64,000 nt of DNA from Antedon mediterranea (taxonomy: Eukaryota > Animalia > Echinodermata): NCBI RefSeq assembly GCF_964355755.1, contig NC_092674.1, positions 12,524,001 through 12,588,000 on the forward strand. Reading direction: 5' to 3'. Positions within the stretch are counted from its first letter, which is position 1. Every line of letters begins with the position of its first letter. Positions 1-64,000 of the stretch are shown here, one piece after another. The notes below the pieces were generated by a model. That model did not search any database, was not told where the DNA came from, and saw only the letters and a list, made by a program, of their open reading frames with translations. Position numbers and translations under genes: made by a program.

Positions 1-700
1 CAAATAGACGAATCAACAGTGTCAATATAAAATAAACGGATAAAATACATAATAGTCGATTCAACAAAGTCAATATAAAACATGTGATTTAAGTAAATTT
101 AAAAATGTTGGAAAACTGTCTAAAATTAAAGAATTTTTAATCATTTCCGGTAATTCTTCCCACAACCTAGGGAATATATTAATAGCGGAATGATGAAGAC
201 AATATAAATTTCTTTAAAATTAATGTAATTATCTGGAAGTCAGAGCGGGTCTTTTGTTCGTTGTGTTTCAGGCTCTCGCTATGTTACAGTTCTGATATAA
301 GGTTGTGCTGGTTCTTTTGTTTCTGTTGTGTTTAAGCGCTTGCTATGTTCATATTTTTTAAGTACTAAGCTTAAACTTGTATATGTATAAGCAACTGATT
401 TACCATTATGTTAACTAGAATCATGCTTACAATTAATTCTAATTACATTTACAATATTTATCTTAGTTTTGCTCGATCATATGTATAATAGTCAGGAGTT
501 ATCACGAGTTGATGCTGTGTCATACGTTTGGTGTTATATAACTTGAGGTACTATTATATTGTTCGTTGTTGGATTGGTGTTGTGAATTATTACATACTGA
601 TATAAGCCTAATTGACTGTAAGATAGAGTTGTTGTTATTTATTTATTAATATTTTGCAGGGCTTGAATTCTTGTACTTGAAATGATTTGTATAATAATTT
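1..700 (-). mobile_element. Decayed LINE (CR1/L2-like) 3' relic
   Basis: Minus-strand translation near 125-180 gives NIFPRLWEELPEMIKNSL, resembling the P-R-x-W-N-x-L-P motif at the end of CR1/L2 ORF2; boundaries approximate. Confidence 0.35.
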
Positions 701-759
701 GATGCTGGAGTACAATACGAATTAATAAATCGGACTGAAGGAAAGAATCAAAGTGTATT

Positions 760-2700
760 CTTCTTTATTTGTTTGGAACCACGACATTAATCTTATGAGA
801 ATTAGTTGTATAAGAACAATATTACTTTTTTTAACATTTTATAATAAAAATAAATTCCCCTTGATTAAAAAAGTACAACACCGTGTGATAACTGAAAACA
901 ATTGTATAAATATGCTTGATAAATAAATAGATATAGCATTAGCAGTTAATGAATTATTCAACAAGTATAATTGTGTTTGTTTTATAATACAATATTCTGT
1001 GTATAAATGTACGTGGCTGGGCGTTTATTAGAGGGTGGAAGTTGGATATTCCAAAGATGTTTTATTGGGGAGGGGGCGTTTATTCAAATAAATGCGGTAG
1101 GCTTAATTGGTATAATCAATACATTATTTAGTTCAAATCAAACACCAAATAATGACAATCATCAGTGGGCCGTTAATAAAGATACACGCTCTAAACGGCT
1201 TAAAATATGGGCCAAAGCACCCGGGTCTCAATAGCGATGCAGTACATGCAGATAGCGCGCAATCTGTTCAAACCTAACATCAACTCAACAACTCTGGTAC
1301 CATTCGGCTATATTGATTTCTGATATAATTTTATATACTGATTTTACAATTTTCCCTGCAAAATACTTCCAATGATTTTTTAATATAATGCATTTGTTTT
1401 TTGTTTGTTTGTTTTTTTTTTTGCAGTATAATTTCATTTTGTTTAAACTACACTAGCGTGGCCCGTGAAAAAAAACCTAAAATATATGTTTCGCCGTCAA
1501 CGGCAAATATTGGAGGAGAGCAAAAACTACATCAACCCGGCGGAAATCACTTTTATACCGCGGACGGTTGAAAATCTGCCAACGAAATCAGAAATGTTGT
1601 TTTAAAACCTTTTATAATATCTGCCTAAGAGAGAAACATTATTTAAATGTAAGTTTCATCTGAGATAGATAAGGTAGGTATGCAAGGCGGAAATCTTGTT
1701 ATATTGTGCTTAAAAGTAATTATAATTTAAATATAGATACACTAACATTGACCTCGCGGAGCACATTTAGCTCGTAGTATCATGTACGTGCACATAACAT
1801 TGCATTGGTAAGTCACAAACATATTAGTGAAATGCACAACATTGCAGTAATAGTTATTAATTTATAAAGGTTATGAAATAATCAAATTAAACAAGATAGG
1901 GTCTATCCTTTAATACACGTACAAAAAAAACAACAGTTATCTAACAACACGTCCTTACTTTAGCAACTGAACGAACGAAAGATTATATTATGCTTAATTC
2001 TTGAATATGCATACACAATGTAAAACGCATAACACCACACGGTTCTTACCCTAGCTGTTCCATGTATCTAATGTCTTAGAAAAGATAGTATTAAGGTTTT
2101 TAATGTCTGATGTCATCGGTAGACTGTTAACAGTCGTCGGTAAAGTTACTTCCGAGTTCGTTATCACTTTGCGATTTCCGGGTTGCAACCAGTTTGACCA
2201 GCGGTTAAAATGAAAATATGCTAGGTGGCAGCACAAAATTATTCCAGAATATGCCAGACAGAAATACGGCCAAAATAGCACAAAAATAACGTATCTGAGT
2301 GCGGTGTATATTTATGTTTTATGTACCACCACAAAAGTTGGAAGCAAAAAAATTATTCAGGTTTTCGGCTAAATTATGCTAGATTTAGTACAAATTATGC
2401 TATTTTTTTTTAAGTTATGCCAGATAATATGCTAAACCGTGGTAAATATGCTGTAAAATTGGGTTTTTCAAATTATGCCAGATTATGCTATAGATTTTCT
2501 AAAATTATGCCTAGCATAAATGCCAGATGGCAGATGGGTAAAAATTATGTCAAATAGGATCATAATTATGCCAGATTTGGCCACTATGGTTGTAACTTTG
2601 CTGTAGTCACAATAAAACCTCTGTATAAAACACGTGCAGCTGTCCCACATGTGAACGTGACATGTACATTTTATTTATATTTGAGTCAAGATATTCCATG
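760..2700. repeat. Diverged copy of ankyrin-unit intron sequence with no exon following
   Basis: Homologous to ~59036-59427 plus 61412-62170, to ~53030-53700, and (1490-2700) to 6505-7320, 23065-23880 and 34040-34855. Confidence 0.85.
2190..2588. mobile_element. hAT-like MITE (~400 bp) with many internal AATTATGC motifs
   Basis: CA...TG termini with loose TIR (CAGTTTGACCA / TGGCCACTATG); 8-bp TSD GTTGCAAC (2182-2189) / GTTGTAAC (2589-2596); the paralogous site near 62041 has a single GTTGCAAC. Confidence 0.65.
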
Positions 2701-3099
2701 GACGTTCCAATTTGTTTTATGTACCCAAAAACCCGGAAGATTTCTTCTAAACTGCACGAAATCACCGAAAAACAGTAAATTTTTGGAGGTTTTTTCAATG
2801 TAACTTTCTTATTAATTGACCGATTGTTATGGCTGTTTCGACATTGTAATGCCTAATTAAGCACCTACAATGTTATGTTATTTTTTAATTTAAAAAAACT
2901 TTAAACGTCGTCGGTATTGATTTTTAAAGTTAGACGATTTGAAAATTGCCCTGTGTAATTTAAAGTATCAGTTATTGCATAACATTACTGTCTAATGATA
3001 AGTTATGTAGAGATATGTTTTTTGTTTGAAACATTAGTAATAGTATTTCTGTTCATCTTTTAACTACATTTTCTATTACAATGAATTTAAATATGTACA

Positions 3100-3690
3100 T
3101 TTTGAACAATTTGATACCAAATTTAAGTTTCTACGACCAGTACTTACAGAGATATAAAGATGCCCTGGTATGTGGGTCAAAGGTCAGAAATGGCATTTCT
3201 GATCATTTTTTACTAAATGCCCCATTAGACGGAATAAAAATGCATGCCTTCTGAACATTATGAGACCAAAATTGACTTGCTGCGACCAGTGGTTGCCGAG
3301 ATACAAGTACCTTTATTTATTTGTTCATATAACCCTTGACCCTGACCCTTTGACCTTTTGTAACATTTTTCAAAATGTGTAACAAATAACAAAATATATA
3401 TTTAGAACAATTTAAAACCAAATTCAAGTGTCTACGAACAGTAGTTACGGAGATAAATACATGCCCTGGGTTGTGGGTCAAAGGTCAGAAATGGCATTTC
3501 CGGTCATTTTAAACTAAAATCTACCATTAGACTGAATATAAATGTATACCTTCTGATCAATTTCAGACCAAAATTACTTCGCTGTGAGATTTAAGGACAT
3601 ATTGGTGTTTGTTCTTATAACCTTTCACCCTGACCTTTTGACCTTTCGCCACATTTTCAAAATGTGTAACCAAGCCAAAAATGATTGTTT
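3100..3690. repeat. Two diverged ~301-bp tandem repeats, probably the interior of a non-autonomous DNA or rolling-circle element
   Basis: GTGGGTCAAAGGTCAGAAATGGCATTTC at ~3172 and ~3473, with flanking homology. Confidence 0.7.
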
Positions 3691-4116
3691 GACCACCCTA
3701 AACCAATTTCTGAAGTCAAATTCTCTGGACCTCAAAGTGCATACGAAAGTTGATCTAGCTACTTGAGTAAATATAGTTTCCATTTCTGTTTTCTAATGTA
3801 AAATTAAAATTATATTATTAGTATCTCTGTGTAATATATTCATATTGTACTGTACTAGTTAGCATCTACATACCGTTATACTGCACTTTGTTTTGATGAT
3901 TTTTTAATGAAATTGTATACACAGGGAGTTGGTATACCATTGGTTCTACTAAAATTATTATTACTTTTATTCGTTTGTGCAATATTTGAAGATTGCTACA
4001 CAAATAGAAATAATTTAAATATAATATATTTAACAGATTAAGTGTACGCACTATGCCTATGGAACAGATTACCTATCGGACGTAGTTTAGTATGACACAT
4101 CTGATATTCTATTATT

Positions 4117-6495
4117 ATAATTATTTTGTTTTATTTATTGTAATGCGCCGTGTTCTTTATATCTTTGATTGTATATTGTTTTTCAATAAGCGTGCGGAGG
4201 ATTCAGGTAATTTCTCTTAGTATTAAAGGGTAACACCGCGGCTTTAAAATGTATATTGCTTATTATAAAATATAAACCTTTTAATCAACATTGGTATAAC
4301 CGTGCCTAATTTTAGACAGCACTCAGGCAAAAGTTTAGTAGCTTCTTTAAAAAAAAGTTGTTCTATAAGACAATACCACAGAACGCGTGGGAAATGGAAC
4401 TAATTCGCCTTAAAACACTAGTTTTAAAATATCATAATTAATTAAACTTTTAAAGAGCTGATAATCAGAGATGTGCGCGCGTGCAACTTAACAATAGAAA
4501 TTAATATTTATTTACTAAACCTAAAATTATGTTTTCTATTCGAGAAACTTTGTTGTTATGGGAACACAGTAATTGGTTGGTGTAACTTCACACTAACGAT
4601 ATGTTGAAACATTATATTAATTAGTCTCCTTTACATAGACCTTGGTCATATGCGATGATTTTAAATTCAGATAGCTTTAGTATTGATATTATGTTACTGA
4701 GGTGTAGTAGTATGCTACATGCAATGTGGGTTGTTAAAAATTTTAATTTATTGATGATAAAAAGTTTATTATTATTGTAACCGAATTAGTCATGATATAG
4801 GCCTACGATGAATTTAAATCAGTTTTTGCATCATGAGGTATAGTAGTATTATATTATTATTAACCGAATTAACATTTTTTTAGTTTTATAGAATATAAAT
4901 ACTGGTTCGTAATGTCCAACACTCCACACTAAACATGACCATGCAATTAATACTAAACATTGTATTACATTGACAAGTCAGAATGTTATGATTTACTTGG
5001 TATCGAAACTATACTGGATGACCAAAAGAAGACATACACTTTGTCAAATCATATCCTGTTTTGTATCGTTGGATAGTTTTAAACTATGAAATTATTTTAA
5101 CAATAATATTGTTTGTACATTATAAGTTTGATGTAGTCATTATTTGTTTATCATTGAAAGTGTGAAATGTTAGAATTAATAGTGATCTTTGAAATTATAA
5201 TCATGAATATTGTCTCAATGTTAATATTTAAAGTAATCTTTTCTTTATTTTATGTCATTTGACCCAAGCCTAAATAATATGAAAGCAATATTTAGAAAAT
5301 AAATATTATATATCTATAATCCGAAAGTGGATATTGGTATAATACGAATAATTAAACGACTTTCTCTCTGGGCTTCCGAATTAAGTGAAGTAGACATTAT
5401 TTTATTATGTTATTATATATTAGTAACGTTCTACCGCTATTTTTATTGAAGATAATCATGTAACTACTAATCACCAGATGTAAACAAACGCAGCGCATCA
5501 GAGGCCATTTAGATCCGACGAAGAGGAACCCAACCCATCAACAGAGACGAAGGCGCCCATCAGACACGTGAATCAACCTGTCTCTTCTTCTGAAGGATCT
5601 GTCTGAGCAGGACAGCGAAACTCCGAAACAGGTTAGTTTCACTAATTGTTTTTTTGTTGTTGAAAATAATTAATACATTTCACATGCCGTATCGTTACAT
5701 AAAATGCAGAGTGTAAATAATCTCCGCGAAGCCATAGTAGTTATGTCATTAACATGCATACCAGTCTAGGACAAAAATCTCAAAAGAGGCCTAGAAATCA
5801 AGATAGGGGAAGTGGAATGCTACAGGCAGTCAACATAGCCAGATATCAATCCCTTCTGATCACTCTAAGCTTTGTTGACACAATGTTTTGCCTAGACTAT
5901 ACATCACTTCAAGTCGTCTTCTAATACTAATACCGGTACGTGTAATTTTCACATGATATCACGCTTTTCTGATATCACATCGACCAAATTCGCTTCACTC
6001 GTAACATCTCATCCCCTCCCCTTAAAACTCATGTTTACTATTCTGTTGTACCATGATACCATGATACATTTCAAACATTCTTGTTTTGAAGATGTCGATA
6101 TCTTTTCGCCTCTGCTTATCATTACTGTCTCAAAATAATCCACGTCAACATTGGCAAATGGTGGGGTACCGCATGTTTTGACTTATTTTTCTCTTTTCCA
6201 TTTATATTTAATAAGAGTTTGCTCCGTTTATCCAGTAGGATGGCATGAAACTTCTATCACTGTGACCATACTTGAAATGAGTATCTTGAATAACGAAATC
6301 AGCAATAGTTGGTCCCATAGAAATGAAAGTTGGTTGCTTTTTAGTCGGCTGGAATTATATTGCTTTTACAGCCACAAAAAATTGTCAGTAGGCCTACTTT
6401 GGTTTTCAGTGTCAACCACAAAAACATCTACCCTTGCGCGTGTACTTTTCGCGAAAAATATTTGGACGTTTAGCTTAGCACATAAATTCCTGATT
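4117..6495. repeat. Segmental duplicate of ~40899-45115 (the latter interrupted by a Helitron)
   Basis: Collinear similarity throughout; ORFs 6151..6627 and 44886..45185 share TILEMSILNNEISNSWSHRNE. Confidence 0.9.
5480..5640 (+). mobile_element. Penelope-like 3' fragment (GIY-YIG C-terminus plus degenerate hammerhead); second copy ~42070-42235
   Basis: Translates EAI*IRRRGTQPINRDEGAHQ (EAVWIRR... in the 42 kb copy), sharing NRDEGAHQ with the element at 46.5 kb; followed by CTGAAGGA-TCTGTC...GACAG-CGAAAC. Confidence 0.7.
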
Positions 6496-7903
6496 AATTA
6501 TTATGTGTCGCCGTCAACGGCAAATATTGGAGCAGAGCAAAAACTACATCAACCGGGAAATCACGAAATCAATTTTATACCGCGGACGATTGAAAATCTG
6601 CCGATGAAATCAGGAAGGTTGTTTTAACACCTTTTATAATATCTGCCTAAGAGAGAAATATTATTAAATCTACGTTTCGCGTATCTGAGATAGATAATGT
6701 AGGTATGCAAGGCGGAAATCTTTTTCCATTGTGCTCAAAAGTAACCATAATTTAAGTATAGATACACTAACATCGTGGAGCACATTTAGCTCGTAGTATC
6801 AGGTACGTGCACATAGCATCGCATTGGTAAGTCACAAACATATTAGTGAAATGCACAACACTGCAGTAATAGTTATTAAAACATAAAGGTTATGAAATAA
6901 TCAAATTAAACAAATGTCTATCCTTACACGTACGAAAAAAACACCAACAGTTATCTAACAACACGAATTCCTTACCTTCGCGCAAACACTGAAAGAACGA
7001 ATGATTATTTATTATGCTTAATTCTGGAATAGGTATGCACAATGTAAAACGCATAGCACCAACTCCTTGTCGGTTCTTACCCCAGCTGTTCCATTCGTCT
7101 AATATCTTAGAAAAGATAGTATTAGTGTTTTTAATGTCTTATGTCATCGGTAGACTTTTAACAGTCAGCGGTAAAGTTACTTCCGAGTTCGTCATCACTT
7201 TACGATTTCCAACTTCGCTGTATAGTCCCAATAAAACCTCTGTACAAAACGCTTGCAGCTGTCCCACATGTGAACGTGGCATGTACATTTGATATACATT
7301 TGAGTCCAGATAGTTCATGTTTCTCTCTTTAAACGTCAAAATGTACTAATTTGTATTAATTATATTGTAGAATACTAAAGTTTGGCTATTTAATATTATT
7401 GTGACTCAGACTGTTTAAAACTTAATGAAGAAATAGCTCATAATGTTTAATATGTTATAAATTCTGTATACACTACGATAGGACGTGACGTTATTATTAT
7501 ATTACAGTTGTAGACTATGTATAAATTTTATAATGTACCGCGATGGTAAGATTCGCATAGAAATTAATAATATTACAAGTAATACATATTAATTTATAAA
7601 GATTAAACAAGTTATTAAAAAGTTTGACATCATTTGTGACAAAACCTTGGTTAATCTGACTTTCCAATGTCAAGATTAACCATGACGAGGCAGTGGTGTT
7701 CCGAACCATGTGAGGGATACAACCGTGCAGTTCTCGACAATTTAGTCATCCTCGCCACAAAAATGGTCTGTAATATGACCCACGATGTGCTTGCTTCATC
7801 TAGGTATGTTATTATTGGCACGCCCTTTATATTGTAAAATTAAACACTTTTTTAAATCACATTGAATTATATATCACATATTATTTATGTGTGTAACACT
7901 TAC

Positions 7904-8002
7904 TTTGGTCTGAAGATCCAATTGAGCACCTTCCTTGAGCAAAATGGAGCAAACATCTGTGTGGCCGTTTTTTGCAGCCACATATAAAGGTGACGCTCCA
8001 AT
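7904..8002 (-). CDS. Ankyrin-repeat exon (most 3' in window), IGASPLYVAAKNGHTDVCSILLKEGAQLDLQTK
   Basis: 99 bp; donor ACTTAC on + strand at 7898-7903, acceptor CT at 8003-8004; identical to the 24.5 and 35.5 kb exons. Confidence 0.9.
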
Positions 8003-9150
8003 CTGAAATATTACAAACATTATGTTATAGTATTTTCTCTCTCTAAACTAAGTATTATAATATTGTCCTGGAATCAATACGATGTGATCATTTAAAAATG
8101 ACGTTATAGATTTAAATTATGCTACATAGTTAAATTAAATAAAGAGTATTAACCCTTTTCTTTAAGATAATGTATTGTATACATATACATTTTTTGTCTT
8201 TCTTGTAGGCCTATAACATTTTTTTTACATTTTTTTATAAATTTATAAAACAAATAAGTGTTTTTTTCTTTTTTTGGCCTGAAAAGTAAACACTTCATCC
8301 GATAGTGCTAACTAGTCTGAATGTAAACTGGCAGTTACAGCTAAAAATATATCTAGGCTCCAAATTCTGTTCAGGTAACACACTTTTACTGCAAAATTCT
8401 TACAATGATTACGGAATCTATTACGAGAGGTGATGGAATTTTTCTTTGAACGTCAAAATAGAGCATTGGATAGGTTGGGTCTTGCAAAATTTAATGTGTT
8501 TCCTCAATAAAGTCTCTTATAAAAGTGAATCAAATTGAGATTTACTTAATTATAACTACTGTAAGTGAAGCATAACTAAAAATACGTTCCAGCTAATTCT
8601 TACATAGTGAATAATGATAATATTTTTAATGACAGATTTATAAAAAAAATAATTAGGCCTATGGGAGGTTTAACTACAAAAGATTTAAGTCTACGCAAAA
8701 GTAAAGTCTATTTGATACTCTCATTAATGAGGTCGTGCCATTTAGGATCACTACGGTAGTGATTTATTTGCAATCTCAACTTCAGATTGGGTACCGTACC
8801 GTATTTCATGATTTAGGTGATTTTCCTATTTTTGTTTGTTACTTTGGGTGGAATATACTGTATGGTACTGCAAATAAGTCAATCTATAATAATAACCCAC
8901 TACTCTAATATTAACCCATGGGGGTTACTCTTCAAGTCACAAAAACTTATGATACAGCTGTATTTTGAAAATAAGGAGATAATGCAGGTTGATCTTGGGA
9001 GTGGGGTAGGATTGAGTGTTTTTGAGTTCAAACAAATTTGTTTATTCGTACTGTTTTATTATTTTGCTATGAGTTGCGTCACTTTACTGATATTGTTTTT
9101 CTTTGTAAGATTTTCAATTCTAATATAATTAATACTGACAATTTTTTTAA

Positions 9151-10585
9151 CTAGATGGTACGCTCGCTTCGCTCGCGTACCATCTAGGTCGTGCCCACAG
9201 ATGGTTCTCGAATACATAATAATTTCAGCGTTAAAAAACTGGCGATTTCAAATGTACGTACCGCAGGACAAATACATGTCGTTTACAGGAACGAATAAAT
9301 AGACAATGTGATTTATGTACTCAACTAAAAATAGCACCCTGGGAATTACTTCCGAAAGAGAAACTTGTCACAAAATGAGACCAATTGTTTAAGTCAAATT
9401 TAAACAAACTTAATTTGTGTTTTGTATGTAACATTAGGGTTGAGGGATGGGGAAGAGGATGGGTGGAAAGAAGAACAATTTTTAAATATATTCTTTATCT
9501 ATTTAGTAAAGAAATATTAATTGTTTTCATGTTTTACAAATAATATACCACTAAACACAGAGTAAAACATTGCGATGTAATACTTTGTTGAAGCTATAAC
9601 CGTCCAAGTCGATTGAAATAGTACAGTACATGTAACGATGTAACATCACTACGACAACGTGTATATGTTTATATAATGTAAAACAATTTGTGAAAACCAC
9701 CTCTATTTGGGGCAAATCATAAATTCGATTTAATCATCAATATATATTAAATTATCTAACTCAACTTAATTAGTAGGCCTAATGGTTTTCAATTGTTTCT
9801 TAGAGCCAATTCTTACTTAAGTTGGTTCCTACCCTACCCACCAAAGTTGTTCTGCGTTTAGGGCATGTGATGCACTGTAGGCCTATCCTCTACTGGATTG
9901 ACAACGCTACTCATGCCAGTGAGGGAAGGGTGATGATGTGGGTGGTTTAACTGCAATAATAAATATTTGTACATAAATATACGGCGACTGAAAACGCTAG
10001 CTCATTATCTGTTTAAAAAAAATGTATATCCAACCTCTGCAGCACAGATTGAAATAAAAATGGATCGAATTTCTGTTATGAGTATACAGTACTTGCCTTT
10101 ACGACGCCTGAAGGAATAGACGCTTGTGGAACAGAGATTGGAATGTTCCATTCATCGCAAATCAATACATTGGTAAAAACGTATATTAAATCTATCAAAA
10201 TAGCATTTTTAAATCGGCCTGTCTTCAACATTATGATGCTGTACTCGAACTGTTCAACCGGTTTTCAGCTATTAAAAACAATTATCGTAGGAGGTGATAG
10301 GAAAATGCGAAGTGTCCTCGTATTATTGTGTGCGGGTATTTTTCAAATTGGACATCCATTAGACAGTGTATACCACGATCGGAAAACACCCCTATTTGGG
10401 GCAAATCGTTGAACCTAAATTCGTCAATAACTAATTATCGAATTCAATTTAATTAGTAAACAGGGTTATATCAGGTGGTTAAAATCAGTACCGAAAGTAC
10501 GAACCAACTTTACATACCATCGAGTAAACATTCTAGAAATAACGCGCGATTTACCGAATTTTGCCCTTACGTAAATTTATATAGA
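9151..10585 (-). mobile_element. Non-autonomous Helitron
   Basis: Minus strand reads A|TCTATATAAA...CCATCTAG|T; terminal hairpin CTAGATGGTACGC...GCGTACCATCTAG (9151-9187); no TSD; empty site TTAA|TATTCG at 25861 and 36837. Confidence 0.88.
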
Positions 10586-12069
10586 TATTCGTAATCCAAA
10601 ACGTATTACTCGTAGCTCTTCTTCTGTTGGTACTCTTTTTGATATTCGTCGCTGCAGAACTGAATCTTTTTTTCAATCATATATCCCACGTGTTACCAGA
10701 ATTTGGAATAACTTACCCAGTGAAATCCGCAACTTAAATATTTCTGTTAGTTATTTTAATAAGCCAAATTACTTAATTATCTCAATATTTATTCTTTAAA
10801 AAATGTTGATATTGAAAAAGTGTGTAGTTGGTCGCTTTCTTGTAGATGCTTTAATTGTAGAACGTAAATTACTTATTTTTCTTATATGTTTCTGTTCTGG
10901 TTTGACCAACTAGCATAGGTGTTTAGCACCTGTTTGGTCTTTCCGTGCCTCCTTTTATAATTGTTTTGTCTTCTTTTTTATGTATATGGCAGAAATTGAA
11001 TAAATAAATAAATAAACACGGTATGTATTCAATTATCTCAACACAAATACCAATTGAAATACAATGGTTTCTGTGATTAGTTCTTTAGTTCTTTTAAATA
11101 TGGCTACTATAATCTTTCCATCTCTTCTGAAACCTGTTTTCAATACAATCAATTGCCTGTTGTAGATACAAACAAGGAAAACGCTTATTCATCATTACTA
11201 ACAAGTAAGTTATCAATGATAGTTATTTCTTCAGGTTGATGTACTTACATTTCCATCACATAACCCTTACTTTCTATCACGTAAAGTATTAAGAGTACAC
11301 GCCTGTTCATGTGCGCCATATTATTGCTCATATATTCTTTACTAAAATAATTTTGCAAGCACGTTAATGTATTGATTCAACATTACTTTGTTTATCAATA
11401 TTGGGGTTGTATATTCATATGAAGTAATACTATTAACAAGGTCAACACTCGGGAAACCAAATTTTCTGGAAAAAAGCAATGGATTTGATACTGCATTACA
11501 TTTTTTTTCTGTTATTAACCATAATAGGAAGTAAAAATAAAATGTCAACTATTGCTATATTTGGGGTTAAAGGTCACCAAATTCATGGTTTCTCACAGTT
11601 TCCATGGTTACAAGACACTATTAACATTTACCAAACATAACATTATTAGTGGATTTATATTTAATATGTCTTCTTCCTAAACAATATTAAAAAGTTTGGA
11701 TTGCCAAATTTACCATTTTTGAACTTTTGGCACACTTTGAATTGATTCTGTCCCACTTTGTCATGGGCCAAGAGCTATTCCTTTATTATTCTTTTTTTTT
11801 TTTTTAAAATCGGTAATCGTGACCCTTTATAACTTGTTGCATATGATGTGCCAGTGTGCTACGTTCTAGACATTGGAATAGTAAACAACTAATATTAAAA
11901 AGAACTTGAAACGAATTGTAAACGTCGGTCCAGCATTAGATATAATCTTAAAATTCTCTTCTGGAAAGAGGTAATAGATGTATGGAGTAATTTTATTTCT
12001 ATTCATTATCCAAAGTATGTTGACGAGCTATTACGAATGCAAGTTTGGAATAATGAAGTAATAAGAATA

Positions 12070-12405
12070 ATATACGGCCATACTGCGTTGAAACACCGGT
12101 TCTCGTCAGATCACCGAAGTTAAGCAACGTTGGGCCCGGTTGCGTTCTGGATGGGAGACCGTCTTTGTGGCGGGTGCTGTATATACTGGAGAGTGATGGT
12201 GTAATGGTAATATCTGACTAGCATGTAATAGGCATGGGTTCGAGGTTATCTGTACCATACTAATTGCATCCTTAGGCAAGATGCTTTACTCTCATTGCCT
12301 AATCTTGTAGGCGCTGCACTGCTGGCTGCCGTGGGTCCGTGGAGGGCCTAATCCTAATTTCCTCACTGAGGACAAATATTAATACAAAATACAAAAAAAA
12401 AAATA
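12070..12405 (+). mobile_element. Chimeric SINE: 5S rRNA-derived head, tRNA-like segment, CORE/Deu-like central motif, A-rich tail
   Basis: 12070-12184 is 5S-like (TACGGCCATAC...GATCACCGAAGTTAAGC...TGGATGGGAGACC); TGGTGTAATGG and GGTTCGAG boxes at 12197-12245; CCTTAGGCAAGATGCTTTAC motif; AATACA/A tail; absent from paralogues at ~20219, 31192 and 38415. Confidence 0.8.
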
Positions 12406-12709
12406 CAACGAATGTATAAGATATGGAAATTGGGAAAAAGCAGGTATTCTGTTTGTTAATGATTTGTTTAAAAGCAATGGGCAATTTATGAATAAAAAAG
12501 AAGTCGAAGATACCTATGGAATTAAGATAAACTATATAAAATCAATAGGATTAAGAAGGCTTCTGATGGAAATAAATAACAATTTTAATGATATCTGAAA
12601 TAAAAAAAAACCAGTTTTGCCGGATATTCCATTTCATATAACAAGTACTCTTTCAACAAAGAAAGGGATGTCGTATTTGTTATGATGTTTTAAATAACTC
12701 AATGTTTAA

Positions 12710-14091
12710 AGTGGAGCTCCACCCAGAAAATTACTATTTTTCATACATTTCAACTATTATTTAAAAATATCATCCCTTATACTTCATATTTTTTTGAAAT
12801 TTTTTTCAATGAGTACGATTTTCTTGAAAATCACGCCTTTTTGCGTTTTGGGGGGATACCTTGTAATTTCCTATTCGTTTACATGCAAAAGGGGGGTATA
12901 TTTGAATAATCCTAAAAAATTCATTTCTTCACCAAAAAAAAAATGTAAAATGTATATTTATGTAATTTTTCCAGATCTTTCTATTTCTGGTATTTTTATC
13001 AGGTATACATTGCGCAATTTTGCGTAAATAGACACTTTCCCCCGTTCGGGTCCAATTGGGTTTTTTATTTTGCTAGGGAGTACGATCACGTGACATTTTT
13101 CACAATCACACTACTGCAGCTGGCGATCTGTTATTTTGTCGCGATGTTATTTTTGACGGGCGAAAAGTATATTAAAACATTCTGAATGTGACCCTATTAT
13201 GTTTCACAGTGTAATAATGTGATTATGAGACTATTACTAAAATGTCAAATTTAACGAGATTTGAGAAAGACGTGGCTATATATTCAATAAAGCTAGGCCT
13301 AGGCCTACTAGAAAGTGTAGGTATGTACCGATGCTGCGTGGCCTCTAGCTAGGCGGCTAGGCTGACAGCAGTGAAGTTTGTTTTGCTGGCACCCGACCTT
13401 GGCCTACCCATGGGCCATGATAGGGTGCCTGAATAGTTGCTTTTCAGTCAGGTCTAAGCTTGCACATCGCTTTACTACTCTTGTTCTGTATACTATAGGA
13501 TTTTGTGTTTCACAATTCTTAATGTGCGAGAAAACCCAGGAACGATAAATGGGGCGAAACGACCATGCCTATGAATACTTAGGCCTCTAGACAAAAATTC
13601 AAGGCTAGCTAGGCTGAGCACACGGCTGAGCTAGGCCTAGCCCTAGCTTAAAGTTAAAAGCAATCTGATAAGATTATTATGCTGTTGTTGTACAGTGAAA
13701 ATCACGAGGTTTACATGTAAATTATACTGACATTCTTATCGGAAATATTACTTAGGCCTAAACAAATCGTATTAATTGTGTGTATAAAATTTATTCCCCA
13801 TTTTTCGACACATAATTTACCCAAGGGGAGACATTTCATCAATGCGTTGAACGGCGACTAAAACGCGTCAGTCGCTAAGTGTAACGCGTTTTGCGACGTA
13901 TTGTAAACTAATAACCCATTAGTTACTGAAAAACTGTAATGTGTTAAAAAACACTATTTTCTGACCGATTTTTTAGAAATGAGTTTTTGGAAAATATTTC
14001 CGTATTTTTCCTGGTTTTTTTTATGTAATCACTTTCAATTAAACATACTTAAACATAATATAAGCTGAGAAAGTCTGAGTGTAGCTCCACT
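12710..14091. mobile_element. Non-autonomous Kolobok-like DNA transposon (1,382 bp)
   Basis: TTAA TSD (12706-12709 / 14092-14095); 18-bp TIR AGTGGAGCTCCACCCAGA vs AGTGGAGCTACACTCAGA; AG...CT ends fit Kolobok rather than piggyBac; empty site ATGTTTAAATCATGG at 20515. Confidence 0.82.
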
Positions 14092-15691
14092 TTAAATCAT
14101 GAACAGGACAAAAGAAATGGGCAGAGAATAAATTTGTATTTAATAACGAACAATTGAAAGCTATCTACCTAGCTCCATATACGTGTACAATGAATATTGT
14201 TTTAATATATTTACAATATAAAATTGTAAACAGAATAATTGCAACAAATGAACAATTATTTAAAATGAATATAAAAGAAACTTCAATGTGCTCATTTAGA
14301 GATGGTAAAATCGAAACCAATTAGCATTTGTTCTGTAATTGTGCAATAGTAAAAAGGATATGGAACCTTCTCCAGGAAAAAATTTCAGAAAAAACTGGAG
14401 TGCAATTTATTTTTAGTAAATAGAGCATAATTTTTGGATACCTTGATGCGCATCAGTTTTTTATTCTAATTGTAAAATCATTTATTTATAAATGTAAACT
14501 AGTTAAATGCCAAATATCAAAATGGTAATGAACGAGTTAAAAAGGTTTTATGAAACGGAAAAATGTATTTATCATCACAATTTCCAGGACAGTATTTTAA
14601 ATAGAAAATGGATAAAATTAGAAGCATTTATAAATCAGATGGATATCTTTGTTGTTTTTGTTTGCTTTTATATTTTTTATTTGATTATTTTTTTCCTTTG
14701 TAATGTATTATATGATGAAAAAAATAAATAAATAAAAAAATAAAAAAATAGTAAACAACCAAATAAAAGTGACATTGGGCAGACTTGTAAATGGTAGTTG
14801 CGAATGAATTGCCGTTTCTTACAAAGGGAGCATACCGCCTCTCGAAACTACGTATTTTGGTACCTGTATGTGTATAGCATGGCCCCCGGTTGTCGACGCG
14901 TGAGCTGGACCAACTTCTAAATATATTTACTCTATAAATATTTCTTACAGAGGGACACCGCCAGATTAAGTGCGTCCTATCACTAGTAAGTAACTTGATT
15001 CAGATTTCTAACTACAGGACAGATATTGACGCGTAAACCACAATGAAAATTAGTTAGTCGATTAGTTGACGTTTTACTGTAATATTAAATATATTTGTTA
15101 CTAGAAATTAGTTTGATAAAATATATTCTACAAATTAGTAGGCATAATCGTTTTCCCCTAATAAATTAAGGGGGTGGGGGGTGGGGGACACGTGTTTGTT
15201 TATGAGTGAGAATCAATAAGGCATTTAATTAAAATGCAGACCATCTTAAATTACATTGACATGTTCCGATAAATATATTCTCATCATCAGAACTGTAATC
15301 AAAGCCTAGAGTACTTGTATACGTACAAAGTTGCGTTTAAATGAGTCAATAATTAGCATGAGAATAGATTTATCGAAACATGTCACGTAATTTTAAGACG
15401 GTCCACATTTTCATTAAATGCCTTATGATATTATTGATTATCAATCGTAATTTGGTGGTATTATAAATGATGTGCCTGTTTATGTACAGTGAAAGAGCTT
15501 ATTTTAGTATCCTATAGTAATATATTTTCTATATAAGAGAATATTTTGTTTTTCTCTTTTGTTGCGCAAACACCACTTTTATTCACATTCATATTATCTC
15601 ATATTACATAAAATCGTATTATTTAACTTGTAAATGTCGTTACAGTTCATAAGTAACATTTTTACATATATGAATTCTGTATTACTCCTTT

Positions 15692-18235
15692 TCTATATAT
15701 AAATTTACGTAAGGGCAAAATTCGGTAAATCGCGCCTTACTTCTAGAATTTTCACTCGATGGTATGTAAAGTTGGTTCGTACTTTCGGTACTGATTTTAA
15801 CCGCCTGATGTAACCCTGTTTACTAATTAAATTGAGTTAGATAATTAGTTATTGACGATTAAAACGAATTTAGGTTCAAAGATTTGCCCCAAATAGGGGT
15901 GTTTTCCGATCGTGGTATACACTGTCTAATGGATGTCCATCTTGAAAAATACCCGCCAAAAAAATGCGAGGAGGCTTCGCATTTTTCTATCTCCTCCTAC
16001 GATAATTGTTTTTAATAGCTGAAAACCGGTTGAACAGCTAGAGTACACCATCATAATGTTGAAGACAGGCCGATTTTCTTTAAAAAATACTATTTTGATA
16101 GATTTAATATACGATTATACAAATGTATTGATTTACGATGAATGGAACATCCCAATCTCTCAGTCTGCCAGAGTTTTAACACAAGTACTGTAGGTAAATT
16201 TATGAGCCCTTGGTTTAACACATACGGTAGGTAAATATATGGGCCCTTTGAGAATAAACTTGCAATACTTTGACAATACTGTAAATACCTATTAACTATT
16301 TTTCATTTGAATCGAACATTTCTTACTGTGAATGTTCGTACTGTTAGATGTAATATAAAAATATATACAAATAAACTTTATTACTGAGACTGTGGATAGG
16401 CTCTACTGTTAGATATACAAATAAACTTTATACTGACAGTTCCTTCTCAACGTTTGTATTAATTAATAATTACCAAAAATATAAACGTCGTAGTGGTGTA
16501 TCATGACATGTACTTTAATATTTCAATCGATTATGACAGTGACAGTTTTAACAAAGTATTAAATCGCAAATGTTTTAGGCCTACTGTATTTAGAGGTATA
16601 TTATTTATAGGCCTATAAAACATGAACAAAATATTTCGTTACTCAGTGGATAAAGAATATATTTAAAAATTGTTCCTCTTTGTACCTATCCGCTTTCCCA
16701 TCCCTCAACCCTAATGTTACATAGCGAGGAGGCTTCGCATTTTCCTATCTCCTCCTACGATAATTGTTTTTAATAGCTGAAAACCGGTTGAACAGCTAGA
16801 GTACACCATCATAATGTTGAAGACAGGCCGATTTTCTTTTAAAAATACTATTTTGATAGATTGCTAGAGTACACCATCATAATGTTGAAGACAGGCCGAT
16901 TTTCTTTAAAAAATACTATTTTGATAGATTTAATATACGATTATACAAATGTATTGATTTGCGATGAATGGAACATCCAGTTTGGTTTAACACAAGTACT
17001 GTAGGTAAATTTATGAGCCCTTGGTTTAACACATACGGTAGGTAAATATATGGGCCCTTTGAGAATAAACTTGCAATAGGTTCGGAAAATGTTAAAAAAC
17101 CAATTTCTATTATTTTAATCGGTAAACAGTTTCCATTTATTATACATTGATAATGAAACATGAAATATTCCTTTTTATGTCCCTCGAGGTTCATTACAAT
17201 TTATATTTAGTAGTCCCACGGACTTCATCTTAGCCACTCCCCCGAGTGCTAAGGCCAAATTTATGATACCCTACTTTCTATGTAAGTTTAGTTACAGTTA
17301 GTTCTTGACGATAATACAACGAATTTAGGTTACACCCTTCGGCCGCGAAAACGTTTCTGTACAAATATGATACCGATTGGCTTTATTTCATTCAACAGCG
17401 ACCATAATCTCGCCAATTACAGGATAGATAAACTATTTTATTATTGATGTGCTTATAAATTAAGACTCATGTAAACAGCTTGATTACATCATTTTACAGA
17501 CAAACGAAACTTTTTTAAACCTACTGTTTCAATAACTGAGTATAATACTGTATACGTTTTCATAAGTAAGTGCATATACATTTTCGTGTTTTCATTGACG
17601 AGATTGTAATAGTAACTTCAGTAACTATTACAGTACTTATTTATTATACGACACAAGACAATTGTATCTGACAGGTACGTACATTATTCTAAAAAATAAG
17701 TCTAGATAGATCCCTTAGGCGTCATAAATCACAGGCCAACAAATCAGTACTCATGACAGAAATTCGACCCAGTTTGGTTCACACAAATGTTTACAGGAAG
17801 TTCAACACCACAACCGATGATTTGCCCTAAATATTTAGGTAGACTACAGTTTAATTTTTCACTGAATAGGAGCTTGAATTTCCGATTTCCATTTCGCAGA
17901 ATGTCTAGATCTATTTATTTAGTTTGGTTCTTATAATATATAAATACAATCAACTTTATTACTGCGGTTCCATCACCACAACCACGTGCCGCCGCCCAAT
18001 TCCCGTACATACATTTCCATTTCTCCCTAATTTCTTTAATCCACATAAATTAATTGTCCTTTATGGAATCCAGTATTGGTTTTGTTGTCTCTATTTCTGA
18101 ATACCCCAATTAGGGGGACACTTCCGTTTTTGTTTAGTGTCCCAAAAAAGTCCCCGTCCGTGGATTCTACTGTATTCGAGAACCATCTGTGAGCACCCCT
18201 AGATGGTACGCGAGCGAAGCGAGCGTGCCATCTAG
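15692..18235 (+). mobile_element. Non-autonomous Helitron of the same family as 9151-10585, opposite orientation, with internal duplications
   Basis: 5' TCTATATATAAATTTACG; 3' hairpin 18199-18235 ending CTAG|T; ~16724-17075 duplicates ~15966-16266. Confidence 0.85.
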
Positions 18236-20009
18236 TTTCATTAATTTTCTTATTTTTTGTTATACACTTGACAGGATCATCATTATCATCTATCCCGTTT
18301 TAAAATAGTTCACACATTTTCATTTGTTTGTTTTCATTTTACAACCCGGATTATACAATATATTTATATACATGATAAAAAAACAATAATAGCTCAGTAC
18401 CACCAGTAACCCGTATCACTGTAATTCTTTTTCGGTTAATCGTATCAAATTAGAAATTATATTATCATAATCTTATTTCTTAAAGCTACCCATTTTTCTA
18501 TACTTGTTTCTTTATTGTTATATGTTTCACATTCAATGTTATATAACATATTGCTTTTAAATGAATTCCATAAAGATTTACCCACTGGCTTATTTAGTGC
18601 AGATAACATTTTTATTCTATAAATAGTAAATGCTGCAAAAGTGTAAAAATAATCTATTAGCTTATCTCTCGTTCCTAGTATTAATTGTTTAAATGATATA
18701 TTATTTTGATTTAAACTTACAAAGATACTAAGCATTTTCCCAGTGAAATCCGCAACTTAAATATTTCTGTTAGTTCTTTTAATAAGCCAAATTACTTAAT
18801 TATCTCAATATTTATTCTTTAAATAATGTTGATATTGAAAAAGTGTCTAGTTGGTCGCTTTCTTGTAGATGCTTTAATTGTAGAACGTAAATTATTAATT
18901 TTTCTTATATGTTTCTGTTCTGGTTTGACAAACTAGCAAAGGTGTTTAGCACCTGTTTGGTCTTTCCGTGCCTCCTTTTATAATTGTTTTGTCTTCTTTT
19001 TTATGTATATGGCAGAAATTGAATAAATAAATAAATAAACACGGTATGTATTCAATTATCTCAACACAAATACCAATTTAAATGCAATGGTTTCTGTGAT
19101 TAGTTCTTTAGTTCTTTTAAATATGTCTACTATAATCTTTCCATCTCTTCTGAAAACTGTTTTCAATACAATCAATTGCCTGTTGTAGATACAAACAAGG
19201 AAAACGCTTATTCATCATTACTAACAAGTAAGTTATCAATGCTAGTTATTTCTTCAGGTTGATGTACTTACATTTCCATCACATAACCCTTACTTTCTAT
19301 CACGTAAAGTATTAAGAGTACACGCCGGTTCATGTGCGCCATATTATTGCTCATATAATCTTTACTAAAATAATTTTGCAAGCACGTTAATGTATTGATT
19401 CAACATTACTTTGTTTATCAATATTAGGGTTGTATATTCATATGAAGTAATAATATTAACAAGGTCAACACTCGGGAAACCACATTTTCTGGAAAAAATC
19501 AATGGATTTGATACTGCATGACATTTTTTTTCTGTTATTAACCATAATAGGAAGTAAAAATAAAATGTCAACTATTGCTATATGTTGGGGTTAAAGGTCA
19601 CCAAATACAGGTCAAAAATACAAAAAAAATCATATTTTTAAAATAAAACCATTATAATAGTTTAGATTCACGGTGATTCTAGAAACAGCAGCGAATTTAT
19701 CAAAACTGTTGTTTTTGCTCTTTTAAATTGAAATTGCATGGTTTCTCCCAGTTTCCATTGTTAACAAGACACTATTAAAATTTACCAAACATAACATTAT
19801 TAGTGGATTTATATTTAATATGTCTTCTTCCTAAACAATATTAAAAATTTTGGATTGCCAAATTTACCATTTTTGAACTTTTGGCACACTTTGAATTGAT
19901 TCTGTCCCACTGTGCCATGGGCCAGGAGCTATTCCTTTATTATTCTATTTTTTTTTAAATCGGTAATCGTGATCCTTTATAACTTGTTGCATATAATGTG
20001 CCAGCGTGC

Positions 20010-21230
20010 TACGTTCTAGACATTGGAATAGTAAACAACTAATAGTAAAAATAACTTGAAACGAATTGTAAACGTCTGTCCAGCATTAGAGATAATCTTA
20101 AAATTCTCTTCTGGAAAGAGGTAATAGATGTATGGAGTAATTTTATTTCTCTTCATTATCCAAAGTCTGTTGACGATCTATTACGAATGCAAATTTGGAA
20201 TAATGAAGTAATAAGAATAGGCAACGAATGTATAAGATATGGACATTGGGAAAAAGCAGGTATTCTGTTTGTTAATGATTTGTTTAACAGCAATGGGCAA
20301 TTTATGAACAAAAAAGAAGTCGAAGATACATATGGAATTAAGATAAATTATATAAAATTAATAGGATTAAGGAGGCTTCTTATGGAAAAATTTAACAATT
20401 TAATGATATGGGAAATAAAAAAAACTGTTTTGCCATATATTCCATTTCATATAAAAAGTACTCTTTCAACAAAGAAAGGGATGTCGTATTTTTTATGATG
20501 TTTTAAATAACTCAATGTTTAAATCATGGAAAGCACAAAAGAAATGGGCAGAGAATAAATTTGTATTCAATAACGAACAATTGAAAACAATCTACCTAGA
20601 TCCACATACGTGTATAATGCATATTGTTTTAATATATTTTCAATATAAAATTGTAAACAGAATAATTGCAACAAATGAACAATTATTTAAAATTAATATA
20701 AAAGAAACTTCAATGTGCTCATTTAGAGATGGTAAAATTGAAACCATTTTGCATTTGTTCTGTAATTGTCGAATAGTAAAAAGGATATGGAACCTCCTCC
20801 AGGAAAAAAATATCAGAAAAAACTTGAGCGCATTTATTTTTAGTAAAGAGAGCTATATTTTCGGATACCAAGATGCGCATCAGTTTTATAATTTAAAAGT
20901 CATTAATGCAATTATTCTAATTGTAAAATCATTTATTTATAGTTAAATGTAAGCCAACTATCAAAATGGTTATGAACGAGTTAAAAAGGTTTTATGAAAC
21001 GGAAAAATGTATTTATCATCAGAATTTCCAGGACAGTATTTTAAATAGAAAATGGATAAAATTAGAAGCAGTTATAAATCAAATATGAAATTGTTAGAGA
21101 TTAGAATAATTTTTATGAACCTTTATTTAATTTGTGAGATGGATATCTTTGTTGTTTTTTGTTTAATTTTTATTTTTTATTTGATTATGTTTTTCCTTTG
21201 TAATGTATTATAAGATGGAAAAAAAAAAGT
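20010..21230 (+). mobile_element. L1/Tx1-like ORF2 3' fragment (zf-RVT) with poly(A); copies at ~11880-14750, ~30985-32205, ~38210-39400
   Basis: ORFs 20187..20498 and 20515..20946 contain FQYKIVNRIIATN and CSF...ETILHLFCNC..VKRIW; frameshifted; A-rich end. Confidence 0.85.
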
Positions 21231-24200
21231 AAACAACCAAATAAAAGTGAAATTGGGTAGACTTGTAAATGGTAGTTGCGAATTAATTGCCATTTCTTAC
21301 AAAGGGAGCATACCGCCTCTCGAAACTACGTATTTTGGTACCTGGATGTGTATAGCATGGCCTCCGGATGTCTACGCATGAGCTGGACCAACTTCTAAAT
21401 ATATTTACTCTATAAATATTTCTTACAGAGGGACACCGCCAGATTAAGTGCGTCCTATCACTAGTAAGTAACTTGATTCTGATTTCTAACTACAGGACAG
21501 ATATTGACGCGTAAACCACAAAGAAAATGAGTTTGTGAATTAGTAGACGTTTTACTGTAATATTAAATATATTTGTTACTAAAAATTAGTTTGATAAAAT
21601 ATATTCTACAAAATTAGTAGGCCTAATCGTTTTCCCCTAATAAATTAAGGGGATGGGGGGTGGGGGCACGTGTTTGTTTATGAGTGAGAATCAATAAGGC
21701 ATTTAGTTAAAATGCAGACCGTCTTAAATTACTGGACATGTTCCGATAAATATATTCTCATCATCAGAATTGTAATCAAAGCCTAGAATACTTGTATACG
21801 TACAAAGTTGCGTTTAAATGAGTCAATCATTAGCATGAGAATAGATTTATCGAAACATGTCACGTAATTTTAAGATGGTCCACATTTTCATTAAATGCCT
21901 TATGATATTATTGATTATCAATCGTAATTTGGTGGTATTATACATGATGTGCCTGTTTATATACAGTGAAAGAGCTTATTTTAGTATCCTATAGTAATAT
22001 AGTTTCTATATAAGAGAATATGTTATTTCAAATCAGGTACAAAAGCCGACGATCCAAGCGAATTACATGTTTAAAAAAAATCGGAAAACACTCATTTGTT
22101 ATTTTCAAAACACATTGAAAATCGGCGCGGTCCGATGGCATTCGTGACTGGCGGAAAAACGCAACAAAAATGAAAAACGAAAATGGCATGTTGTGTTTTC
22201 TGTAGGCCTATACAGTAATTAGTTTCTCAGATACCACCGTTTACAGTAGTATAATTGGGTGTTTATTTCAAGCTCATATCAACGGGCAAAGAAATCCTCG
22301 TTATTAAAAAAAACATATTTAAACTTATTCACTATAGTATATTTAAATTATCTACTTATTACTTTATTTATATATTGTTTTCTCTTTTTACTTGGTTAGA
22401 TAAAACAAACGGAAAACATTCTAGTTGAAATTGTTTATGTTAATTATATCCACAGATTGCACTATTTTCTTTATACTTAATTAGGTAATCTTTTCGTACT
22501 GTTGGGAATTGATAAATATTTCAGTTCAATTATTTTCCAAAATAGTGGTACACAACAATGAAAGAAAACAACATTTTTGTTACGTTCTTGTCATTAGAAA
22601 TATTCTTGCGACTGAGGTGAACTTCGAAAATGCCGGTCAGATATAAAAAAAAACAGTTACAAGGAATAAATTAGCAATTGTCACTGCATACTCATCCATC
22701 AAACTAGCCTACATCGAGAAAATATTTAATTCTATGAATCTTATGATGGTTAGTTTTATAGGAACAATAGTACTATTTTTATTTGTTTTGGCAATTAATG
22801 CAATTAAAGCGTAATTAATTCGTCATATTCCATTTGGAATACTACGTCCTGTAAAATGACTATAGAATGTTCTGATTTGTTAATTTTTAAATTATATTAT
22901 AATATACAGAATTATATATTATTTAAAATGTTCGGGTAGCTTCCATGCATGCGGCTTTTGGCCTTAATGGAAGTCCTTTTGTATATTTTTTCTTTTTTTA
23001 CAGTATAATTTAATTTTGTTTAAACTACAGGCGTGGCCCGTGAAAAAAAAAATCAAAGTATATGTATCGCCGTCAACGGCAAATATTGGAGCAGATCAAA
23101 AACTACATCAACCGGGAAATCACGAAATCAATTTTATACCGCGGACGATTGAAAATCTGCCGATGAAATCAGAAAGGTTGTTTTAACACCTTTTATAATA
23201 TCTGCCTAAGAGAGAAATATTATTAAATCTACGTTTCGCGTATCTGAGATAGATAATGTAGGTATGCAAGGCGGAAATCTTTTTCCATTGTGCTCAAAAG
23301 TAACCATAATTTAAGTATAGATACACTAACATCGTGGAGCACATTTAGCTCGTAGTATCATGTACGTGCACATAGCATCGCATTGGTAAGTCACAAACAT
23401 ATTAGTGAAATGCACAACACTGCAGTAATATTTATTAAAACATAAAGGTTATGAAATAATCAAATTAAACAAATGTCTATCCTTACACGTACGAAAAAAA
23501 CACCAACAGTTATCTAACAACACGAATTCCTTACCTTCGCGCAAACACTGAAAGAACGAATGATTATTTATTATGCTTAATTCTGGAATAGGTATGCACA
23601 ATGTAAAACGCATAGCACCAACTCCTTGTCGGTTCTTACCCCAGCTGTTCCATTCATCTAATATCTTAGAAAAGATAGTATTAGTGTTTTTAATGTCTTA
23701 TGTCATCGGTAGACTTTTAACAGTCATCGGTAAAGTTACTTCCGAGTTCGTCATCACTTTACGATTTCCAACTTCGCTGTATAGTCCCAATAAAACCTCT
23801 GTACAAAACGCTTGCAGCTGTCCCACATATGAACGTGGCATGTACATTTGATATACATTTGAGTCCAGATAGTTCATGTTTCTCTCTTTAAACGTCAAAA
23901 TGTACTAATTTGTATTAATTATATTGTAGAATACTATGGTTTGGCTATTTAATATTATTGTAACTCAGACTGTTTAAAACTTAATGAAGAAATAGCTCAT
24001 AATGTGTAATATGTTATAAATTCTGTATACACTACGATAGGACGTGACGTTATTATTATATTACAGTTGTAGACTATGTATAAATTTTATAATGTACCGC
24101 GATGGTAAGATTCGCATAGAAATTAATAATATTACAAGTAATAAATATTAATTTATAAAGATTAAACAAGTTATTACAAAGTTTGACATCAATTGTGACA

Positions 24201-24462
24201 AAACCTTGGTTAATCTGACTTTCCAATGTCAAGATTAACCATGACGAGGCAGTGGTGTTCCGAACCATGTGAGGGATACAACCGTGCAGTTCTCGACAAT
24301 TTAGTCATCCTCGCCACAAAAATGGTCTGTAATATGACCCACGATGTGCTTGCTTCATTTAGGTATGTTATTATTGGCACGCCCTTTATATTGTAAAATT
24401 AAACACTTTTTTAAATCACATTGAATTATATAGCACATATTATTTATGTGTGTAACACTTAC

Positions 24463-24561
24463 TTTGGTCTGAAGATCCAATTGAGCACCTTCCTTGAGCA
24501 AAATGGAGCAAACATCTGTGTGGCCGTTTTTTGCAGCCACATATAAAGGTGACGCTCCAAT
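24463..24561 (-). CDS. Ankyrin-repeat exon, IGASPLYVAAKNGHTDVCSILLKEGAQLDLQTK
   Basis: Inside ORF 24355..24579; 99 bp, canonical splice sites. Confidence 0.9.
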
Positions 24562-25794
24562 CTGAAATATTACAAACATTATGTTATAGTATTTTCTCTC
24601 TCTAAACTAAGTATTATAATATTGTCCTGGAATCAATACGATGTGATCATTTAAAAATGACGTTATAGATTTAAATTATGCTACATAGTTAAATTAAATA
24701 AAGAGTATTAACCCTTTTCTTTAAGATAATGTATGTATACATATACATTTTTTGTCTTTCTTGTAGGCCTATAACATTTTTTTTACATTTTTTTATAAAT
24801 TTATAAAACAAGTAAGTGTTTTTTTCTTTTTTAGCCTGAAAAGTAAACAGTTCATCCGATCCGATAGTGCTAACTAGTCTGAATGTAAACTGGCAGTTAC
24901 AGCTAAAAATATATCTAGGCTCCAAATTCTGTTCAGGTAACACACTTTGACTGCAAAATTCTTACAATGATTACGGAATCTATTACGAGAGGTGATGGAC
25001 TTTTTCTTTGAACGTCAAAATAGAGCATTGGATAGGTTGGGTCTTGCAAAATTTAATGTGTTTCCTCAATAAAGTCTCTTATAAAAGTGAATCAAATTGA
25101 GATTTACTTAATTATAACTACGCTTCACTTAGTAGTAGTAACTACTACTAAGTGAAGCATAACTAAAAATACGTTCCAGCTAATTCTTACATAGCGAGTA
25201 ATGATAATATTTTTAATGATAGATTTATAAAAAATTACTTAGGCCTATGGGAGGTTTAACTACAAAAGATTTAAGTCTACGCAAAAGTAAAGTCTATTTG
25301 ATACTCTCATTAATGAGGTCGTGCCATTTAGGATCACTACGGTAGTGATTTATTTGCAGTCTCAACTTCAGATTGGGTACCGTACCGTATTTCATGATTT
25401 AGGTGATTTTCCTATTTTTGTTTGTTACTTTAGGTGGAATATACTGTATGGTACTGCAAATAAGTCAATATATAATAATAACCCACTACTCTAATATTAA
25501 CCCATGGGGGTTACTCTTAAAGTGACAAAAACTTATGATACAGCTGTATTTTGAAAATAAGTAGATAATGCAGGTTGATCTTGGGAGTAGGGGAGGATTG
25601 AGTGTTTTTGAGTTCAAACAAATTTGTTTATTCGTACTGTTTTATTATTTTGCTATAAGTTGCTGACCAAAAAAGTTGGGGTGGGTTACTATTTTCAGGT
25701 GCTTAATTTAAGATTAGTAATAGTAACCCATTACTCTAATTGTAACCCCCCTTCCAATATATATAATCTATATAATCATTATTGTATTGGCGTC

Positions 25795-26288
25795 ACTTTA
25801 CTGATCTCGTTTTTCTTTGTAAGATTTTCAATTCTAATATAATTAATACTGACAATTTATTTAATATTCGTAATCCAAAACGAGTTACTCGTAGCTCATC
25901 TTCTGTTGGTACTCTTTTTGATATTCGTCGCTGCAGAACTGAATCTTCTTTTCAATCATATCCCACGTGTTACCAGAATTTGGAATAACTTACCCAGTGA
26001 AATCCGCAACTTAAATATTTCTGTTAGTTCTTTTAAAGCCAAATTACTTAATTATCTCAATATTTATTCTTTAAATAATTTTGATATTGAAAAAGTGTGT
26101 AGTTGGTCGCTTTCTTGTAGATGCTTTAATTGTAGAACGTAATTTATTTATTTTTCTTATATGTTTCTTCTGGTTTGACAAACTAGCATAGGTGTTTAAC
26201 ACCTGTTTGGTCTTTCCGTGCCTCCTTTTATAATTATTTTGTCTTCTTTTTCATGTATATGGCAGAAATTGAATACATAAATAAATAA
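25795..26288 (+). mobile_element. CR1-like LINE 3' end with (AATA)n tail; copies at ~9080-11016 (split by Helitron), 18739-19039, 36771-37264
   Basis: DLVFLCKI...PRVTRIWNNLPSEIR...SFKAKL...CRCFNC across ORFs 25782 and 25906; tail AATACATAAATAAATAAA. Confidence 0.75.
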
Positions 26289-26910
26289 ACACGGTATGTA
26301 TTCAATTATCTCAACACAAATACCAATTGAAATGCAATGGTTTCTGTGATTAGTTCTTTAGTTCTTTTAAATATGTCTACTATAATCTTTCCATCTCTTC
26401 TGAAACCTGTTTTCAATACAATCAATTGCCTGTTGTAGATATGTAACATGGTGGGACCAAACCCTATTAGTCACACAGGCTATTCACCCCTTACTCTCCC
26501 CGATGCCTACTTAACTTGGAACACTACATTCCTGAGGTGGGTCTTCCAAGGAAAGTCAATCAGGATGTGGTACCATTTAATTAGTCATCCTTCCTGTCCC
26601 CTTAATATAAATATATGTTTTGTAGTTAAGTTAGTTAGTTCGGGTATTGATTCTTGAGACTATAACATCAGTCAGAATCACTACGTTTCACATTGTTTTA
26701 TAATATTACTTTTTGATTGAATAAATATTATATTTTGTACATTGAATAATTGTGTGCCATCGTTATTGTCTTGGCCCTCGACACGACTACCGTTACATGG
26801 TGGCAGTGGTTTTTACGAACTCACAAAGAAAAAGTAAATTTATACAGTCGACCAAAAGCTGTAGAATTTGAAAAGAAGCTGATTTTTATTTCCGAAACGG
26901 ATTTTGTTTT

Positions 26911-27114
26911 CAACACAAGTATAGAGTGAGTAGTAACCAATCTACACTCTTGGACACAACAACAAGTAACACAAAGGAACACAGAGAGCAACACAAGTAA
27001 AGAGTGAGTAGTAACCATTCTACACTCTTGGAAACAACAAACACAAGAAACACAAAGGAACAGAGACGTACAAAGAGCAACACAAGTAAAGGATGAGTAA
27101 CCAATCTACACTCT
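26911..27114 (+). repeat. About 2.5 copies of a 78-89 bp tandem repeat in the LTR element leader
   Basis: CAACACAAGTA...AGTAACCA(A/T)TCTACACTCT starting at 26911, 26989 and 27078. Confidence 0.85.
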
Positions 27115-27275
27115 AATTAGCATATACTTTCATACTGACAGTGGCATTTATTTTATACTTTAATAATTCTGGTTGATAATTGTATTATAATTCTCAATAT
27201 TACTTATATTGTAGTTAAGGTACATTCTGTTATTAGCCTAATTGATTCCAAACTTATCGTACATTCTCACTTAAA

Positions 27276-29066
27276 ATGGCAACTCCGCGACTTACTCGGT
27301 CCCAAACCCGTACAACCCTTATTAGTACCCCTGGGTTGGCTCCTAACTTTGAGAGTCCACCTAGCCCTCCCCCACCATCTCAATCCGAAACAGCTCTGCA
27401 AATGCGCATGCTTGAGTTAGAACTTGAACTCCAACGTCTTCGAATGCGTCAACAACCGCCCCAGGATACTCATAGCCCCATTAATAAGATCCCTAAAATC
27501 ACAGATAAGGATGACATTGACATCTACTTGTCATGCTTTGAGCGTATTGCAGCACAGTGCCAAATTCCCCCTGAAAATTGGACCCTACACCTTCTCCCAA
27601 AATTAACTGGTAAAGCCAGGGAGGCCTACAACGATATGCCTTTACAGAATTTCGTATATAACGACCTTAAAGATGCTATCCTCTTGAAGTACCACCTCAC
27701 AGCCGAAACATATCGGAAACAATTTAGACAAACCCCCAAACCCCTTTCAATGTCCACTAGAGAGTGGGTTGGAAAACTTGATCGAGACATGACGAGGTGG
27801 CTCCGAAGTGCAAAAGTTAACCTACAAGACCCCAAAGAAATTCTTGACTTTTTTGTTTTAGATCAGGCAATCCAAAAACTCCCCTTCCCACTTGCTTCCC
27901 TAATCAAAGAAAGAGAGCCCAAAACGTCCAATGAATTTTCTCGAATTGCCGATACCTTGATTGAAATTAAAGGTAAACCCTGGATGGAATCTATCTCTAA
28001 GCCCAACACCAGACCTTCCACGAGAATATCCGCCCCTCCATCAATAGCCCCGCCGTCTCCTAGTTACAGTCCCGCATCCCAAGGCCCTCCCCAACCTACA
28101 TCGAGTTATTCCCCAAAACCCTTGCTCTCGATCCCTTTTGATAATTATTCAGCCCCTGCCAGTACCTACACAAATCGTCAATACACCACACAAAACATTA
28201 CATGCTACAAATGTAATAAACCAGGCCACATTAGTCGACAATGTCCCCTTAACAACAACCCTGCAAAAGATCAATTACTAGGCCTGTATGTTAAACGCAA
28301 TTATGGGACAAACCCATGGTTACTGTCTGGTACAATTAACAACAGACATGCCGAAATACTTAGAGACACTGGGTGCTCCCAAAGCATTGTAAAAAGTACT
28401 TTTGTTAAACCCAAGGATTATACCAGTGAAACTGTTACCATACAAGGCTTTACTGGTCAATACGTAACCCTCCCAGTTGTACACGTACATATTGATTGTA
28501 AGGCTTATAAAGGAAAATTAAAGGCAGCCGTGAGTAATGACACTCCTAAAGACTTATTACTTGGCAACGAAGTTATGACCGGTAACCCCAACGACGTCAC
28601 TTGGCCCCCTTCTATATTAGCTATTACCAGAAAAGAAGCCCATAACCAAGAAAGACAAGAGGCTATTAATTTAGCTGCTGCTCTTAATGTTAAAACGTCC
28701 CCAATCACTGATTGTCCCCCAAGATTGTACCACATTGTCAAGAAAAATGACATTGCTAGGACCAGCGTTAAACAAGCCCAAGCGAAACAGAAACATTATT
28801 ATGATAAGAAAACATTGCCTCGAAAATTTAAGGTTGGTCAGAAAGTATTAATTCTCCTCCCAGATGACACATCGAAAGTTAAATCTAAATGGCAAGGTCC
28901 CTATCCTATCTCTAAAGTTTTCAGTGATGTTAATTATGAAATACTAGTTGGTAACAAACACAAAACATACCACATTAATTTACTACGGTTATATAATGAA
29001 CGTCCACAGAAACAAAACAATGATTATATGTACAGTACAGTAGTTAAGAGTGCCTTTTTTCAGTAA
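27276..29066 (+). CDS. 596-aa Gag (SCAN-like capsid, CCHC knuckle) plus aspartic protease plus integrase C-terminal GPY/F region; no RT, RNase H or integrase core
   Basis: Motifs DDIDIYLSCFER...LTGKAREAY, CYKCNKPGHISRQC, LRDTGCSQS, DLLLGNE, KQKHYYDK, KWQGPYPI, YHINLLR. Confidence 0.9.
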   Translation: MATPRLTRSQTRTTLISTPGLAPNFESPPSPPPPSQSETALQMRMLELELELQRLRMRQQPPQDTHSPINKIPKITDKDDIDIYLSCFERIAAQCQIPPENWTLHLLPKLTGKAREAYNDMPLQNFVYNDLKDAILLKYHLTAETYRKQFRQTPKPLSMSTREWVGKLDRDMTRWLRSAKVNLQDPKEILDFFVLDQAIQKLPFPLASLIKEREPKTSNEFSRIADTLIEIKGKPWMESISKPNTRPSTRISAPPSIAPPSPSYSPASQGPPQPTSSYSPKPLLSIPFDNYSAPASTYTNRQYTTQNITCYKCNKPGHISRQCPLNNNPAKDQLLGLYVKRNYGTNPWLLSGTINNRHAEILRDTGCSQSIVKSTFVKPKDYTSETVTIQGFTGQYVTLPVVHVHIDCKAYKGKLKAAVSNDTPKDLLLGNEVMTGNPNDVTWPPSILAITRKEAHNQERQEAINLAAALNVKTSPITDCPPRLYHIVKKNDIARTSVKQAQAKQKHYYDKKTLPRKFKVGQKVLILLPDDTSKVKSKWQGPYPISKVFSDVNYEILVGNKHKTYHINLLRLYNERPQKQNNDYMYSTVVKSAFFQ

Positions 29067-32000
29067 TTTTGTAAAATCAATTTCATCTTGTATGTATAAT
29101 CTTAAATATAATACGCTTATTTACTTATCAGATTGGATTTAGTTAAATGTAGTATTAAGTTTACTGCCACTGTCATGATGATGTGTATGTTGAATTGTGT
29201 TTTATTGGTTCTCCCCTCCTGCCCACTGGGTACAAGAAGCTTTTCACAACTATGTTCTCTGAATGAAGTTAATTATAATGGATCACAAGAAACTTTTAAC
29301 ACTTACATGAGAATTACTTATTGATAAACTATTTCACTTTATTTGACTCGGATTGATGAGAAACTTGAATCCAGAAATGTACATTTTTTGAAGATTTTCT
29401 TCAAGATATAGTGGACAGTCAACTGCAGTTATGTCGTTCTCAGATTTTTTTGTTATGAACTGAATTTTGGGAAGCAGGTCAACTTGTTTCTAGGCAACAG
29501 CTGATTGATGGATCTATCAGGAGTAAATACAGGAGTTCCTACATTTATGTCCCGCTGACTTTCATTTTCAACTGAACATGTTTGCTGAGCTATATATTAT
29601 TATGAACGCTTTATATTGTTATTATGACTTTTAATTTGAGAACTTTTACCAATTTTACTTTTACTTTTGTATGTTTTGCCACGTTTGCCGATTTATTGAT
29701 TTGTGACGATTTGCGTTACTTTTTCTTTTGTTTAGATTTAAGATGTTCGTAGTTAAGTTTGTTTCTCAATACATTTTTGGCTCAGTGACTCGTTGGTTTC
29801 GAAGACACGGCTTCGAATTGACGAGCGGGGGAATGTAACATGGTGGGACCAAACCCTATTAGTCACACAGGCTATTCACCCCTTACTCTCCCCGATGCCT
29901 ACTTAACTTGGAACACTACATTCCTGAGGTGGGTCTTCCAAGGAAAGTCAATCAGGATGTGGTACCATTTAATTAGTCATCCTTCCTGTCCCCTTAATAT
30001 AAATATATGTTTTGTAGTTAAGTTAGTTAGTTCGGGTATTGATTCTTGAGACTATAACATCAGTCAGAATCACTACGTTTCACATTGTTTTATAATATTA
30101 CTTTTTGATTGAATAAATATTATATTTTGTACATTGAATAATTGTGTGCCATCGTTATTGTCTTGGCCCTCGACACGACTACCGTTACAAGATACAAACA
30201 AGGAAAACGCTTATTCATCATTACTAACAAGTAAGTTATCAATGATAGTTATTTCTTCAGGTTGGTGTACTTACATTTCCATCACATAACCCTTACATTC
30301 TATCACGTAAAGTATTAAGAGTACACGCCTGTTCATGTGCGCCATATTATTGCTCATATATTCTTTACTAAAATAATTTTGCAAGCACGTTAATGTATTG
30401 ATTCAACATTACTTTGTTTATCAATATTGGGGTTGTATATTCATATGAAGTAATAATATTAACAAGGTCATCACTCGGGAAACCAAATTTTTGGGAAAAA
30501 AGCAATGGATTTGATACTGCATGACATTTTTTTTCTGTTATTAACCATAATAGAAAGTAAAAATAAAATGTCAACTATTGCTATATTTTGGGGTTAAAGG
30601 TCACCAAATACAGGTCAAAATACCAAAAATTATATTTTTAAAATAAAACCATTATAATGGTTTAGATTCACGGTGATTCTAGAAACAGCAGCGAATTTAT
30701 CAAAACTGTTGTTTTTGCTCTTTTAAATTGAAATTTCATGGTTTCTCCCAGTTTCCATGGTTACAAGACACTATTACAATTTACCAAACATACCATTATT
30801 AGTGGATTTATATTTAAGATGTCTTCTTCCTAAACAATATTAAAAAGTTTGGCACACTTTGAATTGATTTTGTCCCACTGTGCCATGGGCCAAGAGCTAT
30901 TCCTTTATTATTCTATTTTTTTTAATCGGTAATCGTGACCCTTTATAAGTTGTTGTATATGATGTGCCAGCGTGCTACGTTCTAGACATTGGAATAGTAA
31001 ACAACTTAACTAATAGTAAAAAGAACTTGAAACGAATTTTAAACGTCTGTCCAGCATTAGAGATAATCTTAAAAAATTCTCTTCTGGAAAGAGGTAATAG
31101 ATGCATGGAGTAATTTTATTTCTATTCATTATCCAAAGTCTGTTGACGAGCTATTAAGAATGCAAATTTGGAATAATGAAGTAATAAGAATAGGCAACGA
31201 ATGTATAAGATATGGAAATTGGGAAAAAGCAGGTATTCTGTTTGTTAATGATTTGTTTAACAGCAATGGGCAATTTATGAACAAAAAAGAAGTCGAAGAT
31301 ACCTATGGAATTAAGATAAATTATATAAAATTAATAGGATTAAGAAGGCTTCTTATGGAAAAATTTAACAATTTAATGATATGGGAAATTAAAAAAAAAA
31401 CTGTTTTGCCAGATATTCCATTTCATATAAAAAGTACTCTTTCAACAAAGAAAGGGATGTCGTATTTTGTATGATGTTTTAAATAACTCAATGTTTAAAT
31501 CATGGAAAGCACAAAAGAAATGGGCAGAGAATAAATTTGTATTCAATAACGAACAATTGAAAACAATCTACCTAGATCCACATACGTGTATAATGCATAT
31601 TGTTTTAATATATTTTCAATATAAAATTGTAAACAGAATAATTGCAACAAATGAACAATTATTTAAAATTAATATAAAAGAAACTTCAATGTGCTCATTT
31701 AGAGATGGTAAAATTGAAACCATTTTGCATTTGTTCTGTAATTGTCGAATAGTAAAAAGGATATGGAACCTCCTCCAGGAAAAAAATATCAGAAAAAACT
31801 TGAGCGCATTTATTTTTAGTAAAGAGAGCTTTATTTTCGGATACCAAGATGCGCATCAGTTTTATAATTTAAAAGTCATTAATGCAATTATTCTAATTGT
31901 AAAATCATTTATTTATAGTTAAATGTAAGCCAACTATCAAAATGGTTATGAACGAGTTAAAAAGGTTTTATGAAACGGAAAAATGTATTTATCATCAGAA

Positions 32001-35000
32001 TTTCCAGGACAGTATTTTAAATAGAAAATGGATAAAATTAGAAGCAGTTATAAATCAAATATGAAATTGTTAGAGATTAGAATAATTTTTATGAACCTTT
32101 ATTTAATTTGTGAGATGGATATCTTTGTTGTTTTTTGTTTAATTTTTATTTTTTATTTGATTATGTTTTTCCTTTGTAATGTATTATAAGATGGAAAAAA
32201 AAAAGTAAACAACCAAATAAAAGTGAAATTGGGTAGACTTGTAAATGGTAGTTGCGAATTAATTGCCATTTCTTACAAAGGGAGCATACCGCCTCTCGAA
32301 ACTACGTATTTTGGTACCTGGATGTGTATAGCATGGCCTCCGGATGTCTACGCATGAGCTGGACCAACTTCTAAATATATTTACTCTATAAATATTTCTT
32401 ACAGAGGGACACCGCCAGATTAAGTGCGTCCTATCACTAGTAAGTAACTTGATTCTGATTTCTAACTACAGGACAGATATTGACGCGTAAACCACAAAGA
32501 AAATGAGTTTGTGAATTAGTAGACGTTTTACTGTAATATTAAATATATTTGTTACTAAAAATTAGTTTGATAAAATATATTCTACAAAATTAGTAGGCCT
32601 AATCGTTTTCCCCTAATAAATTAAGGGGATGGGGGGTGGGGGCACGTGTTTGTTTATGAGTGAGAATCAATAAGGCATTTAGTTAAAATGCAGACCGTCT
32701 TAAATTACTGGACATGTTCCGATAAATATATTCTCATCATCAGAATTGTAATCAAAGCCTAGAATACTTGTATACGTACAAAGTTGCGTTTAAATGAGTC
32801 AATCATTAGCATGAGAATAGATTTATCGAAACATGTCACGTAATTTTAAGATGGTCCACATTTTCATTAAATGCCTTATGATATTATTGATTATCAATCG
32901 TAATTTGGTGGTATTATACATGATGTGCCTGTTTATATACAGTGAAAGAGCTTATTTTAGTATCCTATAGTAATATAGTTTCTATATAAGAGAATATGTT
33001 ATTTCAAATCAGGTACAAAAGCCGACGATCCAAGCGAATTACATGTTTAAAAAAAATCGGAAAACACTCATTTGTTATTTTCAAAACACATTGAAAATCG
33101 GCGCGGTCCGATGGCATTCGTGACTGGCGGAAAAACGCAACAAAAATGAAAAACGAAAATGGCATGTTGTGTTTTCTGTAGGCCTATACAGTAATTAGTT
33201 TCTCAGATACCACCGTTTACAGTAGTATAATTGGGTGTTTATTTCAAGCTCATATCAACGGGCAAAGAAATCCTCGTTATTAAAAAAAACATATTTAAAC
33301 TTATTCACTATAGTATATTTAAATTATCTACTTATTACTTTATTTATATATTGTTTTCTCTTTTTACTTGGTTAGATAAAACAAACGGAAAACATTCTAG
33401 TTGAAATTGTTTATGTTAATTATATCCACAGATTGCACTATTTTCTTTATACTTAATTAGGTAATCTTTTCGTACTGTTGGGAATTGATAAATATTTCAG
33501 TTCAATTATTTTCCAAAATAGTGGTACACAACAATGAAAGAAAACAACATTTTTGTTACGTTCTTGTCATTAGAAATATTCTTGCGACTGAGGTGAACTT
33601 CGAAAATGCCGGTCAGATATAAAAAAAAACAGTTACAAGGAATAAATTAGCAATTGTCACTGCATACTCATCCATCAAACTAGCCTACATCGAGAAAATA
33701 TTTAATTCTATGAATCTTATGATGGTTAGTTTTATAGGAACAATAGTACTATTTTTATTTGTTTTGGCAATTAATGCAATTAAAGCGTAATTAATTCGTC
33801 ATATTCCATTTGGAATACTACGTCCTGTAAAATGACTATAGAATGTTCTGATTTGTTAATTTTTAAATTATATTATAATATACAGAATTATATATTATTT
33901 AAAATGTTCGGGTAGCTTCCATGCATGCGGCTTTTGGCCTTAATGGAAGTCCTTTTGTATATTTTTTCTTTTTTTACAGTATAATTTAATTTTGTTTAAA
34001 CTACAGGCGTGGCCCGTGAAAAAAAAAATCAAAGTATATGTATCGCCGTCAACGGCAAATATTGGAGCAGATCAAAAACTACATCAACCGGGAAATCACG
34101 AAATCAATTTTATACCGCGGACGATTGAAAATCTGCCGATGAAATCAGAAAGGTTGTTTTAACACCTTTTATAATATCTGCCTAAGAGAGAAATATTATT
34201 AAATCTACGTTTCGCGTATCTGAGATAGATAATGTAGGTATGCAAGGCGGAAATCTTTTTCCATTGTGCTCAAAAGTAACCATAATTTAAGTATAGATAC
34301 ACTAACATCGTGGAGCACATTTAGCTCGTAGTATCAGGTACGTGCACATAACATCGCATTGGTAAGTCACAAACATATTAGTAAAATGCACAACACTGCA
34401 GTAATAGTTATTAAAACATAAAGGTTATGAAATAATCAAATTAAACAAATGTCTATCCTTACACGTACGAAAAAAACACCAACAGTTATCTAACAACACG
34501 AATTCCTTACCTTCGCGCAAACACTGAAAGAACGAATGATTATTTATTATGCTTAATTCTGGAATAGGTATGCACAATGTAAAACGCATAGCACCAACTC
34601 CTTGTCGGTTCTTACCCCAGCTGTTCCATTCATCTAATATCTTAGAAAAGATAGTATTAGTGTTTTTAATGTCTTATGTCATCGGTAGACTTTTAACAGT
34701 CATCGGTAAAGTTACTTCCGAGTTCGTCATCACTTTACGATTTCCAACTTCGCTGTATAGTCCCAATAAAACCTCTGTACAAAACGCTTGCAGCTGTCCC
34801 ACATATGAACGTGGCATGTACATTTGATATACATTTGAGTCCAGATAGTTCATGTTTCTCTCTTTAAACGTCAAAATGTACTAATTTGTATTAATTATAT
34901 TGTAGAATACTATGGTTTGGCTATTTAATATTATTGTAACTCAGACTGTTTAAAACTTAATGAAGAAATAGCTCATAATGTGTAATATGTTATAAATTCT

Positions 35001-35438
35001 GTATACACTACGATAGGACGTGACGTTATTATTATATTACAGTTGTAGACTATGTATAAATTTTATAATGTACCGCGATGGTAAGATTCGCATAGAAATT
35101 AATAATATTACAAGTAATAAATATTAATTTATAAAGATTAAACAAGTTATTACAAAGTTTGACATCAATTGTGACAAAACCTTGGTTAATCTGACTTTCC
35201 AATGTCAAGATTAACCATGACGAGGCAGTGGTGTTCCGAACCATGTGAGGGATACAACCGTGCAGTTCTCGACAATTTAGTCATCCTCGCCACAAAAATG
35301 GTCTGTAATATGACCCACGATGTGCTTGCTTCATTTAGGTATGTTATTATTGGCACGCCCTTTATATTGTAAAATTAAACACTTTTTTAAATCACATTGA
35401 ATTATATAGCACATATTATTTATGTGTGTAACACTTAC

Positions 35439-35537
35439 TTTGGTCTGAAGATCCAATTGAGCACCTTCCTTGAGCAAAATGGAGCAAACATCTGTGTGGC
35501 CGTTTTTTGCAGCCACATATAAAGGTGACGCTCCAAT
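35439..35537 (-). CDS. Ankyrin-repeat exon, IGASPLYVAAKNGHTDVCSILLKEGAQLDLQTK
   Basis: Inside ORF 35331..35555; 99 bp, canonical splice sites; identical to exons at 24463 and 7904. Confidence 0.9.
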
Positions 35538-38500
35538 CTGAAATATTACAAACATTATGTTATAGTATTTTCTCTCTCTAAACTAAGTATTATAATATTG
35601 TCCTGGAATCAATACGATGTGATCATTTAAAAATGACGTTATAGATTTAAATTATGCTACATAGTTAAATTAAATAAAGAGTATTAACCCTTTTCTTTAA
35701 GATAATGTATGTATACATATACATTTTTTGTCTTTCTTGTAGGCCTATAACATTTTTTTTACATTTTTTTATAAATTTATAAAACAAGTAAGTGTTTTTT
35801 TCTTTTTTAGCCTGAAAAGTAAACAGTTCATCCGATCCGATAGTGCTAACTAGTCTGAATGTAAACTGGCAGTTACAGCTAAAAATATATCTAGGCTCCA
35901 AATTCTGTTCAGGTAACACACTTTGACTGCAAAATTCTTACAATGATTACGGAATCTATTACGAGAGGTGATGGACTTTTTCTTTGAACGTCAAAATAGA
36001 GCATTGGATAGGTTGGGTCTTGCAAAATTTAATGTGTTTCCTCAATAAAGTCTCTTATAAAAGTGAATCAAATTGAGATTTACTTAATTATAACTACGCT
36101 TCACTTAGTAGTAGTAACTACTACTAAGTGAAGCATAACTAAAAATACGTTCCAGCTAATTCTTACATAGCGAGTAATGATAATATTTTTAATGATAGAT
36201 TTATAAAAAATTACTTAGGCCTATGGGAGGTTTAACTACAAAAGATTTAAGTCTACGCAAAAGTAAAGTCTATTTGATACTCTCATTAATGAGGTCGTGC
36301 CATTTAGGATCACTACGGTAGTGATTTATTTGCAGTCTCAACTTCAGATTGGGTACCGTACCGTATTTCATGATTTAGGTGATTTTCCTATTTTTGTTTG
36401 TTACTTTAGGTGGAATATACTGTATGGTACTGCAAATAAGTCAATATATAATAATAACCCACTACTCTAATATTAACCCATGGGGGTTACTCTTAAAGTG
36501 ACAAAAACTTATGATACAGCTGTATTTTGAAAATAAGTAGATAATGCAGGTTGATCTTGGGAGTAGGGGAGGATTGAGTGTTTTTGAGTTCAAACAAATT
36601 TGTTTATTCGTACTGTTTTATTATTTTGCTATAAGTTGCTGACCAAAAAAGTTGGGGTGGGTTACTATTTTCAGGTGCTTAATTTAAGATTAGTAATAGT
36701 AACCCATTACTCTAATTGTAACCCCCCTTCCAATATATATAATCTATATAATCATTATTGTATTGGCGTCACTTTACTGATCTCGTTTTTCTTTGTAAGA
36801 TTTTCAATTCTAATATAATTAATACTGACAATTTATTTAATATTCGTAATCCAAAACGAGTTACTCGTAGCTCATCTTCTGTTGGTACTCTTTTTGATAT
36901 TCGTCGCTGCAGAACTGAATCTTCTTTTCAATCATATCCCACGTGTTACCAGAATTTGGAATAACTTACCCAGTGAAATCCGCAACTTAAATATTTCTGT
37001 TAGTTCTTTTAAAGCCAAATTACTTAATTATCTCAATATTTATTCTTTAAATAATTTTGATATTGAAAAAGTGTGTAGTTGGTCGCTTTCTTGTAGATGC
37101 TTTAATTGTAGAACGTAATTTATTTATTTTTCTTATATGTTTCTTCTGGTTTGACAAACTAGCATAGGTGTTTAACACCTGTTTGGTCTTTCCGTGCCTC
37201 CTTTTATAATTATTTTGTCTTCTTTTTCATGTATATGGCAGAAATTGAATACATAAATAAATAAACACGGTATGTATTCAATTATCTCAACACAAATACC
37301 AATTGAAATGCAATGGTTTCTGTGATTAGTTCTTTAGTTCTTTTAAATATGTCTACTATAATCTTTCCATCTCTTCTGAAACCTGTTTTCAATACAATCA
37401 ATTGCCTGTTGTAGATACAAACAAGGAAAACGCTTATTCATCATTACTAACAAGTAAGTTATCAATGATAGTTATTTCTTCAGGTTGGTGTACTTACATT
37501 TCCATCACATAACCCTTACATTCTATCACGTAAAGTATTAAGAGTACACGCCTGTTCATGTGCGCCATATTATTGCTCATATATTCTTTACTAAAATAAT
37601 TTTGCAAGCACGTTAATGTATTGATTCAACATTACTTTGTTTATCAATATTGGGGTTGTATATTCATATGAAGTAATAATATTAACAAGGTCATCACTCG
37701 GGAAACCAAATTTTTGGGAAAAAAGCAATGGATTTGATACTGCATGACATTTTTTTTCTGTTATTAACCATAATAGAAAGTAAAAATAAAATGTCAACTA
37801 TTGCTATATTTTGGGGTTAAAGGTCACCAAATACAGGTCAAAATACCAAAAATTATATTTTTTAAATAAAACCATTATAATGGTTTAGATTCACGGTGAT
37901 TCTAGAAACAGCAGCGAATTTATCAAAACTGTTGTTTTTGCTCTTTTAAATTGAAATTTCATGGTTTCTCCCAGTTTCCATGGTTACAAGACACTATTAC
38001 AATTTACCAAACATACCATTATTAGTGGATTTATATTTAAGATGTCTTCTTCCTAAACAATATTAAAAAGTTTGGCACACTTTGAATTGATTTTGTCCCA
38101 CTGTGCCATGGGCCAAGAGCTATTCCTTTATTATTCTATTTTTTTTAATCGGTAATCGTGACCCTTTATAAGTTGTTGTATATGATGTGCCAGCGTGCTA
38201 CGTTCTAGACATTGGAATAGTAAACAACTTAACTAATAGTAAAAAGAACTTGAAACGAATTTTAAACGTCTGTCCAGCATTAGAGATAATCTTAAAAAAT
38301 TCTCTTCTGGAAAGAGGTAATAGATGCATGGAGTAATTTTATTTCTATTCATTATCCAAAGTCTGTTGACGAGCTATTAAGAATGCAAATTTGGAATAAT
38401 GAAGTAATAAGAATAGGCAACGAATGTATAAGATATGGAAATTGGGAAAAAGCAGGTATTCTGTTTGTTAATGATTTGTTTAACAGCAATGGGCAATTTA

Positions 38501-41500
38501 TGAACAAAAAAGAAGTCGAAGATACCTATGGAATTAAGATAAATTATATAAAATTAATAGGATTAAGAAGGCTTCTTATGGAAAAATTTAACAATTTAAT
38601 GATATGGGAAATTAAAAAAAAAACTGTTTTGCCAGATATTCCATTTCATATAAAAAGTACTCTTTCAACAAAGAAAGGGATGTCGTATTTTGTATGATGT
38701 TTTAAATAACTCAATGTTTAAATCATGGAAAGCACAAAAGAAATGGGCAGAGAATAAATTTGTATTCAATAACGAACAATTGAAAACAATCTAGCTCCAC
38801 ATACCTGTACAATGAATATTGTTTTAATATATTTTCAATATAAAATTGTAAACAGAATAATTGCAACAAATGAACAATTATTTAAAATGAATATAAAATA
38901 AACTTCAATGTGCTCATTTAGAGATGGTAAAATCGAAACCATTTAGCATTTGTTCTGTAATTGTCCAATAGTAAAAAGGATATGGAACCAGCTCCTCCAG
39001 GTAAAAATTTAGAAAAAACTTGAGTGCAATTTATTTTTAGTAAAGAGAGCATTATTTTCGGATACCAAGATGCGCATCAGTTTTTTAATTTAAAAGCCAT
39101 TAATGCAATTATTCTAATTGTAAAATCATTTATTTATAAATGTAAACTAGTTAAATGTAAGCCAACTATCAAAATGGTTATGAACTAGTTAAAAAGGCTT
39201 TATGAAACAGTATTTTAAATAGAAAATGGATAAAATTAGAAGCAGTTATGAATCAAATATGAAATTGTTAGAGATTAGAATAATTTTTATGAACCTTTAT
39301 TTAATTTGTGAGATGGATATCTTTGTTGTTTTTTGTTTAATATTTATTTTTTATTTGATTATGTTTTTCCTTTGTAATGTATTATATGATGAAAACAAAA
39401 AATAGTAAACAACCAAATAAAAGTGACATTGGGTAGACTTGTAAATGGTAGTTGCGAATGAATTGCCATTTCTTACAAAGGGAGCATACCGCTTCTCGAA
39501 ACTACGTATTTTGGTACCTGGATGTGTATAGCATGGCCTCCGGATGTCTACGCGTGAATGGGCCAACTTCTAAATATATTTACTCTATAAATATTTCTTA
39601 CAGAGGGACACCGCCAGATTAAGTGCGTCCTATCACTAGTAAGTAACTTGATTCAGATTTCTAACTACAGGATAGATATTTGTTAATTTCAAAACATATT
39701 GCAAATCGACGCGGACCGATGGCATTCGTGACTGGCGGAACAACGCAACAAAAATGAAAAACGAAAATGGCATGTTGTGTTTTCTGTAGGCCTATACAGT
39801 AATTAGTTTCTCAGATACCACCGTTTACAGTAGTAGAATTGGGTGTTTATTTCAAGCTCACATAAACGGGCAAAGAAATCCTGGTTATTAAAACAAAACA
39901 TATTTAAACTTATTCACTATAGTATATTTAAATTATCTACTTATTAATTTATTTATATAATGTTTTCTCTTTTTACTTGGTTAGATAAAACAAACGGAAA
40001 ACATTCTAGTTGTTTATGTTAATTATACCCACAGATTGCACTATTTTCTTTATACTTAATTAGGTAATCTTTTTGTACTGTTGTGAATTGATAAATATTT
40101 CAGTTCAATTATTTCCCAAAATAGTGGTACACAACAATGAAAGAAAATGTGAAAACGACATTTTTGTTACGATCTTGTCATTAGAAATATTCTTGCGACT
40201 GAGGTGAATTTCGAAAATGCGGGTCAGATAAAAAAAAAACAGTTACAAGCAATAAATTAGCAATTGTCACTGCATACTTATCCATCAAACTAGCCTCCAT
40301 CAAGAAAATATTCAATTCCATGAATCTTATGAGGGTTAGTTTTATAGGAACAATAGTACTATTTTTATTTGTTTTGGCAATTAATGCAATTAAAGCGTAA
40401 TTAATTCGTCATATTCCATTTGGAATACTACGTCCTGTAAAATGACTAGAATGTTCTGATTTGTTAATTTTTAAATTATATTAGGCCTATATACAGAATT
40501 ATATATTATTTAAAATGTTCGGGTAGCTTCCATGCATGCGGCTTTTGGCCTTAATGGAAGTCCTTTTGTATATTTTTTCTTTTTTTACAGTATAATTTAA
40601 TTTTGTTTAAACTACAGGCGTGGCCCGTGAAAAAAAAAATCAAAGTATATGTGTCACCATCAACGGCAAATATTGGAGCAGAGCAAAAACTATATCAACC
40701 GGGAAATCACGAAATCAATTTTATACCGTGGACGATTGAAAATCTGCCGATGAAATCAGAAAGGTTGTTTTAACACCTTTTATAATATCTGCCTAAGAGA
40801 GAAATATTATTAAATCTACGTTTCGCGTATCTGAGATAGATAATGTAGGTATGCAAGGTGGAAATCTTTTTCCATTGTACTAAAAATTAACCATACATAT
40901 TATTTTGTTTTATTTATTGTAATGCGCCGTGTTCTTTATATCTTTGATTGTATATTGTTTTTCAATAATAATAAGGTAATTTCTCTTAGTATTAAAGCGT
41001 AACACCGCGGCTTTAAAATGTATATTGCTTATTATAAAATATAAACCTTTTAATCAACATTGGTAATAACCGTGCCTAATTTTAGACAGCACTCAGGAAA
41101 AGTAAAGTAGCTTCTTTAAAAAAAGTTGTTCTATAAGACAATACTACAGTCTGTACGCGTGTGAAGTGGAACTAATTCGCCTTAAAATACTAGTTTTAAA
41201 ATATCATAGTTAATTAACCTTTTAAATAGCTGATAATCAAAGATGTGCGCGCGTGCAAATTAACAATAGAAATTAATATTTATTTACAGAAGCTAACATT
41301 ATGTTTTCTATTCGAAAAACGTTCTTGTTATGGAACACAGTAAGTGATTGGTGTAACTTCACACTAACGATATATTGAAACATTATATTAATTAGTCTCC
41401 TTTACATAGACCTTGGTCATATGCGATTATTTGAAATTCAGATAAGTTTAGTATTGATATTATGTTACTGAGGTGTAGTAGTCTGCTACATGCAATGTGG

Positions 41501-42806
41501 ATTGTTAAACATTTTAATTTATTGATGATACAAAGTACATTATTATTGTAATCGAATTAGTCATGATATACGATGAATTTAAATCAGTGTTTGCATAATG
41601 TTATGAGGTATAGTGGTATTATATTATTATTGTAACCGAATTAACATTTTAATGTTTTATAGAATACAAATACTGGTACGTAATGTCCGACACTCCACAC
41701 TAAACATGGCCATGCATTTAATACTAAACATTGTATTACATTACATGTCAGAATGTTATGACTTACTTTGTATCGAAACTATACTGACCTAAGGAATACA
41801 TAGACTTTTGTCAAATCATATCCTTTTTTGTATCGTTGGATAGTTTAGACCCAACCCTAAGTAATATGAAAGCAATATTTAGAAAATAAATATTATATCT
41901 ATAATCCGAATGTGGATATTGGTATAATATGAATAATTAAACGACTTTCTCTCTGGGCTTCCGAATTAAGTGAAGTAGACATTATTTTATTATGACGTAC
42001 ATTAGTAACGTTTTACCGCTACTTTTAATGAAGATAATCATGTAGGCCTAACTACTAATCACCAGATGTAAACAACAAACGCAGCGCATCAGAGGCCGTT
42101 TGGATCCGACGAAGAGGAACCCAACCCATCAACAGAGACGAAGGCGCCCATCAGACACGTGGATGAACCTGTCATTTCTTCTGGTGAAGGATCTGTCCGA
42201 GCAGGACAGCGAAATTCCCAAGCAGGTTAGTTTCACTAATTGTTTTTTTTTTCGAAAATAATTAATACATTTCACATGCCGTATCGTTACATAAAATGCA
42301 GAGTGTACATAATCTCCGCGAAGCCATATTAGTTATGTCATTAACATGCATACTAGTCTAGGACAAATATCTGAAAAGAGGCCTAGAAATCAAGATAATA
42401 ATAATAATATTAATAAGATAGGGGAAGTGGAATGCTACAGGCAGCCAACATAGCCAAATATTCTATTTAATCTCTTCTGATCACTCTAAGCTTTGTTGAC
42501 ACAATGTTTTGCCTAGACTATAGTCGTCTTATACTAATACCGGTACGTGTAATTTCCACATGATATCACGCTTTTCCGCTAGACAACATCGACCAAAAAT
42601 CTCATCCCCTCCCCTTAAAACTCATGTCTACTATTCTGTTATACCATGATACCATGATACATTTCAACAAACATTCTTGTTTTGAAGATGTCGATATCTT
42701 GTCACCTCTGCTTATCATTACTGTCTCAAAATAATCCACGTCAACATTGGCAAATGGTGGGGTACCGCATGTTTTGACTTATTTTTCTCTTTTCCTTTAT
42801 ATTTAA

Positions 42807-44830
42807 CTAGCAATTATACCCGCCCCAAGCCGGGTTTCAAAATTAGTTTAAAGCCTTCTCTGTACATAACACCCGACGCCAGTATCTCCGTATACGCACC
42901 AACCTCCACCCCTTAATAACACCCCACACTCTTTCCAGTGAAGGACAAATTCAATTAAACTTTAGCTTCAAATTGAGAGGGCATACATAATAGATATGAT
43001 AGGCATATGGCTTAAGTACGTTGTAAACTATGTAAATGAGTAGGTGTTATATTGGCTGATAATTAAAATATATAATGTTGATACTGCGGTCCCCCGGTCT
43101 TCTTTCTCCTCTCACCATCGCAGCCGCAATTAACAAACCTTACCTCCTCCCCTGGACAGTTCAAATAGGCCTAGTAAGTTTTCGTAGTACAATTCAATCA
43201 TATAGGCCTAGGCTACTTCATTACGCCAGTATTTTCTCTCCTCTTCCCAACCCACCCCATAAACCGGGTAATGTTTTTAAGACGGTTCCAGTACAAATTA
43301 TTTTAGCCATCACTCCCAACCCATAATCCCTCAGTGGCAGTTTTCAAATGTAGTTTAAAACATTCCCAGTTTCGGTCATGGTGATAGGCCAACATCCTCA
43401 CCCAAAAATCCCAGCCGTTTCCCAGGAATAATTAAATACTGTAACATTTTCCCTCCACAATTCTGGTCAATTTGATAGCCTACTATTCTTAGCCTAAGCA
43501 AAATCCCCACTATCCCCAACGCGATTTATTTTTCGTACATAAGTTGGGGACCCCCTCATGAAACGTCACAAAATAAACATGAATAATTCATCAGTTAAAT
43601 TTTCTTGCTCTGTGTGCACCCAAGCGTATAAAAGAATAGCGGCGTTTTGTGTGGAATTTTGAAATAATCTGTCATTAGTTTTTGGGTTTTTTTTTAATAG
43701 AATTTATTACTAAAGAATTACGTGTTAAAATTATAGTTTCTATTAATACTATTAGGCCTAATTATTAGTCTCTAAAGCTTGTATCTATTCTAGTAGTCTG
43801 TGTGGGTGTGTGTGTTACTGTTAGGTACTCCGAGTAATAAGTACACACAATGTATTCTCGTGTTCATATACGCGCATTTTTAAAGTTCCTTTGAGTACAT
43901 GCATATTGTTTGATAATAAAATAACAGAATTAAAAAATTACAGTACACAAAATTATACACATTCTTTATTCTCGTGTCTAAACTTTCTTTGGGCTATGAC
44001 CAATACTACTTAGTTGCATGTGTCTTGCCTAGCTGTCGATTAGTCTCGACACATTTTGCATAGTGGTAGTGTGTGTGTGAAGACTCCTCAAGAGTGCGCC
44101 AAGGCAATCACGTGAATCCTAGGCCTAGGAAGAATCGTATCGCAGTTGTAATAATTGCTATACGCTTGGGTGCACACGGAACAACAAATCATGAGGGGTC
44201 CCCAACTCATGTACGAAAAAAAAATCGCATCCCTAACAGCCTATCTCCACTACTCCTAGCCTAAGCAAAATCACCACTATCCCCTGAACCCCAACCGTAT
44301 CCCCCAACGCCCCTCTACCACAATGGGCGTTTTTTCCTTGGAGGCATGGTGATGTAGTTGAACACAGTAACAGTAAAGAACGTGTATATGTTCACACAGG
44401 AATGGATGTATTCAAATACTGTAAAACTGTTGTAGTATAATTTTACAATTCGATAGCCTACAACCACGAGCCCTAGCAAAAATGACATCACAAACCACCA
44501 GACCCACCCCCTCCCACAAAAACCCCAGGAGTCGGGGGAATAAATGTAGTTTAAAACCTTCCGGGTACAATTGCCATCATTTTGATATCCCATATGTATG
44601 GTTACATGCAGAAACAGAAATTTGTATAACGAACAATCATCGAAAGTGGGGGTTTTGACCACATTTTGGTCCCTAACTTGGATCCTAGGTGGTGGATGAT
44701 GTTCAAATATAGCTTAGAACATTCCCGGTTCAATTGCGGTCATTTTGATACCCCATATGTAAGATTACGTGCAGTAAAAACAATTTGTATAATGAACAAA
44801 CAAACAAACAGACAAACAAACAGTCTCTCT
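42807..44830 (-). mobile_element. Non-autonomous Helitron-like insertion, 5' end lost
   Basis: CTAG at 42807 with adjacent CCCG...CGGG hairpin; (CAAA)n microsatellite at the other end; absent from the paralogue at ~6210-6220. Confidence 0.7.
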
Positions 44831-46334
44831 CTCCGTTTATCCAGTAGGATTCACTCAGCTGTGTTGGCATGATACTTCTATCACTGTGACCATACTTGAA
44901 ATGAGTATCTTGAATAACGAAATCAGCAACAGTTGGTCCCATAGAAATGAAAATTGGTTGCTTTTTAGTCGGCTGGAATTATATTGCTTTTACGGCCACA
45001 AAAAGTGTCAGTACTCTGGTTTTCAGTGTGAACCACAAAAACATCTACCCTTGCGCGTGTACTTTTCGCGGAAAAATATTTGGACGTTTAGCTCAGCACA
45101 TAAATTCCTGATTAAAAGTATAAATTCGCGTTACAGTGTGCTACATCGACGGTCGAAAATAACCGTTGAACAAAAAGTCATGTAGCTAGATCATTACGTA
45201 ATCTTCAACACGCCAGTTAATTCATAGAAAGTTAGCTAACTTATTTCTCCATGATAGAACAAAAGAGTCTAACACAATTATCGGGTCCTGATGAGTTGTA
45301 GGTCTAACTTGTAAAAGAAATATAAAGTTGGTTGAGTATGTTTCAATGTTTCGGAAGCTTTACTGTACTTGTTTATCTTTAAACTGCATCATCATTTTTT
45401 TTTTCAGATTGAACTTAACTGATTTTAAATCAATTGGAGCTCATCAGTTATATACATTATAATGATTTCAGATTTGACAAAATAATTAAAACTGATTACA
45501 TTAAATGTTTTAATATTTACATAAACAATGGTACGAAGACGTAAACTTATTGTGAACTTCTGCATTTAAATTATATTATTAAGAGGTTAATTAGGCCTAT
45601 TTCAAATAACAGTTCCGAATAATTGGATGTGTTGCTTATTCTCGAAATTGTCTTTTATTTCAAACTCACATAAACGGGCACTGAAATCTCCGTTATTAAA
45701 CACATTATTTTAAGCTTATTCAGTATTATTTAATAGTATTATTCAATTATTTATATATATATATGTTGTTCCTTTTTCTTCTTCTTCTTCTTTTTACTTG
45801 ATTAGATAAAACATGTTAGTGAGAAAATGCCCATATTTTAGTTAACATTTATCATCTAATGATATTATTTTAAGTATACCCACAAATTGCACTTTTTATG
45901 TATACTTAAATAGGTTGTTATTTTCGCATATTTGTTGCTGTTAAAATAATAAATATTTCACTTAAAAAAACTTTCCAAAAACAGTGGTACACAACAACGA
46001 CGACAACAAAGATGTGAAAACAAACTCTATTTTACGTTCTTGTCACTATAAATATTTTGAACGATTGAGTTGGAAGAAAAGGTGCGTTATGTGCAAAGGT
46101 AAAATAAAAAAAAAGATATTTCAAAACCAGTGTTACACTGTAAAAATGATTTCGGAAAAGACACAAATAAAGCATTATTAATCAGCAATTAGCACTGTCT
46201 ACTCATCAACCAAACTACTGCACCAAACGCGCCGCAAAGCAAATATTCAATTCACAGTCATTCATTTTTTATTTTTTTTTAAATAATGTATGTACTATGA
46301 AAACATTTCTTCTGGTTTCGATTCGTATAATGAT

Positions 46335-47750
46335 ATAAGTAGTTATTTGATAGTAAACCAATACAACTTACGTTGGCAAGACAGTTTCGTCTAGCTGTCA
46401 GCTTGACTTCTTCAGTTGCTATGATGCATGTTGTCTCCGACTGGTCTCCTTTCCAGCCACTATATGTTTTTCTTGTGTAGCCTAGGGGACCAGTCGTCGT
46501 CAGAAGCTGATCGTAAATGTGAGATAGTTGGTGCGCGCCTTCGTCTCTATTCATCTTTGTATTTTTATTTTGCTTTCTTATGCTGATGCTTTCTTTAATT
46601 TTACGTTTAAGCCAAACTTGTTCTTTGTGTAGTACCTCTATCTTATCCCTGTTAGGTATGTGGTTGTGTGTGGTCATATGGTCCGTGATTGCTGATTTAT
46701 GTAAAATGGAGAACGAAACTTTCCGTGATGCACGCGTCTGTATGTCCTGTGTATTTTCCTCAACATCTTTCTTGTGTTATTTAATTCTGGTTTTGAGTGC
46801 CCTACCCGTTTCCCCAATGTACACCATCTCATAGTTGGTGCAACCCACTTTGCAGACAACACCACAGGAATCCTCTTTGCATGCTTTATCTTTCGGTCGG
46901 ACGATTAAGTTTTTAATTTTGTTAGATGGTTTAAAGTATGTTCGTATGTTATATTTTTTTAATGTTCTCTTGATTTTCTCTGACAGGCCTTGAATATATG
47001 GGATGGATATCGACCCTCTTATGTCTTCTGTTTCGGGTTGTGTGTCCGTTTTTTGTTTATCTTAGTTACGTTGTACCTTTCTAATCGTCCATGTAGGGTA
47101 GTTACATTGTTTAAGTGAAGTATGTATCATCTTAGTTTCGTTCTGTTTGTCTGCATTATTTGTGATTATCGTGTTACATCTGTGTAGAAGTGTGCGGATA
47201 ACGGATAACTTGTGTTGTAGAAGATGAAGAAATTTTAGTGTTGATGTTGCCTTCCCCATCAACTAAAATTAGCGTATCCAAGAATGGGATAGAGTTGTCT
47301 GTTAAGGACATTTCTTCGCAAGTGAAATTAATGTCATCATCGATTTTGTTTAAGTGTTGTAATAATGGTTGTGTCGCATCCTTGGGAATTATTGTTATAA
47401 TGCCATCTACATACCTTTTCCATATCCTCGGTTTTATGTCGGTGTGAGCTGTAGTTATTGCCTCATTTTCCAGCCATTCCATAAATAAATTCGCAACAAT
47501 CGGAGAACATGGACTACCCATGGCCATACCTGAATTTTGCTGGTAGATATCCCCTCTGAAGCTGAAATATGTGGTGGTGAGTACCAATTGAAGCAATTCC
47601 ATAATGTCGTTGATATGTAACCACGTTCTCTCTGATAGTTGTTTATCACAGTGTAAGCGTTCTTCAATTATTTTGAGAGACTTGTTGACTGGTGTTTTGG
47701 TAAATAATGACACTACATCATAAGAGACCAATGTTTCATTTGGCTGTAAC
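46335..47750 (-). mobile_element. Penelope-like retroelement, 5'-truncated and frameshifted (RT plus GIY-YIG)
   Basis: ORF 47174..47731 has VSYDVVSLFT, GMAMGSPCSP, WKRYVDG, IPFLD; downstream YIGETGR, KRKIKESISIR, MNRDEG. Confidence 0.92.
46376..46419 (-). ncRNA. Minimal type I hammerhead ribozyme at the Penelope 3' end
   Basis: Minus strand GCAA CUGAAGA A GUC-AAGCUGACAGCUA-GAC GAAA CU GUC UUGC: both core boxes, stem I GCAA/UUGC, stem II, GUC cleavage triplet, vestigial stem III. Confidence 0.8.
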
Positions 47751-49413
47751 TATCAAAGAACTACTTATATCATTAATGTATGTATTGTTTTATATTATTG
47801 TAATATTCGATGTTTTTTTTACTATTATAATGCCAATTATTATCCTATTGGAAATAAGGATTTAGTCGAAACCAGCCTAGTAATTTGAATTTGTACGCCT
47901 GGTATCATTCTCAGACCCCTTCTTTTACAACCATAGGGTCTAATAAAATTTCGAAGGTACTCTGACACTAGATTATCCGAATTATGAACATTCAAATGTC
48001 ATAAATTGAATTCCATAATATAAAGGAAGCCAATGAAGTTCGAAAGGAAGAGGTCCTGCTCTAACACTTAGTAACATCTCAAATATAACCTAGCGTTTTG
48101 TAATATTTTCAGTTTTTTACCAAAGATACCAATAAACTGCGTGTTACATTAGTCCAGTCTATAAAGGAACCAGTCGCATCAGCGCACGTCGTATATTACC
48201 TTAAACAGTCCTCATTCTGCATAGACCTCTTGCTCACCCTCTAGTAAGTATGGACGATGAATTGTTTGAAAAAAACCTCGGTTACCATATAATTATTGCA
48301 GTGCTTGCTATTCGTTAAAATAAACCTAATCTGTTTGTCAATGTCTATTTTAGACTATATAAGATGAGGAAGATTTTAAGAACCATGCTTATTATTCGGG
48401 GCGGGGTGGGTATTAGGGGTTGAGGCTTTCATTCGCGGGAGACATTTTTTGGTAAAATTTCATAATAAATACATTTTGTTGTTTATGTCCTTTATTACTG
48501 AATGTTAATTTCATTGATATGTATTGCTTTTGCTATCTGAGTGTTAAGTAAATGTATTTGTATGGGGCAAACCTTTATCTAACGAAATCTTCTCCAATTT
48601 GCTTTTGCTATTGGTGAATAAAGGAAAAAAATCGTGAACACTAAACTTAAGGATATTACCACTACTACTACTCATCCTTCCTTATTTTAGCTCTCGTAAT
48701 ATAAAATCTTCTTTGACTGTACTTGAAAAAAATCCCTAAGATATGGGATATACATACCGCACATATCTACGTCAGGAAAAGACAATGTAAGTCGCTTTGT
48801 ACAAAGGTGAACCTTTTTCATGATGTAACTGCTGCTGTCAGTATGCTGTTATTTACCTACCTAATAGAGCAACACCTTCCCCGCGATTAAGTGTACATTT
48901 AATGAAGAAAGAACAATACTTAAAACTGTTACGTAAAAAAGGCGAGCGGCGTTTATTGTAAGTAATATTTTAGATGAATTAATATTATCAACATGCACAA
49001 GTACCTTAAATTGATTTCTACAATGAAAAGGATTCCAATGAAAAAAAGTGTGTCCTGCTCTAAAACATAGTTACACCTCAAATACAAGTTATTTGGTAAG
49101 ATCTTGCTTGCATTGCTTTAAAAGACAACGAAGTAAACTATCTTTGATAAATGACTTCCCAAAGTCAATATTAACCTTGACAAGGCACCGGTGTTCCGAA
49201 CCATAATTATGTGAGAGTTACGACCGCCATGCAGTTATCGACAGTACAGTCATCCTCGCTACAAATTACAGTATCTATAATATGACCCGCATTGTGGTTG
49301 GTTTATTTACCTATATTATTACCGGCACGCCCATTAAATTGTAAATAATTTTTTTTTTTTAAATCACACTGAATTATATAGCACCTGTTATTAATAATAT
49401 TTGTAACACTTAC

Positions 49414-49512
49414 ATTGTTTGGAAGATCCACTTTAGCACCTGCCTTGAGCAAAATAGTGCAAACGTCTGTGTGGCCCTCTTGTGCAGCTCCATTTAAAGG
49501 TGACCATCCATC
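49414..49512 (-). CDS. Ankyrin-repeat exon, DGWSPLNGAAQEGHTDVCTILLKAGAKVDLPNN
   Basis: Inside ORF 49303..49527; 99 bp between TTTCAG and GTAAGT, phase 0/0. Confidence 0.9.
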
Positions 49513-52169
49513 CTGAAATAATAACACACATCATGTTATAGAAGTAGTAGTATAGTCTTCTACAAAAAGCTATTTAATATTGTATTGAAATCTTTTCGAT
49601 GTGATCAAGTAAAACTAGCTTAAACACCAGGTGAGGGCAAACAAATTATATTGATCTTGCATTCCAATATCTATAGTTTCCCCTATGTTTCATAATGTTT
49701 GTGATTGTATGTGTGTTACACGAGCTTGTTGAAAATATGCACTTTATTATTAGTGGGGGATAGTTCAAATTACACAATAAAATCTCTATTCATGTGTACA
49801 CAAATGTTGTAAATAGAGAGGCAATTTAAAAAAACTAAAAATAAACAGTGTGGTAAAAAATGTTATCAGAGGACTGAATATAGATAATACTTCATAGTTT
49901 TATTTTCATGCTATAGCAAAAATTATCCACCGTTTATCAACCATCTTTTTTCATCTTCTATAGAGTCACCAGACATGTAATTACACTAGGTTCAACTACT
50001 TAACTACTGAAAAAAGTCTTACTGGTTTTTATAGCAGAATTTTACAAAATTGTGTATTTGACCATTTTAAGGGAAATCCACTTGTTTTCGTCTTGATGTC
50101 TATTACAATTATTTGATTTCTATTACAATTATTTGATTTATGTACAATTTACCAGATATTATATTTAACATTGTTGCCTGTACCTAAGCTTTAACTTAAA
50201 TAAAGATTATTAACATTTGATGTTTTCTTTAAGATAATGTATTGTATATGCATGCATTTGTTTTGCTTGTATATTATTTTGTTATATAGTACGGTACTTT
50301 TATACGTAGCATTTATATATTGCAAATTCGGTAAGAAATTGTGGTCCTTAATATGCATGAAAGATGGTACTAGTTCTGCTACCTGTTATTTTGCTACAAT
50401 TGTCAAAGAACCTATTGATACAGTGCACTGATTGCGTAGTAGAATACTGTAGTTTGATACGGTTAGTGTAATTTTGCGACGGTTGAAAACTTCAACCTTT
50501 AACATTTTTTGTTGGAGACATTGATATACGCACTGTCATATGGAACTTTTAAAGTTAAAACAGCCCCAAATCATATATTATGATAAAGTGGTGTTTGCGT
50601 TTGAACTGGCAGTTACGACTAAAATGTATCGAGGCCCCAAAATATGTTCAGATAACACATTTTGACTGCTAAATTCTTAACTATTGGTTTCATTTTGCTG
50701 TTACTGGTAGAGGATATGTTTAAACAAATTTTTTTACCAAATCAAATGAATACGTCGATTCATATCCATTTTGTGTACCATTTTAATAAAATCGTGTTGC
50801 TCTGTAGGCTACATCACAATATATACAAAAACAGAAAAATCACCATTAAAAAAATCATTCCCTAATATTTAGTACTCTAAATGGTAAAAACTATTAGGAA
50901 ATCTATGTGTATGAGTTGTGATGGACCGCTTCCTTGAACTTCAAAAATGAGATGGGTTGGGTCTTGCAAAATCAAATGTGTTTTCTTAGTAACGTGATCG
51001 CTAATCAATCAAATTGAAAATATACGTGAAGCATAATTAACAATACATTTGAGTTCCAACTTATCCTTACATGTGGTCTCGGTAAACCATGCACCAATGA
51101 TAAAAGTGAGAATACTTTCAATGACCGATTTATTAAAAAAAAACGCAGGCCTGATGGGAGGTTTAACTTCAAACTATTTAAGTCTATGCAAAAAGTAAAA
51201 ACGTTGAGCATGGGCCTTAGTAATAATACTTATTGTCGTGCCATTTAAGATCTCTAGTGATTTATTTACAATGTCAATTCTAGAGGGGGTATTTCTGTCA
51301 CAGTCAAAAGTGACGGATATGTAAAGTTAAACGCAAAGGGTAATTTGCATAGAACTAGTCAGGTGTATTACCGTATAAAAGAATTGCGGAGGAATGTAGT
51401 AATTACACCTCACATCAACCTTGTAGAGAAGGGAGGTGTCGCACCTCAGCAACAATACAGATTGACCATTGTAAGTAAGATACTCATTTATTGTAAGGCT
51501 ATATACTTATAATACTATATACTTGTAATAACGATAATGTATAGGTTACAATGTGATTCTGTGCTAACGTAGATAATTATAACAATTAAACGTTAACGTT
51601 TGTTTGTAGTGCTGCCCGTTGGGCTGAAGTTGATTTGTAGTAAATCGTAAACCAAGCCGAGTATACACATGCTTGTTTATGTATGATTGGAATGTAATTG
51701 GTAGTGAACAAGTCCACACAGAAGTGACCGGCGGAAAAAGAAATAAAGACATTCAGTTGCTAATATTATATATCTGTATACTTTTAATTGCGTTCTTCAG
51801 TGGCCATATAGTTCAATCTGGGCGTAACAATTTCATACTGTAGGTGATTTACATTTTGTGTTATAAAATGTCGAGTGTTTCACCTGCTTTGATAGAAACT
51901 ATACTGTAATGAGTTGAAAATGTAAACATATTAGTATATTAGTAAACCCATGATGTACTGCAAACCAAACTTGTGTATTTGTGCACATAATAGTAGGTGA
52001 CATTTGTATAATTGAGACCGTTTTATTTGATACGAACAAGCATGTGAACTCACAAAAAACCTACATAACCATATAATGTAGTACATTTTGAATGTTGACA
52101 TGATATGATAAACATTAAACATGTTCATTCTAACATAGATTTTTCTCAGATTACACCACTATCACGTTT

Positions 52170-52611
52170 ATATTTTTATAATTATTAATTAATACAAACG
52201 TTGAGAAGCAACTCTCAGTAATACAGTATTTATTTGTATATTATGTGTTTATATATCCAGCAGTAGAGCCTACCCACAGTCACAGTAATACATCTTCTTT
52301 GTACATGTGTTTATATATCTAACAGTAACCACATTCACAGTAAAAAATCGATTCTAATGGTGACCAAAAATGGGTAATACGTATTTACAATATTTCTAAA
52401 GTATTGCAATATTATATCTCAGTTTTAAGTTTATTCTCCAAATTTACCTACAAATTGGGAGTCTGAGAGATTGGAATGTTCTATTCATCGCAAATCAATA
52501 CATTTGTATAAACGTATATTAAATCTAACAAAATAGTATTTTTTTAAAGAAAATCGGTCTGTCTTCAACATTATGAGACTGTACTCGAGCTGTTCAACCG
52601 GTTTTCAGCTA
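52170..52611 (-). mobile_element. Internal fragment of the 9.2/15.7 kb Helitron family
   Basis: Similar to 10135-10275 and to the reverse complement of ~16010-16480; truncated at a TTAA by a Kolobok-like end. Confidence 0.75.
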
Positions 52612-54184
52612 TTAAAGCTCAGGTACAGGCATGAATTTTAAATATAATATCTGGTTAAGTACATACATGAACTATTTGTAACAGAAATCAAGACGAAAAA
52701 ACATGAATTTCTATTAAAATGGTCGAATACAAAATATGGCAAAATTCTGCCATAAAAACCAGGAAGATTTTTTTTCAGTAGTTATGTCTTGATAGATTCG
52801 TAACGGACGCATATTCAAATGAACCAAATTTACTAGAATTTAGTAATGAAGCAAGTTTTAGATTCGTCTTAAAAATATATCATCGCATCCCATCCTATTA
52901 CTATTGAAACCGAATTGAAACATTTTAACAAGCTTTTTATGATGGTCACACACATCGTCAGATATATGTATAGTAATGAGAAATATACAAACAATGATGT
53001 TGTTGTGATGTGTGGGTGTTTTTGGGGAAGGAATTTGTTGGTAACATTAATTTCATAATAAAATAAATTCCCCTAGATATGAACAAGTACAACACAGAAT
53101 ACAGAATTGTGTGTATAAATATATGTGGGTGGCGTGGCGTATATTAGAGGGTGGAGGTTGAATATACCAAAGATGTTTTATGGGGGAGAGGGCGTTCGTA
53201 TCCCGGGTCTCAACGGCGATATATGCAGATAGCGCGCAACCTGTTCAAATCTAACATCAATTCAACAACTCGGCTACCATTCGGCTATATCGAGATTTTA
53301 CCTGATTTGAAATACATCTATAATTATAGCTATAATCAGTTCTCCCGATGTAGGCATAGACCCCGTTTATGATATTTAAAATTGTATATACTGATTTTAA
53401 AATTTACCCGCAACATAATTTGATGATGTTTTAATATAATTGATTTGTTGATCGTTTTTTTGCACAAACAAAAATGTGATGTGCCCATATATGGACATGA
53501 TGATGTCATATAATTACCATATTTGGGCACACTAATTTTATAGTGTAGACAGCTTGGAATGTTACGCGTGGCCGTAAAAAAAGCTAAACTAACATTGGAG
53601 GGGAGCAAAAACTCGGCAGTCGCAAAATAGTATTAGTGAAATGCGTAATAACATTGCAGTAATATTTATTAATTCATAAAGTTTATGAAATAATCAAATA
53701 ATAATCATTTTGATTATAAAGTGCGACAGCTCGATTACTACAAGTGCGACACAGTACAAACGGGGTTTACAGATAGTAATTATATGCGATGTGTCTTTTT
53801 TTAAGACAGTACTTATCAGGAATGGACCCTATTTGTGTCCTTTCTTGCGTTTCGGGATCATTAATTTGAAAATAATATTAAGGTCTGTGGTGAGATCTTA
53901 CTTGGAGATTCAGGGCTTTAAATGACCGCGACTTAAAAACTGTATTTGATTTAAGATGTCAAGATTAACATTGATGAGGCAGCGTTGTTCCGAATTACGT
54001 GAGGGGTACCGTGCAGTTCTCGACAATACATTCATCCTCACTACAAAGAGGCCTAAGTTGGTTCATTTAGGTATGTTATTACTGATACGCCCTTTAAAAA
54101 TTGTAAAATTAGCACTTTGTTTTAATCACACTGAATTATAATTATACTGTAGTACATATTATTATTAATGTTTGTAGCACTTAC

Positions 54185-54283
54185 ATTCGTCTGAAGATCC
54201 AAATTAGCACCTGCCTTGAGCAAAATAGTGCAAACATCCGTTTGGCCCTTTAGTGCAGCCACATATAAAGGTGACGCTCCATT
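54185..54283 (-). CDS. Ankyrin-repeat exon, NGASPLYVAALKGQTDVCTILLKAGANLDLQTN
   Basis: 99 bp, TTTCAG/GTAAGT boundaries, phase 0/0; hand-translated; flanking introns homologous to the other five exons. Confidence 0.9.
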
Positions 54284-55072
54284 CTGAAATATTACAAACA
54301 TTATGTTATAGTATTTTTTACTCTAAACAAAGTATTATAATATTGTCCTGCAATCAATACGATGTAATCAATTAAAAATAACGTTATAGATTTAAATAAT
54401 GCTAATAATAGAGGGCTAAAATCACGCATTATGGCTTTGCACGATATTTTTTGGCGTTCCAGATAATTGTTTTTTTATTGTTTACGTGTTTTAATATTAT
54501 TTATGATTTTCAGACATATTTTAAAAGCTTATATGCATGAAAATAGTGTAGTTTTCTCATCTTCTAAATCAAATGTCAACTGTATACGTGAAGCATAATT
54601 TTATTGGATTGTTATTGTATTGTATTATATTGTTAAAACAATACATTTCAGTTCCAACTTATCCTTACATACATAAACTTGGTTCTTAATTGATATGAAA
54701 ATCCTTATTGCAGCTTAAAAGAAGCTATACTGGTATTGAGCGCAGTAACATCTGACAAACGGCGGGCTTTGATAACTACTGTAAAATCAACAGGGGCTAA
54801 ATTTGAACCAGAACACTGGGTTAACCCGATATTAATCACGAAGATGCCCTGGATTATTTATCATCATATTTTAAATCAGATGTAATTGGAATTCTATAAA
54901 CCTCAGCTTCATCCCTATTTCTAGATAAATGCCATTCATACTCATTGAGAGTTGGCTGGTTTATTTAGCAGAAACCAGATATCCTTTAACTTGCATCAGC
55001 TTAAACTTATTTTAGTTTGACCAAAATTATGCAAAAATCCCTCCTACTCCCCTTGGGAGTTTTCTGCCGCTA

Positions 55073-55558
55073 GTTAGACCCCCCTCCAAGGCAATTATTG
55101 TTATTGATTATACGTAATTAGTTAGCTTAGCAATGATCTATGCCTCAAAAGCTCGGACGAGTTAGAATTTGAGGGGAAATGTCATAGGTCAAGGTCACAA
55201 CTAACAAAAAACTATTTTACTGCCTAGAGACCACAGTTTGTATCCAATTCTCACTAAATTTAGCCACAATGATCAATGATTCATCATATAATTGTGGTTA
55301 CATTTTGAAGAATCAGGGTCAAAGATCAAGGTTCACAAAAAACAAAAAAAAACTTGAACCTGCGACCTCAACTGTGAGAGGCTGGATACATAATCATTAC
55401 ACCAAACTTTCATCCACAACTTTGCAGTGTGTAGTTAGCCTATTTACACTAATAAAAAAAAAATAAAAAATAAAAATATATATATATATTTTCCAGAGAC
55501 ATTTTATGTAGGGGAATTTTACAGTAGGCGGAGGTTTGTACTCTCAGAGTACCCTCTA
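55073..55558 (+). mobile_element. Probable non-autonomous Helitron/Helentron-associated element
   Basis: 3' end TAGGCGGAGGTTTGTACTCTCAGAGTACCCTCTAG|T with a GTACTCT/AGAGTAC hairpin; GGTCAAGGTCA motifs; 5' boundary approximate. Confidence 0.4.
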
Positions 55559-56352
55559 GTTGGAACTGTTATTTGTAATAGTACAGGCCTAATTTAAATG
55601 CAGAAGCTCACAGTAAGTTTACGTCGTTGTACCATTGTTTCCTGTTAATTGGAATGTAATCAGTTTTTATTATAGTGATTTCTGATTTGACAAATTAAAT
55701 TTGTCAAAACCAGAAATCACTATAATGTATGACTGATGAGTTCAAGTTCAATCTGAAAACATCACTGATGACACAAATTATAGCTAAACATTAATTATTA
55801 TTGTCAACATAATCGAGTTGAAGGTATTGCTGTATATGTACGTAAATATCATAGTATAGCATACTGACAAAAAACGTTACATAAGGTAATTAGTCTATTT
55901 TCGTATACTAAGCGACTTACATTTTCTATACCTGACATAATTATTTGAATTATGTATATCCCAATATATTTGGTTGGTGTCATAATAGGCGATTTTAAAC
56001 TCTCATAAACATGCAATGAAATCCTCGTTATTGAAAAAAAAATCTATTTATTAATATTAATATAATATGTTTTCTCTTTTTACTTGGTTAGATAAAACAT
56101 GTTACCGAGAAACGGCAAACATTCTAGTTTAAATTCTTTATGTTAAGTACCCACAGATTGAACTATTTTCTGTAAGCTTAAATAGGTTTTCTTTTCGTTC
56201 ATGTGTTGGGAATAGAAAATATTTCTCTTCAAACAGTTTCCAAAATATTGGTACACAACAATGAAAAAAAAAATGTGTGTTAAGTTCTCGGTTACGGTCA
56301 ATAGAACCATTCTTGCGACAGAGTTGAACTTCGAAAATACCGGTCAGATGTA

Positions 56353-58487
56353 CAGTGGGGGAAAGGCACTTCGCGTTTTGACCGTTAAATCGTGTAAAAT
56401 CGACTTACTTCCGCATTGACGATTTTGAAGCGCCACCTATCGTTGAAAACTGAAACCACGATTTTTCGTCGCCTAGCAAATAAGTGCTGTTTTATTTTAA
56501 GCTCTCATGAATATTTATGAACCGCCCAACATTACCTATTATGGTAAAAGCATTTCCTAATAAGTATAATTGGATAACCAATCGGTTTCCTTCAAAGAAA
56601 CCAAAGCTAATACAATACATTCGGCGACTGAAGTCGGGACTCGTGAAATTTATAAATGTGGTACGATTTGACTACTGTTTTGTTGTCCATTTTCTGTCCA
56701 TAGTCGGAGGTGCATCCCAACAAATTACAAAAATTATAATCAATTGTTTTATCAAGAATAATATTAGTTTAATCGTTTAATCGAGTATGATATATTTCTA
56801 TCCTGTTAAAAATTTGTTGGTGTATTCTCAGGCCTCGAAAGGTAGGTACATTTTGTAGCTGTGAGCGTGGTTTCGGCAACGCGAGACACGTGTATCAGTA
56901 TAGGCGATAGCGAGACGTGTGTTGTACTGTGTTGATGCTGATCCGATAATCGTTAAGTTGTACTGATTACGAGTATCATTGGTCCTGGCCGGCCTAGCCT
57001 GGTCATCTGATCCTCCCAAAAAATACTTTTTTCAATCAGTATTAATATTATTATTTTTTTTTTCATTTATTATTTGATTTATTAGGCTCAATAGATGCCT
57101 AGCTAGGCTACTACTAGTTGGCCTAGATTATATAAATAATAATAGTAAATACTGTAATTTAAATAATAAAATACAGCCCCCCCGTTTTACTTCTTAGGAC
57201 ATCATATAATATTATAATTATATATACAGCCAGACATTAACATTTTTTTTAAATAATATTTATTATTTTTTCTGACACTTTCAGGAATCGTTGATGATGC
57301 AGAGTTCTTCGTCATTGTGACTTCAAATTGAGAGTGAAGTGGATAAAAAGATGACACCGGTACCTACCGACATTGTCATACCCAAACTATAATTTAATAA
57401 TTTAAAACAAAATGTTGAATTGCAAATAATATATGTATGTTGCAGAGGATTTAGATGAATTACAATACAAATGTTTTATGTTGAATGCGAGTTATACTCT
57501 GTAAATTATGTTATTGTCATGTGGTAGACCTTAAAAATTGAATATTTATTGTATGCTAGGCCTATATTATATTTTATTAATACTATTACTGTATTACTAT
57601 TATTTATATTAACAGTACTACTATAGTTGAATAAATAATTTGTTATTCAATCTAATTGCTTATTTGTTCATCGATAACAAAACAATTGTAAGCAAGTATA
57701 TAACAGTTCTTGTTAGCCGCTTATTTCAGGTCATATTATTAATATTAGCTAGGCCCGATCACAACGTCACTAAGTGACTTTCCGCCCCTGGAACAATCGT
57801 TCGCTAAATAGGGCTAGGCCTCGGACTCGTATAAAAGCTATTATAATAGTTATGATAAATATTCCTCAACTAAAATGTATATTGTGATAAATAAACAAGT
57901 AATAATATACGTTGTATTGGAATGTATTTATTTATATGAATTCTTATACGCGGACAATTATAAACATCGCGTATATCGTTCGCTATAAATAAATTCATAA
58001 ACACGATGACGACGTGTTTACAAAATGGCGGTTTCGCTAGTTTTCGATGGAACAAATAGAGATACCTTTAGTTTGAATAGTCGGAGCTGCATCCCAACAA
58101 CCGAATTTTGTATCTTAATATCGTATTCTGTGGATTATTAATTTTTCTAACAGGGATTTTAAATTCAGGACTGTTCAATTTTTCTAAATATTTTATTTTA
58201 ACGATTTTCTAGAGTAGGCTACAATTTCGGAAAAAAGACATTGGTTTATTTTGCCGTTAAATTATAGATTATCGTTTTGTTCAAATACATTTAATTTTAC
58301 ATGACAATATATCACAACCATTTATGAATTTATTTCACTAACAATATTTTTCCGATAATCAGCTAAATTTACAAATATTGTGTTTTTCAAACACCCTAAA
58401 ATTTAGCAATTTTGAACTAAATTAGAAAAGTAGGGCGCCCTCTCCGAGTCGAAATTTGACACGATTTGTCGACTGGCTCTCCCACTG
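56353..58487. mobile_element. Non-autonomous TIR DNA transposon (2,135 bp), superfamily unassigned
   Basis: CAGTGGG...CCCACTG termini; subterminal inverted AAATCGTGT.AAAT motif; 4-bp TSD TGTA (56349-56352 / 58488-58491); paralogous site at ~22637 is empty. Confidence 0.78.
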
Positions 58488-59427
58488 TGTAAAAACAAGT
58501 AAAACAGAATAAATTAGCAATTGTCACTGCATACTCATCCTTCAAACTAGCCGCCATCAAGCAAACACTCAATTCACACTCATTCAGATAAACAAAAAAA
58601 TGCACTTATTTTCGGATTATTTTTTTCTTACTTAATTTGTGTATTATTTTATATTAATGTACATCGTTTTTATTTAATATTATGACTCCAATTATATATT
58701 GGAAATAAGGATTTGATCGAGTCGACTTTAGATTTGCAAGTAACAGAGAAGCATTTCTCTTGTCCGTTGTCAGAAGGTTATTGAATCTTTGTTGATGATT
58801 TCTCTAATACCTATATGTAATTAACCGCTTTACGTCAATCTGTGTAGTAGGTACTAACAATAATATGTATTAGAACTCTAGTAACTGTCCTTTTCTGATA
58901 TCTATCTTCGACTCAATGTATTTCATTTCTTTCATGAATATGAACAGTTTATCTTAAATGAAAGTTGAATTGAATTTGAATTGCTTGTTTATTGTATTAA
59001 CCATTTTCTGTAATTTTAGTATTAATTTCTTTAAAATGAATCTTATGAGCGTTAGTTTTACAGCAACAATAGTACTTTATTTAACATTTTATAATAAAAA
59101 TAAATTACCTTGGATATGAATAAGTACAACACCGTGTTTGATATTATCAAGAAGTGATAACAGTAAACAATTGTATGAATATGCTTGATAAATAAATAGA
59201 CATAGCAGTCAATGAATTATTCAACAATTAGTATAATTGTGTTTGTTTTAGAATACAATATTGTGTGTATAAATGTACGTGGCGGAGCGTTTATTAGAGG
59301 GTGGAGGTTGGATATTCCAAAGATGTTTTATTGGCGAGGGGCGTTTATTCAAATATTTGCGGTAGGCCTAATTGGTATAATCAATATATTATTTAGTTTA
59401 AATCAAACACCAAGTAATGACAATCAT

Positions 59428-61411
59428 TACCCAAAAAGAAAATTAGAATATTTAATAATAATAAGCCTTGGCTCACAAAAGATGTAAGAAAGGAATTACT
59501 TAAGAAATATATTGCATCCAAAAACAAATGCAACGAGATGGAAAAGAAAAAGATTCAAAAATGTGTAAATAATAAAATCAAAGCATGTAAAAAAGAATAT
59601 GAAGAAAAAATTGAGAACAAATTCAAGTGCCGGGACACCCGTCAGGCCTGGAATGGAGTTAGGAAAATTACAGGTATGGGGAAGAAAAATAATGAAATTG
59701 AACACAGTTTTAAACCAAATGATTTTAATATTTTTTATTCTAGATTTGATGAAATAAATTTTAAATGTGAAATGACTGCATCTGCTGAAGGGTTTAAAAA
59801 TGAAATGAATGATAAAAGTGCAATAAAAATTGATGTAGATGATGTTAAGAAATATATGGAAAGGGTAAATGTTAGTAAAGCAAAGGGTCCGGACGGTGTA
59901 TCAGGGCGTTTGATTAGATCATGTGCCTCTCAGCTTTCACCAATAATAAGCCAGCTTTTCCAGTGTTCACTGAATACGGGGGTGGTACCTGATCTATGGA
60001 AGGTCTCTGAGATTATACCTGTTCCGAAAATGTGTAACCCTAAAATCATTAACGACTTCAGACCAGTGGCATTAACATCTATTCTAATGAAGATCCTTGA
60101 GAAAATTGTTAGAAGTCAACTAATGTCTGAATGTAGTGATTTTATGGAATACTAACCAATTTGCATATTAATGTAATATAGGGGTCGATGATGTAATTAT
60201 AACCTTGTTAGACCTGGTGGTTTCACGTTTAGATAAGAAGGGGACCTATGCTCGAGGGCTACTCATAGACTTTTCATCTGCATTTAATTTGATGCAGCCT
60301 CATATTTTAATGAATAAAATGTCTGAATGGAAGGTTAATACTTACCTTGCTCTATGGGTTGGTGATTTTCTTACAAATCGGCAACATTATGTTAAAGTTG
60401 GTAAATCTATCTCAGAGATTAGAAGGATCAACTCTGGTGCACCCCAGGGGTGTTGTCTGTCACCAAGTTTATTTACAATATATACTAGTGAATATCGATC
60501 TTCATGTAGCATTGTGTCATATAATCAAATACGCAGATGACATGGTACTGATTGGTCTATTGAAAAATGCTGACGATCATGTGTATAAGGCTGAATATGT
60601 TAAATTAATGTCATGGTGCAATGACAATTACCTTAAGATTAATTTTAATAAAACTAAAAAAATTATATGGGATTTTAGGAAAAAGAAAAATGAAAAGAGT
60701 TATCTGATAGTTAATGATCAGACAATTGAATGTGTTCATGAACCAAATATCTTGGTACACATATTGATGATCAACTTAGTTTTGAAAAAAATACGGCCGA
60801 GATAATTAAGAAAGGTCACCAAAGGTTATATTTCCTAAGAAAGCTAAATAAATTAATGTTAGCTGTGGTACTCTAAAATTATTCTATGAAACAGTTATTC
60901 AATCAGTACTAGTTATCTCTTTTATTGCTTGGTTCGGTAATTTAAATGAAACACACAAGAAAGGTCTCATTAGAATTACTAAGATAGCATCAAATATAAT
61001 TGGTTGTACGGTTAATGATTTAAAATATCTTTATGAAAAACAGGTCCTAAGTAAATTAAGTAAAATTTTAGAAGATAAGAAACATCCATTGCATATGATA
61101 TTTTTTAAGAACAAGTCAGACCGGTTACGGGCTCCTAGAGCTGATACGTCAAGAAACCGACTGTCTTTTGTACCAAATTCAACTCATATTTTTAACTCAA
61201 AGATTGTTAGATCATAATAGCGCACATGCAATATATATTTTAAAGTTTTACTGTTGATGGATGTTTTAATTAATGTTTTTAAATTGTAAATTTGTTCTAT
61301 GTATGATGTAATTATGAATGTTTTACCATATTTTTCTGTCGAGGAAAACAATTTTTCCATGTACAATTTAGTATATATGGAACGAATAAAGATTTGATTT
61401 GATTTGATTTG
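59428..61411 (+). mobile_element. 5'-truncated, disrupted Rex1/Babar-like LINE with (GATTT)n tail
   Basis: ORFs 59538, 60205 and 60347 contain KAKGPDGV, NDFRPVALTS, IDFSSAFN, GAPQGCCLSP, IKYADD; AATAAA then GATTT repeats; ATCAT duplicated at both ends; empty site at ~1158. Confidence 0.9.
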
Positions 61412-62380
61412 ATCATCAGTTAATAAGAAACACGTTTTAAACGGCTTGCAACATGAACCAAAGCATCACTGGTCTCAATGACGATGCAGTACATACAGAT
61501 AGCGCGCAGTCTGTTCAAACATAACAGCAACTCAACAACTCAGCTACCAATCGGCTATATCGATTTCTGATATAATTTTATATACTGATTTTACAATTTT
61601 CCCTGCAAAATACCTCGATGATGTTTTAATATGCTGGACTTTTTTTTTGCAGTATAATTTCATTTTGTTTAAACTACAGGCGTTGCCCGTGAAAAAAAAC
61701 CCCTGCCGATGAAATTAGAAATGTTGTTTTAAAACTTTCTATAATATCTGCCTAAGAGAGAAATTTGAACAATGGAATAGAACATGAACTCAGTACTTTT
61801 GGATTTTAACCCACGAAGCCTCAACCTTTGCAATCGAACATTTTACCGGCACAAACGAAGCAAATTGAAAAAGTCAACATGTTGCTGATCTGGTAGATAC
61901 CATTGACATGTTAGCGAAACAATACGCCATGTGTCTTAGAAAAGATAGTATTAAGGTTTTTTTTATTTTCTGATGTCATCGGTAGACTTTTAACGGCGGT
62001 AAAGTTACTTCCGAGTTCGTTATCACTTTGCGATGTCCGGGTTGCAACTACAAATTCGCTGTAGTCACAATAAAACATCTGTACGAAACTCGTGCAGCTG
62101 TCCCACATGTGAACGTGACATGTACATTGATATACATTTGAGTAAAAATATTCCATATTTCTCTCTTTAAACAAACTAAAAAAAATGAACTAATTTATAT
62201 TAATTATACTGTATATGGTTTGGCTATTTAATATTATTGTAACTCAGACTGTTTAAAACTTAATGAAGAAATAGCTCATAATGTTTAATATGTTATAAAT
62301 TGTGTATACACTACGATACGACGTGACGTTATTATTACAGTAGTAGACAATGTATAAATATTATAATGTACCGATGATAA

Positions 62381-62949
62381 TCTATATATAAATTATGGTT
62401 AATTCTGACAAAGGCGAGCACAATGCAAACACTTCGGTACAAATCTCCGCCTTGGATACCTACCTTATCTCTCCCAGATGTACCGCGAAACGTAGATTTG
62501 ATAACATTAGTTTTCACATCGACGCTATTGTTCCATATTTCAATCTTAGGAAGATATTATAAAGGGTTTTATAAGAAATTTTCTGATTTCAATCAGTAAA
62601 TTTTAACTCTACGCGCGGTAGAAGTAATTTCCGGGTTCACGGTAAGGTGTTGGTTTCAACCAGGGAGTTGTAAAACAACTACCTGTTTCAAGTGCTTGGT
62701 GGCGATAGCCATTTTGTGTTTTTGTTTATTTTCGGACCGCGCGTGTGAAGGTATATAATATAATCATCTAATACACTTAGGTTAGTGAGTACGTTTAGTT
62801 TTACGAATATCAAAAGCATAGTAACCGACCGAAATTGTCCAGGCCAGAATGTCCTTCTAAAACTGTTTACGACAAGAGTCATTATTATTCCGAGAACCAT
62901 CGTCTACACTTCCTAGAGGGGGAGCGAGAGAAGCGAGCTCACCCTCTAG
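62381..62949 (+). mobile_element. Short non-autonomous Helitron
   Basis: A|TCTATATATAAATT start; hairpin CTAGAGGG...CCCTCTAG|T end; shares CGAGAACCATC with the 18.2 kb Helitron end; absent from paralogues at ~7545 and 24105. Confidence 0.8.
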
Positions 62950-63270
62950 TAATTATTATTAATATTTATAAAGATTAAACAAGTTATTACCAAGTGTGAC
63001 ACCAGTTGTTACAAAACCTTGGTTAATCTGACTTTGCAATTTCAAGATTAACCTTGACGAGGCAGCGGTGTTCCGAACCATGTGAGGGGTACAACCGTGC
63101 AGTTCTCGACAATTTAGTTGCAACAAAAATGATCTGTAATATGACCCGCGATGTGGTTGCTTCATTTAGGTATGTTATTACTGACACGCCCTTTAAATTG
63201 TAAAATTAAACACTTTTTAAATCACACTTAATTATATAGTAATATTATTATTAATGTGTGTAACACTTAC

Positions 63271-63369
63271 TTTGGCCTGAAGATCCAATTTAGCACCTTC
63301 CTTGAGCAAAATAGTGCAAACATCTGTGTGGCCGTTTTGTGCAGCCAAATGTAAAGGTGACCATCCATC
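63271..63369 (-). CDS. Ankyrin-repeat exon (most 5' in window), one 33-aa repeat DGWSPLHLAAQNGHTDVCTILLKEGAKLDLQAK
   Basis: 99 bp, open frame; minus-strand acceptor TTTCAG and donor GTAAGT, phase 0/0; fits ankyrin consensus G-x-(T/S)PLH-x-AA-x-x-GH...LL-x-x-GA. Hand-translated; not in the ORF track. Confidence 0.92.
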
Positions 63370-64000
63370 CTGAAATATTACAAACTATGTTATAGTAATT
63401 TTTCTCTAAACAAAATATTATAATATTGTCCTGAAATCAATACGATGTGATCAATTAAAAATGACATTATAGATTTAGATAATGCTACATTATTAAATTA
63501 AATCAAGAGTATCAGCCCTTGATGTTTTCTTGAAGATAATGTATTGTATATGTATACATTTGTCTTTCTTGTATAACATTTATTATATAAGTGCTTTATA
63601 AATCTATAAAACAAATAAGTGGGGTTTTTTTGCCTTAAAAATAAACACTTCATCCGATAGTGCTAACTAGTCTGAGTGTAAATTATGATAAACTGGCAGT
63701 TAGCTAAAATATCCATACTTTAAATTCTGTTCAGGTAACACATTTTGACTGCTAAATTCTTATCATTCATGGTTTCATTTTACCGTTACTTGGAGGGGAT
63801 ATGTTTTTTTAAATGTTTTATAAAATCAAATAAAAATCTCGATTCATATCTATTTATTTTATCATTTTGCATAAAATACAGTGTTGCTCTACAGTACCAT
63901 CCAAAAACAGAAAACTGAAAAAAAAACACGAAATATCATTCTCTAACATTCAGTGCCCTAAAGGCATATGGTAATGATTACAGAATCTATTACGAGAGGT

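Follow-up and report, generated by a model that had tools for sequence, protein, structure and literature searches.

Does the octamer TAGGCCTA, which recurs along a 64-kb stretch of the Antedon mediterranea genome (contig NC_092674.1, positions 12,524,001 to 12,588,000; hereafter the window), arise by insertion of six bases at TA dinucleotides, and if so, what leaves it behind? How often DNA transposons excise in natural germlines is difficult to measure, since the element itself is no longer there. With a fixed and recognisable scar, excisions could be counted in genome alignments and assigned dates. Such a scar would also show that these breaks are repaired by germline end-joining and not by homologue copying in these animals, and would point to a source of small insertions. 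TAGGCCTA is also at risk of being taken for a regulatory motif, falsely, in motif searches of echinoderms and other invertebrates.

The window, with a G+C content of 32%, contained 30 TAGGCCTA sites in 24 distinct contexts. When recent duplicates were masked before counting, 20 sites were found in 46,064 non-redundant bases, compared with 0.46 expected under an order-2 Markov model (an excess of about forty-fold) and 1.3 under an order-3 model, which corresponds to a distinct site in every 2.3 kb or so of this sequence. Under both models TAGGCCTA ranked first in over-representation among 7- and 8-mers, and the preliminary description of this DNA, according to which the octamer recurs throughout and should be weighed against a Markov expectation, was borne out for the window. 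The CpG ratio near the sites (0.95) was similar to that of the entire window (0.90).

Three other mobile elements (12710-14091, 43521-44228, and 56353-58487) contain seven of the 30 sites, which may have been copied along with them. The element at 12710-14091 is a 1.38-kb insertion with AG...CT inverted ends, TTAA on both sides, and four motif sites; it is missing from the copies near 20520 and 31497, and by its end rules we take it to be Kolobok-like. The 708-bp element at 43521-44228 has long inverted ends, a 9-bp near-perfect duplication, and two motif sites, and is presumably Mutator-like. The 2.1-kb insertion at 56353-58487 has CAGTGGG...CCCACTG ends and duplicates the 4 bp TGTA; it is missing from the copy near 22647, is skipped in contigs, and gave no transposase match. 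To our knowledge, CAG ends are not usually combined with a duplication of 4 bp.

Ankyrin-repeat exons on the minus strand (24358-24606, 49306-49530, and 54125-54322) sit in mutually aligning blocks, so the paralogues compared here are mostly duplicated segments of an ankyrin-gene cluster. The cluster includes a 7.2-kb tandem duplication (19187-26441 and 30190-37417) with 98.7% identity, and the contigs of public run X1 suggest many further copies of these segments. A 3.7-kb LTR element at 26442-30189, with identical 357-bp LTRs, TG...CA ends, and a 5-bp duplication, is a recent, internally deleted Gypsy-type copy; its ORF at 27246-29066 encodes SCAN, a zinc knuckle, and a protease fused to a C-terminal piece of integrase, without reverse transcriptase. 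Other insertions include a likely 5S-headed SINE at 12070-12395, derived from 5S rRNA (Rfam 5S match at 12070-12185) with an A-rich tail and a duplication of ~10 bp, and a 414-bp insertion at 2180-2593 with an 8-9 bp near-duplication, which we assume to be hAT-like. A reverse-transcriptase fragment at 46328-47775, presumably Penelope-like, has 27-bp inverted arms and is skipped in contigs; the part at 47177-47749 matched an Antedon mediterranea protein with 98% identity over 67% of its length, which places the host among the crinoids, in or near Antedon. The ~60 bp at 53470-53530, with very high contig depth and hundreds of loose ends on each side, is a short, very abundant repeat.

Four places had been named at which one paralogue carries TA and the other TAGGCCTA. 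All four, coordinates included, were reproduced as exact six-base indels with clean flanks and an alignment ambiguity of 2 bp, so that GGCC plus a second TA distinguishes the filled from the empty copies:

4798..4805: TAGGCCTA scar; TA in the sister copy at 41569-41570
41569..41570: empty TA, partner of the 4798 scar
6389..6396: TAGGCCTA scar; TA in the sister copy at 45012-45013
45012..45013: empty TA, partner of the 6389 scar
8206..8213: TAGGCCTA scar in an intron-like stretch adjoining an ankyrin exon; TA at 63572 and 50270
63572..63573: empty TA, partner of the 8206 scar
50270..50271: empty TA, second partner of the 8206 scar, in a more distant copy
42043..42050: TAGGCCTA scar; TA in the sister copy at 5461-5462
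5461..5462: empty TA, partner of the 42043 scar

The 8206 scar was passed on to recent duplicates at 24764 and 35740. Of the sister segments 4120-6211 and 40899-42806, each has one motif missing from the other. These comparisons confirm that the recurrent TA/TAGGCCTA difference, probably a micro-insertion, is real.

Nine independent motif loci had a paralogue with less than 93% identity. The partner was without the motif at six of them, four cleanly and two with an adjoining indel, and kept a decayed motif at the other three (21618/15139, 59363/1098, and 8654/51146). Further sites of this kind, and related forms, are as follows:

16576..16583: TAGGCCTA; missing in the inverted (minus-strand) copy near 9562, with a small indel adjoining
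16606..16617: TATAGGCCTATA; 8-bp gap relative to the inverted copy near 9535, TATA on both sides
40482..40489: TAGGCCTA; missing in the copies at 22898 and 33874, net 3-bp gap
21618..21625: older scar, common to 32594; decayed form TAGGCATA at 15139
59363..59370: older scar; decayed form TAGGCTTA at 1098
8752..8758: TACGGTA; TA at 51255; 5-bp scar, built alike but with a different core
13294..13307: double scar TAGGCCTAGGCCTA; no paralogue
43203..43215: TAGGCCTA overlapped by TAGGCTA; no paralogue

The site at 16576-16583 had been proposed as a fifth case. The motif is indeed missing from its partner, but the comparison is not clean given the small indel alongside, and we regard it as a likely micro-insertion. 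The copies at 22898 and 33874 differ from the 40482 copy by 3.2% substitutions, and the 40482 event is recent. Motif events therefore range from old to recent. The double forms at 13294-13307 and 43203-43215 suggest a repeat hit on a re-created TA. At 54048-54055, GAGGCCTA stands in place of ~30 bases found in three paralogues, which may be a scar with a flanking deletion, or chance.

Are these events insertions or deletions? Clean indels between paralogues occurred in 158 distinct contexts. Eighteen were six bases long, and a tabulation of these gave TA/TAGGCCTA for four and no other indel bounded by TA on both sides. The chance of random six-base deletions striking the motif this often was P ~1e-8, and that of deletions between TA pairs four bases apart, for which the window offers 895 TA-N4-TA sites, was P ~1e-6. 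At these 895 sites, six-base TA-to-TA indels were confined to the motif, which speaks against the view of an old or selected motif, such as a protein-binding site, and of the indels as deletions between TA copies. Some observations do fit that view: the divergent paralogue retains the motif at three of the nine loci; a 4-bp TA/TACCTA indel at 38792 is deletion-like, with the long form in the more distant copy; and at 8206 TA is present in two other copies but the three lineages are not rootable. A selected site should persist, yet the paralogue is without the motif at six of the nine loci. TA is the majority state at 4798, sites lie within introns and other mobile elements, and deletion leaves the origin of the TAGGCCTA excess unexplained. 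We consider an old or selected motif very unlikely.

The majority state at 4798, the one site that could be polarised by majority of copies, came from the run X1 contigs over 4700-5620. The six letters were missing in 16,446 of 21,806 units of contig depth (75%, 6 contigs); most of this multi-copy family thus shows plain TA. Contig depth is a rough measure, and these contigs are collapsed and come from one sample. The 12 of 29 rows listed for the run X1 contigs included no insertion at 5461, and the best 12 of 425 indel rows from contigs over 41800-61700 included no scar row. The contig rows listed included no GG-starting loose ends. The four public runs, all from one sample, contain 0.41-0.48 of the window words. 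Overall, insertion is favoured over deletion, by copy majority at 4798 and by parsimony (one gain per sister copy) and the indel statistics at the other sites, so that the direction originally proposed was supported on these different grounds.

The contig data also bear on an assembly or library artefact. The motif is palindromic, and the TAGGCCTA core contains a StuI restriction site; palindromic shape is all that points to an artefact. Decayed copies are found at paralogous positions, scars are inherited through recent duplications, a separate run has roughly one-quarter of its depth at 4798 without the gap, and an identical indel is present in unrelated assemblies. An artefact is hardly credible on these observations.

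What process, then, inserts six bases at TA? The preliminary description had suggested a transposon excision footprint, and of this idea the shape stands: TA plus element ends plus TA fits excision of the Tc1/mariner kind. We think that TAGGCCTA is probably the end-joining footprint of a TA-duplicating transposon of the IS630/Tc1/mariner/pogo type, with an element bearing GG...CC ends as the candidate donor. The leading candidate for this donor is a pogo/Fot-like element with G-run ends. Such an element would land at TA and duplicate it. By the known chemistry of the group, its transposase would cut two bases in from each terminus, so that each flank was left with a GG overhang, and germline end-joining that retained both overhangs would give TA-GG-CC-TA. 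Trimming of one base would give TAGGCTA/TAGCCTA. Scars would then decay by substitution or travel within gene duplicates and other mobile elements, as is partly seen in the window.

The internal structure of the sites was compared with this scheme. The GGCC core does not vary; the flanks are unrelated to one another and no different from those at the TA sites of the window in general, so the core is neither a copy of the flank nor a hairpin product. In the non-redundant window, TAGGCTA/TAGCCTA occurred 12 times compared with 4.0 expected (threefold, P 0.001), and TACAGTA/TACTGTA 34 times compared with 13.2 expected (2.6-fold). The non-redundant window showed no excess of TAGCTA, TACATGTA, or TACCGTA; one-sided TAGGTA/TACCTA was not in excess in the window either (31 compared with 26.6 expected), and longer G-run forms were absent from it.

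The element itself, the other half of the excision idea, was not encountered: no TA-flanked element with terminal inverted repeats and GG...CC termini was present in the window or the fetched contigs, and large insertions between window paralogues showed none at an empty or filled site. A scan for DDE transposases covering 132 of the 139 window ORFs, and the 60 longest ORFs from the metagenome loci described below, was negative. In viral contigs, a Fot-like start pattern gave three matches, all without an inverted partner. A ~3-kb "element" in locus L124 (9515-12529), with 26-bp GGC-starting inverted repeats, was rejected: homology continues beyond the TA on both sides, the repeats are two inverted copies of an inner repeat part, and the ORFs resemble the neighbouring duplicated gene. 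A catalogue of pogo elements (Gao et al. 2020, PMC7386202; sequences given to 400 letters) yielded no animal element with a TA-GG start in the part of supplement 3 covered, namely parts 1, 64, and 65 of 67 plus search matches; other rows may contain GG-ended animal elements whose starts differ. Within the same coverage there were 26 TA-GG starts, of which 25 were mammalian Tigger motif cells and one was from Entamoeba (PMC7386202).

Metagenome contigs were scanned for three close motifs, which gave 117 stretches, and 116 loci were analysed. Many resemble eukaryote host DNA, with exon-split genes, a SOCS box, and reverse transcriptase, and the motif-bearing contigs are probably from animals. 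Within repeats of these loci, TA/TAGGCCTA made up two of 10 six-base indels and TA/TAGCCTA one of eight five-base indels. Viral contigs with two motifs (121 loci) yielded nothing informative. In the metagenome contigs at L173:3936-4540 and L193:512-1559, TAGG/CCTA words are packed as if the spots had been struck repeatedly.

For motif counts we used 42 loci, selected on length, G+C, and the presence of one or more further motifs; the matched cluster was masked, and a duplicate locus was removed. Several organisms are mixed in this set, and TAGGCCTA, at 101 compared with 2.2 expected, is inflated by the selection of loci for the motif. Among distinct contexts in the 42 loci, TAGGCTA occurred 99 times compared with 20.2 expected. 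Other forms were TAGGGCCTA (11 compared with 0.9 expected), TAGGGGCCTA (7 compared with 0.18), TAGGGGGCCTA (1 compared with 0.04), and TAGGGCCCTA (0 compared with 0.09), and the metagenome contig series as a whole reads TA-G(1-5)-CC-TA. In 43 metagenome loci, TACATGTA occurred 15 times compared with 4.3 expected and TACCGGTA six times compared with 1.3.

The series bears on an element of another group with GGC...GCC ends, of the PIF/Harbinger or ISL2EU type, or on GGC overhangs that anneal via GC; parsed differently, AGGCCT would be placed between T and A without duplication. PIF/Harbinger elements with GGC ends occur. Annealing via GC would account for one dominant scar with TAGGCTA/TAGCCTA as the next commonest forms. 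However, GGC ends do not predict the G-run series, and a variable G run with a fixed CC is better fitted by G-run ends than by GGC ends annealing via GC. The window is without longer G-run forms, so the metagenome series leaves the Antedon element unsettled. A 3-bp TWA duplication around the core was not seen, with a 2-bp ambiguity and zero counts for TAAGGCCTAA and TAAGGCCTTA in the non-redundant window; the full fill-in product TAGGCGCCTA had no occurrences, and the window contained no GGC-ended element at TA. PIF/Harbinger elements also duplicate 3 bp and generally excise without leaving element bases, according to the sections of PMC4561436 at hand. A GGC-ended donor is thus unlikely in our assessment.

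Could host repair supply the G residues? In this scheme, telomerase, supplying the GG(G) that comes after TTA, or a terminal-transferase-like activity adds G to each 3' TA break end, and head-to-head joining gives GG and then CC. It would explain one core in unrelated animals and the variable G run without a ubiquitous element family, and no donor element was found in the window. Against it, the telomerase version predicts T before TA, but T precedes TA in 13 of 48 window flanks (background 0.34), which is no excess; in the metagenome loci purines are favoured at this position (P 8e-7) and T is depleted (41 of 199). Forms with four or five G are not telomeric; the window contained just one telomeric 9-mer. 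Untemplated addition is unlikely to yield two plus two so regularly, and similarly built scars whose cores differ (TACAGTA, TACGGTA, TACATGTA, and TACCGGTA) match known element ends. Staggered breaks at TA would still be required from some source. G-adding by the host therefore seems to us quite unlikely as the origin of the motif.

A broader reading is tentative, and we would sooner doubt it than accept it: that a single exact 6-bp scar ranks among the leading classes of germline insertion in several animal phyla, arising from uncatalogued GG-ended, TA-targeting transposons or from undescribed G-adding host repair. If true, the scars would amount to a genome-wide record of transposition, and of repeated use of the same TA, in which events can be counted and dated, and the version with uncatalogued transposons would imply very high cut-and-paste turnover and efficient germline end-joining.

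The excision footprint that we prefer was compared with known systems. In Tc1/mariner excision, the transposase cuts the non-transferred strand at a point some bases within the element, and end-joining then leaves 2-4 terminal bases between the TA copies, as in the TACAGTA/TACTGTA footprints of Sleeping Beauty (PMC6943129, in part). Mariner and Stowaway elements likewise leave TA plus end bases plus TA, while PIF/Harbinger elements make three-base duplications and generally excise precisely, without element bases (sections of PMC4561436). The pogo element Passer leaves footprints of 0-4 bp (PMC9976928, in part), and the portion of PMC2874221 at hand restates the general footprint model and nothing more. 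Sailor (DD82E) duplicates TATA and has GT or CC ends (PMC8533490, in part). It was set aside as a donor: a 4-bp TATA ambiguity occurs at 16606-16617 only, and the four clean sites show 2 bp. Among the rows covered of PMC7386202 supplement 3, animal Fot-like elements have CCGT or CAGT starts with TA duplication, CCG ends included, and so fit the TACGGTA and TACCGGTA scars. GG-rich Fot-like starts occur there in other groups, one Entamoeba element having GGGG ends and TA/TA; most GG-ended Fot-like rows show TAA or TAAA duplications (PMC7386202).

A comparison of rice genomes gave 94 putative natural excisions (PMC4423477, in part), of which 8 were clean and most were messy. In C. elegans, such breaks in the germline are mostly repaired from the homologue and end-joining acts mainly in the soma (PMC13148408, in part). 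A single dominant germline scar would therefore need unusual end-joining. In the literature covered, which leaves out most subscription journals, we found no account of TAGGCCTA as a genome-wide scar and none of a comparable scar density in natural germline DNA.

As far as these sources go, the IS630/Tc1/mariner systems (Sleeping Beauty, Tc1, and Osmar14/Stowaway) share with the present scars both TA copies and 2-4 constant bases between them, which in those systems come from the element ends. They differ in that the Sleeping Beauty core is CAG/CTG and the core here is GGCC, and in that their footprints come from assays or somatic cells, whereas ours are fixed or segregating germline scars. 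The natural excisions in rice are similar as small indels in aligned genomes but differ in that one exact scar recurs here. PIF/Harbinger elements such as mPing, in the sources covered, also cut and paste at TA-containing targets, but their 3-bp duplication and precise repair are unlike the 2-bp duplication with a retained core seen here. Pogo/Fot-like elements and Passer share the TA duplication in many of their members, here without a transposase found. The type of footprint is already known; its GGCC core is new and its abundance unusual.

Follow-up and report, generated by a model that had tools for sequence, protein, structure and literature searches.

The mosaic pattern of the ankyrin exons in the window (the whole 64-kb stretch of DNA analyzed) is, with some reservation, best attributed to one ectopic gene-conversion (or double-crossover) tract of about 150 bp or less, exchanged between the lineages of the exons at 7.9 kb (E6) and 54.2 kb (E2) and likely received by the 54.2-kb exon.

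Six intact ankyrin exons were found in the window, all on the minus strand, 99 bp long, in phase 0, bounded by AG and GT, and encoding one repeat each (Table 1). The six copies represent four sequence types, which differ pairwise at 11 to 20 of the 99 bases and all pass the curated cut-off of the Pfam Ank profile PF00023 (31 to 41 bits versus 21.1). Neighboring exons lie 5 to 17 kb apart with transposon remnants between them, and the GC content of the window is 32%. A DNA profile of the exon and its flanks, run over the window, recovered the six exons as strong matches, each undamaged and in the same orientation, and revealed neither decayed nor inverted copies. Of the 17 long frames on the list for the window, none resembled another domain of the host gene, and no STAND NTPase or N-terminal effector domain was present; the long frames scanned or recognized were retroelement remnants.

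Table 1. Coordinates of the ankyrin exons, exchanged segments, and duplicated units in the window.
Feature	Position	Strand	Remarks
E1	63271..63369	-	Ankyrin exon, 33 codons, phase 0; W3/E24/K33 type
E2	54185..54283	-	Ankyrin exon; A3/A24/N33 type; likely tract recipient
E3	49414..49512	-	Ankyrin exon; W3/A24/N33 type; most divergent flanks
E4	35439..35537	-	Ankyrin exon; A3/E24/K33 type; identical to E5 and E6
E5	24463..24561	-	Ankyrin exon; within 3010 bp matching the E4 unit at 100%
E6	7904..8002	-	Ankyrin exon of the 7.9-kb type; same sequence as E4 and E5
Breakpoint interval, E6 coordinates	7969..7984	-	Exon nt 19-34, codons 7-12; from the likelihood profile
Inferred exchanged tract in E2	54253..54404	-	120 bases of intron and exon nt 1 to nt 22-31
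Inferred tract as present in E6	7972..8124	-	Counterpart of the E2 tract 54253..54404
Continuous E6-E1 homology block	7578..8402	-	Matches 62948-63762; 78/794 substitutions; spans both exon sides
Remnant of the common upstream intron in E2	54567..54670	-	E3-like (50/51), not E6-like
7.2-kb exon-plus-intron unit with E4	30190..37412	-	Tandem copy with E5 at 19187-26441
E4/E5 duplication crossover interval	31469..31576	.	107 bp, within a duplicated LINE remnant (zf-RVT frame at 31431-31922)
Partial unit between E5 and E6	14091..19186	-	Unit positions -1428 to +2534, with the exon, missing and replaced by other sequence
LTR retroelement	26441..30189	+	357-bp ends identical, 5-bp target duplication; in one unit copy only

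Two conflicting codon splits had been described in the first-pass annotation, and both were reproduced. Codon 3 is GCG in E2, E4, E5, and E6 and TGG in E1 and E3, codons 24 and 33 are GAA/AAA in E1, E4, E5, and E6 and GCA/AAT in E2 and E3, and all four combinations of codon 3 with codons 24/33 are present among the six exons. All five flank motifs quoted in support were located in precisely the copies claimed. The sharing on the acceptor side between the 7.9-kb and 54.2-kb copies, although visible in these motifs, was weak evidence when judged by gap-free columns; among 102 such upstream columns, none grouped E2 and E6 versus E1 and E3, and one grouped E1 and E6. Two of the acceptor-side differences are private to E1, because E3 sides with E2 and E6 at position -50 and at a 2-bp gap. 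Within the exon, the informative sites of the four types at nt 1, 7, and 8 group E2 with E6 and those at nt 36, 71, and 99 group E1 with E6, a 3 versus 3 arrangement reached by the exon alone in 2 of 20 orderings (P = 0.1). In the first 30 exon bases, one difference was found between E2 and E6 and six between E1 and E6; E2 and E6 have in common the two-base codon difference that gives GCG, as well as the bases at nt 1 and nt 19.

The change of affinity along the exon and flanks was analyzed by MaxChi as a permutation test over positions -118 to +345 in 12 triplets. Four triplets reached P < 0.05, two once adjacent sites were collapsed, and the best, E6 versus E1 and E2, placed the break at 22|32 (P = 0.001). 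The same break recurred in all nine alignment and masking settings, with P values of 0.0002 to 0.011. Null simulations on one tree with no recombination, repeated 2500 times in each of four settings and allowing for gamma-distributed rates, hot codons, and doublet mutations, gave family-wise P values of 0.006 to 0.019, or 0.020 to 0.024 when adjacent sites were collapsed. The likelihood profile peaked at nt 27 with a 2-lnL interval inside the exon (Table 1), which widened to nt 8 to 34 without rate classes. The segment from +28 to +345 rejected the grouping of E2 with E6 (AU P = 0.031); the segment from -118 to +27 preferred it, with E1 and E6 still allowed as a group (AU P = 0.10). The switch of affinity along the exon and flanks is real and goes beyond chance, though it is modest. 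Of the exchange proposed near codons 9 to 12, what stands is one end inside the exon, near codons 7 to 12, which is supported by MaxChi, the simulations, and the likelihood profile.

In separate trees of the two flanks, suggested beforehand as the check, all three topologies were retained upstream (AU P = 0.28 to 0.60), and in the downstream-intron tree neither alternative topology was rejected (AU P = 0.08 and 0.16). In the introns, the E1-E2 distance over all columns was 7/114 upstream versus 35/213 downstream (P = 0.009), and the E2-E6 distance over all columns was 8/117 versus 41/218 (P = 0.003); for E1-E6, the values were 9/114 and 21/239 (P = 0.84). With columns within 5 to 10 bp of gaps masked, the intron contrast weakened to P values of 0.18 to 1.0 for E1-E2 and 0.02 to 0.12 for E2-E6.

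Only four sequence types, with six informative sites in the exon, bear on the exchange, and the left-hand sites lie in fast-changing codons, so that parallel change is likelier there. An explanation without exchange, in which a single tree holds, hypervariable surface codons changed repeatedly, and the intron evolved at uneven rates, is improbable. It would accommodate the location of the left-hand informative sites in codons 1 and 3, which are widely variable among repeats, the upstream and downstream-intron trees that reject no topology, and the dependence of the intron-only signal on the alignment. However, in the null simulations with 2.5- to 3-fold hot codons and 10 to 20% doublet mutations the observed statistic was attained in just 1 to 2% of the runs, and the near identity of E2 and E6 over the first 30 exon bases, with GCG, nt 1, and nt 19 in common, also speaks against it.

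The exchange had been thought to have created the 7.9-kb type, and the surroundings of the exons do not bear this out. E6 is collinear with E1 upstream to about -400 and downstream to about +1400/+1670, in blocks from -399 to +425, +463 to +898, and +1344 to +1405, with 7 to 12% substitutions per flank block on both sides; the match of E2 to E1 and E6 ends at -120. The far-upstream remnant in E2, which was picked as the best local match and is somewhat selected, agrees with E3 at 50 of 51 bases, versus seven mismatches and a 6-bp gap in comparison to E6. A short conversion-type tract fits best, because E6 is collinear with E1 on both sides and its likeness to E2 covers only about 150 bp. The inferred tract in E2 differs from E6 at 9/147 positions and the remainder of E2 at 53/287. 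Terminal branches to the left and right of the best break were 0.019 and 0.11 for E2, 0.049 and 0.059 for E6, and 0.027 and 0.028 for E1.

Recipient models with equal parameter numbers were compared in 24 fits, 8 unmasked and 16 gap-masked. The model with E2 as recipient was ahead of that with E6 by 3 to 7 lnL in all 8 unmasked fits, the two tied within about 1 lnL in all 16 gap-masked fits, and models with E1 or E3 as recipient were worse by at least 4 lnL in all 24. Judged by these alignments, the 54.2-kb exon appears more likely to be the recipient than the 7.9-kb exon. The opposite direction is possible but doubtful: an E1-like copy would have taken the acceptor side and codons 1 to 10 from the E2 lineage, by a short tract or by a crossover with later rearrangement of the E2 upstream intron, and would then have been duplicated twice. 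The tied gap-masked fits, the six differences between E1 and E6 in the first 30 exon bases, and the E1-E6 divergence, slightly higher far upstream (30/260) than downstream (19/239 and 36/418), point in this direction, but the unmasked fits, the collinearity of E6 with E1 beyond -120, where the E2 remnant is E3-like, and an upstream E1-E2 distance (7/114) as low as that of E1-E6 (9/114) point away from it. A chimera of the assembly was rejected as a candidate, with the E6 type present in three copies with diverged flanks and the E2 tract carrying its own differences relative to each copy in the window (9/147 from E6).

Contigs from other sequencing runs were consulted as well. Six runs from three studies match part of the region, and the contigs of four runs were aligned to E2; they phase only short stretches. 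On E2 they carry 37 alternative letters, of which 21 sit in codons 7, 8, 11, 12, and 31, and 17 occur in no exon of the window, so that the true donor of the tract may be an unsampled copy. The letters particular to E2 at nt 32, 42, and 45 are present in run X5, whose label as RNA is a guess. The summed depth of X5 is in the thousands in the exon and about 140 or less in the flanking introns, and three groups of loose ends and two joints, read by hand, link the end of a repeat directly to the start of a repeat without an intron; one of these junctions enters the first eight codons of E3. Members of the exon family are thus joined one after another by splicing at the predicted boundaries, whether in this gene or in paralogues. 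The E6-specific letters at exon nt 2, 31, and 79 are unlisted in the contigs, which drop rare variants, and hence give no evidence. At 54160-54315, loose ends of runs X1, X3, and X5 lead into additional repeat types not represented in the window, in which codon 4 encodes T and codons 7, 8, 11, and 12 encode other residues.

Several small exchanges with donors outside the window, such as a W3-type micro-tract into E1, in place of a single event between E2 and E6, are a very improbable reading. The identity of E1 and E3 over the first 18 exon bases, the existence of exon types beyond those of the window, and the E2 far-upstream remnant, which points to a further exchange with E3, are consistent with it, but two or more events are required, and the single-event model with E1 as recipient was worse by 4 to 15 lnL.

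Under the preferred reading of a single tract into the 54.2-kb exon, the six exons are tandem copies of one exon-plus-intron unit, and non-allelic units would have mispaired. An exchange involving E2 would need to be resolved within or close to the exon, because E2 has no long homology with the other units beyond the exon and about 460 bp of flank, and a tract end inside the exon would follow from this limited homology. The tract would put codons 1, 3, 7, and 8 (beta-turn and helix 1) of one type onto the helix-2 half of another, and diversifying selection on surface codons may retain the new combinations.

We take the six positions randomized in DARPins to be codons 33, 1, 3, 11, 12, and 31 of the exons. 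All six of these codons vary among the four types, versus 8 of the 27 others (P = 0.003), and at them 5 of about 15 nonsynonymous sites differ, versus 8.5% in introns (P = 0.006). E1 and E6 are separated by 10 nonsynonymous changes and 1 synonymous change; pairwise pN/pS ranged from 0.9 to 3.1, resting on 1 to 4.5 synonymous differences per pair. A wider set of surface codons, adding 7, 8, and 32, was chosen post hoc, and its P values were not used. The changes concentrate at codons predicted to form the binding surface, so that the tract would shift beta-turn and helix-1 residues as a block, with a predicted effect on binding.

Exons E4, E5, and E6 had been regarded as triplicated. Over about 2.5 kb, E6 is separated from E4 and E5 by 37 substitutions and E4 from E5 by 4, and the three like exons result from two successive duplications, because E6 split off earlier. 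A single simultaneous triplication was rejected on these divergences (1.5% versus 0.16%). In the E4 unit, 41 of 42 diagnostic sites match the partial unit on one side and then 39 of 40 match the E5 unit, the affinity switches within the crossover interval given in Table 1, and none of 82 sites groups the two outer copies. This is the signature of a clean unequal crossover, the younger duplication.

Further irregularities were observed along the array. In the partial unit at 14091-19186, about 3.2 kb of inverted and tandem repeats (15552-18735) replaces the exon-bearing 4 kb. Four differences between the E5 and E4 units are packed into 70 bp (23361-23431 and 34337-34407) with several kb around otherwise identical; compared with E6, each copy has two of them to itself. 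At 7875-8175, E6 is identical to E5 over 301 bp centered on the exon, with flanks about 1.5% different, which may reflect further conversion or constraint. An older remnant of the donor-side intron, about 8 to 12% diverged, lies at 786-2700, and no exon lies near 3.3 kb, where one would be expected and where the sequence at 3090-3673 is a tandem duplication of 290 bp. The intron downstream of E6 (4120-6497) and the E3-E4 intron (40899-45115) share blocks that are 87 to 90% identical, which reads as a further sign of chimeric introns.

Transposons were found in the introns. The LTR retroelement (Table 1) is very young; its frame at 27246-29066 spans 606 codons and matches SCAN, zinc-knuckle, and integrase C-terminal domains, and it lacks a match to reverse transcriptase. 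In the intron downstream of E1, a frameshifted LINE reverse-transcriptase remnant at 59421-61217 has RVT_1 and PF09004 relatives that are 28 to 53% identical, the named ones in fish and molluscs; together with the spliceosomal type of the introns, this suggests that the gene belongs to an animal, at no finer resolution. A minus-strand reverse-transcriptase remnant was detected at 46279-47749 (RVT_1, E value of 1e-6), adjoining a frame that we take to be a GIY-YIG endonuclease, i.e., a Penelope-like element. A short, very high-copy repeat is located at 53470-53530, with hundreds of loose contig ends on both sides in all four runs.

Among the protein matches listed, the top-scoring were Mytilus CARD- or HEPN-nSTAND3-ankyrin proteins (P0001, P0003, and P0008), which resemble the array in their long C-terminal self-similar 33-residue ankyrin arrays, the G-x-S-P-L motif, and variable positions. 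Orthology with them is not demonstrated, because the best single-repeat identity is only 19/33, and the ranking favors any long repeat protein. The best single-repeat identity among the 120 matches listed was 20/33, the short-protein homologue search gave no match, and the Atlas search gave generic ankyrin clusters only. The constant framework of the DARPin module (G2, S/T4, P5, G13, and G25), with variation at randomized positions, is recognizable in the exons, as judged from the available part of PMC9611651, which confirms the framework numbering; further background on DARPins is given in part in PMC8683736. In contrast to the engineered DARPins, variation in the natural exons extends to codons 7 and 8, position 7 being called structural in the same part of PMC9611651.

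The locus records three layers at base resolution, namely, exon duplication by mapped unequal crossover, exon loss, and sub-exon exchange, all of which are already known from fungal and algal receptor genes. An animal case with multi-kb introns between the repeats would show that introns do not restrict shuffling to whole repeats. An immune-receptor role of the host gene is possible. More specifically, and tentatively, the array may be the sensor of an undescribed family of animal innate-immune receptors, a natural DARPin library, in which repeat exons would be multiplied and lost by unequal crossover in introns, tracts ending within exons would bring the beta-turn/helix-1 half of the binding face into new combinations with the helix-2 half, and diversifying selection would act, with arrays differing between individuals. 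If it belongs to a STAND-type receptor, the locus would be a tractable model for the diversification of invertebrate recognition proteins; otherwise, it amounts to concerted evolution of an ordinary kind.

Expansion of repeats by tandem duplication and exon shuffling is general, according to the part of PMC1553488 available. Exchange inside the exon of an animal one-repeat-per-exon ankyrin array was not reported in the literature searched, mostly without subscription journals. In the ROCO LRR and NB-ARC TPR genes of Ectocarpus, each repeat is encoded by its own exon, the repeat region recombines within and between genes, and the binding face is under positive selection; exons are also inactivated or lost, and targeted somatic recombination has been proposed (PMC3341825, partial text). 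The present array likewise has one repeat per symmetric exon, spliced in series, though the X5 junctions may be paralogous, and recombination in the repeat region. Ectocarpus, in contrast, is a brown alga with LRR and TPR repeats; inverted exon copies in introns are common there, whereas the profile search of the window found no inverted or inactivated copies, and the accessible passages describe shuffling of whole exons, whereas here the break lies inside one exon.

A close parallel is offered by the HNWD genes het-d, het-e, and het-r of Podospora anserina, whose WD40 repeats are 80 to 100% identical and are gained and lost by unequal crossover (available text of PMC2873952 and PMC13449251). 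Four codons are hypervariable in their arrays, and both chimeric repeats and a conversion tract of 88 bp within a repeat are reported (PMC2873952 and PMC12222747, in part); the evidence for conversion in PMC2873952 is placed in supplementary files. Near-identical repeat arrays, often with STAND NTPases, occur in animals too, according to sections of PMC13449251. The present locus, as far as these texts describe HNWD, shares near-identical repeats, variation concentrated at a few predicted surface codons, unequal crossover, and a likely short intra-repeat tract. Its 15 exon pairs show 0 to 20 differences per 99 bases, which fits the 80 to 100% identity of HNWD-like arrays of high internal conservation, repeats were gained and lost by unequal crossover (the E4/E5 crossover and the exon-less partial unit), and a chimeric repeat or short conversion tract was found at a family-wise P of 0.006 to 0.024. 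Unlike this locus, HNWD, in the same texts, comprises WD40 repeats in a NACHT receptor of fungi, for which a role in non-self recognition has been shown. The HNWD WD40 repeats are contiguous within the coding sequence; here, each ankyrin repeat is its own exon, 5 to 17 kb from the next, with no NTPase domain in the window. The locus behaves like an HNWD-type array, a known process.

Follow-up and report, generated by a model that had tools for sequence, protein, structure and literature searches.

The closest described relatives in design of the locus considered here are the ROCO genes of brown algae. In these genes each LRR is encoded by one phase-0 exon, repeat exons are duplicated and lost, binding residues are diversified and transcripts are alternatively spliced; Ectocarpus has 37 ROCO genes, and an immune role has been proposed for such exon-shuffled receptors but is unproven, as far as the available parts of these reports go (PMC3341825, PMC11378527). 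Other ROCO proteins are known as well. Trichoplax has at least 17, with death/CARD, TPR and LRR domains (PMC4104024), ANK-ROCO proteins are present in Gonium and oomycetes (PMC11378527), and AP-GTPases are among the comparable repeat-sensor GTPases (PMC8195603). Like the family discussed below, the expanded invertebrate ROCOs and AP-GTPases combine a repeat sensor, a Roc GTPase and a death-fold domain in lineage-specific ways; unlike it, they are not reported, in the accessible portions of these papers, to contain a single-exon shuffled ankyrin array (PMC4104024, PMC11378527, PMC8195603). A further parallel comes from protein engineering. DARPin libraries place near-identical 33-aa modules, varied on the concave face, between constant caps, but they are engineered binders, while the Antedon array is known here from sequence alone (PMC8229355, to the extent available). 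In the open-access literature, as far as its text was available, we found no description of an Antedon ankyrin-Roc family.

The DNA analysed (the window) is 64 kb long. A first-pass annotation of it had claimed six minus-strand exons of 99 bp, each encoding one ankyrin repeat, and all six stand: every one has TTTCAG upstream and GTAAGT downstream, is open in phase 0 over 33 aa, and passes the Pfam Ank profile (PF00023) at 31-41 bits against a curated cut-off of 21.1. The diversity of the array is smaller than that annotation supposed. E4a, E4b and E4c are identical at 99/99 bases, therefore there are four distinct repeats among the six exons, and in each of the four the reading frame and splice sites are intact. 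Profile searches found no seventh ankyrin exon in the window, and no inverted or opposite-strand copy is present there. The features are collected in the table.

Table. Features of the window, with positions counted from its first nucleotide.
Feature	Position	Strand	Description
E1	63271..63369	minus	ankyrin-repeat exon, 99 bp, phase 0-0; flanks ~91% identical to E4 flanks
E2	54185..54283	minus	ankyrin-repeat exon, 99 bp
E3	49414..49512	minus	ankyrin-repeat exon; 27-29/33 identical to repeats of models P0277, P0278, P0279
E4a	35439..35537	minus	ankyrin-repeat exon, 99 bp
E4b	24463..24561	minus	ankyrin-repeat exon, sequence as E4a
E4c	7904..8002	minus	ankyrin-repeat exon, sequence as E4a; flanks ~97% alike
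C1	37343..37405	minus	alternative last exon, 20 codons + stop if joined to an ankyrin exon
C2	26367..26429	minus	C copy; an LTR end replaces the upstream pyrimidine tract
C3	19117..19179	minus	C copy; no ankyrin exon between C3 and C4
C4	11094..11156	minus	C copy
T1	44855..44908	minus	alternative last exon, coding part 17 codons + stop; AG acceptor ahead
T2	6228..6284	minus	second T-exon copy
Tandem-duplicated unit	31476..38699		~7.2 kb (C1, E4a, introns); copy at ~20500-31475
Intron-unit remnant	786..2700		exon-less, E1/E4 type, 82-90% alike
Second unit remnant	~39678-40895		exon-less
LTR retrotransposon	26442..30189	plus	SCAN, zinc knuckle, protease, integrase C-terminus; internally deleted

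One repeat is carried per symmetric exon, and exon-plus-intron units have been duplicated and lost in tandem. Growth by such duplication, as first claimed, is evident in the duplicated blocks and above all in the tandem unit of about 7.2 kb, whose copies differ at 5 sites in 5941 bp and 1 site in 1287 bp; upstream of the C exons its breakpoints fall within repeats that are about 97% alike. The further claim that each exon sits in a homologous unit of several kilobases is true of the E4 copies (blocks of 2.6-7.3 kb) and partly of E1 (0.85 kb and further blocks), but not of E2 and E3, where the shared sequence amounts to some 0.47 kb surrounding the exon and a few dispersed blocks. Loss is represented by the exon-less remnants; a profile search of the one at the window start found no ankyrin exon in it. 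At the exon 5' ends E1 groups with E3 (3 sites), in conflict with the remainder, where E1 groups with E4 (3 sites). Repeat exons have thus been gained, lost and recombined in recent times, as in receptors of the brown-algal exon-shuffled type. The retrotransposon, with identical LTRs of 356 bp and a 5-bp target duplication, is inserted just upstream of the C2 acceptor. The duplication is recent, but its part in diversification was overstated at first: the newest expansion gave three identical repeats, each near a stop-containing last exon, and therefore no diversity was gained.

To what kind of gene could these exons belong? Whole-repeat profile searches were crowded by long repeat proteins, and no repeat above 21/33 identical appeared among the best 150 of 95,743 or the best 120 of 1,793 matches. 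Orthology to a conserved housekeeping ankyrin gene, which would have spoken against the first-pass proposal, was not found, the best repeat among 271 proteins being 21/33 identical before a targeted search was made. STAND-ankyrin proteins of mosquito, beetle and mussel (at most 21/33 among the best matches) and ANK2 (at most 17/33) were rejected as close kin. NCBIfam gave sub-threshold generic matches only, an atlas search with a single repeat returned generic ankyrin clusters only, and the best 80 of 241 metagenome loci were all at most 70% identical. In the targeted search the five best of 16 matches (621 candidates) were Antedon mediterranea models from one chromosome-sized record of 31.9 Mb; the related RefSeq models, all 'uncharacterized', are XP_071950137/138/139, XP_071949374, XP_071950050 and XP_071950764. 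The five models contain 11 variable repeats, each 24-29/33 identical to some window exon, and they share with the window the repeat type, intron-derived ends and the T exon. They differ from it in that they are fragments and that none of their repeats is identical to any window exon.

Three of the five models are N-terminal fragments, and two run on into a cap and the start of a P-loop GTPase. Pieced together, they describe a protein that opens with a constant N-terminus, continues with a variable ankyrin array and a constant cap, optionally adds a death domain, and then enters a Roc-like GTPase; given this combined architecture, an ankyrin-(death)-ROCO gene is the likely source of the exons. 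The Roc matches of the two models have E=1.8e-5 and 0.0077 (25.4 and 16.9 bits, below the cut-off of 27); both models end inside the GTPase, so only its start is seen, without COR or later GTPase motifs. One of them has a death domain ahead of Roc (E=1e-10). Among solved structures, weak Roc-like matches spanning the helix before the P-loop were obtained to 4wnr (both fragments) and to 3dpu, 8r4b and 6hlu (one fragment; E 0.17-0.99), all of which we take to be prokaryotic Roco proteins, while Rab and other GTPases score equally or better on the P-loop part. The nearest clusters of an atlas search are mostly Roc-containing (scores 0.78-0.79, a lead only), and the AlphaFold model of P0280 is poor (mean pLDDT 51.7, from a two-sequence alignment). 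As the first-pass annotation had stated, the gene ends and any effector domain lie outside the window: no constant N- or C-terminal exon of the family was found within its 64 kb, and therefore the link to Roc is made by family and not in cis. The analogy to ROCO genes, drawn there from the exons, has come closer than could then be seen, since the Roc-like start is present in two of the five closest models, and in one of these a death domain as well.

We think it rather probable that the exons form the variable middle of a ROCO-type gene of a feather star, probably Antedon, that likely encodes an intracellular sensor. The locus is likely an ankyrin-based animal version of the brown-algal design. 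In both, each repeat has a phase-0 exon to itself and these exons are equally long; both have duplication and loss of these exons, variation at binding residues, alternative splicing, and repeats ahead of a GTPase that is Roc in the algae and Roc-like in the feather star. The Antedon family differs in being animal, in having ankyrin in place of LRR and an optional death domain ahead of Roc, in its long introns (4.7-16.5 kb between window exons), in the lack of inverted exons in the window and in its apparently small size (the algal side again as far as the available text goes). DAPK1 too has ankyrin repeats with Roc and death domains, but its death domain is C-terminal and it has a kinase. The repeats of ANK1-3 are in the same register as the window exons, and the exon boundaries of ANK genes fall at the same repeat position. 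However, ANK1-3 and DAPK1 are conserved genes with fixed, divergent repeats, and in ANK1-3 the repeats are followed by ZU5-UPA-death, whereas the nearest proteins here lead to a Roc-like GTPase without ZU5.

Variation on the ankyrin binding face, also proposed from the exons at the outset, is indeed concentrated at predicted binding positions. Of 33 positions 14 vary, and they include all six positions randomised in DARPins (p=0.003), in the numbering that we assume for these. At the six positions pN is 0.25-0.59, to be compared with a pS of 0.04-0.19. The alternative to be weighed first is ordinary repeat turnover, in which a non-immune ankyrin-Roc gene or a decaying copy changes by unequal crossing-over and its surface residues are unconstrained. 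We consider this unlikely, but several observations favour it. In ANK2 repeats the same six positions are the most variable (2.64 vs 1.62 bits), therefore positional enrichment alone is generic. Over whole exons pN (0.13-0.21) is about equal to pS, and between E1 and E4 5/60 non-synonymous sites outside the six positions differ, so that the rate there does not fall below that of the introns (p=0.59). The newest copies show no differences among themselves and have brought stop exons and pieces of transposons with them, and counts are small. Against it, 5/16 non-synonymous sites at the six positions differ between E1 and E4 compared with 8.6% in introns (p=0.009, with small counts from one pair). 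Among the variants listed from the sequencing runs described below, 6/6 are residue-changing in codons 11-12 and 2/6 in codons 15-22 (p=0.03, again with small counts). The intact frames and splice sites of all four distinct exons also speak against decay.

The window also contains exons that the first-pass annotation did not mention. C (four copies) and T (two copies) are spliceable, stop-containing alternative last exons carried in the duplicated units. C1 was located through a motif from an ankyrin-to-C join in sequencing run X5, and its AG acceptor falls exactly at that join; T1 agrees at 16/17 residues with the exon that ends A. mediterranea model P0278. Exon C matched no Pfam family, and its longer +1 frame (40 codons) matched neither Pfam nor any of the five A. 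mediterranea models. With such exons the locus might encode short ankyrin-only proteins, consisting of the constant N-terminus, two to four repeats and a C or T tail, with no Roc in cis, which would act as decoys or inhibitors of full-length relatives. Three of the five models do end without Roc, one of them in the T exon found at 44908, run X5 joins an ankyrin exon to C, and the array is interrupted by four C and two T copies. As a full account of the locus we nevertheless find this improbable. Read-through into introns terminates the models, and those with Roc start within intron sequence, as expected of one gene split by annotation; the C and T tails are not ankyrin caps; and the paralogous intron series runs on to the window start.

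Splicing at the predicted exon sites is borne out for the exon family by run X5, which we guess to be RNA. It contains nine different in-frame ankyrin-to-ankyrin joins in addition to the join to C, all at predicted splice sites. The DNA-like runs X1, X6 and X7 contain intron flanks only and no joins. On the other side, X5 covers all 30 intron-rich bins, and none of its eight joins with readable peptides equals a neighbouring exon pair of the window. Alternative use of the exons is indicated by models P0276 and P0278, annotated as isoforms X1 and X2, whose first variable repeat is common to both while the second is not. These isoforms and so many different joins in one run could suggest a system resembling Dscam or VLR, in which exons are picked mutually exclusively or rearranged somatically and each cell has its own receptor. 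This is very improbable: the joins use ankyrin exons in series, nine of them can arise where two haplotypes and several gene copies are present, and the window has no inverted exon copies. Least credible is that the E4 triplication is an assembly artefact with two haplotypes placed in tandem, for although E4a and E4b lie in units with 99.9% identity across 5.9 kb, 5 substitutions and an LTR insertion flanked by a target duplication set the copies apart, and the flanks of E4c are about 97% alike. Contigs from other individuals show far more differences from the window, and E1-E3 would be unaffected even so.

If the exons are indeed the variable middle of a ROCO-type gene, its protein is predicted to carry a variable ankyrin stack between two constant caps, the first of them N-terminal, followed by the Roc GTPase with or without a death domain in front. 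The number and order of repeats would change when homologous intron units cross over unequally and, now and then, when sequence is exchanged within exons, and selection may favour change at residues lining the binding groove. A bound ligand could then act on the Roc GTPase as a switch, with the signal passed on by the death domain or by domains further downstream, while splicing to C or T would yield short ankyrin-only forms. A bolder suggestion, which we offer tentatively as possible but somewhat doubtful, is that of a natural DARPin library on a death-domain/Roc switch. Duplication, recombination and alternative splicing of its cassettes would furnish each individual with intracellular receptors of its own, and stop-exon splicing would give ankyrin-only decoys; animals would then have reinvented, with ankyrin repeats, the exon-shuffled ROCO immune receptors proposed for brown algae. 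A putative role in defence is suggested by architecture and by analogy. Two observations sit uneasily with the sensor reading: the latest three exon copies do not differ from one another and alternate with exons that contain stops, and the family, at five fragments, looks small beside the Ectocarpus ROCOs.

If this is correct, the same exon-shuffled ROCO design would have arisen twice, with different repeats, the ankyrin version independently in a deuterostome. The view that the expanded ROCO proteins of invertebrates serve in recognition would gain support, and the family would provide a concrete candidate for crinoid immunity, which to our knowledge has barely been studied. At present the family is hidden in split 'uncharacterized' gene models.

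The first-pass annotation described six single-repeat ankyrin exons of 99 bp, in phase 0 and on the minus strand, and sequence searches together with Pfam Ank confirm this description. With E1, the first of these exons, as the query, a search of the window (AT-rich animal DNA, GC 29-38%, without N) returned five further copies, all on the minus strand. Each of the six is open, is preceded by TTTCAG and followed by GTAAGT, and corresponds by score to one Pfam Ank repeat; protein and DNA profiles found no seventh copy in the window. In transcript order the exons are E1, E2, E3, E4a, E4b and E4c, with introns of 8987, 4672, 13876, 10877 and 16460 bp between them. The three E4 exons are identical, and the four distinct exons differ from one another at 11-20 of 99 bases.

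Growth of the array by duplication of exon plus intron had also been proposed, and the near-identical E4a and E4b units bear it out (5 differences in 5941 bases, and 1 in the adjoining 1287). Identity jumps from 96-98% to near 100% within repeats upstream of the second exon type (C, discussed below). We infer unequal crossing-over between homologous units, for which this pattern would be expected; a general model of the process is outlined in PMC12314368. An LTR retrotransposon later inserted into one copy of the E4 unit; its LTRs are identical, and the target duplication measures 5 bp. Over 97 residues its open frame shares 92 (95%) with an Antedon mediterranea protein, so a feather star of that genus is the probable source of the window. 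The E4c unit is older (flanks about 97% alike), and the E1 unit, of the same type as E4, is older again (about 91%). Two intron blocks that lack an exon point to exon losses. Within the exons the informative sites conflict: three in the first 8 bases pair E1 with E3, while three later ones and most intron sites pair E1 with E4. This suggests a short exchange within exons, with convergence as the alternative.

Coordinates of features in the window
Feature	Position	Strand	Remarks
Ankyrin exon E1	63271-63369	-	
Exon-less intron blocks	about 786-2700; about 39678-40895		
Exon T, matches to P0278 tail	44908; 6284		
Exon C, +1-frame open stretch	37285-37404	-	also in other C copies
LTR retrotransposon, young, internally deleted	26442-30189		606-aa open frame with SCAN, zinc knuckle, protease, integrase C-terminus
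Fragmented reverse-transcriptase element	46279-47749	-	RVT_1 at 47174-47746; presumably Penelope-like, by appearance
LINE-type reverse transcriptase, frameshifted, in E1-E2 intron	59421-61217	+	RVT_1 at 60172-60537
LINE 3' fragments with zf-RVT	20055-20946; 31073-31922; 38296-38697	+	co-copied with duplicated units
Small inverted and nested repeats	15696-17078; 10133-10583		37-bp and 68-bp tandem pairs; resemble miniature inverted-repeat element
Small inverted and nested repeats	52152-52616		

To what kind of protein might these exons belong? Searches with the whole repeat were dominated by long repeat proteins. A second profile, restricted to the latter, less generic part of the repeat (its second half), gave 16 matches of 621 candidates, and the best five of the 16 are all 'uncharacterized' A. 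mediterranea models from one record of 31.9 Mb (P0276-P0280). Three of them (P0276, P0278, P0279) begin with a constant N-terminus, continue through one constant and two variable repeats, and run out into intron sequence or an unrelated tail. The other two open with sequence derived from an intron; P0277 then has three variable repeats and P0280 two, and both go on to a cap and the first part of a P-loop GTPase, which in P0280 are separated by a death domain. The simplest reading is that the five models are split pieces of genes encoding a cap, a variable array, a cap, an optional death domain and Roc. None of their constant exons was found in the 64-kb window. Pfam Roc is the top GTPase family for P0277 and the second for P0280, below the cut-off in both, and over the P-loop part Rab and other GTPases in PDB do equally well or better. 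Alignments that extend over the helix before the P-loop are those with 4wnr, 3dpu, 8r4b and 6hlu, which are prokaryotic Roco structures. By its Pfam and PDB matches the GTPase start is Roc-like; the gene probably belongs to the ROCO family.

Variation on the binding face had been claimed as well, and it is supported by entropy and, on small counts between E1 and E4, by comparison with the intron rate; ANK2 shares the positional trend. Among the four distinct exons 14 of 33 positions vary, including all six that are randomised in DARPin libraries (p=0.003). DARPins are described in PMC8229355 as binding via randomised positions on the concave face. When the 14 distinct repeats of the window and of the five models are pooled, entropy averages 1.55 bits at the six positions and 0.53 elsewhere (p=0.002); positions 7, 8, 27 and 32 are likewise highly variable. 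The corresponding values for 20 ANK2 repeats, 2.64 and 1.62 bits, warn against over-reading positional variability, and rate is the better test. Introns of E1 and E4 differ at 57 of 664 sites, and synonymous sites at 1 of 23. Non-synonymous sites differ at 5 of 16 in the six positions (p=0.009) and at 5 of 60 in the other 27 codons, the latter no different from the intron rate. Among 12 listed variants from the sequencing runs, called in the exon's middle and each scored singly against E1, all six in codons 11-12 are non-synonymous, as against two of the six in codons 15-22 (p=0.03). Diversifying selection on the binding positions is likely, though the counts are small.

With E1 as the reference, four sequencing runs gave 114, 68, 44 and 49 contigs that align at 80% or more; the family must therefore be multi-copy or highly polymorphic, in organism A as well as in organism B. 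At the exon boundaries the loose ends listed for runs X1, X6 and X7 are intron flanks, and no exon-exon join is listed for these three. The fourth run, X5, RNA by our guess, has one contig joining exon end to exon start (shorter side 31 letters) and, among the rows listed, eight further in-frame joins (five join rows, three loose-end rows). Read by hand, with one loose end of median only 8 letters and two joins being consensus lines of two contigs, their peptides are PNN/K, QRN/N, QNK/N, YDK/D, QEN/D, PNN/D, TTN/N and PAN/N. Every cut falls at the predicted donor and acceptor. The window's own neighbours would read QAK/N, QTN/D, PNN/I and QTK/I; none of the eight equals these, so X5 is evidence for splicing in the family and not of the window's alleles. 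Because intron sequence is covered throughout in X5, this run must include DNA or unspliced RNA too. P0276 and P0278, annotated as isoforms X1 and X2 (names unrelated to the runs), have the same first variable repeat but different second ones, an indication of alternative exon use in A. mediterranea.

One X5 contig joins the end of an ankyrin exon to non-ankyrin sequence, exon C. The window has four copies of this sequence, against a chance expectation of 0.01, each directly after AG; in frame from the join it gives 20 residues and then a stop. The tail of P0278 matches another exon type, T, at two places, and the full order becomes E1, E2, E3, T1, C1, E4a, C2, E4b, C3, C4, E4c, T2. C and T look like alternative last exons located in introns; they may be noise or deliberate short forms. 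In its +1 frame exon C has an open stretch of 39-40 codons with a possible donor at +106. An exon cut at that donor would end in phase 0, at a distance of about 1.8 kb upstream from E4. The open stretch has no Pfam match and is absent from the five models.

Regarding function, we consider it fairly probable that the product is an intracellular sensor. The variable ankyrin surface between constant caps would be its sensing part, linked to a Roc switch and, in a subset of the copies, to a death domain as well. The initial idea of a diversified ankyrin recognition protein is thereby kept in part and sharpened to a probable Roc-type family; its Dscam-type part found no support, there being no sign of such exclusion or of somatic change in the present data. 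The gene is not one of the canonical ankyrins. It would be alike in working to brown-algal ROCO genes, also with one repeat per exon, LRR there and ankyrin here; PMC3341825 and PMC11378527 describe the algal exons as shuffled, diversified and alternatively spliced. Related combinations are mentioned elsewhere: ANK-ROCO architectures in Gonium and oomycetes (PMC11378527), expanded ROCO proteins with death domains in Trichoplax (PMC4104024) and TIR proteins with ROCO domains in Aplysia (PMC9334734). We found no published description of the crinoid family in the open-access literature. In STAND-type NTPases of mosquito, beetle and mussel (P0001, P0002, P0153), which are parallel repeat-sensor designs, 22-53 ankyrin repeats are almost identical and differ from one another at the positions that vary here.

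Follow-up and report, generated by a model that had tools for sequence, protein, structure and literature searches.

Organization of the ankyrin exons

The stretch of Antedon mediterranea DNA that we analyzed (64 kb, hereafter the window) contains six intact 99-nt exons, each encoding a single ankyrin repeat of 33 residues (Table 1). All six are in phase 0, lie on the same (minus) strand and have intact ag/gt ends, and the introns between them measure 4.7-16.5 kb. Three of the six copies are identical, which leaves four distinct sequences (4/4 with PF00023 scores of 31-41 bits, for a curated cut-off of 21.1); as protein, the window exons share 61-76% identity with one another. The fourth distinct exon, of the 35.4k type (exons are named by their position in kb), falls outside the segment 49414..63369 considered in a preliminary description. 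Scanning of both strands of the window indicated no inverted or inactivated repeat exon (0/6), and no Death, Roc or N-cap exon was found within the 64 kb.

Table 1. Ankyrin exons, shared cassettes and tandem units in the window
Feature	Position	Strand	Remarks
Ankyrin cassette exon (33-aa repeat, phase 0)	63271..63369	-	Pfam Ank E 1.6e-10; paralogous exons spliced head to tail
Ankyrin cassette exon	54185..54283	-	ag/gt ends, Pfam Ank; first 30 nt identical to a loose end that run X5 shows spliced after a different cassette exon
Ankyrin cassette exon	49414..49512	-	ag/gt ends, Pfam Ank
Ankyrin cassette exon, recombinant (5' part like 54.2k exon, 3' part like 63.3k exon)	35439..35537	-	Breakpoint lies within exon nt 22-32
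Ankyrin cassette exon, identical to 35.4k exon	24463..24561	-	1250/1250 surrounding nt also identical
Third identical exon copy	7904..8002	-	Flanks differ at 7/698 nt
Shared intron-exon-intron cassette (~130 nt upstream and 290 nt downstream of exon included)	49152..49614	-	Homologous round all six exons at 70-85%
Cassette counterparts	53956-54404 and 63029-63460		Homologues of the 49152..49614 cassette
7.2-kb tandem unit a, one exon	19187..26436	.	
7.2-kb tandem unit b, one exon	30190..37412	.	

The three identical exons are the product of a recent tandem duplication. The last 5.9 kb of unit b differ from unit a by 5 substitutions, and its first 1.3 kb by 48 events. Alternatively, most of the exons could be spares or pseudo-exons that go unused, or the triplication could in part result from misassembly. 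In favour of this, the two units are identical over most of these 5.9 kb, and the public gene models contain only two cassettes each, with ends in intron read-through. We consider it very improbable, since none of the six exons is damaged, their splice sites are conserved and framework omega is below 1. Moreover, an LTR insertion of its own precedes unit b, the 7.9k copy differs by 1-3%, and many variants are spliced (see below). The partial units (1.4-2.7 kb and 37-41 kb) contained no exon remnant.

The 35.4k exon is a mosaic. It grouped with the 54.2k exon at 7/8 informative sites before nt 22-32 and at 6/39 after them (permutation p 0.002 for a within-exon breakpoint, in one triplet that was picked after inspection). 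Recombination among repeat exons, as known from brown algae, is thus also found here, in the form of this breakpoint. An intron block located 190-290 nt 3' of each exon is conserved as well; it had no Rfam match, its folding departed from that of mononucleotide shuffles by no more than about 2 SD (4/4 copies), and no common open frame was seen in it by eye. We treated it as belonging to the duplicated cassette.

Relationship to Roco proteins and splicing of paralogous exons

Four of the 32 matches in a protein search were Antedon mediterranea models with 76-88% identity, the others having at most 72%. The closest proteins have the layout ankyrin-Death-Roc-COR-3xDeath, and in P0020 and P0155 two such ankyrin repeats are followed by Death-Roc-COR-3xDeath. 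P0155, an Antedon homologue, has Roc and COR-A in tandem, both above their cut-offs (32.4 and 56.8 bits), and contains the G1, G3 and G4-like nucleotide-binding motifs of a putative GTPase. No NACHT or NB-ARC was found in P0155, and no kinase domain in P0155, P0020, P0012, P0016 or P0018, which are fragmentary models; P0012 and P0018 are two predicted isoforms that differ in the last repeat. The intron read-through ends of the Antedon models match the window's own flanking introns. Judging from the 76-88% identical models and from one joint between spliced exons of a related organism (see below), the window repeats likely belong to a Roco protein of the type ankyrin-Death-Roc-COR-Death. The preliminary description had not proposed a gene identity. 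Because public annotation splits the genes into 'uncharacterized' pieces, such an ankyrin-Roco family is easily missed. N-terminal domains found among the crinoid Roco relatives are ANK, DED, caspase, Macro or TAZ-KIX. Look-alikes in the atlas (domain layout only, no exon data) are present in molluscs, arthropods and sponges, and the atlas clusters named DAPK1-like scored 0.94-0.95. A search for longer proteins with P0020 gave matches crowded by generic ankyrins.

Evidence for splicing came from two of the four sequencing runs examined, X5 and X9, which belong to two studies and two organisms. Their coverage dropped at both exon edges, and their contigs jumped back by 89-99 nt, with sides of 35-54 nt, which corresponds to head-to-tail joints of paralogous exons; the contigs of runs X1 and X8 continued into the introns. 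X5 and X9 were taken as spliced RNA solely from this contig behaviour. The spliced contigs represent paralogous exons and are too short to assign joints to genes. A comparison over 15.5 kb was dominated by repeats and was uninformative on the exons. One loose end of X9, read by hand, coincides with the start of the constant repeat located after the cassettes of P0155; this joint to the constant next repeat, which leads into the Roco part, was seen in the organism of one run only. The cassette-to-cassette joints in X5 and X9 differ from a Dscam-like choice of one exon per transcript, partial skipping being possible.

The residues at the junctions differed among at least 10 joints and loose ends. 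This is relevant to the idea that the array binds a fixed partner, its few repeat classes having arisen in one old adaptive divergence and being now kept. Both the window and the Antedon models indeed contain the same classes (as defined by residues 3, 7, 8, 31-33), and five Roc-COR paralog models are only about 3% apart (14-17 of 517-580 residues). However, residues 8, 11 and 12 still vary within a class, two paralogs with 9 differences over 355 residues have, in one cassette, different residues at positions 3, 12 and 27, and the tandem units indicate that copy number is now changing. Together with the junction residues, this makes such a specialization improbable in our opinion.

Codon variation and selection

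A recount of the four distinct exons agreed exactly with the preliminary description: 17 of the 33 codons are identical, 2 (15 and 16) differ only silently and 14 (1, 3, 7, 8, 11, 12, 14, 19, 24, 27, 28, 31, 32, 33) change amino acid, with 11 changing and 1 silent codons between the 63.3k and 54.2k exons, and 8 and 1 between the 63.3k and 49.4k exons. The counts stand, but the emphasis that had been put on nearly all variation being nonsynonymous does not, because about 76 of the 99 exon sites are nonsynonymous, so that 14:2 is close to the neutral expectation. Whole-exon omega was 1.19-1.36, not different from 1 (p 0.51-0.72). Pairwise NG86 omega was 0.89-3.2, resting on 1-4.5 synonymous differences, and comparison of the unconstrained site models M1a and M2a indicated no significant gain (p 0.12-0.31). 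The likelihood tests were run with our own MG94/GY-type scripts, uncalibrated by simulation, and four distinct sequences allow modest statistics.

The positions reportedly randomized in DARPins by Binz et al. 2003 correspond here to codons 33, 1, 3, 11, 12, 31 and 24 (register checked against one DARPin chain). As previously claimed, all seven are among the 14 variable codons (hypergeometric p 8e-4), though the other half of these (7, 8, 14, 19, 27, 28, 32) lies outside the DARPin set. Variation was strongest at codons 8, 11, 7, 12 and 32, codon 8 being the highest; codons 7, 8 and 32, which are fixed framework in DARPins, were as variable as the DARPin-equivalent set, and position 24 is merely two-state (E/A).

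In a partition test with this externally defined set, omega amounted to 3.4-4.4 (p 0.003-0.02) at the seven codons, and to 2.5-4.6 (p 0.0006-0.037) when a breakpoint was modelled with or without an intron anchor; the best-fitting intron-anchored model gave a groove omega of 2.46 (p 0.018). Omega was 0.5-0.8 at the other 26 codons, indicating that the framework is constrained but, contrary to the preliminary description, not frozen. Segregating columns amounted to 12/21 at the DARPin-equivalent codons vs. 84/272 in the flanking intron (p 0.027). The comparison with the adjacent introns that had been recommended thus showed that the groove codons outpace them (dN/intron 2.6), and also that omega derived from the exon only is inflated, because synonymous sites of the exon have diverged less (0.12) than the intron (0.17). 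The evidence for selection lies in the position along the exon, and not in whole-exon omega. The diversifying selection on the concave face that had been proposed is in keeping with the partition tests and the intron contrast, while the free site models were negative (n=4 sequences), codons 7, 8 and 32 vary too, and recombination contributes. Values of omega above 1 can be mimicked by multi-nucleotide codon changes and by conversion.

The groove might instead drift neutrally under relaxed constraint, with a framework under purifying selection that gene conversion homogenizes, and a low synonymous divergence that lifts omega. Consistent with this are a whole-exon omega of about 1, the lack of preference for M2a, the third positions of invariant codons (2/19 segregating vs. 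84/272 in the intron, p 0.07) and the fact that crinoid variability follows generic ankyrin tolerance (Spearman 0.72). Yet the groove changes faster than the flanking intron, and helix-2 positions 15, 16, 20 and 23, equally tolerant elsewhere, are nearly fixed here. We consequently regard relaxed constraint as rather unlikely. A set of 328 unrelated ankyrin repeats showed 14 tolerant positions. In 13 crinoid repeats, those on the hairpin and helix 1 (7 positions; helix limits from an AlphaFold model, pLDDT 87.8) varied more than the other 7 (p 0.007); p was only 0.09 for the DARPin set vs. the remaining tolerant positions, and 0.06 for the groove contrast at the nucleotide level.

Contig variants were counted in 40 of 46 variant rows, with no rows for codons 1-5 and 33. 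Across all runs, the DARPin codons covered (11, 12, 24, 31) had 10/29, not clearly more than the 11/54 of synonymous sites (p 0.19); codons 7, 8, 11 and 12, grouped once the data were known, had 16/29 vs. 11/54 for synonymous sites (p 0.003). These p values are overstated, because variant rows within one codon are linked. The differences between two Antedon N-terminal models were not enriched at DARPin positions (7/21 vs. 17/78, p 0.39).

Proposed function and comparison with known systems

The reading that we favour, with some confidence, is that of a crinoid Roco gene in which duplication of exons, recombination and selection have diversified the ankyrin sensor. The six exons are likely the variable middle of this gene, which would encode an N-cap, the ankyrin array, Death, Roc GTPase, COR and three Death domains. 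Tandem duplication multiplied the exons. Within-exon recombination likely brings half-repeats into new combinations, and new residues are likely to be at an advantage on the predicted binding groove. In the cytosol, the groove could bind ligands that are foreign or modified-self, and binding might switch the Roc-COR dimer and recruit death-fold adaptors, leading to immune or cell-death signalling. The protein would probably be an immune receptor, its function and ligand being putative. A bolder and doubtful extension is a natural DARPin library, i.e. a multigene Roco family with interchangeable ankyrin exons, in which recombination and combinatorial splicing would provide each animal (or cell) with an individual repertoire of cytosolic receptors that signal through death domains, in convergence with brown algae.

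If the favoured reading is correct, it would represent convergent evolution of a variable intracellular receptor, the brown-algal Roco design appearing with ankyrin repeats in a deuterostome; it would add a candidate class to echinoderm immunity and offer a natural readout of the ankyrin positions varied for binding, including 7, 8 and 32 besides the DARPin set. An exon-shuffled ankyrin-Roco design is without description in animals in the literature that we searched.

The LRR-ROCO genes of Ectocarpus have one repeat per exon, undergo duplication and recombination, show concave-face selection and have been proposed to encode immune receptors (PMC3341825, PMC11378527). The crinoid locus shares with them the probable Roco GTPase and one sensor repeat per exon in equal phase (6/6 exons). 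It differs by its repeats (ankyrin repeats of 99 nt in phase 0, compared with LRRs of 72 nt in phase 2), by death domains on both sides of Roc-COR, by its animal host, by the length of its introns and by having only uninverted, unbroken exons in this window. In Podospora, the repeat domains of NLRs (WD40, ANK, TPR) consist of similar, recombining repeats that change in number, with selection on the ankyrin inner helix and hairpin (PMC1805685, PMC4986451). Exchange of similar repeats by recombination, changing repeat number and, probably, hairpin/inner-helix selection are also found here, but the switch is NACHT/NB-ARC in the fungus and Roc-COR in the crinoid, where the repeats are separate exons and their 61-76% protein identity is below the 85% criterion used for the fungus.

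DAPK1 carries ankyrin repeats. The DAPK1 group of Roco proteins has Roc-COR with a death domain and without LRR (PMC6337361). The crinoid protein resembles this group in these features and in its ankyrin repeats; in contrast, P0155 and the N-terminal models show no kinase domain, the death domains number four and the ankyrin array is multigene and variable. As in DARPins, a constant ankyrin framework lies between caps and residues of the hairpin and helix 1 are varied, but the crinoid repeats are natural, also vary at 7, 8 and 32, and owe their diversity to exon duplication and recombination.

Variable codons of the cassette exons

Scanning both strands of the window yielded six exons, each 99 nt long and on the minus strand, with ag/gt ends, phase 0 and an open frame. 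One Pfam ankyrin repeat was found in each of the four distinct exon sequences.

Positions of the cassette exons in the window
Feature	Position	Strand	Basis and remarks
Cassette exon	7904-8002	-	exon scan; same sequence as 24463-24561 and 35439-35537
Cassette exon	24463-24561	-	exon scan; one of three identical copies
Cassette exon	35439-35537	-	exon scan; one of three identical copies (35.4k)
Cassette exon	49414-49512	-	exon scan; distinct sequence
Cassette exon	54185-54283	-	exon scan; distinct sequence (54.2k)
Cassette exon	63271-63369	-	exon scan; distinct sequence (63.3k)

The codon tallies of the preliminary description were exact, both for the four exons (17 codons without change, 2 with silent changes only and 14 with amino-acid changes) and for the pairs 63.3k/54.2k (11 changing, 1 silent) and 63.3k/49.4k (8 and 1). 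It had also held that codons 33, 1, 3, 11, 12, 31 and 24, which are the equivalents of the randomised positions of DARPins (engineered ankyrin proteins), are variable, and all seven were (p 8e-4). The register agreed with an aligned DARPin chain, in which variation is seen at positions 3, 11, 12 and 24; engineered repeats have position 8 altered as well.

When 13 distinct crinoid repeats were compared, four of the window and nine of Antedon models, entropy was highest at positions 8, 11, 32, 27, 12, 3 and 7. A table of contig variants (40 of 46 rows visible, covering codons 6-32) had seven rows for codon 8, five for codon 11 and three each for codons 7, 12, 17 and 31. In the AlphaFold model of a homolog, helix 1 spans repeat positions 5-11 and helix 2 positions 15-23; because of these limits the groove is predicted at 7, 8, 11, 12 and the hairpin 31-3, by usual ankyrin geometry (passages in PMC8229355, PMC4986451). 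Fourteen positions tolerate change across 328 unrelated repeats; the seven of them in the groove, a set chosen after data inspection, were more variable than the other seven (p 0.007), and the strict DARPin set gave p 0.09. Enrichment was not supported for variation at DARPin codons in the contig table (p 0.19), nor for differences at DARPin positions between two Antedon N-terminal models (p 0.39).

Tests of selection on the exons

The nonsynonymous excess, the headline of the preliminary description, is no more than chance; nonsynonymous sites make up about three quarters of exon sites. Pairwise omega was 0.89-3.2, resting on 1-4.5 silent differences, and the one-ratio omega 1.19-1.36 (p 0.51-0.72 versus 1). 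M1a versus M2a was not significant for the four sequences on any of three topologies (p 0.12-0.31).

The effect of position is genuine. Setting the seven DARPin codons as a partition in advance gave them an omega of 3.5-4.3 (p 0.003-0.015), against about 0.7 at the remaining 26. Mean divergence was 0.17 in flanking intron and 0.12 at silent exon sites, while replacement sites gave 0.37 in the DARPin codons and 0.09 elsewhere; with adjacent intron as the neutral baseline, as had been proposed, the groove changes faster than intron. Segregating columns were also more frequent at DARPin codons (12/21) than in intron (84/272; p 0.027). On the best tree, a recombination-aware model, with its own tree on each side of a breakpoint and branch lengths anchored to intron, gave a DARPin-codon omega of 2.46 (p 0.018); over all four variants the range was 2.5-4.6 (p 0.0006-0.037); the likelihood scripts were self-written and run on four sequences without calibration by simulation. 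The original observation was confirmed, and its interpretation as diversifying selection on the binding face, extended here, was partly supported: the partition and intron tests favour it, M1a/M2a and the two enrichment checks do not, and the supposedly frozen framework had omega 0.5-0.8 in the breakpoint variants. Relaxed constraint with gene conversion, as a rival reading, seems rather unlikely.

Splicing and the gene family

Contigs from four sequencing runs were aligned to one exon, and those of two runs (X5, X9) behaved as spliced RNA. At the exon edges, cover in X5 climbed from 131 to 627 and dropped from 626 to 97; X9 had none outside the exon, and contigs of both left the exon end and re-entered its start (back 99, 92 and 89; sides 35-54 nt), showing cassettes spliced in tandem. 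Contigs of X1 and X8 ran through into introns. Read by hand, one loose end was identical to the opening 30 nt of the 54.2k exon, another started like the constant repeat after the cassettes in the Antedon model P0155, and the loose ends gave at least 10 different junction residue sets. Since spliced contigs differ from the 63.3k exon at 2-13 places, splicing is shown for the cassette family, not for that copy itself. Unused or artefactual exon copies are very improbable. The cassette-to-cassette joints rule out a strict one-of-many Dscam mode; cassettes may be skipped.

The closest proteins were models of the crinoid Antedon mediterranea (76-88% identity, 4 of 32 matches). Three of these cover the N-terminus, with a cap, one constant repeat and two cassettes, and P0020 and P0155 run from two cassettes through a constant repeat, Death, Roc and COR to three more Death domains, with G1, G3 and G4-like motifs. 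One 31.9-Mb contig carries at least four Roc-COR models that differ by about 3%. Because Antedon models begin or end in intron read-through matching the window's own flanking sequence, the annotation has split the genes. The 64-kb window, in which no cap, Death or Roc exons were found, is the mid-part of an exon array with introns of 4.7-16.5 kb; none of its four distinct exons exactly matched any of nine Antedon model repeats, and the organism is probably an Antedon-like crinoid.

A wider search returned 2243 Death-Roc-COR relatives, of which the best ten looked up were all from Antedon or Anneissia; N-termini among twelve scanned included ANK, DED, caspase, Macro and TAZ-KIX. Because only 5 of 149 relatives listed matched the cassette profile, none at more than 18/33 residues, the cassette type is narrow. 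Fused TAZ-KIX, DED, caspase or Macro domains are carried by the crinoid Roco relatives P0278, P0285, P0291 and P0293; the fusion with TAZ-KIX looks like a CBP/p300 decoy if it is not a gene-model error.

Stacked ankyrin repeats would form a concave sensor whose binding would alter the nucleotide and dimer state of Roc-COR, and the death domains would then be exposed to adaptors. Such switching and adaptor recruitment are typical of Roco and death-fold proteins generally. An immune role, suggested by the evolutionary regime and by the family's death-fold and caspase partners, is on the whole somewhat probable.

In brown algae, Roco genes encode a single LRR in each exon, and shuffling, selection on the concave face and alternative splicing are described for them (PMC3341825, PMC11378527). 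The crinoid gene seems to work alike but is no member of that system (ankyrin here, LRR there), and ANK-ROCO is merely a domain layout in the passages of PMC11378527 concerned. Searches of full-text literature, in which few subscription papers are included, listed no account of an animal ANK-Roco family built from cassette exons. Fungal NLR repeats, ankyrins included, combine recombination and positive selection (excerpts of PMC4986451, PMC1805685); the literature covered also included passages of PMC6337361, PMC8195603, PMC8229355 and PMC8683736. Having no kinase, the crinoid family lies outside DAPK1; its Roco assignment is via homologs.

Duplication, mosaicism and neighbouring elements

Duplication is evident from a common cassette of about 450 nt around each exon and from two 7.2-kb tandem units with one exon each. 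The units are 5 substitutions apart over 5.9 kb, but their opening 1.3 kb hold 48 events, an unevenness that marks a recent unequal crossover; the pair may also stem from an assembly artefact. The 35.4k exon is a mosaic, siding with 54.2k at 7/8 informative sites up to nt 22 and with 63.3k at 33/39 from nt 32 onward (permutation p 0.002; about 0.02 corrected for twelve, for one triplet picked after inspection). A crossover at the conserved Ala-Ala codons would join one repeat's residues in the hairpin and first turn to another's second-turn residues. Old, fixed repeat classes are an unlikely account of the exons.

All cassettes retain a GC-richer intron block that lies 190-290 nt downstream from the exon (49150-49270, for example), with several 3- or 6-nt indels and a sharp stop of homology; it had no Rfam match or unusual folding, and could be a dead exon or splice element. 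A very recent Gypsy-type LTR element (26442-30189) has identical LTRs of about 356 nt, a 5-nt target duplication and a 606-aa ORF matching SCAN, zinc knuckle, protease and integrase C-terminal domains, with no reverse transcriptase match in that ORF. An insertion of about 330 nt (12070-12405), missing from paralogous units, has a full 5S rRNA match (70.8 bits) at its head and an A-rich tail, and looks like a 5S-derived SINE. By eye, a frameshifted LINE reverse-transcriptase region (59421-61217) lies in the intron that separates the 63.3k exon from the 54.2k exon, and a broken retroelement with an RVT_1 match (46279-47749, minus strand) is Penelope-like. Inverted copies of a high-copy element lie about 5 kb apart (9425-10583 and 15696-16976), with another at 52152-52616.
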